A DNA stretch of 64,000 bases, taken from the NCBI GenBank assembly GCA_965645245.1, contig OZ287081.1, forward strand, positions 930,001 through 994,000, in the 5' to 3' direction. Each line of letters starts with the position of its first letter. The first letter of the stretch is position 1. A program made the position numbers and the translations under genes. Below, piece after piece: positions 1 to 64,000 of this stretch. This DNA comes from Massalongia carnosa (taxonomy: Eukaryota). The notes beneath the pieces were generated by a model, which did not search any database, was not told the origin of the DNA, and was given only the letters and a program-made list of their open reading frames with translations.

Positions 1-381
1 AAGAATAATCGTTTGTTGGCCCAGCTCGGTGATCAACATTGGTGTTGAGCTCTCGGTATGATTTCCAATTTTCAGAGATGGATAAATGGCCTGGGTAATA
101 GGCTTGCCTTTTCTTCCATCATATGCCTTTATCTCTTTCCGTCTATTTAACGTCACCGGTGAGATATTAGCCTTTTCACATATTTCCTGCGCAGTTAGTC
201 TATCAACAAAACAATAACCAGTAGATCCAGTATCAATCATCGCTCTCGTATTAAATTTATTTCCTACGATACAATCTTCCATTACTGGATGGTCATCGAA
301 TAAATCATCCTCCATAAAGAAAGATGTGATAACCAACTCATCTACCCCCGCCGCGTCTATGACGGAGGTGCGTCTTTTCCC
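1..381 (-). CDS. pol: E1 pol N-terminus (aspartic protease), reached by -1 frameshift, partial
   Basis: Open -1 frame from GGGAAAA (381-375): ...GVDELVITSFFMEDDLFDDHPVMEDCIVGNKFNTRAMIDTGSTGYCFVD; DTG motif. Confidence 0.85.
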
Positions 382-1652
382 GAATCTTCTGCTTCTGCGC
401 TCATCTCGCTAACCCGTCCCTTTCTAGGCTGAGGGCAGTCTTTGGCCATATGCCCGGTCAGATCGCAGTTAAAACATCTTCCTTCCTTCATTCTTTTCTC
501 CATGATTGGATCGGGATGGGGGGCTCGGGCCATAAAGGGCGTTGAAGATCGGCTGCTGGTGGCGGAAGGCATTGCGGGAGTACGGGTTAATGCGGGGGTG
601 GAGGCCTTTACGATGGAGGTGGTCCCACCGGCCGTGCTTGCGATAGGTATTGAGGGGCCAACAAAGTTCTTTCGATAGCCTTTCGTCTTGGTCTCAACCT
701 CGCGGATGGTCTGATCAGTATGCATGCATAGGCGTGCGAATTCATACAAATCGGTGGCCTTGTAGGCCTCGACGGCTAGCATCTTCTGGAGCTCAAAGTT
801 CATCTTGTTGCGGAGCTCATTCAGTAGGGTCTTTTCGGAATATTCAAGTTCGTTGGCTAAGCGTTGGAATTCTGACCAGAAGGCATGGAATTCTCGATAT
901 TTACCCACTTGTTTAAGGTCGCGGAATTCTCGCAGTGCTGTTTGTTCCTTGTGAGGGTCACCATATACTCGGTTTAAATCATCGAAAATCTCTTCAGCAG
1001 TGGTAAATGGTTTGGTAGACTCCTTTCTAAATCTAGAGGCTATATGCTTGACTGCCTCACCACCAACCCGAGTCCGTACGTATGCCTTTTTCATGGCCTC
1101 GGTAGGGTACCAATCCGCATTGCCTTCTAGCTTATTTCGCATGCTAGATAGCCAGTCCTCGAAGTTGTCGTCTTTATTATTTTCGAGAATGGGTGGGTCA
1201 GGAAGCTTGGAAGATTTGCCAACTCCTTCGGGGGCAGGTGTTGACGCGGTAGTGGTCGTGTGTGTATGCACATTCTCGGCCGATACGGTGCTTGCGGACG
1301 ATATGTTGGTGTTTTGAAGAAATTGGATTATCACCTTAGCTTTATCCAATTCCTCTTGGGCCGAGTCCCGCTCATCGCGAAGGGTCCGGGCTATCTCTAA
1401 CGTTTCATTGAATCTTTCGGCCACCTTGTTCAATAGGTGGGTCTTCGTTCGGGACTCCGTCTTCAACTCAGTTATCATTTCCACCACCCGCTGGGGGTCC
1501 TGGCGGACAAATTCATTCAGTCTATCCACGGAGTCGATGCTATATGGGGAGTCATCATCGATAATATTAGGGACAATGGACTCACGTCGGCCCTCCATGG
1601 GTTCGTCCATAGTGAGCCTACTCCTTCGAGGCTCGCTGATTACTCGGGGCAT
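357..1652 (-). CDS. gag: E1 Gag (431 aa)
   Basis: KLPDPP retrotransposon-gag region; CFNCDLTGHMAKDC zinc knuckle. Confidence 0.92.
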   Translation of the reverse strand: MPRVISEPRRSRLTMDEPMEGRRESIVPNIIDDDSPYSIDSVDRLNEFVRQDPQRVVEMITELKTESRTKTHLLNKVAERFNETLEIARTLRDERDSAQEELDKAKVIIQFLQNTNISSASTVSAENVHTHTTTTASTPAPEGVGKSSKLPDPPILENNKDDNFEDWLSSMRNKLEGNADWYPTEAMKKAYVRTRVGGEAVKHIASRFRKESTKPFTTAEEIFDDLNRVYGDPHKEQTALREFRDLKQVGKYREFHAFWSEFQRLANELEYSEKTLLNELRNKMNFELQKMLAVEAYKATDLYEFARLCMHTDQTIREVETKTKGYRKNFVGPSIPIASTAGGTTSIVKASTPALTRTPAMPSATSSRSSTPFMARAPHPDPIMEKRMKEGRCFNCDLTGHMAKDCPQPRKGRVSEMSAEAEDSGKDAPPS

Positions 1653-1920
1653 TTCTTCTTTCTTTCTTGGGGGTGTTCTTATCTTGTGATCTTCTATTCG
1701 ATGGCCGAGAAATCCTGGTTTCTACGATCCTGGGTTCTGGTTCTTCTGGGTCTGAGTTCTTCTTTTGATTCTGGTAATTCTGGTGGCCTAGAAATCCTTG
1801 CTTCTAAGGTCCTATGATCTGGTTCTAGTCTAAGTTCCGGGTTCTTCTTCTAATTTTCCTGGTTGAACGGTTTAATATCGTGTTCAGGATAGCAAGGGTT
1901 AAAGAAGATGCTTAGTCTAA

Positions 1921-2125
1921 TGTAAGAACCACTATCCAGGGAAGACGAATAGTAGTCAGCTACCTAAGAGACTAAGCATGAAGAAGAGAAATCTATCTAC
2001 AAAGAAGAATGTGAAATCTATATGCCCTTCTTCTCGAAGTTTCCATCCGGCTCTAGAAGCTTATCTCCGAAGCTTCGGTCGGAAAGAGCCGTTGGATTTA
2101 GCGCTCCCACACCCGAGTCCTGACA
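1921..2125 (-). repeat. E1 5' LTR (~205 bp)
   Basis: TG...CA ends on the minus strand; 11-nt self-complementary PBS directly downstream (1918-1908 vs 1979-1969). Confidence 0.75.
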
Positions 2126-2161
2126 CTACCCACCATCTTTGAGACGTAAAAACTTCACACC

Positions 2162-2515
2162 ATGCCCTCTGATTCTTATTATAAACTCGAAAATCGTATT
2201 GAAGAGGCTATCGACGCGCTTAATGAAGGTTAATACAAGAATTGTATGAAGGCTGCGCGTGCATACGACGTGCCCATTCGTCAACCTCAAAGACAATGGA
2301 ATGGGTCCAACTCGAAAGCACCCGCCCCAGCGTCAATAAAGCTCTTACGGAGGAGCAAGAGGAGGCGATTCGCGAGTATATTGATCGATGTGATCGATTC
2401 AATATGTGCGCCAGGCCGAAGATGATTGTGGGGCGGCGAATTATTTGATTCATTCTGAGAATCGAAAGGTAGGGCATCAGTGGTTCAGTCGATTTTTTGA
2501 GCGAAATCCTCAATA
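2162..2515 (+). pseudogene. pogo/Fot1-like transposase remnant A (N-terminal HTH domains)
   Basis: MPSDSYYKLENRIEEAIDALNEG*...KALTEEQEEAIREYI...VGHQWFSRFFERNPQY with stop and frameshifts; ends at TA 2514-2515 where pogo B starts. Confidence 0.75.
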
Positions 2516-2960
2516 CTGTAATAGGGTAGGCCTAACCGTACGACCGAGGTAAATCCGATGGACCGCACCCGGAGCTACGCTCCAGGTGCGGCTCACCTCC
2601 ATGACGCATTTTTAAAAATTTCTATCATCTATCATCAACCATTTATTATTCAACCACATCATGTCTGATTCGTACAAGAAACGAGAGGCTAACATTGCAA
2701 AGGCCTTAGATGCATTTGCGAAGAACACATACGAATCAGCCGCAGCCTGTGCCAAAGAATTCGATATTTCACCTCGTCTATTTCAAAGAAGACTACATGG
2801 ATATAGCAAGCGAAAAGCAGTCAATATGAGGCTGTCTACTGCACAAGAACTAGCCCTGAAGGAGTATATCGAATTTCTTGATGATATTGAATTATCAATG
2901 AGATTGCCATTGATTCGCGGTGCAGCTAATTATTTGTTGCAATTGCAACATCCTTCCTCG

Positions 2961-3250
2961 TGTTGAAATAGGTATATGACTATGGCTATATGGCTATGAT
3001 AAAAATGGTATGTATGACCGTGATGTTAAGGATGAAGAGTGCTGTTCAGCAGTCTTTGTCCCATAACTGGTCACCCTCTGCTAAGCGAGGTGATAAGATT
3101 ATCTGAGCTGATCTTATCTAATCTCTAGGCTAAGCCTAATACGGCATCTACGGTTTCTGTAGGTGCTCTGTCCATCTTGGGCAGTCGTAGGTGCTATGTT
3201 CATTGAACTGGTAGGTGTTCACTGTACTGGTAGGAGTTGAATATTCAACA
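2961..3250 (-). repeat. copia 3' LTR
   Basis: TGTTGAA...TTCAACA; no differences seen from 8575-8864. Confidence 0.97.
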
Positions 3251-3257
3251 CCCCCCC

Positions 3258-6200
3258 TCAAGTCCTGCCAGTACTTGTTTTGCCTGTAGGTTCAACCGTG
3301 GTTGAATTGTTATCCATGTGTAATTGTCTGACAAACGAGAAGAACTTAACATGAGTGAGAGGTTTTGTCAGTCCGTCTGCTATCATGTCTTCTGTTGAGA
3401 CATAGGTGAGGTCGATTCGTCCCTCGAGGACCTCGTTCCGGATGAAGTGATGCTGAATGTCTATGTGCTTAGTCCTAGCGTGTAAGACAGGATTGTTGGC
3501 AAGGGCTATGGCGCTTTGATTGTCGCCTTTTAATGCGATGGTGCCTTCTCCTCTTAACACATTTACCGTTGGGGATTCGTTGTCTATAGTCATTAATCCA
3601 AGTTCGGTCATCAGTAAACGTAGCCATGTGGCCTCCTTTGCTGCTAAGGTAAGTGCCATATACTCTGCTTCAGTTGATGATAATGCGACGGTTGTTTGTC
3701 TTTTGGAGCACCAGCTTATGGGTCCATTGTTTAACATGAAGACATAACCAGACGTTGACTTGCGTTCTTCCTTGTCTCCGGCCCAGTCGGAATCGGAATA
3801 CCCTTGTATTGTCAGGTCTCCTCCGCCGAAGGTGATACCTCTGTCCTTGGTAGCGCTAAGATACCTGAGAATATGTTTGGCCGCTTCCATGTGTGTCCTG
3901 CTTGGATTTTTCGAATGTCGACTGACTGCAGATGTTGCAAAAGCAATGTCGGGTCTTGTTTCTATCATCGCGAACATGATGGATCCAACAATGGTTTGAT
4001 ATTGTCTAATGTCTTTGTCGGAGGCTTGGGATTCATTGGTGAAAAGACATTCTTCTCGCATGGGAGTATTGGCTGTTTTTGCATTTTGCATATGAAATCT
4101 TTCTAGCACTTTCTCAATATAGGTTGGTTGAGATAGCTTGATGATCCTTTTGACTCGATCTCGTTCGACCTTGAGACCTAAGTAGTAACTGATCGGTCCC
4201 ATGTCTACCATTTTGAATGCTAGCTTGAGTTGTCTCTTGACTTCGGTGATCATTTGGGAGCCCTTTGGACCTATGATGTTCAGATCATCAACGAAAGAAG
4301 TAACGATGGGACCTTTTATGCCTTGAGGTGTGGCGAAGATGCTGTGGTCTGCGTGAAGCTTCTCGAGTCCTAATTTTTGCAGCAGAAAGGTAGAAAGTCG
4401 TTCATACCAGAGGCGAGGAGACTGTTTTAGACCATACAGGGCCTTGTTCAGTTTACATATCATGCCGGGTACGTCATAACCTTTTGGCATGTGAACATAG
4501 ATGAGTTGATCAATGAAGCCATTGAGGAAAGCTGTCACTATATCGAGTTGTTCGATATCCAAGTCATGATAAGCAGCTAATGCGAATATCAGACGAAAGG
4601 CCATCGGCTTGACCACAGAAGCGAAGGTTTGATCGAAGTCTACTCCGTATTGTTGTAGATATCCCTTGACGACCCATCTAGCTTTGAAGCGGGTGATGTT
4701 TCCATTCACATCTTTCTTTAGCTTATATACCCACTTACCGCTTAATGCTATGTGTCCAAGTTTCATGGTTTCGATAGGTACAGTGTCCCAGGTGTTGTTT
4801 TCCATGAGGCTCTTGTGCTCTTCGTTCATTGCCAGGCTCTATTCGTTTGAATAGCTGGAGTTCATTGCTTGATGATATGTCTGTGGCTCAGCTATGTCTG
4901 ATTGAACGAACGCATCAAGATCGTTTAGGTTTGCTGCTCCCTCTTTTTCCATTTCCTTGGCTAGAAGTATGAGTGGATCTTCTTCATCTTTGTCTACCAT
5001 TGTGAAGATATGCTCTAGTTCAGTCAGTGCTTCATTAGACAGAAGGGCCAGTACTTGTGCTACATGAGCATGTTTCCTGGGCCTACCTCTTCCTCGTTTT
5101 GAAGCTTCAGTGACTTCGGGATTTAACCGTGGTTGAGTTCTGGAAGAGTTGGAAATGGCTTTAGGCAGATTCTCATCTTCTTCAACAATCATCACGGAAT
5201 CGTATGTAGGCAGATCAGTCTCATTCTTGTCTATAGCATCTTCATGAATTCGTAGATCTTTGACTCGAATGACCTTGTAGTCTTTTTCCAGGAAGACGCG
5301 ATAGATAGTGTTTCCGTCATATCCACACAAGATTCCTTTCTGAGCTCTTGGGGCGAATTTTGCAGACTTGCTGTTCATTCCCTTTCGCTCTTGTTCATGA
5401 ATCAATGCATAAACGGTGGATCCAAGTACTCTCAAGTGATCTAGCTTGGGTGGTTTGTTCTCAAAGACTTCATAGGGGGTTTTACCTCCCAAGGCGTTTG
5501 TTGGTCTAACGTTTTTGGTGTGAACCATGGCTAAAACGACTTCTGTCCACAGATAATCTGGAATTCCTCCACCAATAACTGTGCATCTTGTCATGTCCAT
5601 GATGGTCCTACCCATTCGTTCTGCGACACCGTTTTCTTCTTGAGAATATGTGGCGGAAGGTTCATATATTATACCTTGTTGAAGGAACCAGTTATCTGAC
5701 TTGTGACTGCGTAGTTCTGTGCCGAAGTCAGTGCGAAAGATGCTTATTGGCTTTGCTTTCCCAGATTTGTTTTGAGCCATGTTGTTGTATGTCAACAAGT
5801 GATCAAACCATTCACTTTTTTTGTGTCCCGTATAAACATGAGTGTATCTGCTGGCGTCACAGGTGAAGGTGAAGAAGTAGAGCTCTTCAAGGAGCCCTAC
5901 TGGTTTGATTGGTCCTACCATGTCGGAGTTTATTTTCTGGAAGATCTCCGTGGCTTTCTCTTGTGGAGTTCGATTGTATATCTTGGTGGCTTTCCCCATC
6001 TCGCAAGCATGACAGAACCAACCCTGATTGATATCGTCAACAAACGTTATGTTCAGTGTTTTCAGGTACTTTCGGCATGTCGGTATGTTGAGATGACCAA
6101 GACGTGCATGCCAAGTTGTGAGCTTGAATTTTATGAAAGTTTGATGAATAGCGACGTTTTCTTCTTGATAAGTGTTCTCGTCAATCTTGTTCAGATGCAT

Positions 6201-6635
6201 CCTCATATCTAGAGTGTCTATGGTTTGTAGCATGAAGTTGCTGTTAACTCTGGGTACATAACATATGATTTTCTTGGTAGGTTCAAGGAACAGTCTCCAG
6301 TTCGAGTTATCATAGAAAATAGAATGCTGATTGAGTAGTCCAAGGCTGACGAGGCTCACAGGGCATTGAGGAATGTAAAGTACATTGTTGAGGGTCAAAA
6401 CTGAACAAGGTGATCCGTCCTCTGATGTCAAAGTTTTTTGAATAGTCCCTCTTCCTGGCGATGTGCCTGTGGACGTTGATCCTGCTAGTCCTGTAGGATA
6501 GTCTATGTAGTCAGTGAAAGAGGGTCTGTGATTGCATACATGCATATCTGCCGCGCTGTCCAATAGCCAAGAACTTCTACTGAGACTTGTCATAGTCATG
6601 ATCTTCTGTAGTCTAACGGTCATGACCTTTGTGAG
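3258..6635 (-). pseudogene. pol: copia pol (PR, IN, RT, RNase H) with one in-frame TAG at 4841-4839
   Basis: WLLDSAA protease, WHARLGH...CHAC zinc finger, ENGVAER integrase, FVDD RT, YSDSDWAG RNase H; ORFs 4839-6623 and 3258-4829 share a frame. Confidence 0.92.
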
Positions 6636-7577
6636 TCAACTGCTCACAGTTGGTAGGTCTGTTGATACGGTGGATGTCGGGACCGTTTCCGTTTTGGAAT
6701 CAGAGGTCCTTGTTCCTCTTGTCTTCATAGACTCCAAGGGGTATGTTTGACGTCTCAGATTTGGGTATTTCTGAAAGCATTTCTCTAGTAAGTGGGAAGT
6801 CCGCCCTCTTCGGACACATTCTGGAAAGGTGCAAGTTCCTGGTGGTGCTTTTCCGTTGTTTCCGGCAACGCCAGTTCTGGAAGCATTGATGTGGAGTGCC
6901 TTCCTCTCTGGCCTGCTGATGGAGTAAGAGGTGATTGATCTGCATGCAGTCGTGAGGTTCGATCTGCCAGTAATCCAATCCCGACGAAGTTGAGCTATAA
7001 GGGGTAGATAGTCCTCGATGACGTTTCGTAACAAGTATCCTTGAAGGACTTGTTCTGCTCCCTTTGCGTTCAGTTCCGAGTCCTCATCTATCATGCCTTT
7101 TATGGAGTTCAATGCTTTTTCATACTTAGCGCAGTATTGAGTGACATTCTCATAATTCGTCATCTTCTTGGAGTTCATGTTGTAGAGAATGTCGGTGATG
7201 CTCATGGGTGCGATGTCCTGAAACTTGATCTTCAAGATTCTCCACATATCGCCAGCTGTGCGGGTTGATATCAGAGTGTGATGCTGTGGGGCGACACGCA
7301 TTTGAATGATTCCTTCGGCCTTGAGCATGAGAAGGCTCTGCTTTTCAACGTCAGCTCCGACTTTGGTAAAGATTTGTTCATCCTTGAGATTCGCCTCGGT
7401 GAAGCCCATCTCCAAGTACTTGCGCTTGACTGTCTGATACGTGATAGCGGCAATGTTGTCTTGAATAGCAAAGATACAATTCTTTTGCTTCAGAATGCCC
7501 TCGGTGTGCACAACCCATTGTGGATAATCTTCCGCTTTTTCTAACAACTGAATCACGTCTTGAGTAGAACTAGACAT
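6636..7577 (-). CDS. gag: copia Gag (313 aa), ends in UGA in frame with pol
   Basis: Position upstream of protease; TAGDMWRILK gag motif; variant knuckle CTFPEC...H...C. Confidence 0.85.
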   Translation of the reverse strand: MSSSTQDVIQLLEKAEDYPQWVVHTEGILKQKNCIFAIQDNIAAITYQTVKRKYLEMGFTEANLKDEQIFTKVGADVEKQSLLMLKAEGIIQMRVAPQHHTLISTRTAGDMWRILKIKFQDIAPMSITDILYNMNSKKMTNYENVTQYCAKYEKALNSIKGMIDEDSELNAKGAEQVLQGYLLRNVIEDYLPLIAQLRRDWITGRSNLTTACRSITSYSISRPERKALHINASRTGVAGNNGKAPPGTCTFPECVRRGRTSHLLEKCFQKYPNLRRQTYPLESMKTRGTRTSDSKTETVPTSTVSTDLPTVSS

Positions 7578-7768
7578 CTTGTGAATGAAGAGTAGAAAGC
7601 TTGTGAATGAAGAACTTGATTTTTATATCTTAGAGTTCTATAATACAATGTGTGAGGGATAAAGTAGGAGGATGATGTGTTGACTTCTCCTTATGAGAAA
7701 AACAAGCAGCATTCCTTTTACTTATCATCATGCACCTCATTGTCCTAGCAATATTTGCTCCAAGCCCA

Positions 7769-8019
7769 TATCCTAGTGAAAATTTGTCTAACACTTGGTG
7801 GCTTGATTGTAGTCTGATGAACTTTGATCTATCATCGGCTTGTATCCTAGTGAACTTTTACCTATCACTTGGTGGCTTGATTGTAACCTGATGAACTTTG
7901 ATCTATCATCGGCTTCTATCCTAGTGAAATTTTATCTATCACTTGGTGGCTTGATTGTAACCTGATGAACTTTGACCTATCATCGGCTTGTATCCTAGTG
8001 AACTTTTATCTATCACTTG
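7769..8019. repeat. 74-bp tandem repeat, ~3.4 copies, in copia 5' leader
   Basis: Units start TATCCTAGTGAA at 7769, 7843, 7917, 7991. Confidence 0.9.
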
Positions 8020-8562
8020 ACGACAAGGAAAAACAGAGTCTGAACAGGGATATACCGTTTTCATTTAACAGGCACAGGGCCTGTTAAATGAAACAGGGTT
8101 CTTCCACTTTCACTACTCCCATGTTTTCCCTTCTGTGGCGTTCAAGAAATCTCTTTTGGCAAGGAAGGACTACTTTTCCAAGATGGGTCTGTATCTCTTC
8201 CTGCTCCCTGAACCTAGTTGACATAGTGGTATCCTTTGGTCTTTAGAGGTTCATCGTTCCTTCTAATCTCCAGGCATACACGCTATTCAAAGGTTTGTTG
8301 AGATTGCCTTGGGCCTTTGGGCTAACGGCCTGTCTGGTGTCCAAGGTCTTTGTAGGTATTGTGCATTTGAATTTCGTGTAATGATGCGTGTGCGTAGTTC
8401 ACGATAGATAATCGTGGTGAGGTAAATTCTAAGTACGCAAAGAAATTTTTTAGTATTGCATCTAAGGGGGTTTTTTTTTGTAAACGATGATGCTTAGCTA
8501 TTATGCACTGTAGTGCTGCGGATGAGCAATTCGATTCGTGACTGAATCGATAGCGCCCTTCC

Positions 8563-8574
8563 GGGCTCATAACC
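8563..8574 (-). promoter_or_regulatory. copia primer-binding site, initiator tRNA-Met half-molecule type
   Basis: GGTTATGAGCCC immediately after the 5' LTR; complementary to the tRNAi-Met anticodon arm, as in yeast Ty5 and Drosophila copia. Confidence 0.88.
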
Positions 8575-8864
8575 TGTTGAAATAGGTATATGACTATGGC
8601 TATATGGCTATGATAAAAATGGTATGTATGACCGTGATGTTAAGGATGAAGAGTGCTGTTCAGCAGTCTTTGTCCCATAACTGGTCACCCTCTGCTAAGC
8701 GAGGTGATAAGATTATCTGAGCTGATCTTATCTAATCTCTAGGCTAAGCCTAATACGGCATCTACGGTTTCTGTAGGTGCTCTGTCCATCTTGGGCAGTC
8801 GTAGGTGCTATGTTCATTGAACTGGTAGGTGTTCACTGTACTGGTAGGAGTTGAATATTCAACA
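8575..8864 (-). repeat. copia 5' LTR
   Basis: Direct repeat of 2961-3250, adjacent to PBS. Confidence 0.97.
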
Positions 8865-9700
8865 CCTCGTCTTCATCTTCTCTCACCCGCGTAGGAAAAT
8901 GCTGGACCGGACGATTCTTGAAAAGAAATCCTCAATTTTTCATGCAAAAAGGCAAGCCATTAGCAGCCGAAAGGAAAAACGCTCACAATGTTACGGATAT
9001 TCAAACTTATTTCTCTTCATTTCAATCGACTGTAGCCCTTCTTGGTATAACTCCAGATGATATATGGAATATGGATGAGACAGGCTTTCGAGTTGGCTGT
9101 GGGGTAACCCATTTGGTGAAATCGCATTCCACTCCCCACCGAGGCTCAACAAGCTTCGCTTGACAAAAAGAGATTAAAAATTCACAGCAATTTGGCAAAA
9201 GCGGAGAGTTCACTAGCAACGCAAATTCGCACGGAGAAAATCGGGCTAGCCAACTTTCTTTTCAACCGAAGGGTACCCAATGTAAACTCACCGGCGTGCA
9301 TATGTGGATGGCCAAGGCAGACGGCTAAACACGTTATCATGCACTGTCAGCTGATAGACGGAAGAAATGAATTATTTAATCAAGTGAAAACTAACAATTA
9401 TCGTACGATAATTGAAAATTCCGCAAAATTGAAAAAGCTGACAGCATGGTTAATGCGGGCAGATATACTAAAACAGTTTTCAATTGCAGCGACCATGCTG
9501 TACGGATAGTTCCCGTCGACACAGCATTTGAAATGTTTGACTTCTTCCCCATTTCTTTCGTTCTTTTCCTTTTTCTTTCAAGGACCTCACAGATACACGT
9601 TACTAGGTACACTGAGGGGTCATGGGGATCCCGCAGGCGATAATTCTGGTTACTAGGTTTTTATTTCTTAAAAGGTTTTCCTATGTACAATAGTCATATA

Positions 9701-10244
9701 TGTCATGAAACGGCTTCGAACCAAAAGGATCTCGGCCTTATGCCTAGTTGCCCCCTCTATCCTGTCTCTACCTACCGTACCGCAGGTTCATTGGAGCTAC
9801 CGCGGGTTCATTGGACCTAACGCAGGTTTATTGGACCTAACGCAGGTTCATTAGACCTAACGCAGGTTCATTGGAACTACCGCGGATTCATTGGACCTAC
9901 CGCGGGTTCATTGGACCTACCACAGCTTCATTAGTCAGTGCGCGCTGTTCCAACCTTTCTCGATGCGGTTAGATCAAGTACGGCTCCGCCTCCGATCTTC
10001 GAAACCATAATTACCCGGTCCCCATTAGGTGTCTTCGTATTAACTTAGGAAAAGGAGATGAATAGGAGACATCGAAGATCAAGGAAACAAAGGGGTAAGG
10101 AGGTGAGGAACAGATATAAAAGAAGGGGTCGAGTCTCGAAAGTTCTGGCTCCTTGTCCGACGTCTTGAATAGCCAATCTAGCCTAGCTGTAGCTATAGAC
10201 TCAGTCAATTAGAAAGCTTGACCATCCAATCCAGTCCCTTGACA
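9701..10244 (+). repeat. E2 5' LTR
   Basis: TGTCATG...TTGACA; TATAAAA at 10115. Confidence 0.97.
9779..9934. repeat. 20-bp tandem repeat (~7.8 copies) in E2 U3; repeated at 15985-16140
   Basis: Consensus A(C/A)CGC(A/G)GGTTCATTGGACCT, head-to-tail. Confidence 0.95.
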
Positions 10245-10317
10245 TTACGTCGGACCTATCCCTTAAAAAGTGCCTTCCATAGCACTTTTCTCCATCCATT
10301 CCTTTTTCAACCCAGCC

Positions 10318-11496
10318 ATGTCTTCTCTGGAAGAAAACCCCCCTCATCAGGACGAGCGTGTGAGATTTGTTCAGGAACGTCTTCAATCCAACCCTCAACA
10401 GTTCTTGAACGAAATGGAAGCCATGTCGAACGAATTAGCTCAGCTTCGCGCCGCTGCCAAAACCCCATCCCCGTCCGCTTCCGATCCCCCCGTCTCGACT
10501 CTCAACCCAGCTCTCGCCCCATCCTTGGATCCGCAGATAGCTGCCCTGATGAAGCTACTCCTAGCCAGGAACCCCGAACCACGTTCAGAAAAGCTCCCAG
10601 ATATTCCGGAATACGACGGGGACGAAGCTCGACTGGACGCCTGGGAACAAAGCCTCATTCAGCGAATGCATATAAACAATGATCGCTATCCCTCCGACGA
10701 ATCTAAAATCGCGTATGCAGAAAATCGACTAATCATCGGAAAAAAGGCTCACAACCTCATGAACTCCTATCGAGTTGACGGCCTTTGCACACTGACCTCC
10801 TTCTCCGACTGGCGATTCGCTCTTCGTCGTGCCTGTGGCAACCCCTACGAACAAGAAGATGCTCGAAAATATCTCCGAGAAACGTTGAAACAGGGCAGTA
10901 TGAGCTTTGAGGAATACTATAACCTGTTCTCCCAAAAGAAGGATCGTTCGAGAATGGAGGACGCCTCTCTGATTGACGCTATGAAGACAAACGTCAACTA
11001 TTCAACCCAGTCAGCGGCCCTCATGTATCGGGTTCCGGGTACCAATCGACAACCGATTACTTTCGATGAACACGTCACCATGTGGTTGGAGACGGACCGC
11101 GGCCTGCGTCAAATTCGTCACCTCGCCCCTAAATCCTCCAACACTACCGCGGGACTCAATGCTTCGGCCGCCATCACCTCAACGTCCCGAAAGGGACAAT
11201 CAACCAATCAGCCCTCGGCAGTCAGAGCTGCTTCTGTCCCCTCCTCTTCCACCCCCCCAGCACCTCTGCCCGTCGGCGACCCGATGGATCTTAGCTCTGC
11301 TATGGCCGCAGTCAAGGGCCATTCACTAAAAACCGAGGGAGTTAGGAAGATTTGCGAAGACTGGAAACTCTGTTTTTATTGCAAACGCCAGCATCCCGGG
11401 AAGTCAGCCATTGACTGTCCCAATAAAAAATCAACTCACCTTCGAACCATGGATCTCATCCCCGAGGGTCCTGATAACAATCAGGAAAAAGCCTAG
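10318..11496 (+). CDS. gag: E2 Gag
   Basis: First ATG at 10318 (GCCATG); SEKLPDIPEYDGD, DPMDLS motifs; variant knuckle CFYCKRQH...C. Confidence 0.92.
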   Translation: MSSLEENPPHQDERVRFVQERLQSNPQQFLNEMEAMSNELAQLRAAAKTPSPSASDPPVSTLNPALAPSLDPQIAALMKLLLARNPEPRSEKLPDIPEYDGDEARLDAWEQSLIQRMHINNDRYPSDESKIAYAENRLIIGKKAHNLMNSYRVDGLCTLTSFSDWRFALRRACGNPYEQEDARKYLRETLKQGSMSFEEYYNLFSQKKDRSRMEDASLIDAMKTNVNYSTQSAALMYRVPGTNRQPITFDEHVTMWLETDRGLRQIRHLAPKSSNTTAGLNASAAITSTSRKGQSTNQPSAVRAASVPSSSTPPAPLPVGDPMDLSSAMAAVKGHSLKTEGVRKICEDWKLCFYCKRQHPGKSAIDCPNKKSTHLRTMDLIPEGPDNNQEKA

Positions 11497-14400
11497 TCCC
11501 TGCGCTTAGTCGCGTGCAGGGACCTCCCGTTTTCATCTCTTCTTGTTTGATGGCCGACTCATTTTCCCCTTTTCTAAGGTCTAATACTCGTTTTTCCGTA
11601 GCGTCCGCTTTGGAGCTGTTCGAATCAGATAAAACGTTCAAAGACAGCCACATGGTAGTTGCCTGTACTTTACGTTTATCTAGATTCAGAATTAAAACAT
11701 TTAACCTTGTCGATTGTGGTGCATCTGGCTACTCATTTATTGATGAAAACTTTGCGCAAACTCATCAAATCCCTCTTCATCCCCTCAAATATCCTCGACG
11801 CCTTGAAGGATTTGACGGCCAGGCAGCCCTATCCGGAAACATCACCAAGGTGGCCGAAATTATCATGGACCTAGAAGGTCATGTAGAAAGATTATTTCTA
11901 TTTGTCACCGGATTAAAACATTACCCAATTGTCCTGGGTCACCCATGGCTTCGACGGCACAATGCTGTAGCTGATTTTGGAAACAATACCCTCACCTTTG
12001 CCTCTCCTTTCTGCCTCACTCATTGTTGCCCCCATCCTGTCAAAATTCATGCCATCGAGGAAGAATTCCTCACCCCAGTCGAAAGTCAGAAAGTCTGGGA
12101 GGCTGAGGATGTCAACTCAGTCAAGAAAGTTTTCGAAGACATCACGTCCATGCAAATTATCAGTACGTCGAAAACTTTCCTAAAACAAGAGAAAAAAAAA
12201 ACCTCTTCAACTAAACAAATCGAGCCCAAAATCGAAACCCCCCTCGAGCCCCTATCAAATGATGAACCGAGCCGTATCGAGAAGACAATTCAGCAAGGAC
12301 TCACTCCGAAAATTCGATATAGAAGTCCTTCTTCACTTCGTACATCTACTCAAAGACGTGCCGAACAGAAAGCACGCAAAAACATCCCTAGCCTGCAGCT
12401 AAACGTCTGCGAAATCGAAGCCGCCTCCTTCAACCGACTAAGCCGGAAGAAAAATCACGATATCTTTGTTCTTTCGATGAAAGAAATCGATCGCTTCTTA
12501 GGAATAGAAGCCTCACCTAGCCCAGTTCCCAGTCTAGCCCTCAATCAAAGTCCCAGCCTTGTTATCAATTCTAGTCCCAGCCCAAGTTATCAACCATTGT
12601 CCCCCCAGTCGAGTCTCAGTGAAAAGGAAATCCATCTAGCCCTATTCAAAATGAATAAAGCCCTAACCTTACACGCAACCGTTACCCAGGAGGAATTAGA
12701 CGAATATCGGGAAAGAAAAAACGTCGATCCAGCTCCTTTTCTGCCCAAGCAATATCACGACTTCCTAGATGTTTTTTCAAAGAAAAACTCCGACATCCTA
12801 CCCGATCACCGCCCGTACGATCATGCCATCAAGTTAAAAGAAGGCACTCAGGCCCCTAGTCAGGCTCTTTATGGAATGAGTCGCAATGAAATCGAGGAGC
12901 TTCGTCGCTATCTAGATGAGAATTTAGCCAAAGGATTTATTAGAGCTAGTCGCTCTCACGCTGCCTCACCAGTAATGTTCGTCAAAAAGCCTGGAGGAGG
13001 ACTTCGCTTTTGTGTTGACTATCGAGGCCTAAATGCCATCACGATAAAGAATCGCTATCCGCTACCTCTGATCGCCGAGACACTAAATCGATTGTCTAGA
13101 GCCAAGATTTTCACCAAGCTAGACATCATCGCCGCCTTCAACAGGCTTCGAATAAAAGAAGGAGATGAAGAACTCACCGCATTTCGCACTCGTTTTGGCC
13201 TGTTCGAGTCTCTGGTCCTGCCATTCGGTCTGTGCAACGGACCCGCCTCTTTTCAACATTTTATCAATGACACCCTTCGCGAGTATCTTGACGACTTCTG
13301 CACGGCCTATTTAGATGACATTCTCATCTACAGCGATAATGAGCTAGAACACGAGACACACGTCAAGAAAATACTCTCCAGACTTCGAGACGCTGGTCTG
13401 CAGGCCGATATCACCAAGTGCAAATTTCACGTGACCGAAATTGCATACCTGGGGCTGATTGTGACCACAAAGGGAATAAAGATGGACCCAGCCAAAGTGG
13501 AAACCGTCACGAACTGGCCAATTCCCGTCAATGTGAAAGACGTGCAAAGCTTTTTGGGATTTGCTAACTTTTATAGACGATTCGTGTATGGATTTAGCAA
13601 CATAGCCGGCCCCCTAACCAATCTGACCAAAAAGGAAACGGAATTTCGATGGACTGAAAAATGTCAAACCGCTTTCGAAATCTTGAAAAAAGCCTTCACC
13701 TCTGACGTTATATTGAGACATTTCGATCCGGATCGTCCAATAGTCGTAGAAACCGACGCCTCCGACTATGTGTCGGGTGGCATTCTTTCTCAGTATGATG
13801 ATAAGGGAGTGCTTCATCCTGTCGCCTACTTTTCCAGAAAACACAATCCGGCTGAATGCAACTATGAGATATATGACAAAGAATTAATGGCAATTGTTCG
13901 ATGTTTCGAAGAATGGAGATCAGAATTGGAAGGATCTGCATTTCCCATTAACGTCATATCTGATCATAAAAACCTCGAATACTTTGCCTCGACCAAACAA
14001 CTCAGTCGTCGTCAGGCCAGGTGGAGTGAATTTCTTTCTCGTTTTGACTTCAAGATAGTCTACCGACCAGGAAAAGCGGGAGGAAAACCGGACGCTTTGA
14101 CTCGACGATCAGGAGATCTTCCTAAAGAAGGGGATGATACGGACGATCGAAGGAAATATCAGCATCAAACTATTCTAAAAACCGAAAACCTAGACGAGGA
14201 AATCGCAAAAAGCTATCTTTCTTCCATTCTTCTAGCCCCAGCCTTTCTAAATGACGAAGAACCTCACCCCGAAGAACCTCAGCTAGACGAGGGCCCAATC
14301 AATCCAGATGAGGATATTCCCACTCAGCATCTTTGGGAACAAGCCCTCGCACGAGATCAATTCGCACCCAGAATTCTAGAAGCTCTTCGCAATAACGAAA

Positions 14401-15866
14401 GACATCATAATCAAATTCAGCTAGCAGAATGCGAAGACAGAGAAGGTGTCCTATATTTTCGGAATAAGAAATATGTGCCTCGATCAGACCGCCTACGACT
14501 TCGTATCATTCAACTTGCCCACGATAGCGTCGCCGGAGGACATCCAGGCCGTTCCAAATGTCACGAATTGGTAAATCGAACACATTGGTGGCCCAGTATG
14601 CATCAGTCCATCAAAAGATTTATTCGGAATTGCCACACCTGCAAAAGATCAAAACCATCTCGTCAGCGTTATCAAGGCTGGCTGCGTCCGCTACCCCCTC
14701 CAGAACGTAGATGGCGTGATGTCTCCATGGATTATGTTGGACCACTGACTCCCAGCACCTTTATGGGAATCACCTATCGCTATGTCTTAGTGTTTATAGA
14801 CCGTCTTTCCAAAATGCGACACTTTGTCCCCACAGCAACCATGGAAGTTGAAGAAGCGGCCAATTCTTTCTATCAGAATGTCTGGAAATTGCATGGCCTT
14901 CCCGATGTCCTAGTCTCCGACCGCGGCTCTCAGTTTACCTCCGACTTCTGGGAACTGATGTGCAAAAGGTTGAAAATCGATGCCAAACTTTCCACTGGTT
15001 ATCATCCTGAGACTGATGGACAAACCGAAAGAGCTAATGCCACTATGGAGCATTATCTTAGGGCTTATGTCAACTACATGCAAGATGACTGGGCACAATG
15101 GCTTCCCGGCGCCGAATTCGCTAGCAATAACACCGACTCTTCTAGTATTCTAGCCTCCCCCTTCCTAGCCAACTTCGGACAACATCCTCGTGTGGGATTT
15201 GAACCGGAGGAACCGTTACCTCAAGACCTGACCGCTCAGGGAAGGGCAAACCTGATTGCAGCCAATCAGTTTGTGGACAAAATGCAGGACATCGATACTC
15301 ATCTCCGAGACGAAATGCTAATGGCACAAGCATCTTATGAATCAACCGCAAATGCTAATCGACGTCCCTGCCCCCGCTATTTCGTAGGAGATATGGTATG
15401 GCTAAGCACCAGAAACATCCAGACCGCCCGCCCAACAGTTAAATTGGACGATCGAAACATCGGTCCCTATCGGGTCAGCAAGGTTTTTTCCAACCCACTG
15501 ATTGTTCAAATCGAACTTCCCGATACCGTCAAAATTCATCCCGTTTTTCACGTCAATCTATTGCAACACGACGCCAATGACCCGCTTCCCGGACAAATAC
15601 CGGAGCCTCAAAACCCCGTTATTGCTGAAGACGGCCAGCGAGAATGGTATGTAAATAGCATTCTGAATTCCAAACTCGATCGACGTTTCCAACCCCCACT
15701 TCTGAAGTATCTTGTCGGCTGGGAAGGACACGCCTCCACCTGGGAACCATTCAACTACATCACCAACTGTCAGCAAGCCCTAGACGAGTATCATCAAGCT
15801 TACCCCAACGCGGCTGGCCCTCATCTCACCCCGTGCCAAATTCCTCGTTGTCGGTGTCGTGATTAA
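11484..15866 (+). CDS. pol: E2 Pol (PR-RT-RH-IN-chromodomain), via -1 frameshift
   Basis: LVDCGAS, YLDD, ETDASD, HPETDGQTE, GPY, C-terminal EWYVNSIL...YLVGWEG chromodomain; -1 frame open from 11484. Confidence 0.96.
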   Translation, partial: GKSLVPALSRVQGPPVFISSCLMADSFSPFLRSNTRFSVASALELFESDKTFKDSHMVVACTLRLSRFRIKTFNLVDCGASGYSFIDENFAQTHQIPLHPLKYPRRLEGFDGQAALSGNITKVAEIIMDLEGHVERLFLFVTGLKHYPIVLGHPWLRRHNAVADFGNNTLTFASPFCLTHCCPHPVKIHAIEEEFLTPVESQKVWEAEDVNSVKKVFEDITSMQIISTSKTFLKQEKKKTSSTKQIEPKIETPLEPLSNDEPSRIEKTIQQGLTPKIRYRSPSSLRTSTQRRAEQKARKNIPSLQLNVCEIEAASFNRLSRKKNHDIFVLSMKEIDRFLGIEASPSPVPSLALNQSPSLVINSSPSPSYQPLSPQSSLSEKEIHLALFKMNKALTLHATVTQEELDEYRERKNVDPAPFLPKQYHDFLDVFSKKNSDILPDHRPYDHAIKLKEGTQAPSQALYGMSRNEIEELRRYLDENLAKGFIRASRSHAASPVMFVKKPGGGLRFCVDYRGLNAITIKNRYPLPLIAETLNRLSRAKIFTKLDIIAAFNRLRIKEGDEELTAFRTRFGLFESLVLPFGLCNGPASFQHFINDTLREYLDDFCTAYLDDILIYSDNELEHETHVKKILSRLRDAGLQADITKCKFHVTEIAYLGLIVTTKGIKMDPAKVETVTNWPIPVNVKDVQSFLGFANFYRRFVYGFSNIAGPLTNLTKKETEFRWTEKCQTAFEILKKAFTSDVILRHFDPDRPIVVETDASDYVSGGILSQYDDKGVLHPVAYFSRKHNPAECNYEIYDKELMAIVRCFEEWRSELEGSAFPINVISDHKNLEYFASTKQLSRRQARWSEFLSRFDFKIVYRPGKAGGKPDALTRRSGDLPKEGDDTDDRRKYQHQTILKTENLDEEIAKSYLSSILLAPAFLNDEEPHPEEPQLDEGPINPDEDIPTQHLWEQALARDQFAPRILEALRNNERHHNQIQLAECEDREGVLYFRNKKYVPRSDRLRLRIIQLAHDSVAGGHPGRSKCHELVNRTHWWPSMHQSIKRFIRNCHTCKRSKPSRQRYQGWLRPLPPPERRWRDVSMDYVGPLTPSTFMGITYRYVLVFIDRLSKMRHFVPTATMEVEEAANSFYQNVWKLHGLPDVLVSDRGSQFTSDFWELMCKRLKIDAKLSTGYHPETDGQTERANATMEHYLRAYVNYMQDDWAQWLPGAEFASNNTDSSSILASPFLANFGQHPRVGFEPEEPLPQDLTAQGRANLIAANQFVDKMQDIDTHLRDEMLMAQASYESTANANRRPCPRYFVGDMVWLSTRNIQTARPTVKLDDRNIGPYRVSKVFSNPLIVQIELPDTVKIHPVFHVNLLQHDANDPLPGQIPEPQNPVIAEDGQREWYVNSILNSKLDRRFQPPLLKYLVGWEGHASTWEPFNYITNCQQALDEYHQAYPNAAGPHLTPCQIPRCRCRD

Positions 15867-15906
15867 AATTGCATCGCAGGAGCTCTGCCTTTGAGAGGGG
15901 AGCTAC

Positions 15907-16450
15907 TGTCATGAAACGGCTTCGAACCAAAAGGATCTCGGCCTTATGCCTAGTTGCCCCCTCTATCCTGTCTCTACCTACCGTACCGCAGGTTCATTGG
16001 AGCTACCGCGGGTTCATTGGACCTAACGCAGGTTTATTGGACCTAACGCAGGTTCATTAGACCTAACGCAGGTTCATTGGAACTACCGCGGATTCATTGG
16101 ACCTACCGCGGGTTCATTGGACCTACCACAGCTTCATTAGTCAGTGCGCGCTGTTCCAACCTTTCTCGATGCGGTTAGATCAAGTACGGCTCCGCCTCCG
16201 ATCTTCGAAACCATAATTACCCGGTCCCCATTAGGTGTCTTCGTATTAACTTAGGAAAAGGAGATGAATAGGAGACATCGAAGATCAAGGAAACAAAGGG
16301 GTAAGGAGGTGAGGAACAGATATAAAAGAAGGGGTCGAGTCTCGAAAGTTCTGGCTCCTTGTCCGACGTCTTGAATAGCCAATCTAGCCTAGCTGTAGCT
16401 ATAGACTCAGTCAATTAGAAAGCTTGACCATCCAATCCAGTCCCTTGACA
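15907..16450 (+). repeat. E2 3' LTR
   Basis: No differences seen from 9701-10244. Confidence 0.97.
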
Positions 16451-16510
16451 ATATAGAACCACGCCCGCATGGGCCGGCCTTTGGCCGGTGACATATCGGT
16501 GTAAGAATTT

Positions 16511-16666
16511 ATCATTATCATTATCATTATCATTATCATTATCATTATCATTATCATTATCATTATCATTATCATTATCATTATCATTATCATTATCATT
16601 ATCATTATCATTATCATTATCATTATCATTATCATTATCATTATCATCATTATTATTATCATCATC
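16511..16666 (+). repeat. (ATCATT)22 microsatellite plus ATC/ATT trimers; LINE 3' tail
   Basis: Perfect hexamers 16511-16642 directly after the conserved LINE 3' motif. Confidence 0.93.
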
Positions 16667-16922
16667 ATGAATTGTAATAATACTGTCACGCGTCTGAATT
16701 ATGCTGTCAGGGTCCTGAGGTCACCTGACATCAGACTAGCATCGATTAGGTAATGTGCCGAGGAACCGACTTTTCAGGGGTTATATAGAACTCCGCCCGA
16801 GTAAAGCTTTTAGACTTCGTCTGAAGATTTTGGTGTAGAACTAGGCTATTGAAATTGAACTCGTTTTAACCCTCACACAATCTTCAGACCTACAATCAGA
16901 ATCATTAGGCTAATCAGAAAAC

Positions 16923-18515
16923 ATGAACTCATTAGAATCATCCAGCAGAGATGTCGCTCCCTCGGGGCCGGCCTTCAACACTAGAGCTCGCTCCATGTCG
17001 CGACAATCGACACAGAGCATACCAGGCGAATATGAACCCGCCGACGAAGAGGTGGGAAATGACACTGTTTTGCCGACAAACAAAGACAAAGGCAGGGAAC
17101 CGAAGATCGAGGCCCCGACCTCAGAACCGAAAATCGACATAAGCAATTATGCCATTTATCGAAGTCTGACGGAAAGCAATCCGTCGAAATCAGCTATGAT
17201 CATCAAGGTGGCCAATCGAGAAGAGTTGAGAAGGGCCCTCGTCCTAAAGGGAGACGGCGACATATGGTACACTGTTCTAGCCGGCACGCTCCTACAACAT
17301 GAGGTCTTGATCGAGAAATATCAGGACTTGAAAAAAAGAAACAAAGATCTAAAAGGTCTACAGGCAGAATGGACCCGAATGATAAAGAGCTGGGATCACG
17401 AGAGACTAGTATTTGAGGAGGATATCGCGGCTGAAAAATTGGAGACTCAGAAGGTCAAAGCGGAAAACTCGGACCTCATTCGTGAAATATCAGAGATGAA
17501 ACGTCTAGCTCGCGAAGCTACTCAGACGTCGACCTCATCGACTGGTCAAACTGAAGATCAATCCGCCGTCGCTGCCCCCTTAAGCAATTATCGACCCAAA
17601 GGCACCAACCCGAAGGAGGCCCTCGACGGTTCCAACTCAGACGCCTATAGTGCATGGGCGTTTACGGTGGAAAGAAAAATCAGAACCGACTCCCCAATGT
17701 ACACTAGTGAGGAGTTGAAAATCGACTACGCCTTATCGCAGATGAAGGATCCCATTTTCGACGCCATACACACCTGGGTAGTGGATGCCGGTCCCACTCT
17801 CTCTTTGAATACGTTCTTCAAGGAAATTGAGAGCTATCTCGGGATAGCATATTTGACAAAGGACGCGAAGAAGGAATTGAAAGAAATAAGCATGAACAAA
17901 GATGAAACGGTGACTGAATACTATCATCGAATGTTCAAACTCTGGCAACGTGCAAAAACCCCCGCGGATGAGAGAATTGAGACGTTCAAGGACACCCTGC
18001 GGCCGAACATCGCGCTGTCTCTATTGGGACGGGACTTCATCAGTCTAGAAACCCTCTTGCATGAAGCCAGGAAAATCGAATAGGGAAGAAAGGAGATGAA
18101 TCAGAAGTACGCGAAGTCGGAATCTCAGAAGCCCGCGAAAACGACGACTTCTCCTTCTTCTTCCGTCGGTCGTGGTTTAAACAAAACTACGACCGCCACC
18201 TCCAGTACCTCGATCACAGTCAAACCAAAAGCGACTACGACCAACTCCGCCATCTCCGCCAACCCGAACTCGAAATTCGGACAGGTCTCGACCAAACCGG
18301 AAGGATGGGTAGGAGCTTGGTACGAGGGGACGCTTCACCCGCCCAAGTTGGAGGACGGGGAACGAGAGACTCTGTCACGACAGGGCCGATGTTGGTCGTG
18401 CAGAGGATCAGGGCATAGGGGCCGAGACCCCTGTTGCATTAGGCAAGCAGTGAATCTCAGTAGAGTCGCCATTCGAGAAGACTCATCCGAGTCCGAGGAC
18501 TCGGAAAAAGAATGA
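16923..18515 (+). pseudogene. gag: E3 gag with one in-frame TAG (18081-18083)
   Basis: ORFs 16923-18083 and 18096-18515 share a frame; knuckle CWSCRGSGH lies after the stop. Confidence 0.88.
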
Positions 18516-21500
18516 TTCCTGATGATAGTCGCCATCAGGAATGTCGAGAAGTTTCATTAAGGGTTGTTAGAGCATCTGTTCTTTCTGTCGATCATCTCGT
18601 TCCGGGCAAGCATCTTTTATTTAGATGTAGTATAGCCTCTAATGAAAATCAGTTGATGATCGATAACGGAAGTGAAGCTCAATTTCTTCATGAATCCTTT
18701 GCGCGCAAAAGAAAACTAGAGACCATTAGACTAAAAAAAAGAGACAGGGTCAGACTGGAACTTGGGGATGGAAAAGTCCATCAAATCATTGATAAGGCCG
18801 TTATCGTTCCCGTCAGAATCGGAGATCATGAGGAAAAGTTATTCTGCTATCTGGCCGACATAGGTAATCATACCTTGATCATCGGTGATGGATGGCTGCA
18901 GGAGCATAACCCTCACATTGATTGGGTTGAACGCACCATGACGTTCTCCAATCGGTGCGTCAGTAAGGGATGCGCACCTCGATCTCATTCAGTCTCAAAA
19001 TTTGAATCCACAATCTTGGAGAAGGAAACGACTGCCTCAGCAAAGAACGAGGCCTTTGAAAATTTCGATATTCAGTCCCTCACCCCGAAGCGATTTATGA
19101 AACTTCTTCGAAGATCGGGTCATCAGACTTACTGTTTCTATCCGAGGGAAAAGCTCAACAAGAAGTTAGATAGGTACGAGAAGAAGCTTCTGACTGCTTC
19201 AAGTATCAACGCAGTCACCAGCGACGATCATGAGAAGTTCATGAAAGACAAAGTCGAATATACTCTGGAAGAATTGAAAAAACGAGTACCCGAGGCCTAT
19301 CATGGCGAGATTGAAGTCTTCATGAGGGCTAAGGCAGACGAGTTGGCACCTCATCGAAAAGAGGATCACGAAATCAATTTGATGCCCGGGATCGAGCCCC
19401 CGTTCATCAAGAATTATCGGCCCATGTCCGAACAGGAATTGACCGCGGTAAGAAAATATCTAGATGAGCACTTAGCAAAAGGGTTTATTCGTCCGAGCTC
19501 GTCAAAGGCGGCCGCGCCGGTACTATTGGTCAGGAAACCAGGCGGGGGTCTTCGCTTTTGCGTAGATTATCGAGATCTGAATAATATCACGGAGAAAAGT
19601 CGATACCCCATTCCATTGATCAGCGAGACATTGGCGAAACTCGCCAAAGCAAAGTGGTTTACTAAATTGGACGTCATTCATGCATTCAATAGGATGAGGA
19701 TTAAAGAGGGACAAGAGTGGCTCACGGCGTTCAATACGCGATACGGTCAATTTGAATATCTTGTGATGCCCTTCGGACTATGCAACGCTCCATCAACATT
19801 TCAGAGCTATATCAATAACTCCCTGCGAGAATACTTAGATTATTTCGTCACCGCCTATCTGGACGACGTACTGGTGTTCAGTGAAACAGAAACGGAGCAC
19901 ATCGAGCAGGTACTGAAGGTACTTCGTCGTCTGAAAGAAAGAGGACTTCAACTGGACATAGACAAGTGTGAATTCTCTGTCTCCGAAGTCAAGTACCTCG
20001 GAATGTTCGTGGGGGTGAATGGCGTTAGAATGGACCCAGAAAAGGTGACGGCCATACTAGAATGGAAGACGCCCGCGTCAGTAAAAGAGGTGCAGTCCTT
20101 TCTTGGATTCGCTAACTTCTATCGTCGCTTCATTGAGCGATTCTCCGAAAAGGTGAAGTGTCTGACCGAGCTAACCCGCGGAGAGCAATATGGCACGAAA
20201 GGCGGAAAGAGACGCACCAAGTATCAAGACTTCGTGTGGACCACTGAATGTCAGCAAGCTTTCGAAGACATGAAGATTTCTTTTACCTCTGCGCCGATTC
20301 TTGCTCATTACGACCCAAGGCTAGAGACCTGGGTGGAGACAGACGCATCTGACTTCGTAGTATCGGGGATACTCTCTCAGATGCATGAAGGCGTTCTGAA
20401 ACCCGTGGCTTATTTCTCGAAGAAGATGAGCCCCGCCGAATGCAATTATGAGATCTACGATAAAGAACTCCTAGCCATCGTAGAAAGTTTCGTCATCTGG
20501 AGACCGGAGCTAGCGGGAGTGGAGCAATCAACAAAGGTCTACTCAGATCATAAGAATCTGGAGACCTTCATGACTTTGAAACAACTAAATCGCCGTCAAG
20601 TGCGTTGGGCTGAGATGCTGGCGGAATATAATTTTCGCATTATGTATAGACCAGGCAAGCAAGGGGGCAAACCGGACGCCCTCACCAGAAGAGAGCAAGA
20701 TCTGCCGATGGACGCGGAGGATGATCGCACCAGATATCAATATCAGGTGCTGCTAAAAGAAAATCAGCTGGACGATGAAGTGAAGCAGGACCTGAAGCTG
20801 TACGTGACAACCAGATCCATGGCCAATCGAGAACGGGTTGAAGACAACATTACTACTGACTCATCCGATCAAATCAGGGATGAGGAAGTAGAGGACTTGA
20901 CGGTAGAGGAGTTCACAATCAATTCGAATGATGATTCGGATGCAGAAAAGCCTGATGAATTATTAGAAAATCTTTTAGCGGAGGCATATCAAGAAGACGC
21001 AATGATTCAGGAAGTCATGAAGGCTAAGTTGGAAAATCTGAAGAAATTGCCCGATAAAATTCTAAGCAACGGGCTGAGACTGGCGACGGGTGACTTGGAA
21101 GTCCGTCACGAAAGACTATACTACAAAACACGCCTCTTCATTCCGAATTTCGACAAGCTGAAGCTGCGTCTTTTATCGGATCATCATAATCCCCCGATGC
21201 AAGGACACCCCGGGTATCGAGGCATGTATGCCAAAATGCTGGAGAACTATTTCTGGATGTCCATGAAGGATGATTGTCGAAGATACGCTACTAACTGCTC
21301 TACATGCCGAAGGTCCAAGGCGTACAACGATCAGAAACAGGGACTATTAGCCCCACTACCCATACCTCAAAGAAAATGGACAGACTTATCTCTGGACTTT
21401 GTAGTCAAACTGCCCAAATGTCACAGACGGGGCCGGACGTACGAAAATATCTTGGTTATCGTGGACAGATTGACCAAACGTAGGTTGTACGAACCTATGG

Positions 21501-22582
21501 TGGATATAGGCACGAAGGACGTACTAGAAGTCCTCAAACGTCGGGTCTTTTCAACATACGGCTTGCCAAACTCCATCGTCCACGATCGCGGGACGCAATT
21601 GACAGCCCATCTGTGGAAGCGAATTTGTCAGCGATTAGGAGTCAAATCGAAACCGTCCTCCGCGCATCATCCAGAAACAGATGGTCAAACCGAAAATGCG
21701 AATAAGGTTATGAAGAACTACCTGAGAGCATACGTCAGACATGCTCAAGACGACTGGGTGGACTACTTACCAGATGCCGAATTTGCAGTCAATAATCATA
21801 CGAACGCTTCAACCGGAATGTCCCCCTTCTTCGCTGATCACGGTTATCACCCTCGTAGTGGCTCGGAGCCGCCTCAGCCTTTTGACTCAAATGTCACCGG
21901 ACGCGCGGAACTGATGTCGGCAGACAAAATAACCGCCCGACAAGAAGCCATGACCAAATGGCTTATCGAGCACCTAACCTGGGCACAGGCAGATCAGATG
22001 AGATATGCCAATGAGTCGCGGGCCCCACATCCAGACTACAAGATAGGAGACATGGTATATGTCAACACCAAAGATTTCTCCGTCGACAAGCAGAGTCGCT
22101 CCCTGAGTTCCAAAAACGCGGGGCCATGGAAAATCATCCGAAACATAGATAACAAGGCCTATGAATTGGAAATTCCCGAACACTTGAAAAGAGTGGGGCT
22201 CACACCCATATTTCATCCATGGAAACTTCATCTGGCTCCTACGAACCCATTCCCCGGTCAACTTATTGAACCGGGTCCCCCGATACTGATTCAAGAAGAC
22301 GCCGAATCCAGTCCTCATGAAGAATATGAAGTCCTCGAAATCGTCGACTGCCGTGAAACTAAGAAATACGGCACTCAGTATAAAGCAACCTATATCGGCT
22401 CATGGGATGACTGGAACGCAAACCCACCTTGGCAGCCATGGACTGATTTCATTCGCGCCAAAGAAGAAATCAGAAAATTTCATACAGACAATAAAGGAAA
22501 ACCCAACGCCCCAAAGGATGTCCTATTCATGAATAACAGTCAACCATCGACGTCCGGAGCCGCCGTCTCAGAGGAGGGGTAG
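18503..22582 (+). CDS. pol: E3 Pol (PR-RT-RH-IN-chromodomain), open frame
   Basis: MIDNGS, YLDD, ETDASD, HPETDGQTE, GPW, EEYEVLEIVD chromodomain. Confidence 0.95.
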   Translation, partial: GKRMIPDDSRHQECREVSLRVVRASVLSVDHLVPGKHLLFRCSIASNENQLMIDNGSEAQFLHESFARKRKLETIRLKKRDRVRLELGDGKVHQIIDKAVIVPVRIGDHEEKLFCYLADIGNHTLIIGDGWLQEHNPHIDWVERTMTFSNRCVSKGCAPRSHSVSKFESTILEKETTASAKNEAFENFDIQSLTPKRFMKLLRRSGHQTYCFYPREKLNKKLDRYEKKLLTASSINAVTSDDHEKFMKDKVEYTLEELKKRVPEAYHGEIEVFMRAKADELAPHRKEDHEINLMPGIEPPFIKNYRPMSEQELTAVRKYLDEHLAKGFIRPSSSKAAAPVLLVRKPGGGLRFCVDYRDLNNITEKSRYPIPLISETLAKLAKAKWFTKLDVIHAFNRMRIKEGQEWLTAFNTRYGQFEYLVMPFGLCNAPSTFQSYINNSLREYLDYFVTAYLDDVLVFSETETEHIEQVLKVLRRLKERGLQLDIDKCEFSVSEVKYLGMFVGVNGVRMDPEKVTAILEWKTPASVKEVQSFLGFANFYRRFIERFSEKVKCLTELTRGEQYGTKGGKRRTKYQDFVWTTECQQAFEDMKISFTSAPILAHYDPRLETWVETDASDFVVSGILSQMHEGVLKPVAYFSKKMSPAECNYEIYDKELLAIVESFVIWRPELAGVEQSTKVYSDHKNLETFMTLKQLNRRQVRWAEMLAEYNFRIMYRPGKQGGKPDALTRREQDLPMDAEDDRTRYQYQVLLKENQLDDEVKQDLKLYVTTRSMANRERVEDNITTDSSDQIRDEEVEDLTVEEFTINSNDDSDAEKPDELLENLLAEAYQEDAMIQEVMKAKLENLKKLPDKILSNGLRLATGDLEVRHERLYYKTRLFIPNFDKLKLRLLSDHHNPPMQGHPGYRGMYAKMLENYFWMSMKDDCRRYATNCSTCRRSKAYNDQKQGLLAPLPIPQRKWTDLSLDFVVKLPKCHRRGRTYENILVIVDRLTKRRLYEPMVDIGTKDVLEVLKRRVFSTYGLPNSIVHDRGTQLTAHLWKRICQRLGVKSKPSSAHHPETDGQTENANKVMKNYLRAYVRHAQDDWVDYLPDAEFAVNNHTNASTGMSPFFADHGYHPRSGSEPPQPFDSNVTGRAELMSADKITARQEAMTKWLIEHLTWAQADQMRYANESRAPHPDYKIGDMVYVNTKDFSVDKQSRSLSSKNAGPWKIIRNIDNKAYELEIPEHLKRVGLTPIFHPWKLHLAPTNPFPGQLIEPGPPILIQEDAESSPHEEYEVLEIVDCRETKKYGTQYKATYIGSWDDWNANPPWQPWTDFIRAKEEIRKFHTDNKGKPNAPKDVLFMNNSQPSTSGAAVSEEG

Positions 22583-23536
22583 TGTCAGGGTCCTGAGGTC
22601 ACCTGACATCAGACTAGCATCGATTAGGTAATGTGCCGAGGAACCGACTTTTCAGGGGTTATATAGAACTCCGCCCGAGTAAGCTTTTAGACTTCGTCTG
22701 AAGATTTTGGTGTAGAACTAGGCTATTGAAATTGAACTCGTTTTAACCCTCACATATGCTAAGCAGTTTCTAATAGAAAATCTACTTGAAAGCAAGATAT
22801 GCGCTGCTCGCATATTTGACATTCCTCGTACCACTTTACAAAGTTCACTTGCTCAAAACAGCGCGTCGAATGAAGTCGAGAAGAGAGGAGGACATAATAA
22901 GATATTGGAGAAGCATCAGATCAAAGCAATACATGAGTTCATTCGCTCGTTACTTACATATGGTGTTCAACCGACGCATGAACTGATATTCAACGCGATC
23001 AAGAGTCTGAAGCGAAGTCAGAATGCTGATTATAAAGGTCCTACTAAGCGATGGTTTAGAACATGGTGGAAATCCAACCATTTGCATAAGATTAAGACTA
23101 AACCGCTAGCAGTCGTTCGCTATACGGCGGGACAAGTGAAGGACGTTGAAGCATGGTTCGCTGATTATCGGGTTGTTCTTCGAGAGCTGAATATCAAGAA
23201 TAAACGTAATATCATCAATTTTGATGAGGCTGCTTTTCGAGTTGGCTACATGAAGGGACATGAAATTTTGGTTCCAACAGATGTAAAGGAGCATTATTCT
23301 AGGGTACGGATAGAAGCACACCCCTTTGGTTACCCACACACCCCCCTCGGTTACCCACACACACCCAGTGGTTACCCACACACCCAACCCTAAAGTAGCT
23401 TAAGTTTGAAAAGTTTCTTCGGCCACTTTCCCTTATCGGGTGACCATCTTTCCTAACTAGGGAATTTTGATCCTGCATCTTCATTCTGCGTTTTCCCTGC
23501 ATTGATACCCCGCATTACTGACGCCACGTCGTCATC

Positions 23537-25608
23537 ATGAGTCTTCGTCCTCCAGAAGATGGACAATCCTTCGAATCACTGGATGACCTTGTTATTCGTG
23601 TTAATGAGCATGCCGCCCCACAAGGATATGCCATCGTGTTAAGCCGGACCAAGAAATCGAAACTCGGAATAAGAAGAAAGGCCTGGTTGATTTGTGATCG
23701 AGGAGGAAAGCCCCGAGGTCCTCAGGGACAGGAAAGACGTCATACCAGCAGTAGATGCATAGAATGTCCGTTTCTTCTGACTGCCAAGCGAATGGAAGAA
23801 GATGGAGGTGCCTGGATTCTGGAGGTGGTAAATGAGGAACATAATCATTCGTCCAGTCTCGCTGGCGCCCATCCGGTTCATAGAAGAATGGCGATGACAG
23901 CAGAAGTGAAAAGTGAGATATCTCGTCAATTAACAGTGCAAGTAGCACCTTCCAAAGTTTTATCTAGTCTTCGCATTCCTGATCCCACTTTGGGATCAGT
24001 CAACACGGACGATCCGGCCGATCCTCAGATTATTAATCCTCTTTTCAACCTCGAGATATCTATAATCACAAAGCTCAGATGCGTCGCCACATTCTGGGAC
24101 CGCTTACCCCCGTGCAGGCATTGATTCAAGAGTTGGATCGAGGGCATTGGACATACCACATGCAGAAAGATGAGCTGAATCGCATCACTCATCTCTTCTT
24201 CGTCAGAGAAAGCTCCCAAACTCTTCTGAAGACAAACTATGAGGTGTTGGTAATGGACTGCACCTACAAGACAAATCGATATCGCATGCCTCTTCTTATT
24301 GTAAGTGGTCAGACCAGTCTGCATACAAATTTCTATGTGGCTTTCTGTTTCATGGCATCAGAAACCACCGCCGATTACACGTGGGTATTGTCTCATCTGA
24401 AGGCATTGTATTTGCAACTCGAACTTCCTGATCCAGTCGTTATCGTCACTGATATGGAACGTGCTTTGATGTCCGCTATTGATCAGACTTTTCCGAACAC
24501 TAATCATCTTCTTTGCATTTGGCACATCAACAACAACATCGTAGCCAGTTGTAAGAAAAGCTTTGATACCAAAGAAGCATGGGATGCCTTCTTTGCTGAA
24601 TGGAAATCCATCGTATACGCCACTACCGAACCGGAATTCTGGCAACTATGGGGGCGGTTTTGTGGTACGATTCCTGGAAATTGCGTGGAGTATATCACCT
24701 CAACTTATTTGTCTTTTCGGCATCATTTCGTCAAATGCTACACTGACAAGATGTTGCATTTTGATACCACGACGACATCTCGAGGTGAAGGCGGTCATGC
24801 AGTTTTGAAACGTCAGCTGGGATCATCGACCGGAGATCTGAAGACGGTGGTGGATGGCATCAACTTACTATTGATCAATGAACTTCACAACTATCTTATT
24901 ACATTCAACGAAGCCAGAGACCGACTTCCCATGGATCTTCGAAAACCAGTGTTTCAGCGATTAACCGGATTCGTCACCCCTCATGCCCTACGAAAGATGC
25001 TTCTTCAGTACAATCTTGTGGTCGGACGACCCATAGTATTGGGGCCTTGCATCCATGCTTACACCATCACAACTGGACTTCCATGTAGTCATAAAATCCA
25101 GGAAAGGTTGTATGAGGAAGGAAGTCTGTTGATTGAAGACGTTCATCCACATTGGAGGTAGGTTATTGGATACATTCAGAGTTTCCCTGCGATTACTAAC
25201 TATTGTAGGTTTCAGAGAACCATGCCTGCCAATACGAGGAATGACTTACTATTGGTGCAAGAACCGGAGATGGCAAGAACTCGAGGACGTCCTCAAGGAG
25301 CTGAGAATCTCAACAGAAGGACCATAGCATTTGAGGCCTCTACCAATCGAGTACCTTCTCAATTCGAACGTGTCGAGATGGAGACAGCTGGGATAAACGA
25401 GATAGTCGATCCAGAGGTGGAACGTGTTATACAAAGAGCCGATCCAGCACCCGGAAAACGAGGAAGGCCACGAGGTCGACCCCGAGGTGTAGGAAAAGGG
25501 GCGGGACAAGGTGGAAGAAAGAAACAACCGAAATCAGCTGGCATGGGGGGACAATCAGAATTAGCTGGCACAGGGGGACAATCAGAATTAGCTGGCACGG
25601 GGGGATAA
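23537..25608 (+). pseudogene. MULE transposase, frameshift near 24047, intron 25158-25208
   Basis: FAR1-like N-terminus, MDCTYKTNRY, VTDMERAL, CIWH, GLPCSH, AT-hook RGRPRGRPRG; intron GTAGGT...TACTAAC...TAG restores frame into 25222 ORF. Confidence 0.88.
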
Positions 25609-25657
25609 TCAGAATTAGCTGGCACGGGGGGATAATCAGAATCAGCTGGCACGGGAT
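25531..25657. repeat. 27-bp tandem repeat (~4.5 copies) at MULE transposase C-terminus
   Basis: Unit AATCAGAATTAGCTGGCACGGGGGGA(C/T), encoding QSELAGTGG. Confidence 0.88.
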
Positions 25658-27555
25658 ACAGGCCACAGGCGGAGTAGCTAGGCTGCAGAAAGACTGGTCT
25701 AATCAAATCGTGGTCTGATTGACGAAGATGGTCTCAATCGACTCCGTTTGAAAAAGTTGGGTCAGAGCTGGCAAGGGGTGTACAGCTAGGCACGTGCCAG
25801 GTGATTAAGTAAAATATTAGGTTGTGGGGAAAAGTTTAACGGCTTAACCTAGTTAGGAAAGGTGGTCAGCCAATAAGGGAAAGTGGCCGAAGAAACTTTT
25901 CAAACTTAAGCTACTTTAGGGTAGGGTGTGTGGGTAACCACCGGGGGTGTGTGGGTAACCAAGGGGGGTGTGTGGGTAACCGAGGGGGGTGTGTGGGTAA
26001 CCAAAGGGGTGTGCTTCTATCCGTACCCTTATTCTATTAGTCCTGAGAATAGAAAATCTATCACCATTTTCGAGAACATAAACGCCGCCGGTGATTATCC
26101 GCCACCTCCTTTACTTGTCATACAAGGTCATGATATGATGAGCAATTGGTTTGCAGACGAACTGCCTAAAGGAACTCGAATTGTTTCGTCAGAAAATAGA
26201 TTCACATCGGATAAAATAGCGATTGCATATCTGCAACATTACATTGAAAATTCTGATGTAGGATCTGAGAGTGATTGGAAGTTAATGCTCATGGATAATC
26301 ACGGTAGTCATGTTACTCCTGAATTCATCAAGCTTGCCAATGAAAACCGGATTCGTCCTTATCCTTTGATACCACACTTGACGCATTGTATGCAACCGCT
26401 TGATGTAGGAGTGTTTCAACCTTATATACATTGGCATGATGTGGCCATTCAAGATGCGATTGCGGAGTTCAATGTAGAGTATACAATAACTCGATTTTGT
26501 CAAGATCTCACCAAAATACGAGATACATATTCAAGAAATCCACTATTCAATCTGCCTTTGAAAAATCTGGAATGTGGCCTATTAATGAGAAGAAATGCAC
26601 TGAACAGCTAAAGAAGTTTGTACCTTCGCAAAGTGAGAATAATTCTTCTTCTTTTCCAACATCATCTCTCCCAACATTGCCACGAGTTCAACCTAAAACG
26701 TTTGATGATGTTGAAAGAGGATTACTTGAATGGCTACCCAAAATTCGCGATAATACACAATGGAGTGATCCAGTCCGGGAACAGGAGTTAGAGGAATTCG
26801 TGAGTAATACGAAGGAAGTTGTTGCCAAATCGACGCTTACGAAATTCGAACTGTCACTTCATCATGAACGAAGAAGCAATGAATTACTACAGAGAGCAAC
26901 TTCTCGCAAGCGATTAAGACCTAATTACTCGACAGACGGAGGATTAGGACTCACGAAGGAGGATGCGCAACGAGCAATTGTTGAAAGACAGCAAAAAGAT
27001 GAGCAGATAGAAAAGTAACGAGAGCACAACAACTTCATGAGAATATGGCGAATGAAAAGAGATAGTGTACACGCGGAAGGTGTTATCGCTCGAAAGAATG
27101 AAAAGATCAGAATAAAACATATTAAAGACCTCGCAAAACAGGGAGTTAGCATATCCGATGAAATGTTGACTCCAATTGATGATCCTGAGGCCATTTGGAA
27201 GGCGAGCGACATTACTTGGCAGACGGAAGAGACCAAAAAAAAGACGAAGAAAGGAGTAAAAGATACTCATATATTCAATGATGAAGAGGAAGAGACAGAG
27301 ACTACCTTTATCATGGATACTGTAGGTGATCAAAATCTACGATTTATAGGTGAAGGTGATTCTATTCGTCAACAAAAAGAACTTCGTTGCCTTTGAAATG
27401 GAAGAGGAAGTAGGCGACGATGTCGACGACAGCGACGAGGATGATGTTCAGGAGCAGTTGGGTTATTATTAGTATAACTACTATTATAACACTTTTCATG
27501 CTTGATCTTTGTAGAAAAAATTTGATTGATTTTTTGCGTGTAAAAGTTGAAAAGA

Positions 27556-27592
27556 CGAACTTTGCTTTCCGCCGAACTTTGCTTTCCCCGAC
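27556..27592. repeat. Putative right TIR of pogo C with internal direct repeat
   Basis: CGAACTTTGCTTTCC twice at 17-bp spacing, then CCGAC|TA; partner TIR not seen. Confidence 0.65.
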
Positions 27593-27788
27593 TAGAGGCG
27601 AACGCCTCGAGTCGGCACGAGGTAAACGAGAGACTAGCCGACGATTAGTCTGTCAACACTTCAGTCCAGTGCCTTCATCTGGAGCAGGGACATATCGAGT
27701 TTTGCATCATTCAGATCGTACAACTATGCATCGTATCTAAACATTCGTTCCTGTTGATCATTGCACTCGTCCATCCTAGACCGTGTCG

Positions 27789-28723
27789 CTATGTCACAAT
27801 GCCTGGTTCTGCTTGGGCCCCTGGTCCACCCTTCCCCTTGGTGCTCACTGAATACTCCGCGAAAAACTCAGGGTCCGCCTCTAGCTCCTCCTTCACAATA
27901 TCAAGTCCTCCAACCAGTTCGCCGCTCCGATAAAGTTGTGGAAAGGTGGGCCAGTTTCTGAGTCCTATATTAGCATTCAAGTCACAACTCTATTTCTCGC
28001 TAGCACTTACGAGAAGACCTTTAAGCCTTGTCTAACCTCTTCATCCGCAAGTATATTGAAGAACCCATACCGAACCCCCTTCTCCCTTAAGAGCCCCACA
28101 AGAGTCCTACTAAACCCACATTGTGGGGAGCTGGGGGTTCCTTTCATGAACAACATCACGGGCGCAGCCTTTACAAGCTCCGCTAAACGTTTGTGAAGTT
28201 CCTTGGGGTGGTCTTCGGTCGCAGATAACTCTTGTGCAGCGGTAGGATCGTTGCTATTTGGAACATAGCCATTTGAATTCTTCGTAACTTGGCTTTTGGT
28301 CACTTCCTTGGTCACACCGTTGTCCCTAGGTGTCGCCTCCAGGGCTGGAGGTAGACTTGGTTTGCTCTTGTTTCCTTCGCTTCCTGCGTGTCGCTCAACT
28401 GCGTCTCTTATGACTGAGGCATCGCTTCCGCTAACACTCTCGAGCACTTTCCCGTCGCGCTGAAGGACAAGGAAAGGTACGGCGGTGACGTCGTACGATT
28501 CGGAGATTTGGTGAAGGGATTCAGCGTCAAGAGTGACAAAGGAGACAACAGGGGGGGATTGCATAGGGTATGAGGATGCAAGGGTGCGAAGGATTAGGGC
28601 CATTTGAGCGCATGGCGCTGCCCAGGGGGTGTGGAACGATATCACGAGCAACGTAGAGGGTGAAAGGGAGGAAACATGCTGATCGAAAGTCGAGGCATCG
28701 GTGATTTCGGTAATGGTGGTCAT
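27789..28723 (-). CDS. GRX4: Monothiol glutaredoxin Grx3/4 type (Trx + CGFS Grx), exons 28723-28011 and 27957-27789, ~293 aa
   Basis: WAAPC Trx-like domain, [33 protein letters not shown] after splicing the GTAAGT...GCTAAT...CAG intron. Confidence 0.95.
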
Positions 28724-29063
28724 TACGGACGAGTGTGTATCAAGTGGTCAAGAATAACACAAGTGTTGAATAGGACTTCGGCTTTCCAGAAGGTCCGGAT
28801 GTCGTGACTGAACTAAAATTAGATTCCGCATCGATGACTTCTTCTGGAGGGAAAAGTTAACATATCGCGTTGATCAACGATTTATATGAACGTATTGTTG
28901 ATAAACGGTTAACAAGTACTCCGTACATAACCCCAACCTTCATGGAGTGCTAAATCTCAAACGCGCACAGTTGTAACAGCAATAGGGGACACCGGTGACT
29001 AATTTACGTATAGTTTGAGAGGCTTTCATATCAAGTCTCTTGCGAGTCGAGTTCACGTCGAAA

Positions 29064-32000
29064 ATGACGGAGATGCAGAGATATCTGCTCCTCATAGACA
29101 CGGATGAGGTCGGTGCTGTTGAAATTGCCGAACAAACTGCGCGGAGTATATTTGCGCGACAGCCAGCACCAGAGAAACCAAACTTACAAGCCTACAGATC
29201 TCGAATCCAACCAAACCAATCTCATCGGCGTCATTCAATCCTTGGGTGAATATATCAACCGTGAAGATGTCAAAATCCGCTCCAAGGCCGTTCAGTATCT
29301 TTCCGAGATCATTGGGGCACTATCCCCTGGATTCCTGTCAAGACAGCAGCTACAAGTACTCTGCCGATTTCTTTGCGATCGTATGGAAGATGGAGGTGCT
29401 ATTGGCGGTCTCAAGAAGTTGCAAAGGATGGAGAGGTTCAACAAGGAGATGGCGGTAATGACGTTCAGAGCGTGAGTAAGTGGAGAAACGTGGTTTCCTA
29501 CAACCCATAACCTGGGTGTTGCCGCAATATTTCTTTAGGCCAAGGGATCTCATGTTCTTGATATAGAACTGCGGAAGGGTTCTTATCTTGTACTTTTTGC
29601 TATTTACATCTAACTGAACTTTAGGATTGTCGAGCATTTTCGAGATCTAGGGAGCAGGGCCCAACCACAGAGGTTTCAGGTTATAGATTTGCTGAACGCC
29701 TCGATGTTACACAATCGACCTGCTCTAAAGGAGATAGGAGACGAGTCTATTGAAGGAATAACGGACGTCGTGAGCGGAGAGAAAGACCCACGAAATCTCA
29801 TGATCGTCTTCTCCATGCTCAGAGTCCTCATAGTGGAATGGGACATATCCAGCCATGTTGAAGTAATACACTGATTCCGCGCCTTTCTAGACGTCGCTGA
29901 CGCTGTGCAGAGACTGTTTGACTCAATATTTTGCTATTTCCCGATCACATTCCGCCCCCCGCCCAATGACCCGTATGGCGTAACGACGCAAGACCTTAAG
30001 GCTCGTCTCAGGGACTGTATTGCGGCATCGGGGGAGTTCGCCCCTTTTGCTTTTCCACAGTTAATCGACAAGCTTGACTCTACCTCTGCTAACGTGAAGG
30101 TCGGCGATTGCTCTGTGTTTAATACTGCACTGCTAACATTCCCCTCTAGAAAGATGTATTGCAAACGATTACCTTGTGCGCTTCGTCTTATAACATTGAT
30201 CAATTATCAAACTTCTCTGTTATGCTTTGGGACTCGCTGAAATACGAGATCCTGAATGTGCAGGAAGAAGACCTTGCCGAGGAAGCACTAATAGCGTTGC
30301 AAGCTATTGCCACCAAATTGGGTCAAAATCTGACCAAATCAGGTCCGACGACACCGCTAGCCTGTTATTTGCGTCCTATACTGAAGGAGTGTAACTCTCA
30401 GCTCCAAGAGCCTCAGCACAAGCAGGCTAAGCCTGCTGGCCAGATTTTAAGCTCACTTGCTCGAGCAAGTCCAATGGTAACAGACATGGTGGTCAAAGCA
30501 GTTATGCCACCACTTTTGACTTTGTATGAAGCATCTGAGAGTGTTGCAAACCGAAGAGCTCTTCTTGAGGTCCTAGTACAACTATTGGACTCTGTAATTG
30601 CTATATATGGCTACGATAGCATATCATCAGCCTCAACAGAAATTTCAAACCCACTCAAGCTGTTCAAAGATCAAATTTTCGAGCTTGGCATCCAAGCCTT
30701 ATTATCTATCTCGCCTGAAGAAACATCTTTCCGGGTCTTGGTAGTAAGGAACTTGCAACGTCTATGCTTATTGCGCAACTATCTACAGGAAAACGAGATT
30801 GGGCTGATTGTTCAGTACCTTGATGACTTAATTCTCTCGAATGAGTTAAGTAGTTCAGATCATTTAAAGAACGAGGCGATCCAAGCTTTGGTTGACGTTT
30901 CTAAAATCAAGCCTAATCTGATTTTGGATATATCATTTCCTGCATTTCTGGCCATGCTCCCTGACTCCAGCTCTGTCGACATGAAAGAGTATGTGGCTGT
31001 CTTAGAATGTTTAGCACGGTTAAGTGTACATCACGCCCTCTCGGAAACATTGATTCAGAGACTTCTTAGCAAGTTGGATTTGATTCTGCAAACAGACGGA
31101 TCGACTATAGATCCAAAAGCGATTCTATCTACTTTGCACTATACACTGAGTCAACGATCTCTCACTGCAGATCCAAATTTACATATGTATTATAAGAAGA
31201 TCGTGATCGATTTAATAAGTCGTGTGGCCTCGGCTTCAATGGGTCAAATGGCCATGACTGCCCTTAATGAAGCATCGACTTTGGAGGTACTTGGACGGCT
31301 AGCCAGCTTGATAGTTCGCGCGTTGGATACGGAGACAAAAAGGTCTGTTGGTCTACAAATTTACTCCTTGTTCATAGACGAAGGCCTTTCCCTCCCTGTA
31401 GCTATGGAGCAGAAGTCCCCGGAAGTGCAGAAATTGACCATGCTTCTCTCCACTTGGCTAATGGCTGCTGTAGACCGCGGAGTATGTTTTCCAATTGGAG
31501 CATCCTGAGCCTGACCCCATACTGACAAATCTTATTAGACCCCCTTACCTTCCATGAGTTCCGGTAATGCCCACTTACCATTTTTGCTGGAGAGACTGGT
31601 TGAGCTCGCTGTCGTTGAAGACGTGCCGGCAATACGAAATTCTTTACTGAGGCAGATTGGTCTTGTCACGAACAAATTTCTATCATTTGAAGAAATACGC
31701 TTCGCAATCGATATTTTATGGAATCAGACACGGAAGCTGTCAGAGGCAAAAGCCCTTATTGAAAACTCTGTACGCGTCATCTTTTGGATATCAAAGGGGT
31801 TGATTCTACGACTGAGTGAGACTGAGGAAGTACTCGAGTGCCTCCTAAACCTCCTACGAAATGCTAATCACGGACTCTCTTCCGCTCGGGGCTTCGGACT
31901 AGTGCTTGCTCCTGATGAGGTGCTGTCCAAAGAAAATGGCGCAACGATAAGATTACTGGCAAAACAGAAGGTCTTCACCTTTTGCATCCCCAAGATTGCA

Positions 32001-32589
32001 GAAGAATTCCCGCATGTAGAAAGCTCGATGAAGCCAAACTACCTGATCGCTCTTTCGGGAATAATCAAGTACATGCCTATAGAAATCATCATGACCAAGA
32101 TCGAGACTCTTCTCCCCCTGCTACTGCAAACTCTAGATTTGAAGGATCAAGAGGTCAAGGCCGCGACCATAGAGAGCATAATCATCATCAGCCAAAAGAG
32201 CCCCGAAGCAATCGATGGACACGCAGCGAGCCTAATCAACCGCCTTCTCAAGAGCTCTGAAACCCTCAACGGGAACACACCGGTAAGCTTGCAACAACCA
32301 TCATTTCCCCTTCCCCCAACCCCCCCTCCCTTTTTACCTCCATGAAGAAACAAGAAAATAAACTCTACCCACCTAACTCAACCCAACCCAACAGAAAGTC
32401 CGACTCCACGCCCTCCGCTGTCTGCGCGCCTTCCCCGGAAACCTCAAGGACGCCGCCATAGTCCCTTACAGATACCGAGTCACGCGCAGTCTGTGGGACG
32501 TCCTCGACGACCCGAAGAGAGAGGTCAGGAAAGAGGCGGTCGAGTGCCGGATGAAATGGCTGAATCTCGACGAGCCGGTTGAGGACTGA
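29064..32589 (+). CDS. MMS19: MMS19/MET18 cytosolic Fe-S assembly targeting protein; 7 exons (29064-29145, 29198-29471, 29625-29862, 29911-30099, 30150-31481, 31539-32282, 32395-32589)
   Basis: GEKDPRNL, CYFPITFRPPPNDPYG, KQKVF, LDDPKREVRKEAV motifs; six GT-AG introns that preserve frame. Confidence 0.93.
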
Positions 32590-32926
32590 GTAGCTTTTTT
32601 TCCGAGGGGTGTTTTATTGCAAGTATTGTTAAAGGCTCGAGAATTTTATTTCCCCTCACTTCTGCATTCTGGTGTTATGTTGGTATTGTTTGTTATTTAT
32701 GGATTTGCTCGTTCGAGATGATAGTTGTTTACGACGAAAGTTTATTAGCACCACTAAATCACAAGAAGTCTTTTTCCGGATATGATAGGTATGTGTCTTG
32801 CATGAACGAGATGCGTTAGGGAGGGGTTTGGTATGTCATCTGTTTGTACTCAGCATCCTTGACTTCAAGTATTCCCCCCCTTCCCCATTTATTCCCGTTT
32901 GGTGGTGGTCAAAAAGTGCTCGACAG

Positions 32927-34687
32927 CTATTTTGATCTTGACAGTACGTATAATATGTAAAAAAACAACAAAAAATTAAAAAACGACAGTAGATAAAAAG
33001 GCGTCACGGGAGAGACTTGGTCAAACGTAGCACCGCCAACCTTCGTTAGCAATAGGATCCCAGCTCCCCCTGATAATGAGTATATCCCGGCTATGGAACC
33101 TTTTAAATGGATGTAGGTTGTGCGCTTGACTGTTTCTCTTTGACTTGTGTCTTGTGTCTCGTCGTTATCGTTATCGTTATCATCCATCAATGGACGGCGT
33201 GCAAGCAGAGCATCGGATGATGTAGCCCGGTCTTCACCAGATGGGACAAACTCAACAACCGGTGATCCGTCCGTAGGACTCCGACATTCCAAGAGGCCGG
33301 TAAAGTCTGGGTCTGGATCCAGCACGAAACGCCCCACTAGACCTAGACTGCAAACTATTGAGCCGATCTGGCTGATACCTAGCATCGCAACTATGGGGTA
33401 TATCCAGGGGTTTCCATCTTTCCCGCTGAGTTGTGGACTGTTCTGAAAAGCTAGTGCCAGATAACCGAGAATCCCGAGCAAGGCTGCAGCAAGAAGTGGG
33501 ACGTTGAACCGCTGATAGTTAGCTGCCAAGTATCCAAAGACCGGGGCAAAAATAAGCGCCACTAGCTGAGAAACTCCGGTAAGCTTAGCGGCAAGTATGT
33601 AAGCCTCTCGACAATGCTCTTTGAGAAATGGTACGTCATGACTAGAGGTGTTGCAGGTGCCAGATTTTATGAAGTAATAGTTGACGTATAATGGGATAAA
33701 AAGTGATATGCCGACGGAGGAGGTGCGCGCCACAAATCCGCCTAGATATGCCAGACCTAAGTCAGGATAGATATAGCCAAGCTTAATAGACTGAAACAAT
33801 AGCTTCAGCGGTAAGAACCTCAACGTAGATTCTAGGCTGGGGTTTGCATCATCGTTCTTTTTAGGCTGGGTAAAATTAGGCCATCCTTTGCGATTCTCGC
33901 CTTGCAGGTCTCGTAGACCAAAGAAACAGAGAGCTGAGACAGCCAAGGACATAAAGCCAATGACGTAGTAGCTTCTGGTCAGGGCATCTTTAGGTTCAAC
34001 GCCCAGATTTTGAAAAATGGCCGGCAAAGGAAGGAACAAAGCCACGGCTAAAAGCGCGCCGCATCCGGTAAACAGCCCCACAAGCCCTGCCATGAGAGTT
34101 GTGGACGACTTGGCGAGTGACTTGCTTGAAGAAGACTCCGCCCGGCCTGTTTGGGGATCTGGTGGATTTGTGGTATTTATGGGCGCCGACGAAAGCAAAG
34201 GGGAAACCCTATCTACATCTGTAAAATCGGAAGCTTTGGTCATTAAGGGAAGGATGGCGGTGACCATTGTCGAAGTTGCCGAGCCTCCGACGCTGAAAAA
34301 AATCCTGGCTAGAAGTAATTCAGGGTATACATTTCTGGCTTGGACGATGAGCAACAACGCCAGACCGATTACTGTATAGCCTAAAGCACAAACCTGTACT
34401 CCGTCTTAGCAAACTCTCGAGTGTGAGAAGGCGATCATGGCCGACAAACGCACCGTTCTTACTCCAATCCTGTCCGACAGGACCCCCCACAGGGGGCAAG
34501 CTATCAACGCAATTGATTCATCCGCAAACCCCAGTGTGCCAACAGCGTCGCCAACTCCCTTTTTCTTCCGAATCAAGTCCGTAACAACAAAGGATATGGA
34601 AGAGTTTAGAAATACCAAGAATGATATTGAGAAGAAACATACTCCGATGAGGTACGTCGCTGCCTGCAGCCGTGTGACAGTAAACAT
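32927..34687 (-). CDS. MFS-type membrane transporter, exons 34687-34454 and 34393-32927, ~566 aa
   Basis: Multiple hydrophobic segments; WGVLSDRIGVR MFS motif A; GTGCGT...CAG intron in phase 0. Substrate unknown. Confidence 0.88.
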
Positions 34688-35368
34688 ATCTACAAGATTG
34701 GACAATGACTAGACTAAATCCGACAACTTCACACATAACAAAACTTAAGCGTAGACTATAGAACTCAACAGATAGGTATATCATCTAGATGGCAAATAGT
34801 AGCGATGTACGCAAGCAAACTCCTCAACGATATCTTAGATATTCAGGTAACTTAGTTATAAGTTGTAATCATAAATAAAATATTAAAAGTCACAGTTGTG
34901 ATATTACGAGAAATTCCTAAAACCATGCTATCATCGGGAATAAAACGTTTTGAAGTTTTGATTACGGGTACAGAGGAAAAAATGCAAAGTCTTGATTTGC
35001 GCTAACGCAATACATATGCATACATAGTATATATAACTGATGACGCTCTACATTTAAGTGTTATATCATCTATGAAAAGCTAGAGCATAAATACGATATT
35101 GGATTGAGTCTAATCAAGACTTTACGTGTTTTCCTCTGTAATCAGCCGAACACTGGTCACGCGTAAAAAACACTAATGCGGATCTTTAACCATTAGTTAA
35201 AATACAACTAATGAATTACTTACAGGAAGGTTAACGTGTTATCTATATTGATCTTCATACAAATTGACATGACACGCAGCTTCTTGTATGCTGTCGCATT
35301 GCTGAAAACATAAATCATAGAGAATAATCACTAAAAGGATACAGCCGTATAATTTTCAATTGAGCAGA

Positions 35369-38060
35369 ATGAGATTCGCGGCCTACGCTAGCGTAGGTAT
35401 TCTAGTTTTTTATCTGCAGACTGCTCTATCTAACACATCAAATTATGCTCTAGACTTCGATGGTGTTGGCAAGCGGCGCCATGGTTCAGGCTCTACATCA
35501 AAGGTCGAACTTTTACTCAGTTTGTGTCCATCTGGCTCAGAGTAATGCCTGCCTAATGGTGTGTGAGATCCAACTAGTAGGCATGAGATAAAGGCCATCG
35601 CACTGATCTCATTTGCAGATTTTAACGAATTTGGCCCTGCTTGGGTTATGTACTACGATGCTCGGGCTTCAAAGATTGTTCTACGGTCCATTACGTCCCA
35701 TTGAAATAGAGCAGTTGTACGAGAAAGCTTGGTTTGCTATCACCGAGACTTGCCTTGCTATGACCATCTTCCGGGATGAAGTGGGCGGATGGTTTTTGGT
35801 TATGTTTGTTAGCCTTCTGCTTAGCAAAGTCTGGGGCTGGATTGGTGAAGGTCGGGTTGAGTTGTTGGAACAGCAGCCACCAACCGATCCCCGCCTATTC
35901 CATGCCCGTCTCTCCTTCTCACTCATCATATCATTATTGTTCAACGTCTCTCTACTTCGATATTCAATCAAGACTGTATTACTGCAGGCGCGTCCTAACA
36001 TGATGGTTATGTTTGCCTTTGAGTTTGCTGTGCTGTTTGTCACTTCTTTGTCCTCTGCGGCTCGATATATGATATCTCTTCGGGAGTCAGCTGTGATAAA
36101 ACATCAGATCAAAGCCCGTCGAGCCCAGATTATGCAGGATCGAGAGCAAACTCGACAGAACACCGTATCAGAATCGAACCATTCTAGTGGCATCCCTTCC
36201 CCTGGAGGCGAAAGCACAGGAAGTGAAATTGATGCTTTCGATATCGACGTTCCTGGTTGGGAGGAGAAGGGAAGATGGTTATTCTATTTAGATCTTGCGA
36301 CAGGTGAGGATCAAAATTTTCACCGTTTCCCATCCATACATTAACAAAGTTCAGATTTCTCCAAGCTCATTCTCTATCTCACTTTTTTTTGCGTTCTTTG
36401 CATGTTCTACGGCATGCCAATACACATCATTCGTGATGTGGCTATGACAATTCGTTCATTTTACAAACGCATTAACGATTTTGTTCGTTATCGACAAGCA
36501 ACCCGAGACATGAATACAAGATATCCAGATGCAACACCTGATGAGATTTCGAGGGAAGATGTCTGTATTATCTGCCGGGAAGATATGAGTGTGTGGAGAC
36601 CCCCAGGTCAAAATGTTGCAGAGCCACCTGATGCGCTAGGGAACAACATCCCCAGTTCTTCATTTCTGAATGAGCGTCTTAGACCTAAAAAACTACCTTG
36701 TGGCCATATCCTTCATTTCGCGTGTCTTCGCAGTTGGCTCGAGCGCCAACAAAACTGTCCCACCTGCCGTGCCCCAGTACTCAATAGCAACCCTGCAGTC
36801 TCCAATCTTATACCAGTTCCCCCAAATCAACAAGGTGCACCTAACCAGCAACCCCAAAATCCAGAGCATAGAGCCGCTGCCGCTGATCTTCGACAGCCTC
36901 CTGGGCGACCGAACGTTTTTAATTTAGGACCGTTTCGGTTGGTATTCGGAAGACAGGGACTCGTTCAACAAATCATCAACCCTCGTCCCCTTGATATACA
37001 GGGTATTGCTCCTGTGGCCGCAGACGTGGAGGATGTTGGAAATACCGCCGGACTCGTTCGTCAAGTTCCTGTCGTTGAACAACGGACAATCGCCGATGTT
37101 ACTCCGACGAGTATACAAAATCAGCTTTATAACTTGGAGCAGCAGCTGATACGAGACATCAATGGTCTTCAGGCGCAGGCAGACCAGTTATATCTTGTGA
37201 GTGCGCTTCAGGATGAGTTGACAAGGTTACGTGCAACGCAAGCACACCCAGGCGTCAGGGTCAGCAACCCTCAGCTAGCAATAGCCCATGGTCAAGTCCA
37301 CCGCTCTTCGTTGCGGGTAGGACATCTGCTCTCAAGTCCACCGTCAATGGAAGTTTCTCAACAACATCAACAACAACAACCACACCTAACGTCTGAAGGC
37401 CGAGAATTGCCTGTTGGTATGAGTATACCCGATGGGTGGAGCATACTTCCGCTGCGAAGATTTCCTAGAAGCTCAGATTTAACATTTAACGCAACAAGCT
37501 TGCTGACCACTTCTGACAATCTCCTTCGACAGAATATGGACGACTCTATTGAACAAGAAGGGGTACCTACTGTGATCAATTCTTCTGAAACCCTTCCGAC
37601 ATACAACGCTTCGAATATCTCAACAAACAATCAAAGCGCTCAAACGGAGTCGACGACTGTCCCAGGCCACGAAAATCGGAATTTATCTGTTCATTCTTGG
37701 CTAGGTGAAAACGCAGCAGTGACTCGAAACTTGACCGGAGATGAAAATTACAGCGAAACTCGGCAGATCTGTGGGAGCCAGGAAGATATAGTGAATAGAT
37801 CAGGCTCGGGAACTCAGGAGTTTGCCCATATTCCATCATCACCACCTTCGCAGCCAAGGTGGAACTTAAGTTCTGGGTCAATGAATCAGGATCAGCGTCA
37901 CAACTTAACCAGCAATGAGTACTCAAATACTTTCAATAATGGGCAAACGAATGCAAACGGCGACGTGGAAGAGAAGCTGAATAATAGAACAGATTATAGT
38001 GGAGTTAAGAACATGAAAAACTCAGCGACAGTAGAAGATTACATTGAAGAGGAAGAGTAA
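35369..38060 (+). CDS. HRD1: ERAD E3 ubiquitin ligase Hrd1; exons 35369-35392, 35454-35558, 35619-36303, 36355-38060
   Basis: LFYGPLRPIEIEQLYEKAWFAITETCLAMTIFR; RING-H2 CIICREDM...CGHILHFACLRSWLERQQNCPTCR. Confidence 0.95.
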
Positions 38061-38142
38061 ATTCAATTTTTTTTCTTCAATATCTGACTATTTCATTAAA
38101 TGTATTTATATCCAAACAAATACTCGTAAATTATATTTTTGT

Positions 38143-38167
38143 TGTTGAAGATAGGTATATGACTATG
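38143..38167 (-). repeat. 25-bp stub of a copia LTR end
   Basis: TGTTGAAGATAGGTATATGACTATG matches 2961-2984 apart from one extra G. Confidence 0.7.
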
Positions 38168-39020
38168 ATGATGATGATGATGTATTCATACTCCGATATG
38201 ACACCGGCCGTAGGCCGGCCCATGCGGGCAAAGCTATCTAAGTTATGTTACATGGAAAACCTTTCACAGGTGTAAAAACCATATCCCATGATACCCGTCC
38301 GATGTGACTACGGGTCGACGTCGAGCGGGAGACGCAGTGCAAAAGACGTGTGGGAACTGTAATGCCTTGTGAAAAGAGAAGAAAGAAAGAAAGTTTCAAC
38401 TACTGTTGATTGTACAATAATGTTAATGCTAGTGAGAACTGATTCAATAAGCCTGTTTTCATTAGCCAAGCAGTTAGTATCTTCAGAGTTTTTGATGATT
38501 CGGTCAGCTGCTGATAGTCGCTCGTGCCGGCGGCGCGAAACATCTGTTCTCTATTGTCAGTAAGTCTGCAGAACATGATTACATGTTCTGGAGTTTGTCT
38601 GTGCCAGCCACATGAGCAGGCCGGTGAGGTGACGGAGGGCACCCGTCGCTTGTAGAGGAAGTCAGCTAACCCAATCTTGCCAGTGCGGATTTGTGTTGTT
38701 AGAGCGCTTTCTGCCTTTTTTAGCTGCTTGTGTATATTCAGTCGTTTTTTGCTCAGTGTCACGGTACTGCCTCGCTAGCACCCGAATCGAGTCACGGCGC
38801 TAAGGCTTGAATGATAAGCGAGGGCTAGGCTCAGCATTGTTAGCGCGATCAACGGAAAGATTATATCTTTGCTTGAGATTTTCTTTCTTCCTTGTCGAAC
38901 GTCTTGTAAATATCCGATAGCCTACCTATAGCAAAGACTTCGTACCACCTGATCTTATCTCATTGAGTCCGTCTCGTCACACTACGTTCGACCTACCCTA
39001 TCAGCTGGTACGCCTTTGCC

Positions 39021-40199
39021 ATGGCCGAAGCATCGCCCCCGTCCCCATACATCGTTCCAACTCCTCCCGTTTCCGTGGGTTCTGCGGAAAATTTGTTGTC
39101 CGCAGTTCAATCTAATCCCATAACCTGGTATGAGTATATGCAGCGCCTGGATCTATTCGCCCACGATGCCAGCACGCATCTGGATACCAATGATCGCGAT
39201 TTAGCAGAGGCGAATCACGCGATCCTAGATTTGAACAACAGACTGGCTGGCAGTAACGCGATAGCTGCCGAGCTTCGCGAACAAATACGATCCGCCCCCA
39301 CCCCAGTCGCACATTCATCTCCGCGTTCAGAGAAACATCCTGATCCGCCTCTATACGGCGGAGACAGAGCCGAATTACGCACATGGACTACTCAGCTGCG
39401 TCTGAAACTCTTGATGAACGCAGATCGATACCCCACCGTGCCAGGAAAATTAGCGTACGCGATAAGTCGTCTCAAGGATACGGCCTTGTATCAGATACGT
39501 CCTTATATCAAAGATGACGACACTATCGATCTGCGCGATGTTAGCGAGCTGATTACCAAGCTGGAGCTGGCCTTCGGTGATCCGGACAGAAAGGGCACCG
39601 CACAGCGAGAACTTCGTCGCCTCCAGTAAGCAAACCGAGAATTCCATGTATATCTGGCCGAGTATCAGCGGTTGATCCCCGATACTGGATACAACGAAGA
39701 GGCGAAACGATCGATCCTGCTAGAAGGCATTAGTAATGAGCTAAAAAGCGCCATCCTGACGCTTGATCTTCCGACCGACCTAGACGAGGTCATTCAGATT
39801 CTCCAGAAGATCGACAACCGCTACCGCGCCACCCAGGCCTCCATCCGCAAAGCTGGGACTGTCTTTAGCAACACATCACGATCTAGCTCTGCACCCACTA
39901 TCGCCGCTGTCAGCAAACCCACACCCGCTCCCGCTCCCACCGTCACCACCACCACCAAAATCTCCGCACCCCCCTCCTCTGACGCCATGGATCTATCAGT
40001 ATCTCGTCATCGAGGCCCTCTTACCCCCGCCGAGAAATCACGAAGAATGAACGAAGGATTGTGCATGTATTGCGGGGGATCTGGACATTTTGCGCAATCC
40101 TGCCCGCTATCCTCGTCCAAAACACGCCCGCGATTCCAAGTCTCTGAAATGGAACAGAAGACTGTTGATTTGGGGGGAAAAGTACAGTCTCCGAACTAA
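39021..40199 (+). pseudogene. gag: E4 gag with in-frame TAA (39627-39629)
   Basis: SEKHPDPPLYGG, DAMDLS, CMYCGGSGHFAQSC. Confidence 0.9.
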
Positions 40200-43100
40200 G
40201 TCGCGTTCGGAGACCAACACGGAACAAGTGTATTTCAATATCAGCATTTTCCTTGTCCACCAAAGCTTTGCCAGAAGAAGAATTAGATGGCAACAATTTG
40301 GTGATATCAATGGTTGTATCCATAGGTAATCGTCAAATAAAGACCTATGCACTAGTTGACTGTGGAGCATCTGGTTTTGCTTTTATTGACTCTTCGTTCG
40401 CGCGCCGTCATTCCCTGCCCCTATCCCCCTTGAAGCAATCTCGTATCCTCGAATTAGCCGATGGACAACCCATCTCCTCTGGTGAAATCACTCACCTAGC
40501 CAAGTTACGTCTTCAAACCGCCACGCATTCCGAGCCCGCCAACCTTCTCGTCACCAATTTGGGCCACTACCCCATCGTTCTAGGGATCAAGTGGCTACAG
40601 ATACACGACACCAGCATACGATGGGCTGGAAACACTCTCTCGTTCACGTCACCATACTGTCTTCAGCACTGCCTCGAGAATCATGAACCCAACACTGTCG
40701 TCGGAATAAGCAACGTTCCAGAACTTCGTGCAGAGAAGGAGCACCCCGCCGCAGTCACGAAAGTCACTAGTCCGGAACAACGAACATCCGCTTCAGACCA
40801 GCCCGGCCGGTCTGAAGGAAAGGGCGCTAAATTGAAGAGGTCTAGCGCTCCCTCCTTCGACCAATCAGACCCAGACCCAAGACCCAAGACCCAAGACCCC
40901 GCCCGAGACCGAGAAACCTGAGACCGAGAAACCTGAGACCGAGAAACCTGAGACCGAGAAACCTGAGACCGAGAAACCTGAGACCGAGAAACCCGAGATC
41001 AAGAAACCCCTGAATATCTGCATGATAGGAGCCGCCCCTTTTGTCCGTCTTGCGCGGAAAAAGGACTGCGAACTATTTACCGTGAACCTTAGAGACATTG
41101 AACGAGCCCTGACCCCGAAACCGGAAGTTGATCCCGCTACAATATTGCCGCCGGAGTATCACGAATTTCTTGATGTATTTTCCAAGAATGAAGCTGATAA
41201 ACTGCCCGAACGCCGTAGCTATGACCACACTATTCTGCTGATGGAAGGGAAAGAACCCACGTATGGACCCTTGTATGGCATGAGCCGAGATGAATTGCTG
41301 GTACTGCAGAAGTATCTTACCGAGAATTTGGAGAAAGGATTATTCGTTCAAGTTCTTCCCCCGCCGCGTCCCCAGTACTGTTTGTCAGAAAGCCGGGCGG
41401 AGGCCTGCGCTTTTGCGTTGATTATAGAGCATTGAACGCTATGACTATCAAAAACAGATATCCCCTGCCCCTGATCAGAGAAACTCTAGACCGCCTGAGT
41501 AAAGCATGCATTTTTACTAAGCTAGATATAGTCGCCGCATTCAATCGCCTTCGTATGGCCTATGGAGAGGAGTGGAAAACCGCCTTTCGGACAAGATACG
41601 GTTTGTTTGAATATCTCGTTATGCCCTTCGGTCTCGCCAATGCACCCAGTTCGTTTCAGCATTATATCAATGATGTTTTACGAGAATATCTCGATATATT
41701 CTGTACCGCTTATATCGACGATATATTAATCTACAGTAGTTCCATGAAAGAACATAAGGGTCATGTCACCAAAGTTTTGAAGGCTCTGCAAAAAGCGGGG
41801 TTACAACTGGATATTTCGAAATGCGAATTCCATGTAACGGAGACAATATATCTTGGATTTATTATTTCGGATAAAGGCATAAAAATGGACCCTAAGAAAA
41901 TAGAGACCATAAAGAACTGGAATACCCCGGAGAACCTCAAGGATGTGCAGGCGTTTATAGGATTTGCGAATTTCTACAGACGGTTTGTGAAATCCTTTTC
42001 GAAGATCGCTGCCCCCCTCACCGCTATGTCCAAAAAGATTACGCCATTCGTGTGGACCGAAGAGTGTGCAAAGGCCTTTAAAATCTTAAAGGATGTGTTC
42101 TCCAGTGACACCATACTAATTCATTTCGACCCTGATAAGGAAAGCATAGTGGAAACAGATTCTTCCGACTATGTAAGCGCAGGAGTACTATCGCAGTATG
42201 AGGTAGAGGGTGTACTTAAACCAGTAGCCTTCTTTTCCAAAAGACTATCGCCAGCGGAGTGTAATTATGAAATCTATGATAAAGAACTTCTGGCCATTAT
42301 CAGAGCTTTTGAAGAATGGAGACCCGAATTGCAAGGAGCAGCACATCCAGTAAAGGTAATAACAGACCATAAGAATCTCGAGTATTTCACTACCACTAAG
42401 CAACTCAGCAGGCGCCAGGCAAGATGGGCCGAATTTTTATCACGATTCGACTTTAAGATAGGTTACAGACCAGGGAAACAAGGAGAAAAACCAGATTCTT
42501 TGACTAGAAGATCAGGAGATCTTCCTAAAGAGGGGGACCTGAGACTGGAACATCAGAATCAGGTGGTACTAAAACCCCATAATTTCGAACTTCTGGCTAA
42601 TAATCTGCCTCGCCTGACCGATATTACCAACGATGACGCTGATACGGATAATGATCTAGAAACCGAACATGAAGACTCCGAGAAATCTATCGAGGAATTG
42701 ATGAATCAAGGATACGAGCTGGACCCATTCCCCAATAGCATTTTGACTCTTCTTCGAAACGGTGCTAGCCATAGCAAGGATATAACTCTGGCCGAATGCG
42801 AAGACCGAGATGGGAGACTATATTACCGCGAACGCCTATACGTACCCGATTTCCATGATTTGAGACTCAGACTATGCAAGGAACACCACGATAGCCCTGT
42901 CGCCGGTCATCCCGGTAGAGCCAAAACTTTCGGTTTACTATCTCGAACTTATTATTGGCCCCAGTACCATCATTTCGTAGCACGATACGTACAGAACTGT
43001 CACGTATGTTCTCGTAGCAAAGCTTCCCGTCATCCAAAGTACGGTATGTTAAGACCTCTGCCCATTCCTCAGCAACGCTGGAGAGATATTTCCATGGACT

Positions 43101-44173
43101 TTGTAAGCGGCATACCCGAATCCGGTAGTGACAAGAAAGACGCAATCCTGGTTGTAGTTGATCGACTCACCAAGATGAAGCATTACATACCGTGTAAAGA
43201 GACTAACAACGCTCACGATTTAGCCAAGTTGTATCTGCAGAATGTATGGAAATTACACGGCCTGCCCGAATCAATAGTCTCGGATCGCGGTGGGCAGTTC
43301 ATCTCGGAATTCTGGAAGGCTCTATGAGAAAGACTAGGAATTAAGTCGGCCCTATCCACATCCTTTCACCCGGAGACAGATGGCCAAACGGAACGATTCA
43401 ATGCAGTCATGGAATCATATTTAAGAGGCTACGTAAATTACATGCAAGATGACTGGGAAGAATGGCTACCAATGGCAGAGTTCACTAGCAACAATGTTGG
43501 TTCCGAGACCACTACGACAAGTCCCTTTCTAGCGAATTATGGCTTCCACCCACGTCTAGGTTTCGAACCTCTCTCTCGCACCAACACCTCCCCAGAGCTC
43601 ACCAATGCTGATGAATTTGCTACCAAGATGGAAGAGATTAATGCCCACCTTCAAGATGAAATGCGATTGTCTCAAGCTCGGTATGAATCCACTGCTAATT
43701 ATCATAGAACCCCCGCCCCGTCGTTTCGCGTAGGAGACGAAGTCTGGTTGAATGCTAAGAACATCAAAACCAAGCGACCTTCTAAAAAGCTGGATTGGAA
43801 GAAGTTAGGAAAATTTACCATCAAGCGAGTAGTAAGTAAGTATGCTTACGAACTTGATCTCCCCACCTCTATAAAAATACACCCTGTATTCCACGTTTCT
43901 CTGCTAGAGCCGGTTGCTCAGAACCCACACGATGGCCAAATTCCTCCACCTGCCCCGCCGGTTGAAGTTGAAGGTGAAGAAGAGTGGGAGGTGGAGAGTA
44001 TTCTTGATTCGAGATTTTTCCGAAGACGACTGCAATATCTTGTTAAGTGGGCCGGCCATGAAGCACCTAGTTGGAACGAAGAAAAGGACATCACTCACTG
44101 CGAAGATTTATTACGAGAATATCACCAACTGAGGCCTACCAAACCTAGAGGTTCTCGCGGAGCTCAAACCTAA
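40175..44173 (+). pseudogene. pol: E4 pol with two frameshifts (~40880, ~41340) and TGA at 43325
   Basis: LVDCGAS, YIDD, ETDSSD, integrase core, EEWEVESIL...YLVKWAG chromodomain. Confidence 0.92.
40866..40994. repeat. 6/7-bp CA(A)GACC repeats followed by six 15-bp GAGACCGAGAAACCT repeats in the E4 PR-RT spacer
   Basis: 15-mers start at 40905, 40920, 40935, 40950, 40965, 40980; encode (ETEKP)n. Confidence 0.92.
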
Positions 44174-45216
44174 AGAGGAGACTTGATGTCACGGTACTGC
44201 CTCGCTAGCACCCGAATCGAGTCACGGCGCTAAGGCTTAAATGATAAGCGAGGGCTAGGCTCAGCATGGTTAGCGCGATCAACGGAAAGATTATATCTTT
44301 GTTGAGATTTTCTTTCTTCCTTGTCGAACGTCTTGTAAATATCCGATAGCCTACCTATACCAAAGACTTCGTACCACCTGATCTTATCTCATTGAGTCCG
44401 TCTCGTCACACTCAGTGGGACTGATTGTGCTATAGAGGGTTCGATGACGCGATTTTGATATGCGCACCACGAGTCGTTCCAGACATTAATTTGGCGTGCT
44501 TTAATTGTTTGCATCTGCTTGTGTCGGGCCGTTGCCGCAACGGTAGCTTCGCGGTGCCACGCCAGGTAGACTTCGAACCATGGTGGGTGTGCCTTTGGTG
44601 GTTGAACTATTTTTGAGTCGATCAGTAGGCTTTTGGCCCAGATGTGTTTTAGCTCTCCCGGGGTGGGCTTTTGAAGTCGTTTGCGACCTGCCTTGCCTCG
44701 AAGTTTTTCAGCTATTTTGTTGCATGCGGAGGAGATGATCTTCAATTGGCCTCCGGCTCGGAGCCGGTGCCTTGCCTGTGCTTGTAGCATGTCAAGATGC
44801 GTGTCTATAGGCGCTATGAATATCTCTGCTTCTAGTACTGAGATGGGAGTAGCTTTAAAGGCACCGGCTATGGTGCGAAGGCAATTGTTTTGCATAACGG
44901 AGAGCTTGCTAGTTGACGTTTTTGACTTCTTTGGGCATGTGCCATACGGTTGACCCATATGTCATGGCCGGACGCACCACGGCACTGTAAACTTGCCTTG
45001 CCTTGGCGAAGGTGGCACCCCAGGTTGATATGGAAATTTTTGTCAATACTATGGATTGTTTGACCATTTTCTCTTGCGTTTTGCGAACGTGCGGTCCCTA
45101 TTTCAATTTGGTTTCGATTTGTAGACCCAATACTCTGATGTCCGTTTTTGGTTCAATTTCGGTGCTAGCAATATTGATTGATGAAGTCATGTTGAATCTT
45201 TTGGGATTTCTGGACA

Positions 45217-45664
45217 TGTCAAGAACTGGGCAGGGGATTGAACTAATGTTCCTAGGAATTGGATTGGGTGATCAAGATGTCTTTATTAATAAGGCTATAG
45301 CTAGGTAATGGATTGCTATACAAGACGTCGGACAAGGAGTCAACTATCTAATTAACTTGTCCTTCCTTTTATATTTGTCTCGAACCCCTTTGCATAAAGA
45401 TTCGATCAGTGTTCATCTCCCCCTATTAGGAGACGTACGGCACGAAGGTTTGACGAGGTGTTTGACGATAAAAGGTGGAGATGAGGTTCTCCTGTCGTTG
45501 GTACGCTTTGATGGTGATGGTACAGCTTTGACCTGAAGCCGTTGAGAGGGGTCTAAACTCGATTTAGTTAATAAGATTCTGACTAAGCTGAATAGAGGAA
45601 CGGGAGCTTAGTCAGATTTATCTGCGGGATTGATTCTGGATCGGGTTGGTTCGATTTCATGACA
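45217..45664 (-). mobile_element. Solo LTR (448 bp), related to the E2 LTR
   Basis: TGTCA...TGACA ends; TSD GGACA (45212-45216, 45665-45669); minus strand starts TGTCATGAAA and contains CCTTGTCCGACGTCTTG as in E2. Confidence 0.9.
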
Positions 45665-47723
45665 GGACAAGTGTATGAGTTCGTACTTCGTCGGAGCAAA
45701 TACTGACCCGTGCTGGGAAGCCCCCGTCTTATATTATCTGTGTATTGCCTCTAGAGTTTTGCAGTTTTCCTCGGTGCTTTTCCGTATGCCAAAATGTTTG
45801 CGTCGTCTACGAATCCTATGGCACTTGTGTTTTTGCCTGGTCGATCACATATTTCCAATAGATCTGCATTGTAAAATAGGTAAGAATGGATGACAGGGGA
45901 GAGCCCTGCGGGAACCCGTTCTTACCGCAAACCGCCCGGTGACTTTTCGATTTATTGCTAAATTGGTGCTTCGATCGCTTAGAAAGCTGTTTAACCAGTC
46001 GGTGATCCATTTTGGAATTTTTCTTTTCCGTAGGTTGTGCGTTAGTCGTTGATGTTATACCGTATCGAACGCGCCGGCGACGTCCATGCTTAGCAGTGTG
46101 GCTACTTTGTCTATTCCCTGTCCCTAAATCGTATGAACCTATTCAGTTAGCAGTTCCAGTGCTGGTTCTGTGGATCTACCCTTCCTTGCTCCCATCCATG
46201 TGTCGGGTAGGAGCCGGTATATTTCCGCTAGATAGGTTATTTTCAATCCAATAATGGATTCCATAACTTTACTGAGCGTGTTGAGAAGTGCAATTGGTCG
46301 GTAGGCTTTCGGCGTTGTATAGTCTCCTTTGCCTATTTTATTCAGCGCTATTGTGTTTGCCATTTTGAAAGCCCGCGGGTGGTACGAGTGTGTGACGTAC
46401 GCCTGAAACAGAGGTGTTAGTAGTTCGACAAGTTTTTCATTGTATGCTTTGAGTACTCTATTAGATATGCCGTCTAGGCCCGGTGCCTTATCGGACTTGA
46501 GCCGACTCAGGGCCGTCGATACTTCTGACTTGGTGATAATTATTGGGCAGTGCGGCGATGCAGGATAGAAGGATCCTTCTATGTCGCTTAGGTCGGCAGG
46601 TGGTGGTGCGGGAAAGAAGACACCTTTCAGCATTTCGGCTTTTTGGTCAAACGTGTCTGCTACTTGGTCATTGAATTTTAGCATCGGCATTTTGGATAGT
46701 TCTCTAGATAGATGACTTTTATTTTTGGCCCATTTCGCTAGCCGCCATAGTCCCTGAGGCGTTTCGGTGGCCTTAATGATTTCATGACGCAAGTTTATTC
46801 TCTTTATCTTTTGAATGATTTTCTGTTTTTTATCATTGGATTTTATATAGTTAGACCAGTCCGTTAGGTCTAACGTGCTAGACCATAGGGGGCGTAGTTT
46901 CCTTGTGGCTTTAGTGGTAATACTACATTCTTCTGTCCAGAATAACTTACCATATTCGCTAGATTTTGTCCATCGAACTGCTTCGTTGATGACATTTTGG
47001 AGAAAATTTTGAATCGATTCCGTGTACGCATCAATGTCGGCAGTGGTGCGAGGAGACTCTAGTATAGGGGCGTGTCGTTCGTCCTCCCTTAATTTTCCAG
47101 GTTTAGAAGTTTCCATGCTCTGCGTTTGGTTTTCGGTTGCGGCTCGCTTCCGAGTAGGATGCGGGTTGATATCGGTACGTAATCGGACGATTGATTCAAT
47201 TCTGGTCTGGACATGCAGTTTTCGACTCTTTCGACTAGATATTCTGACACGAAAACCAAATCTATCGTGCTAGACGTGTTTCTTGCTTCCCATGTTACGG
47301 TGCCTTTCGGCAGTGTCAACGAAAGATTATGATCATCGATTATTTCTAGTAATTGAGCAAGAAGGAAAAGGAAAAGGAAAAGGAAACCTCAGCAGCGTAT
47401 TGTGTGGGTCTTGAGGGACCATTCCAAAAGGGATGATGGAGGTTGAAATCTCCAAGTAGTATGTAATACGCATCGGCGGTAAGCATGCTCCGAGCCACCG
47501 ATAAATGAATAGGAGGTGGGAGAGGGGTTATACACATTATGGACGTGATTTGTTCCCATAACGCCTTCGGTGTAGGTCTTTATATTCAAAGTGCACATGT
47601 CGGCCGAGGCGAATTCCACCTCCCAGCTGTCAGTATCTATTAGGTCGTTGACATAAAAAACACTCTGGTGTCACCTCCTGGGCGGTATAGGAGGTGAAAG
47701 CCGCTTTAATGAGAATTAAGCGA

Positions 47724-50700
47724 TGTGAGGGCGGATGGTATCAGGGTATAGGAGGAATAAGGGCTAAGCTAACTAAGCGGGGCTTAGTTCTACGGCTAGG
47801 CTTAGTCATATGGAAAGCAGTTGGTCTGCGTTACGCGGCTGGTATCTACTGCCGAGAGTATAGTACAAGCGATCGTGATATACGAGGATGCTCGTACGAT
47901 TAGTGAGCGGATGGTACGATATAGTCAGCACAGTGTCCACGATACAGTTTAACACAGTGTCTACGATACAGTCAGCACAGTATCCACGATGCAGTCAGCA
48001 GAGTGTTTAGCCGGCTTATCCGGTAGGAGTAATGGGCGGTCAAGATAGTTACAGTATCAAGGGCCCAGAGGGTCAAGGGCTTCGGTCCGGGTATATAAGG
48101 AGGCTGCTCGAGGAAGATGCAATCTTTAACGATTAGTCTTCCGCTTTACCTACATACTTCTTTATTATTTAAGTATAGCAAATTATTAGTGTCTTCATAT
48201 TGTCACATATCCCTAGGCCTGGTGTCTGATAATCGCCAGGTCTGACTCTTACAATTGTAATCGTTCTATCTTCAAGGAGTGACGATCTGTTGACATATTT
48301 ATACACCTTCTATACACTATCGTCCCGCCATGTCCGCGCAAGAAGTTGCCTCTGATACCATGATGCCGGAGGAGCGGATCGAAGAACTTTCGGATTCTGA
48401 GGGCCCTGGAAGAGGAGCCCTGACCCCAATGGAAAAAGTAGTCGAACCCATTCAACCCCTGACGTTAGACGAACAGATAGCGCAAGCTGAGCGCAGGCGT
48501 AGCGAACGTAAGAAGGAAGTACGTCTGAGGAATTTGAAAGCAAGTATTGAGCAACTGCAAGAACAAACTCAAAAGCCTTCGAAACCTCCAAACCCTACCG
48601 GATCATCCAAGGAATCGGTAATGAGAGGAGCCATTAACCCTTGTTCTGACGACGATGTAGAGATGACGAGTAGCCAGTCAGTACGTGTTGTTGTTTACAG
48701 GAGACTCGCTGCTAGACCCGAGAAAGTCAGTCCCTATCATGGAAAAACGGTCAAGGAACATCTGGATTATGAGTGGAACTGCAGAGTAGCGTTTCGCGTG
48801 GCAAAAGAGGACTTCCCAGATGATGAATCCAAGATCGCTTTCGCAATGCAATCGCTGGAAGGGGAGCCTAAGGAAGCTTAGTATCGATATGAGGCAGACG
48901 GTGAAATACACAATTATACCTTCGAAGATTACTTGAAATTCTTGTTTAATATTGTCGAGGACCCAGTTAATCGAGGTCTGCATATGGCCCAATTATTTGC
49001 CGAAGCAAAGCAAGGAGAGAAGCAAACGGTAAGAGCTTTAGAGGCGCACTTGAGTAGCCTCGAGGACCAGTTACCCTCCTATACCGAAGAACAAAGAGCG
49101 ACTCATCTGTTTACTAAGTTGCGGCCGTCTATTAGAGCAGCTATAGGCAACTATCAGAATATTCCAAGGACTAGAGAAGCTCTGGTGCCTCTGGCCAGTA
49201 GGCTGGAAAACAATTTGAAAAGAGAAAACGATTTCTTAACGACGTCGAAGTATGAGCGTCCAAATTGTTCTCACCCCCCTCGCACTAAATCACATAGAGA
49301 TAAGAGAAACGAGGAGATAAAGGATACTGATAAACCAAAACCTACGAAAGACGGTAAAAGGGGTCAGAAAAGAAAGCATGCTGAGACAAAGGAAACTACC
49401 GACGAGGTGACATGTTATCGCTGCGGAGAACAGTGTCACTACGCCAACAAGTGTCCTAACCCTGCTAAAGCCGACAAGGAGCTGAAGCACGGTGTGAACG
49501 CCGTCGCAAAGTCGGGAAAAGCCAAACCTCCACGGAAAGCTCGCCAGCCGATGGAGGGAAAAGATCAGTAGAAAGCGAGCCAAGTCTAATTCCTAAGGGG
49601 ACTATAACGAGCGGAGGCTAAAATTACCCGCCGACAGTGTTGCTTGATAGAGCAGCCGAGATTAATGTGATTAATCAGGGATTCGCCGTCGCTTCAGATC
49701 TTAGACCTATTGAAAGCGAACTACCTGCTCCTCAATTCATGGATGGTAAAGGGGTTTACTGCTATGGAGCTTATGAGGTAGTAATAGCTCTCGAGGATAC
49801 TTGGGAACGACAGCGTACCTTTACCAGCGTGTTTTACACAATTGACAAACAGGGCCCTGACTTGGTATTGGGTCTCCCTGGTCTCAAACAGCTGGGTATC
49901 GTAATCGATTATGGAGCGAAGCGCTGGCGTTATAGCTTTCAGTCTGATATGTTCGAGTTGTGTAAGCCTAAACAGTTTGCGAAGACCATGGATTCCGGGG
50001 CACCACTCTATGCTATAGTGGCTCAACCCATTGCACCTTCTTCCGAAAGACAACCTGTTAATGTTGGCGCTGTTGATGAGAACAACAGCCGGAATACCAA
50101 CGAAACGGAGGGGATACCTGTGGAATTTGCTGAATTCCAGGATGTTTTTTCTAAGGACAGAGCCAATCAATTAGCTACGCACAAGGACTGTGACCACGCT
50201 ATCGATATAGAAGGCGGTGATCCACCTTATAGTCCTTTATACAACTTATTGAATACGGAGTTTCAGACTCTTCGGGAATATCTTGACGACGCCCTGGCGA
50301 AGAGTTAGATCCGGCACTCCACCAGTTCCGCAGGTGCACCAATACTATTTGTGCCTAAGAAGGACGGTACTCTGCGCCTCTGCGTTGACTATCGAGGATT
50401 GAATAAGGTGACCAAAAAGAATCGTCATCTGCTCCCTGTTATCACGCAGATACTGGATCAGTTAAACGGGTGTTCCTTTTTTACCAAAATAGATTTGCGA
50501 GATGCTTATCATCGTCTCCGAATCCGCAAGGGCGACGAGTGGAAGACGGCATTTCGATCCCGTTACGGATACTACGAGTATATGGTTATGCCTTTTGGAT
50601 TAGCCAACGCCCCTGCAACTTTTCAAGCTTACATCAATAAAGCTTTATCTGGAATCGTGGATGTTTTCTGCGTAGTCTATCTGGACGATATATTGGTATT

Positions 50701-53206
50701 TTCTAAAGATAGAACTAGCCATGTGGAGCATGTTAAAGAGGTGTTACGTCGTCTAAGGAAACACGATCTCTATGCAAATCTTAAAAAGTGCGAGTTCTTT
50801 GCTCCGGCCGTGGAATATCTAGGGTTTATCATTAGCAGCGATGGTATCTCCATAGATCCACGCCGGGTTGAAACCGTGCGGGATTGGCCTGCACTTCAGT
50901 CCTTTCGAGACATTCAGGTCTTTCTAGGATTCGCCAATTTCTATCGACGTTTCATACGTTATTATTCTCAAATCACTAGGCCATTGACTGACATGCTGAA
51001 AGGCATGCAGGCTGGGATAAAAAGGGGTACTTTTTATCTTACGGCCGAAGGAGCGGAAGCGTTTAGCTAGCTGAAAGAAGCCTTTCAGGGCGCGCCCATC
51101 TTGGTTCACTTCGATCCAGAACTGCTTATTCGCCTTGAGACCGATGCATCGGATTTCGGAATCTCTGGCATTATCTCCCAGTTGCAGAAGGATGGGCAAT
51201 GGCATCCCGTCGCTTTCTACTCGCGGAAGATGATACCGGCCGAGCGCAACTATGAAACCCATGATCAAGAGTTGCTGGCTATTGTGATATGTTTTAAACA
51301 CTGGAGGCATTACCTGGAGGGTAGCCTGCACCCCGTTGAGGTCCTGACAGACCACAACAATTTGAGGGGTTTTATGAATATTAAGGTATTGAGTGGTCGG
51401 CAAGCGCGATGGGCTATAAAATTAGCCGCTTATGATTTCGTAATCATGCATCGCTCGGGAAAGACCAATCCTGCCAATGCACCGTCTAGGCGCCCTGATT
51501 ATCAGAGCATCAACACCGAGGTGACGAGATTGTTGCCTACTCTTCAAAAGAAGCTGAGCAAAATAGATTCCTTATGCGTAGGTTATACGCCGGGGATTCG
51601 TACGGTACTTGCCGCACTTAGGTATGATCTTCGCTCAAAGATAGCTTCGTCGGGGATCGAACCCCTGAAGAATTTAGAGGGTGAAACCTCTAATCAATTA
51701 CTTCTCTTGACGAAGAGAGTGATACTTTTGAAGTCGGCTTGACGCAATGTATTCCCCGGGCTGTAGCTGTTGCCTTATCAGATGAAGAAAAGCCTTTGGA
51801 AAGTGCTTCCAAGTCAGTGCTTGAACTCATCAAGGCGCTACAGAGGAAAGACGCATTCGTGTTTAGCAGGCGAGAGACCGTTGCTAAGTATTTGAAGCGC
51901 AAGGGTGGTTGCTCCCCCGAAGTAATTTGGACTATAGATAGCAATAATCTTCTCAATCATCGTGGCAGAATTTCTGTGCCCGATAAAGAATCTATTCGTG
52001 CGGAGCTGTTGCGGCGTCATTATGACGACGAGCTCGCGGGTCATTATGGTACGGAGAAAACAGCTGAGTTGCTTACCCGCAAATACTATTGGGAAGGACT
52101 TAACAAGACTGTGAAGAAGTACATGGAATCCTGCGACATTTGTCAAAGGATAAAGGCGCCTAGGCACCGACCTTACGGGGTTATGCAATCGCTTCCACGT
52201 CCTTCCGGTCCCTAAAAAGAAATCACTATGGATTTTATAACTAGGTTTCCACCTAGCAAGCGTTTCGGCCGGGTTTATGACTCGTGCCTAGTAATTGTAG
52301 ATAGATATACCAAAATTGCGCTATACATCCCGGTTACGAAAAAAATCAATGCAGTGGACCTTGCAGAAATTCTGTTTGAATCGATAGTATTACAGTTCGG
52401 TGCTTCTGAGGGCATAGTATCGGATAGAGGGTCGGTCTTTACTAGTGAGTACTGGTCAGAAATTTGTTTTCATTTAAAGACGAAACGCCGGCTTAGCACG
52501 GCCTTTCACCCTCAAACTGATGGCCAAACCGAACGACAAACCAAGACCCTTGAACAATATTTAAGAGTTTACTGCACTGACAATTAATCCAACTGGGTAG
52601 TACTATTGCCCCTAGCACAATTTGTCTACCAAGTCAGTTATCAAAGTATGCATGGGTGCAGCCCCTTTTATTGTATGTACGGCTATAACCCGGAGATTCG
52701 CTACGAAGTCGGGGACGATATCGCTATGGAGAGGGTGCCCGCTGCGAAAGAACGAGTAAAGCAATTACACGAGTTCAGATATTCTTTAGAGGCACGCTGG
52801 AAAAGCGTATCCGAAGCGCAGGCCAAGTACTACAACAGGAAACATCTTGAGAAAGATTCAATGAAGGGGACTTGGTAATGTTATCTGCCAAGAATCTAAA
52901 ACAAAAAAGGCCTAGTAAGAAACTTTCAAATAAGTTTTTAGGTTCTTTTCGCATTCTAGAAGCAGTCGGCAAGCAGGTGTATCGTCTTGCTCTTCCTACG
53001 AATTATATAATTCACCCGGTCTTTTATGTCTCTTACCTAGAACCTTACAAGCGAAGAGATAGTCAAGAGCATATACCGTTTCTACCCCCACCTGAAATTA
53101 TTAACGATGAGAAGGAATAGGACGTGGAAGAAATGATAGGTAGAAGGTCTGAGAAAGGGGAAATATTCTATAAGGTAAAATTGGTAGGATACCCTGAAGA
53201 ATATGA
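47724..53206 (+). mobile_element. Degenerate Ty3/gypsy chromovirus E5, cut in the chromodomain; 3' LTR not in window
   Basis: Putative LTR 47724-48253 (TGTGAG...CTTACA, TATATAA ~48092); gag 48330-49571 (CYRCGEQCHYANKC); pol fragments with [19 protein letters not shown]; many stops. Confidence 0.9.
47916..48008. repeat. 23-24 bp tandem repeat x4 in E5 LTR
   Basis: ACGATACAGTCAGCACAGTGTCC-like units. Confidence 0.8.
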
Positions 53207-54816
53207 TTTTTTTTTATTTATTCATTAAGTGTATTCAACCTAATGTTATGACACTAAACTATTTTAGGATATGTTTCTATAATACAAATAAATTAACCCT
53301 TTATAGCCCATCTATGTATCGTCAATTTCTCCCCATTTTTACTCCGTGTTAGTAACAGCCTATAGTAATCGAAGAATATCGATTTTACAATTTGTCTTTG
53401 TAAGTTCGTGAATGTTTCAGCATAAATCGTTTCTGATTTTACTGTTCGATCTCTCCCCAACCTCCAGTTTCGAAAATATCGTCATCAAGCTGACCTAGTA
53501 TCCATTTTCTAGTCGCGATTTTGTTATTGACAATGAATTTAATCAAAATTTCATTTACGATTTTTGTATTAAAGAATATATTCAAGTTGATCGTAGTATC
53601 GATATTTTGTTTCATGTTTTGAATTTCATCGAAATAGTAAATGCAATTCAATAACAAGTGTACTGGCGTTTGTCGTTGATTGCATCGATTTGTGAATTTT
53701 GACGAATTATAATCTATTAATTGTTGTAAATATGAGTGAAAATAGCCGTGTCCGAATTTTAATTGCATAATAGTAACAAACATTAATTTGGAACAGTTGT
53801 TTGATAAATAATAAAATCTCGATATGCCAGGTCGAATTTCAAATTTCTCGTAGTATTTGCCCTTTGATTTGCATTGTTGTCATTGATTCGTCCATGTGGT
53901 TAGCATATTTTGATTATTTGATCTTTTACATAATCAAATGTAATCGCCGAGGACTCGACTAGGATTTGATTATGGCCCGTCTTTGCTATTTTGTCTGCAC
54001 TTTCGTTTTCGGTAATATTTGAATGACTGTCATGGAATTACCTCGCACCCTCCCACGTTTCCTGATCGGGTTAGTATTTAACAGGCTTTCTTGCCGTGAA
54101 ACCTGCCCTGCATGTTGAATAGAACCGTGGCCCGTTATTCCGAACTATCCTGAAACCTCGCCCCATGTGTTCAGACATTCTTCCGCTGCCTTCAGTGCAC
54201 TCCCAAACTCTTATATCCCGAATCCAATCTCAACGCCTCCACTATCCAAGCCTACGACTGGGATTGCCCAGCAGAGAGAGATTGCTTCGGCATAGAGAAA
54301 GGCGGAACAGGTCAAAGCGATCATGGTTAGGAAATTAGAACAGGAACAGAGATGAGGGCAAGTCAATAATAGGGGAGTTGGAAGCCATGGCTATAAAACC
54401 TATGTGGTTTCTCAGGTGTTTGGAGCTCTTCGTCGGACGTCTTGTATACTATCCCTAGACCTAGCTTTCTAAATAGTAACTCTTGTATATCTCCCTATCT
54501 GGATCTTGTCCGTGACAATGACTCGGAACCCATTGCAAAATCACCTGATAATTGCTTTCAAATAAGCGTTTTGCGAGCTTTCGAATTTGTCTTGCGAAAA
54601 TATGATTTGTCAAGTTATAAATTTCGTCTATCGCGTTTATACTATCAGAAAAAATCCAAATCGATTTTTCTAAGTTCGATAAAATATTAGTATTAGACAA
54701 TTTATAGACCCATTTCATTGCTTGTAAAATCGCATGCAGTTCAGCATTTTTAATGCTTGACTGTTTGCTTAATTTCCAGCTTTTCGAAATCGTATGATAC
54801 TTTATCAGACAATCAA
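53207..54816 (-). mobile_element. LINE 3' segment L-b with RNase H and CCHC, AATAAA + short poly(A)
   Basis: AELHAI, IFSDS, LQWVPSH|SNITENESADKIAK RNase H; QLKFGHGYF...QTPVHLLLNC; tail AATAAATAAAAAAAAA on minus at ~53207-53222. Confidence 0.88.
54028..54517 (+). mobile_element. Solo LTR (490 bp) inserted in the LINE RNase H
   Basis: TGTCATGGA...TCCGTGACA; TSD ATGAC (54023-54027, 54518-54522); TATAAAA ~54392 followed by GTCGGACGTCTTG. Confidence 0.9.
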
Positions 54817-57800
54817 GAAACACAAGTACCGCAACTTTTAATACACTATAACTTTAACAGTCAATTGAGCATTTATTTCTCAGTTATTTGAGCACCTCCA
54901 AAGCAAAAACGCTCTCAGAATGAGTGTAGGAGAGCTCTAGCAAAGCTCAAGCAGAGTTTTTCTGCAGGTCGCACGCGACCGACGTGATAAAGCGCGGTCT
55001 AGAAGTTGGAAAAAACAACAAACACCAACAACATCACCAAAAATCGCTCTTTTTTCTTGTTTTCTTCTGTTCTGTTGTCGCATGACTTTCAATTATTACT
55101 CTAAAAATTATCTACAAAAAATATCTACTCTCGCGGGACTGTACAACAACTGTCGCGACGTCAAAGTCTTCTAAAGTTCATTCCTCATTTAAGGTTACGG
55201 GAACTTCCGCTAGCACAAATTTTCATAGCATATTTCACGTATAGTTTTTGCAAATTCTATTTTCGGCTTTATCGATCTTCGTTGAACGGCCGGTCAACAG
55301 ATCACTGAAAAGAAGGGGAAAACGTCTGGAATAGGATTATACCAAAGGTCCTGTTTCAGATTAGGAAGTCTCGTATTGTCTTACATTGCATTAAAATTTA
55401 TCTTTATTGAAAAAAGCAAAAAAAAACTTTCATTATTTTCACCTATTGTAGTGTCTGGTAAAGGGTTAAATCAGACTTACTGCATTAGCGAGGAACGGTC
55501 TATTTTAAACCGATTAGGATTTATTTGACGCGTTATAGTCAAATAAATAGGGATAGGAAAGAAAGAGTCATTTGACCAGTAAACAGGTGTAAATTCTATT
55601 CTGACTAGTACATCCGGGGAAAGTCAGAATAAATTATTTGGTGGCGATAAAAGGTATATTGCAAAGGCAAAAACACTATGCTCAATCGAAGGTTTAACCC
55701 GATAGGTCATAGACTAAATTGATTGATACCAACATCTCCTCCCCCAGGCCCCCCTCCACAACATCTATGGGTACCCCCGAGTACACCCCCGGGCCCCCCC
55801 CGAACCGACTCCCCACGCCATCTTCGGTAGCGATAATTGGGAGCACCCCCCTAGCCGTAGAATCCACGGAGAACATGGACCAAACGCGAGAATTTTCGTC
55901 CGCACCGTCCACACCCACCCCAAAAGCGAAATCTTTTGTCGCGACATCTGGTGAATTCAGTACTAATCTGCCCATGCCATCATTGAATTCTGATATTCGA
56001 CTGAGTCTACCAATTAAACGCAACAAAAGACGAATATTTGACGAAAATTCTAATGAAAGTCAAGAAGTCATCAATCGATCAAAATCGATTCAACTATTGA
56101 ATACGGCAAAAAATGCATTATTGGAGTCATTCGTATTAGATCAAACCCCGAAACGGCTATTGTCATCGATCACGTCAATTATCCACTGGCAGAGAAATCG
56201 ATCAAGCCAAAAGCAACGTTAGAAATGATTGATTAGAAATTGAATAGGGTGCTAGAATAAACTAGCCAAAGTCCAGAAACAAAGAGACAATCGGTGCGAC
56301 CTGTACAGACAAAATTGAAGTGAAATTCAATGGAAATTCGAATTGACTAAAAATGTCAACCCAGAAATTCGGAGCGAAACCGCCGGAGTCCCAGGGCCGC
56401 AGGTCAACGATACAGCTAGAAAATGGAGCTAAATACTCGGAAAAGCGACTGTCAATTCCGAGAATTGGACTACCGTTCATCGATCCAAAAAAAACAAATA
56501 ATAACAACAAAAACAACAATTCGAATGCGAACAGATTCGATAATACTGACGATTTCAAGGCGATCAAATCTCGACGGTTGGTAATCACACCGAAACTCAA
56601 ATCGGCGATATCGATTCACTGTTGCTTCGAAACCAAATCAATTCGCTTTTTAAATACGCGAAATTGACTATCGTTGTTAACAGGGTCGAAAAGTCCAAAA
56701 CGGGTCAATGCATCGTTCTGACTACTAGTCCTGATAACACTGCTGAAGATTTATTGAACAATAAATCAATATTGGAGCATTTATTTGACCCACGAACAGT
56801 TCGAAAGGACGAATCGTGGTTTAAAGTCGTCGCACACGGTGTAAATATTGCAACATTTGATGAAAACATGCAATATTTGCAAGACGAAATTCAAAAGTTC
56901 AATTCGAACATGCTATTATGCGATGTTCCCAGATGGCTAGCACGTGATCGTCATAACAAGATAAAATAATCCGTTGTTTTGACATTCAATGATCGAAATA
57001 TGGCCTTGAACGCGTTAAAAGGAGTCAATTTCGCGGGCCGACATTGTGACACGGAAATATTTACCTCCGTTCGTCCAAACACACAATGCATTAATTGTCA
57101 AAAATTTGGACACAAGCTTTATCAATGCAAAAGTCAAGCGAAATGCAGCATATGTGCGCAAAACAATGAAACACGCAATAATGAATGCACAACATGCAAA
57201 TCAAAAATTGCTTGTGCACACGTCGTCGTCTAATGCGCAAATTGCAAGAAGAATCATCAATCCAATGATGAAAATTGTGAAATGGTTATATCGTTAAATG
57301 TTCGAAAATCGACTGACGAATTAGCCGCTTTGTAATGGCAGGACAGCATTCGTTAAAAAATATCGAAAATACACAAAATTTTAAATTTATTCAACATAAT
57401 TGTGCAAAATCAACGAATGCAATGATATCGTGTTTGGAATATGCTTTATCAAATCAAATTGATATTGTTTTATTTCAGGAACCATGGACACGAGATCAAA
57501 AAATAATATCACATCCGTCATTTACATGTATTATGCCAAAAATAGTGACTTATCGCTCGGGAGTAGCTATATTTTTCACAAAAGGTAATCCCCAACTGCA
57601 ATGCACGCCTAGAACGGATCTTATTGATGATTCCGAAATGCAACTTATTGAAATTACAATTGATGAAGTTCGAAAAGTGCAGATTTTCAATATTTATAAA
57701 GAAAAAAGTCAAAGTGATTGAGAAACATACACGATCAATCGACTTTTAATCCAATTGCAACCTAAATCAACTGATCAATTCGTCATCTGTAGAGATTTCA

Positions 57801-59167
57801 ATGCACATCATAACTGGTGGAATTCGAAAATTCAACAAGCAATTCGATCAGAAAATCTAGTCAAATGGTTGAAATTAGTCAGGTGTAGTTTGATAAACAC
57901 ATCTTAATTAAGTATATACTACGCCCATTCTGGAAGTTCTTCATCTGTTATTGATTTAACATTTGCAAATTCTAAAACGACAATGCAATTACAAATTTGT
58001 CAATCGATGAAAACGCCGTCACAGGTTCCGATCATGAAGTCATCCGATTTGAACTAATCGCATCTTTCAAAAACTTGACGTCACATGCAACCGCATTATC
58101 TAATAAATACAATAGCAATAAAGCCGATTGGAATAAATTCGCGAAGTATCTAGACGAAAATTCAACCATCTACAAATCACAAGTTCAAAGTTTATTCAAT
58201 AATCATCAATTCGACGAATCAGCGATATATTTGCAAAACATTATCAAAAACGCGGCTGAAGTGTTTATTCCGAAAACGTAATTTTGCAAATCGAAAAATT
58301 GGTGGTCACAAGATTTAACCGAACTTCGAAAAACCATGTGCAGACATCGTCGAGAATAGAAGAATTATCCGTCCAATTTTAGTCATCGGACGTTTAAACA
58401 TAGTCGAATCGAGTATTTTCATGCAATTCTAAAAGCAAAAAAACAAACCTGGTTGACTTTTCTAGAAAATGCAGTAAATAAAGATGTATTTACCGAGTAT
58501 AAATACACTAAACCGCGCATATTCGAAAAAATACCGCCGATTCTACATGAAAACAACCTAAATTTTCAGTTTGATGACAAATGCGATGCATTTGTGTCTG
58601 CAATGTACACAAAAAACACATTTATTGACGATAATGAGGAAGATTTATCAAATCAAGACAGCGAATATGATGATAATTGGCTAGATTTGACCGAAAACAA
58701 GTTGGAAAATGCGATTAGTTTATTTAATGCGAAGAAAGCATGTGGACCTGATGCAATCAATTTTACAATTGTTCAAAAATCGTTTCAATCGTTGAAAAAC
58801 GTGTTTTTCATGATTTATTCGAAATTCATTCGAATCGGTTATAACCCGTTATGCTGGCGGACAGGACTCGGTGCAGTTCTGAAAAAAACCTAATAAATCA
58901 GACTATTCGTTTCCAAAATCATATCGAATCACCACATTACTAAATTGTCTTGGTAAAATTGCGGAGAAAATTGTAGCAAATCGACTAGCCTACTTCGGCG
59001 AAAATTCGAATTTACTCGATATCGAACAGATGGGCGGACGCAAAAATCATTCTGCAATTGACGCAGTAATGAACGTTGTTCATGATATTAAAATTGCAAA
59101 TAGAAATAAAAACATCTTATCATGTTTATTACTCGATGTCAAAGGCGCATTTGACTTTGTCTCGATA
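54817..59167 (+). mobile_element. Degenerate Tad1-like LINE L-c: ~0.9-kb 5' UTR, ORF1 (CCHC knuckles), ORF2 EN + partial RT
   Basis: CINCQKFGH, FIQHNC, FQEPW, GSDH, KACGPD, ends at LDVKGAFDFVS; colinear with 59211 onward. Confidence 0.92.
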
Positions 59168-62100
59168 CAAATTTCTACACACTCAATCTGAGAAAAAAGA
59201 CCACCTATCGAAACACAAGTACCGCAACTTTTGATACTCTATAACTTTCACAGTCAATTGAACATCTCTTTCTCAGTCATTTGAGCTCCTCCAGAGCAAA
59301 AACGGACTCAGATTGAGTGTAGGAGAGCTCTAGCAAAGCTCCAGCAGAGATTTTCTGCTGGTCGCACGCGACAGACGCAATAAAGCGCGTTCGAGAAGTT
59401 ATAAAAAACAACAAATACTAATAATATCACCAAAAATCGCTCTTTTTACTCACTTTCTTCTGTTCTGTTGTCGCATTACCCTCAATTATTACTACAAGAA
59501 TTATCTACAAAAAATATCTACTGTCGCGGTACTGTACAACAACTGTCGCGACGACCAACTTTTTGGAAGTTCGTTTCTCATTTAAGGTTACGGGAACTTC
59601 CCCAAGCACAAATTTTCGCAGTATATTTCACGTATAATTTCTGCATATACCATTTTAGGCTTTATCGATCTCCATTGTACGGCTGGTCAACAGATCACTG
59701 AAAAGAAGGGGTAAAACGTCTGGAATAGGATTATACCAAAGATCCTATTTCAGATTAATCAGAATAGGAAGTTTCTTATTATATCTTACCTTGCCTTAGA
59801 TCTATTTTTATCGCAAAAAAGCAAATAAAAAACTTTCATTTTTTTCAACTATTGTTATGTCTGGTAAAGGGTTAAATAAGATTTACTGCCTAAGCGAGGA
59901 ACGGTCTATTTTAACCCGAATAGGATTTATTTGACGAGTTATTGTCATATAAATAGGGATAGGAAAGCAAGAGTCGTTAGACCTGTAAATTGGTGTAAAT
60001 TTCTATTCTGATTAGTACGTCCGGGGAACATCAGAATAAATTATTTGGTGGTGATAAAAGGGATATTGAAAAGGCATATCGATTTATTTATTAAATCATG
60101 TTCAATCCGGTACTCCCTAGGACTCGACGAATTATATCGAGAGCCTCCCCGGGAACACCCCTGAGCACTCCTCAAAACCCTCCCCAAATGGAATCTCCGG
60201 GGCTCTCGTCAGTAGGACTTATAGAAAAATCGCCTGTACTTGACGAGCCTATGGATCAATCACATGAATATTCGTCCGCCCCGACTATGCCGACCCCAAA
60301 AGCAACAAAATTCCTATCTGGACAATTTACTACCAATCTACCCATGCCATTATTAAACTCTAAAATAGAATTAAGCCCGCCTATCAAACGTAACAAACGA
60401 AAAACATTCGACGAATGAGTAGAGGAAAGCAAAGAAGCAATCAATCGAGCACAATCGATTGGATTACTCAAAACGGCTAAAACCGCGTTATTGAAGTCAT
60501 TTGTCTTAGATCAAAATCCAGAAACAGCAATAGTCATTGATAATGTCAATTCCTTATTGACAAAAAAATCAATTAATATAAAAACAACACTAGACATGAT
60601 GAATTGGAAATTGGACAAGCTAATTGATCAGACTAGTAATCGAGCCTCAGAAACAACGCGAAAATCGACTCGGGTTCAACAAGTCAATACGACTGAAAAT
60701 CCAAATTAAGTCGTCAACACGAACGCACGAAAGGAAACCGCCGGGGTTACGAGTACAAAGGTCAATAACACGCCTCCATCCTGGAGTCAAATACTTGGAA
60801 AAGCAACTGCGAATTCCGAAAATTGGACCACTGTTTCCAGATCGAAAAATTCGAGTCAAACCTCGAACAAATTCGACAAAACCGACGAATTAAATGCAAT
60901 CAAACTCAGACGACTGATAATTACACCAAAAATTCAAATCGGCGATATCGACTCATTGAAACTTCGAGATCAAATCAACGCGCAATTCAGCAACGCGAAG
61001 TTAGATATTGTAATCAACACGGTCGAAAATCGAAAACCGGTCAGAATATCGTTCTCACTACTAGTTCGAAAAACACTGCTGCAGAATTGTTGGAAAACAA
61101 ATCTATATGGGAACATATGTTCGATGCACAAAGAATTTGAAAAGACGAATCCTGGTTTAAAGTGATCGCACATGGAGTAAATATTGCAACGTTTGATCAA
61201 AATATGCAATATTTGCAAAATGAAATCCAGAAATTCAACCTTAACATGGAATTATGCGATTTACCCAGATGGCTAGCGCGAGACCGCGAAAATAAAGTCA
61301 ATTCTTCGGTCGTTTTGACTTTTAACGCTCGAAATCAGGCCTTAAACGCGTTAAAAGGCGTAAATATCGCGGGAAAACACTGTGACACGGAAATATTTAC
61401 TTCCGTTCGTCCGAATACAGAATGTATTAATTGTCAAAAATTCGGACACAATCATTATCAGTGTCGAAACAAATCAAAATGCAATATTTGTGCACAAAAT
61501 CATGAAACACGTAATCATGAATGCATAACATGCAAATCGAAAACTTCGTGTTCACACGTTGTTGTGAAATGTGCAAACTGCAATAAAAATCATCAATCAA
61601 ATGATGAATATTGTGAAATTTTTACTGCATTAATTAAATCCACGAAAATCGGCTTACGAATTATCCGCCTTATAATGGCAGGACATCATTCGTTGGCAAA
61701 TATAGAAAATACTCACAATGTCAAATTTATTCAACACAACTGTGGAAGGTCAACGAATGCAATGACTTCGTGTTTGGAATATGCTTTATCAAATCAAATT
61801 GATATTGTTTTGTTTCAGGAACCATGGACACGAGATCAAAAAACAATATCACATCTGTCATTTACATGCATTATGCCGAAAATAGCGACTTATCGCTCGA
61901 GAGTAGCTATATTTGTCACAAAATGCAATCCCAAACTGCAATATACGCCTAGAACGGATCTTATTGACGATTCCGATATGAAAATTATTGAAATTACAAT
62001 TGATGAAGTTCGAAAAGTGCAGATTTTCAATATTTATAACGAAAAAAGTCAAAATGATCGAGAAACATACACGATCGATCGACTTTTAATCAAATATCAA

Positions 62101-64000
62101 CCTATATCAACTAATCAATTCGTCATATGTGGAGATTTCAATGCACATCATAAACTGGTGGAATTCAAAAATTCAACACCCAATTCGATCAGATAATTTA
62201 GTCAAATGGTTGAAAATAAACAAATGTAGTTTGATAAACACACCTGATTTATGCACATTCTACGCCTATTCTGGAAGTTCATCATCTGTTATTGATTTAA
62301 CATTTGCAAATTCCAAAATCGAAAATGCAATTACAAACTGGGCAATCGATGAAAACGCAGTCACAGGTTCCGATCATGAAGTCATCCGATTTGAACTAAT
62401 CGCATCTTTCAAGAATTTGACGTCACATGCAACCGCATTATCGAATAAATATAATTGCAATAAAGCCGATTGGAATAAATGTGCGAAGTATCTAGAGGAA
62501 AATTCAATCAACTACGAATCAAAAGTTCAAAGTTTATTGAATAATCATCCATTCGAAGAATCAGTGATACATTTGCAAAAAATTATCAAAAACGCGGCTG
62601 AAATGATTATTCCGAAAACAAAAATATGTGCAAAATCGAAAAATTGGTGGTCGCAAGATTTAACCGAACTTCGAAAAATCATGTGCAGGCATCGTCGAGA
62701 ATGGAAGAATTATCCGTCCGATTTTAGTCATCGGACGTTTAAACATAGTCGAATCGAGTATTTTTATGCAATTCGAAAAGCAAAACAACAAACCTGGTTG
62801 ACTTTTCTAGAAAATGCAGCGAATAAAGACGTGTTTACCGCGTATAAATATACTAAACCGCGCATATTCGAAAAAATACCGCCGATTCTACATGAAAATA
62901 AGCTTAATGTTCAGTTTGATGACAAATGCGATGCGTTTGTGTCAGCAATGTACAATAAAAACCCATTTATAGACGATAATGTCGAAGATTTACAAAATCA
63001 AGACAGCGAAAATGATGATAATTGGCCAGATTTGACTGAAAACGAGCTGCAAAATGCGATTAGTTTATTTAATCCGAAGAAAGCATGTGGACCTGATGCA
63101 ATCAATTTTACAATTGTTCAAAAATCGTTTCAATCGTTGAAAAACGTGTTTTTCATGATTTATTCGAAATTCATTCGAATCGGTTATCACCCGTTATGCT
63201 GGCGGACAGGACTCGGTGCAGTTCTGAAAAAACCTAATAAATCAGACTATTCGCTACCAAAATCATATCGAATTATCACATTACTAAATTGTCTTGGTAA
63301 AATTGCTGAGAAAATCGTTGCAAATCGACTAGCCTACTTCGGCGAAAATTCGAATTTACTAGATATCGAACAGATGGGCGGACGCAAAAATCATTCTTCA
63401 ATTGACGCAGTAATGAACCTCGTTCATGAAATCGAAATTGCGAATCGAAATAAAAACGTTTTATCCTGTTTATTACTCGATGTCAAAGGCGCATTTGACT
63501 TTGTCTCGATTAATCAACTGCTAAATATCATGAAAAAGCTGAAATTATCTCGCATAATAATTCAATGGGTTAAGCATTTCATAACAAAACGATTGATCAA
63601 TTTGATATTCGATGAAAACAAAAGCAAAACATATTTTGTCGAATCAGGAATTCCACAAGGTTCACCAATCTCGCCTATTCTATTTCTGATTTACATTCGT
63701 CACTTGTTTCCGAAAATACGAATGAAATTTAATGCACATTCTCCCAGTTTTATTGACGAGGTTGCAATATATGTCGAAAATAAAACTGCAAAACAAAATT
63801 GCAAAGAAATCGAAATCATAGTCAAAACAGGTTTTGAATGGGCCGCATTGAATAATGTCAAATTTGATGACGATAAATCCGAGCTGATTCACTTCGAAAA
63901 GACAAGAAATGTATCGAAAGACACATTGGAATTACCAAACGGGACAATACTAGAACCGAAAAATGTAGTCAAATGATTGGGCGTCTGGCTAGACCGAAAA
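59168..64000 (+). mobile_element. Tad1-like LINE L-d, same family as L-c, runs off the window end
   Basis: 5' UTR repeats 54817 onward from ~59211; fragmented ORF1 60098-61675; ORF2 from 61675 with frameshift ~62150; PQGSPISP, FIDE; TGA at 63974. Confidence 0.92.

Follow-up and report, generated by a model that had tools for sequence, protein, structure and literature searches.

Stem-loop frameshift signals such as those at HIV-1 gag/pol, HTLV-2 gag/pro, astrovirus 1a/1b and in cocksfoot mottle virus consist of a slippery heptamer, a short spacer and a 7–12 bp hairpin with a G+C-rich base, located at a gag/pol-type overlap and outside any pseudoknot (PMC3203594; PMC7618472), and PMC3203594 describes hairpins of 9–12 bp with G+C-rich bases as sufficient for -1 stimulation. 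The cassette described here has the same arrangement. However, the viral loops are small (3–4 nt, 10 nt in astrovirus) and are not reported to keep their sequence across divergent relatives, whereas the fungal 8-nt loop keeps seven letters across RT proteins that are 52–78% identical. Cardiovirus 2A with its stem-loop and arterivirus nsp1beta/PCBP with a C-rich motif provide examples, as outlined in PMC7618472, of a short conserved 3' sequence read by a rate-setting trans protein, and thereby a model for what the fungal loop could be. Their distance from the slip site is greater and they depend on a known viral protein, whereas the fungal cassette has a 5-nt spacer, its hairpin alone should stimulate, and its trans factor is putative. 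In cardioviruses the distance between signal and slip site is about 13 nt.

Within retrotransposons, the hairpin of plant Sireviruses (Ty1/copia) is likewise conserved where gag meets pol and has a covariant stem and a short loop, but it belongs to another superfamily, its pol is read in the +1 frame, and a 4-nt loop caps its 11-bp stem (PMC5009743, on Gao et al. 2003), whereas the fungal motif is found in Ty3/gypsy elements in the classical -1 arrangement. H-type pseudoknots (SRV-1, coronaviruses and PEG10, the last derived from a Ty3/gypsy element) occupy the same position and role 3' of a slippery heptamer; in contrast to these, a search for perfect 6-mer complements found no conserved pairing between the fungal loop and downstream sequence. 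Rfam holds no family that matches the cassette, and a literature search found no description of a hairpin with this conserved loop.

The window, i.e. the whole 64,000-nt stretch of Massalongia carnosa DNA that was analysed (contig OZ287081.1, positions 930,001 to 994,000), contains Ty3/gypsy elements with Pfam matches to gag, protease, RT, RNase H, integrase and chromodomain. E1, on the minus strand, has its gag ORF (Retrotrans_gag, zf-CCHC) at 357–1721 and its pol in the -1 frame over positions 381–1, up to the edge of the window, with RT outside the window. The other three are on the plus strand. E2 (9701–16450) is complete, with identical 544-bp LTRs, gag at 10267–11496 and pol at 11478–15866. 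E3 (16705–22682) has LTRs identical over the first 100 nt and pol at 18464–22582, and its gag frame is broken by a TAG at 18081–18083. E4 (38757–44421) has a chromodomain, LTRs that are 96–98% identical, and a pol split into several ORFs. Divergence between the window elements is real, as claimed in the first-pass annotation: identity is 41–61% in pol, 23–38% in the protease region and 49–68% in RT.

In each of E1 to E4 a 5-nt spacer separates a gag-frame G_GRA_AAA heptamer from a downstream 9–10 bp hairpin with the 8-nt loop WWAGWCGC. The E1 cassette (344–381, minus strand) reads GGGAAAA-GACGC followed by the arm ACCTCCGTC, the loop ATAGACGC and the arm GGCGGGGGT, the parts being the heptamer G_GGA_AAA (381–375), spacer (374–370), 5' arm (369–361), loop (360–353) and 3' arm (352–344); its stem of 9 bp includes two G.U pairs, and the gag stop TAG lies inside the loop. 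In E2 (11484–11523, plus strand) the heptamer G_GAA_AAA (11484–11490), spacer (11491–11495), 5' arm (11496–11505), loop TTAGTCGC (11506–11513) and 3' arm (11514–11523) form a 10-bp stem with one G.U, and gag stops at a TAG within the spacer. E3 (18503–18542, plus strand) has the same heptamer (18503–18509), a spacer (18510–18514) in which the gag stop TGA falls (18513–18515), and 10 perfect pairs between arms at 18515–18524 and 18533–18542 around the loop ATAGTCGC (18525–18532). The E4 cassette (40175–40214, plus strand) comprises G_GGA_AAA (40175–40181), spacer (40182–40186), 5' arm (40187–40196), loop TAAGTCGC (40197–40204) and 3' arm (40205–40214), again with 10 perfect pairs, and the gag stop TAA forms loop positions 1–3. 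G_GAA_AAA is near-canonical, with P-site re-pairing via G.U. The minimum-free-energy folds of the 50 nt 3' of each heptamer are exactly these hairpins (-14.2 to -19.8 kcal/mol), and the covariance model described below scored the cassettes at 36.4 bits (E1, E 6e-06), 48.6 (E2), 51.2 (E3) and 54.8 (E4, the best match).

Direct reading thus reproduced the letters and coordinates given in the first-pass annotation at all four sites, together with the 5-nt spacer, the differing but fully pairing stems (G.U counted), the gag stop inside the loop in only two elements, and an E1 loop read in a different pol phase, as I-D-A. The ORF ends and the stop-free minus-strand translation of positions 1–381 place pol in the -1 frame in every case. 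Across the window the 8-mer WWAGWCGC by itself shows no enrichment (12 matches, 12.45 expected); the non-random feature is that all four junction hairpins have it as their loop.

For a wider sample, 82 related loci were picked by RT protein and not by motif: three loci from viral contigs and 79 from metagenome contigs, the latter out of the top 80 among 597 confirmed relatives, i.e. those most similar to E2, so that the sample is enriched for E2's branch. An intact gag(-1)pol junction was present in 30 of the 82, 11 inside this branch and 19 outside it. All 11 of the former carried the cassette, ten with a loop at most one mismatch from AAGTCGC, as against none of the 19. Counting every readable junction in this RT-selected sample, the cassette occurred in 26/26 branch members (loop positions 2–8 within two mismatches of AAGUCGC in 25) and in 0/23 loci outside, where related lineages have other hairpins and each its own loop. 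The first-pass annotation had considered that the loop might be lost in a wider set; in the branch of E2–E4 it was retained.

In both RT trees (FastTree and IQ-TREE quick), the 26 cassette-bearing rows and three rows whose junction lies off the contig formed one 29-row set, with a support of 96 in each. The trees are unrooted, with a midpoint root for drawing only, and a single change of state suffices for the distribution of the cassette on them. The cassette is thus inherited within one RT branch, and it marks a single branch of fungal (chromovirus-type) Ty3/gypsy elements in the sample. Of the claim that four elements share a cassette, the shared -1 frameshift signal stands but the independence of the four does not: E2, E3 and E4 lie in one branch and therefore have the cassette in common by descent, and E1 has no placement in the tree because its RT is outside the window.

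A covariance model built from 14 seed cassettes and run over 579,664 bases recovered 28 cassettes, and blastn added a 29th. In the seed set all ten stem pairs showed changes on both sides and 95.0% of cells were paired; none of 500 shuffles reached the observed value for four of five measures, and one of 500 did so for further pair types. Over the 29 rows, 91.0% of cells were paired and compensatory changes were seen in all ten pairs, with a covariation score of 0.792 as compared with 0.294 when shuffled and 0.13–0.20 when partners were slid, which bears out the earlier claim of pairing maintained despite sequence change. The top three pairs each occur as 3–6 pair types, and 17 G.U cells are compatible with the sense RNA strand only. 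The geometry is fixed: a 5-nt spacer, a 9–10 bp stem and an 8-nt loop (10 nt when the uppermost pair is open).

The loop behaves differently from the rest of the hairpin. The commonest base at loop positions 2–8 had a frequency of 0.90 among the 29 cassettes, 14 of which were found with a model that included the loop and whose loop frequencies therefore lean towards the motif, against 0.62–0.65 in the arms, 0.61 in the spacer, 0.43 in the 5-nt tail and 0.3–0.6 in the 24 nt upstream of the heptamer. Mismatches to AAGTCGC numbered zero in 13 cassettes, one in 11, two in four and three in one. By comparison, four-fold RT sites at invariant residues (18 columns in 19 intact RTs of the same branch) had a commonest base at 0.41 (maximum 0.58) and a pairwise identity of 0.28, i.e. 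synonymous sites are saturated. Loop positions 2–8 (A-A-G-U-C-G-C) are accordingly under purifying selection at the nucleotide level, regardless of reading phase. The loop conservation noticed in the four elements is therefore upheld, whereas its consensus is better written N-A-A-G-U-C-G-C than WWAGWCGC; position 1 varies freely, and the T that E1–E3 have at position 2 is the minority state. The motif is not indispensable, since L002, with intact ORFs and the hairpin, has the loop AACGCCGG with three mismatches.

We favour, with moderate confidence, the explanation that the cassette is an inherited -1 frameshift signal for Gag-Pol in which the apical loop is selected as RNA, probably because a trans factor contacts it or because it adopts a defined fold; the near-constant tip on an otherwise variable hairpin suggests that something reads it. 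A ribosome translating gag would reach the slippery heptamer (G_GGA_AAA, G_GAA_AAA, G_GAA_AAC, U_UUA_AAA, G_UUA_AAC and similar) with the G+C-rich base of the 9–10 bp hairpin, 5 nt on, at the mRNA entrance, where it would oppose unwinding, and a fraction of ribosomes would shift by -1 and go on reading in the pol frame. The loop would contribute to this signal, most likely as a sequence-specific contact for the ribosome or the element's own Gag/nucleocapsid, alternatively as a defined fold, and would thereby set the rate of slipping or tie it to another step of the element cycle. PMC7618472 describes trans-acting protein stimulators as well as models that give a role to the loop and to the length of the stem. 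Against this explanation, the heptamers of L001 and one degenerate family (A_UCA_AAA, U_CUA_AAA) re-pair poorly in the P site.

The strongest competitor, although clearly the less probable, is that the hairpin acts as the stimulator while its loop is kept for a separate job, candidates being a nucleocapsid-binding or packaging site, a translation-to-packaging switch, or a host RNA processing or editing site. In the model constructs treated in PMC3203594, loop identity was of little weight for hairpin-driven frameshifting; since loop composition had only a modest effect and the authors infer no base-specific contacts between hairpin and ribosome, a strictly conserved loop is unnecessary for a basic stimulator and may be conserved for some other function. 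A CCHC zinc knuckle is encoded just upstream of the site in all gag proteins of the branch (by gag alignment; the Pfam zf-CCHC match is for E1 only), and a separate loop in each related lineage is more in keeping with co-evolution with an element-coded protein than with reading by a universal host machine. A separate job is less readily reconciled with the fixed distance from slippery site to loop and with the single site per element (10 other AGTCGC copies against about 23 expected).

It is quite unlikely that the loop completes the stimulator by pairing with a complement elsewhere in the element RNA, as a pseudoknot, kissing loop or long-distance partner, for which luteovirus-type long-distance pairing is a known precedent. 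Complements do exist: in the degenerate element E5, GCGAGC lies 61 nt 3' of the heptamer and complements the loop GCTCGC of that element, and some elements have 6-mer complements at recurring places, around -620 to -810 and around +2270, of which the one in L069 (GTGACT) fits that element's variant loop. However, the recurrent sites are codons of conserved residues (gag S-R-L and D-Y columns and an RNase H S-D-Y column), their nucleotides vary freely between elements and their positions are not homologous. No conserved cis partner was found among perfect complements of at least 6 nt, G.U pairs not counted, in the examined sequence of the elements; E1, E2 and E4 have no such 6-mer and E3 has one, and over 18 elements complements occur at about chance level, in agreement with the earlier claim of no common partner.

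Equally doubtful is the proposal that the letters are kept as Ser-Arg codons at the start of the trans-frame Gag-Pol region, e.g. as a protease cleavage site. The loop is read as xxA-GT/CGC, coding Ser-Arg in pol, in 27 of the 29 cassettes; among intact main-phase elements, Ser stands at A3-G4-N5 in 12/15 and Arg at C6-G7-C8 in 13/15; two of the three position-8 changes among intact elements keep Arg, altering the synonymous base alone (CGT in L049, CGA in L004); and L002 has Arg-Arg via CGC CGG. A protein-level constraint may thus exist in addition to the RNA-level one. Yet the same codons recur (AGT in 12/15, CGC in 10/15), whereas invariant RT columns in the same elements use 4–6 codons for Arg and favour AGC or TCN for Ser. 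Where gag stops in the spacer, no second frame adds constraint on the loop. Moreover, because of their 9-nt 5' arms, E1 and L031 read the loop in another pol phase, L031 keeping AAAGTCGC exactly but reading it as K-V-A instead of x-S-R, so that coding does not explain the loop, as the first-pass annotation had argued.

A very improbable source of Gag-Pol is slippage at the A run by a polymerase (RNA polymerase or else reverse transcriptase) instead of by the ribosome. The run is invariant, with AAA in 29/29 cassettes, and structure-stimulated reverse-transcriptase slippage is proposed in PMC5737552 for some retrotransposons. However, the run is merely 3–6 A, heptamers such as G_UUA_AAC are compatible with tandem tRNA slippage, and the hairpin is located 3', with the 5-nt gap usual for ribosomal signals, whereas the stimulating stem-loop described in that source is 5' of the motif in the template. 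Least probable of all is relatedness alone, i.e. inheritance without selection, which every carrier belonging to one RT branch would allow but which the baselines contradict, with saturated silent RT sites and diverged arms, spacer, tail and upstream flank in the same 45-nt stretch.

The window also contains E5, a fifth gypsy element of another RT lineage that was absent from the first-pass list. Its altered cassette (49514–49557, plus strand) has G_GGA_AAA at 49514–49520 and a 6-nt spacer, followed by CCTCCACGG, the loop AAAGCTCGCCAG and CCGaTGGAGG. Although built on a related plan, this cassette has a different and longer loop, and E5 does not belong to the motif group.

Each of the four Ty3/gypsy elements E1 to E4 was found by direct reading to carry, at its gag/pol junction, the cassette that the first-pass annotation had claimed for it, at the same position and with the same letters. 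The cassette consists of a slippery heptamer, a 5-nt spacer and a fully pairing stem (9 bp in E1, 10 bp in E2 to E4) that encloses an 8-nt loop of the form WWAGWCGC. Read in the gag frame, the heptamer is G_GGA_AAA in E1 and E4 and G_GAA_AAA in E2 and E3, where P-site re-pairing involves one G.U. MFE predictions for the 50 nt that follow each heptamer gave exactly these hairpins, with energies of -14.2 to -19.8 kcal/mol, and the reading frames place pol in the -1 frame in all four elements, as had been proposed. The gag stop falls within the loop in only two of them, E1 and E4; in E2 and E3 the spacer holds it. The 5' arm of E1 is shorter by one base, which puts its loop in another pol phase. 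Both points agree with the earlier description. The elements are also as divergent as had been supposed (pol 41-61% identical, protease region 23-38%, RT 49-68%). The 8-mer WWAGWCGC occurs in the window about as often as expected by chance (12 matches versus 12.45 expected); the non-random feature is its position at the junction, not its count. E1 contains a second loop-like 8-mer (AAAGACGC, window 370-377, minus strand), which overlaps the heptamer end and the spacer, is read as K-R-R in pol and may have arisen by chance.

Relatives were searched on public contigs with an RT alignment of E2 to E5 (E5 being the fifth gypsy element in the window, which is degenerate and has a different cassette), the selection being by protein and not by motif. 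A whole-pol alignment found no relatives in viral contigs, where the RT-only alignment did find some. The sample comprised 82 loci, three on viral contigs and 79 on metagenome contigs (best 80 of 597 confirmed relatives); the RTs of the latter are 50-79% identical to that of E2. The sample favours E2 relatives, and some loci are mutated copies. Junctions were located by walking the pol frame upstream from the RT and seeking a gag frame one base ahead, and each junction was read. An intact junction, with pol overlapping gag in the -1 frame, was present in 30 of the 82 loci, as it is in E1 to E4, and the same cassette occurs at 11 of these 30. Ten of the 11 (L001, L005, L007, L008, L009, L013, L028, L031, L049 and L069) have a loop with at most one mismatch to AAGTCGC at loop positions 2-8, whereas in the eleventh (L002) the hairpin is present and its 8-nt loop reads differently (AACGCCGG). 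The remaining 19 intact junctions have a slippery site and some structure, with other stems and loops.

A covariance model made from 14 seed cassettes was then run against the window together with the 82 loci (579,664 bases in total), which yielded 34 matches at E-values, themselves rough, of up to 1. Twenty-eight were kept as cassettes; the six dropped were the reverse strand of the E2 hairpin, a weak hit at L078:3092 (contig position after the colon, here and below) and the long-loop hairpins matched in L035, L039, L053 and L067, which belong to another lineage. The mutated copy L075 (loop TAAGTTAC) was added by its similarity to sister copies, giving 29 cassettes. In unrooted RT trees (86 rows, one domain, FastTree and IQ-TREE quick search), all 26 cassette elements with an RT in view fell within one 29-row set, with a support of 96 in both trees. 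The other three rows of this set (L010, L012 and L016) have an RT too near the contig start to show the junction, and E1 was not placed in the tree because its RT lies beyond the window. One change of state suffices for this distribution, which, the root being arbitrary, is that of one side of a branch. The claim that the loop is conserved, which the first-pass annotation had staked on a wider set of elements, thus stands for 10 of the 11 intact cassettes and does not extend beyond the branch, as the motif was seen at none of the 23 junctions read outside the 29-row set. These data show a classical -1 arrangement with fixed geometry that is inherited in one lineage.

Thirteen heptamer types occur over the 29 cassettes, all 29 with AAA at heptamer positions 4-6, and the hairpin energies range from -3.5 to -22.4 kcal/mol in the whole set and from -9.9 to -22.4 kcal/mol in intact elements. 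At L001:1248, gag and pol are open and the heptamer is A_UCA_AAA, with poor P-site re-pairing; a mutated family related to L001 (L047:2876, L077:1213 and L078:2822) has U_CUA_AAA or A_CUA_AAA. Since only the A-site half (A_AAA) is canonical, single-tRNA slippage is hinted at in this sub-lineage. A second cassette lies several kb downstream of the sampled RT at L012:5698 and L075:5597, so each of these contigs has a further element of the branch, either adjacent or nested. Other lineages within the superfamily have junction hairpins of their own (L033:538 and L050:3167; L045:3182 and L063:1732; L057:3092, L060:810 and L070:3092). Their loops or inner sequences are shared between relatives, for example TAGGAGCCA in L033 and L050 and CCAG.GACAGGGTC.CGCTGGTG in L045 and L063, and loop conservation may be a trait of such elements in general.

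The stem of the cassette changes freely and the loop does not. In the seed set (n = 14), double-sided changes were found in all ten pairs and 95.0% of the cells were paired, in agreement with the claim that the stems differ in sequence while pairing throughout; in 500 shuffles the observed values were never reached for four of five measures. Over the 29 cassettes, 91.0% of the cells are paired and the covariation score is 0.792, as against 0.294 after shuffling and 0.13-0.20 with the partners slid, and seventeen G.U cells are compatible with the sense strand only. With the frame, the heptamer and a covarying structure 5 nt on (5-9 nt being usual) all present, the cassette has the sequence features of a programmed -1 frameshift signal, as which it is here predicted to act. 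The lower seven pairs are partly conserved (G-Y-C-Y-C-Y-G) and the top three vary freely; because the top pair is open in 14 of the 29, the loop has 8 or 10 nt. At loop positions 2-8 the commonest base has a frequency of 0.90 (1.47 bits), position 1 being free; the same measure is 0.62-0.65 for the stem arms, 0.61 for the spacer, 0.43 for the 5 nt that follow the stem and 0.3-0.6 for the 24 nt that precede the heptamer. Mismatches to AAGTCGC number none in 13 cassettes, one in 11, two in four and three in one; the model by which 14 of the 29 were recovered itself includes the loop, several cassettes are almost identical to others, and thinning to 23 rows gave the same figures. In the stop-ridden copies L052:2810, L075:768, L075:5597 and L065:2813 the loop CpG is changed C-to-T and G-to-A (TCGC to TTAC, TTGC or TCAC), the pattern that repeat-induced point mutation or methyl-CpG decay would leave.

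The loop may pair in cis by 5 nt or fewer, or with a partner outside the element parts examined. A longer common partner, of which the first-pass annotation had seen none nearby in the four elements, did not emerge here either: a perfect 6-mer complement of the loop core is absent from E1, E2 and E4 and present once in E3, and over the available sequence of 18 elements such 6-mer complements occurred at about chance level. In H-type pseudoknot stimulators the loop pairs just 3' of the hairpin, whereas the cassette has no shared 6-nt complement there and only E2 has so much as a 5-mer within 400 nt (at +71). Complements 620-810 nt upstream were rejected as gag codons (S-R-L and D-Y columns) without conserved nucleotides, and those near +2270 on account of their non-homologous distances and the varying RNase H S-D-Y codons. 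No tRNA genes, considered for pairing of the loop with a primer tRNA, were found in the window.

That coding fails to explain the loop was likewise borne out. The main-phase reading of the loop in pol is xxA GT CGC (Ser-Arg), with AGT in 12 and CGC in 10 of the 15 intact main-phase elements, and a gag stop in the spacer leaves no second frame over the loop. Codon use in 19 intact RTs of the branch, with protein identities of 0.52-0.78, served as the baseline; in these RTs the four-fold sites of invariant residues have a commonest-base frequency of 0.41 (maximum 0.58, 18 columns) and a pairwise identity of 0.28. Invariant Arg columns of the RT use four to six codons, and invariant Ser columns favour AGC or TCN. 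Going by the four-fold sites and the varied Arg codons, silent sites are saturated; the loop is nevertheless kept. It is also kept in the two elements that read it in another phase, E1 as I-D-A and L031 as K-V-A, the latter retaining AAAGTCGC exactly. In L002, Arg-Arg is kept by other codons, and protein-level constraint may add a little to the conservation; as its main cause, coding is ruled out by the saturated silent sites and the two other-phase elements.

Synthesis of Gag-Pol by polymerase slippage instead of ribosomal slippage is unlikely, given the shortness of the A run and the 3' position of the hairpin relative to it; in the excerpted text of a reverse-transcriptase slippage study (PMC5737552), the stimulating stem-loop is 5' of the motif. 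Pairing inside the loop (positions 1-8 and 2-7) was rejected, the loop variants being without Watson-Crick covariation. An AGNN-type tetraloop closed by non-canonical pairs would be a further candidate. Fungal A-to-I editing of UAG in a hairpin loop, which we took to be a candidate role, is spoken against by the branch consensus A-A-G rather than U-A-G. A multi-site packaging signal was dismissed, since extra motif copies in the elements show no excess (10 versus about 23 expected).

The usual view of hairpins that stimulate -1 frameshifting is that of mechanical barriers in which the loop is of little importance. In the excerpts of PMC3203594, hairpins of 9-12 bp with a G+C-rich base, a few nt after the slippery heptamer, stimulate -1 frameshifting, and loop composition has modest effects. 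As a basic stimulator would thus need no particular loop, the fixed loop seems to point to an added requirement. This might be a contact with the ribosome, in line with a stem-loop-via-A-site model that depends on stem length and loop and is described, as contested, in part of PMC7618472. A protein of the element itself, such as Gag/nucleocapsid, might also be what the loop contacts; the same portion of PMC7618472 describes protein-dependent frameshift signals in cardioviruses and arteriviruses. In such 2A-type signals a trans-acting protein binds and is required, with which the loop conservation of the cassette would be compatible. A third option would be a defined loop fold.

Taken together, the freely compensating stem, the seven letters that stay near-fixed in any phase and the saturated silent sites suggest that the loop is read by something. 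That related lineages (L033/L050, L045/L063 and L057/L060/L070) have loops of their own gives a hint, and only that, of co-evolution with an element-coded reader. We tentatively propose, as a reading that is possible though rather doubtful, that A-A-G-U-C-G-C would be a sequence-specific docking site for Gag/nucleocapsid or for the translating ribosome, for instance against ribosomal RNA. AAGUCG would match the decoding helix of the small-subunit rRNA (h44), in its 3' strand near A1492/A1493, which may be coincidence. If such docking occurred, the hairpin would be a read-out device and not a passive roadblock, the element could fix its Gag:Gag-Pol ratio, control it by feedback or pass its RNA from translation to packaging, and LTR retrotransposons would have their first described case of a frameshift loop read in trans.

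Hairpin-type -1 frameshift signals themselves are known; what appears to be new is one with a sequence-conserved apical loop throughout a lineage. Rfam 15 gave no match at gathering score over the whole window and only two chance-level matches around the E2 cassette (E 1.5 and 2.9). The full-text literature searched yielded no description of the loop, although the hairpin may have been drawn in a 2003 survey of recoding in LTR retrotransposons. The excerpted account of that survey in PMC5009743 reports a conserved covariant hairpin in plant Sireviruses and does not mention loops of fungal gypsy elements, to which the present cassette belongs. With its many natural variants, this compact system of about 45 nt raises the question whether a simple frameshift hairpin can carry a sequence-specific contact, and opens a second one, whether LTR retrotransposons regulate their Gag:Gag-Pol ratio through the loop. 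The covariance model provides a practical marker for the gag/pol junction of one fungal Ty3/gypsy lineage.

The fifth gypsy element, E5 (roughly 48294-52215), is degenerate with many in-frame stops, and its RT falls in another lineage. In its cassette (49514-49557) the heptamer is G_GGA_AAA, the spacer has 6 nt and the hairpin reads CCTCCACGG[AAAGCTCGCCAG]CCGaTGGAGG, with a loop that is longer than the 8-nt cassette loop and different in sequence. A second in-frame GGGAAAA lies at 49556-49562. Since GCGAGC at about 49575 complements GCTCGC of the E5 loop, a pseudoknot is possible in this element.

Pfam searches identified gag, protease, RT, RNase H and integrase of Ty3/gypsy type in the gypsy elements, with RVP_2, RVT_1, RT_RNaseH, Integrase_H2C2, rve and SH3_Tf2-1 in E2. 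Chromo scored 37.2 bits in E4 and 20.9 bits, under the cut-off of 25.1, in E2, and no Pfam chromodomain match was obtained in E3. Protease, RT, RNase H and integrase in this order, with a chromodomain at the C-terminus, mark Ty3/gypsy elements (Metaviridae) of the chromovirus type, with which the domains observed agree. E2 spans 9701-16450, with identical 544-bp LTRs and a 5-bp target duplication. A primer-binding site for a tRNA 3' end usually begins with TGG, and the sequence after the 5' LTR of E2 (10245-10262, TTACGTCGGACC...) starts without it. Half or more of the sampled E2 words occur in five public runs from three coded studies and 0.34 of them in a sixth run from a fourth study; one run with E2 words is labelled 'lichen metagenome', and there was no RNA run among the listed public runs sharing E2 words. 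When contigs of four runs were aligned to 10300-13000, the cassette (11484-11523) was without differences among the rows listed (there being 227 further rows), and the only indel near it in the rows listed was an insertion behind 11523 in one contig.

The gag frame of E3 has a single TAG interruption at 18081-18083 and the first 100 nt of its LTRs are identical to each other; this copy may be non-autonomous or recently inactivated. In E4, gag and pol are both broken. Between the E2 3' LTR and the E3 5' LTR there is a (TTATCA) x 26 microsatellite (16509-16665). A Ty1/copia element on the minus strand (2961-8866), with LTR segments identical over 292 nt or more, has its gag-pol frame split by in-frame stops at 4836-4838 and 6633-6635 and includes three copies of a 74-nt tandem repeat (7769-8019). 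For one host gene in the window, Ascomycota predominate in the nearest Atlas cluster, which weakly suggests that the host is a fungus and probably an ascomycete. Remnants of a MULE transposase (24037-25161) and a DDE_1 transposase (25925-26611) are also present, as are two tandem copies of a LINE-like (non-LTR) element with endonuclease and RT domains (54817-63976), about 4.34 kb apart and 73-94% alike. The remainder of the window also includes ordinary eukaryotic genes.
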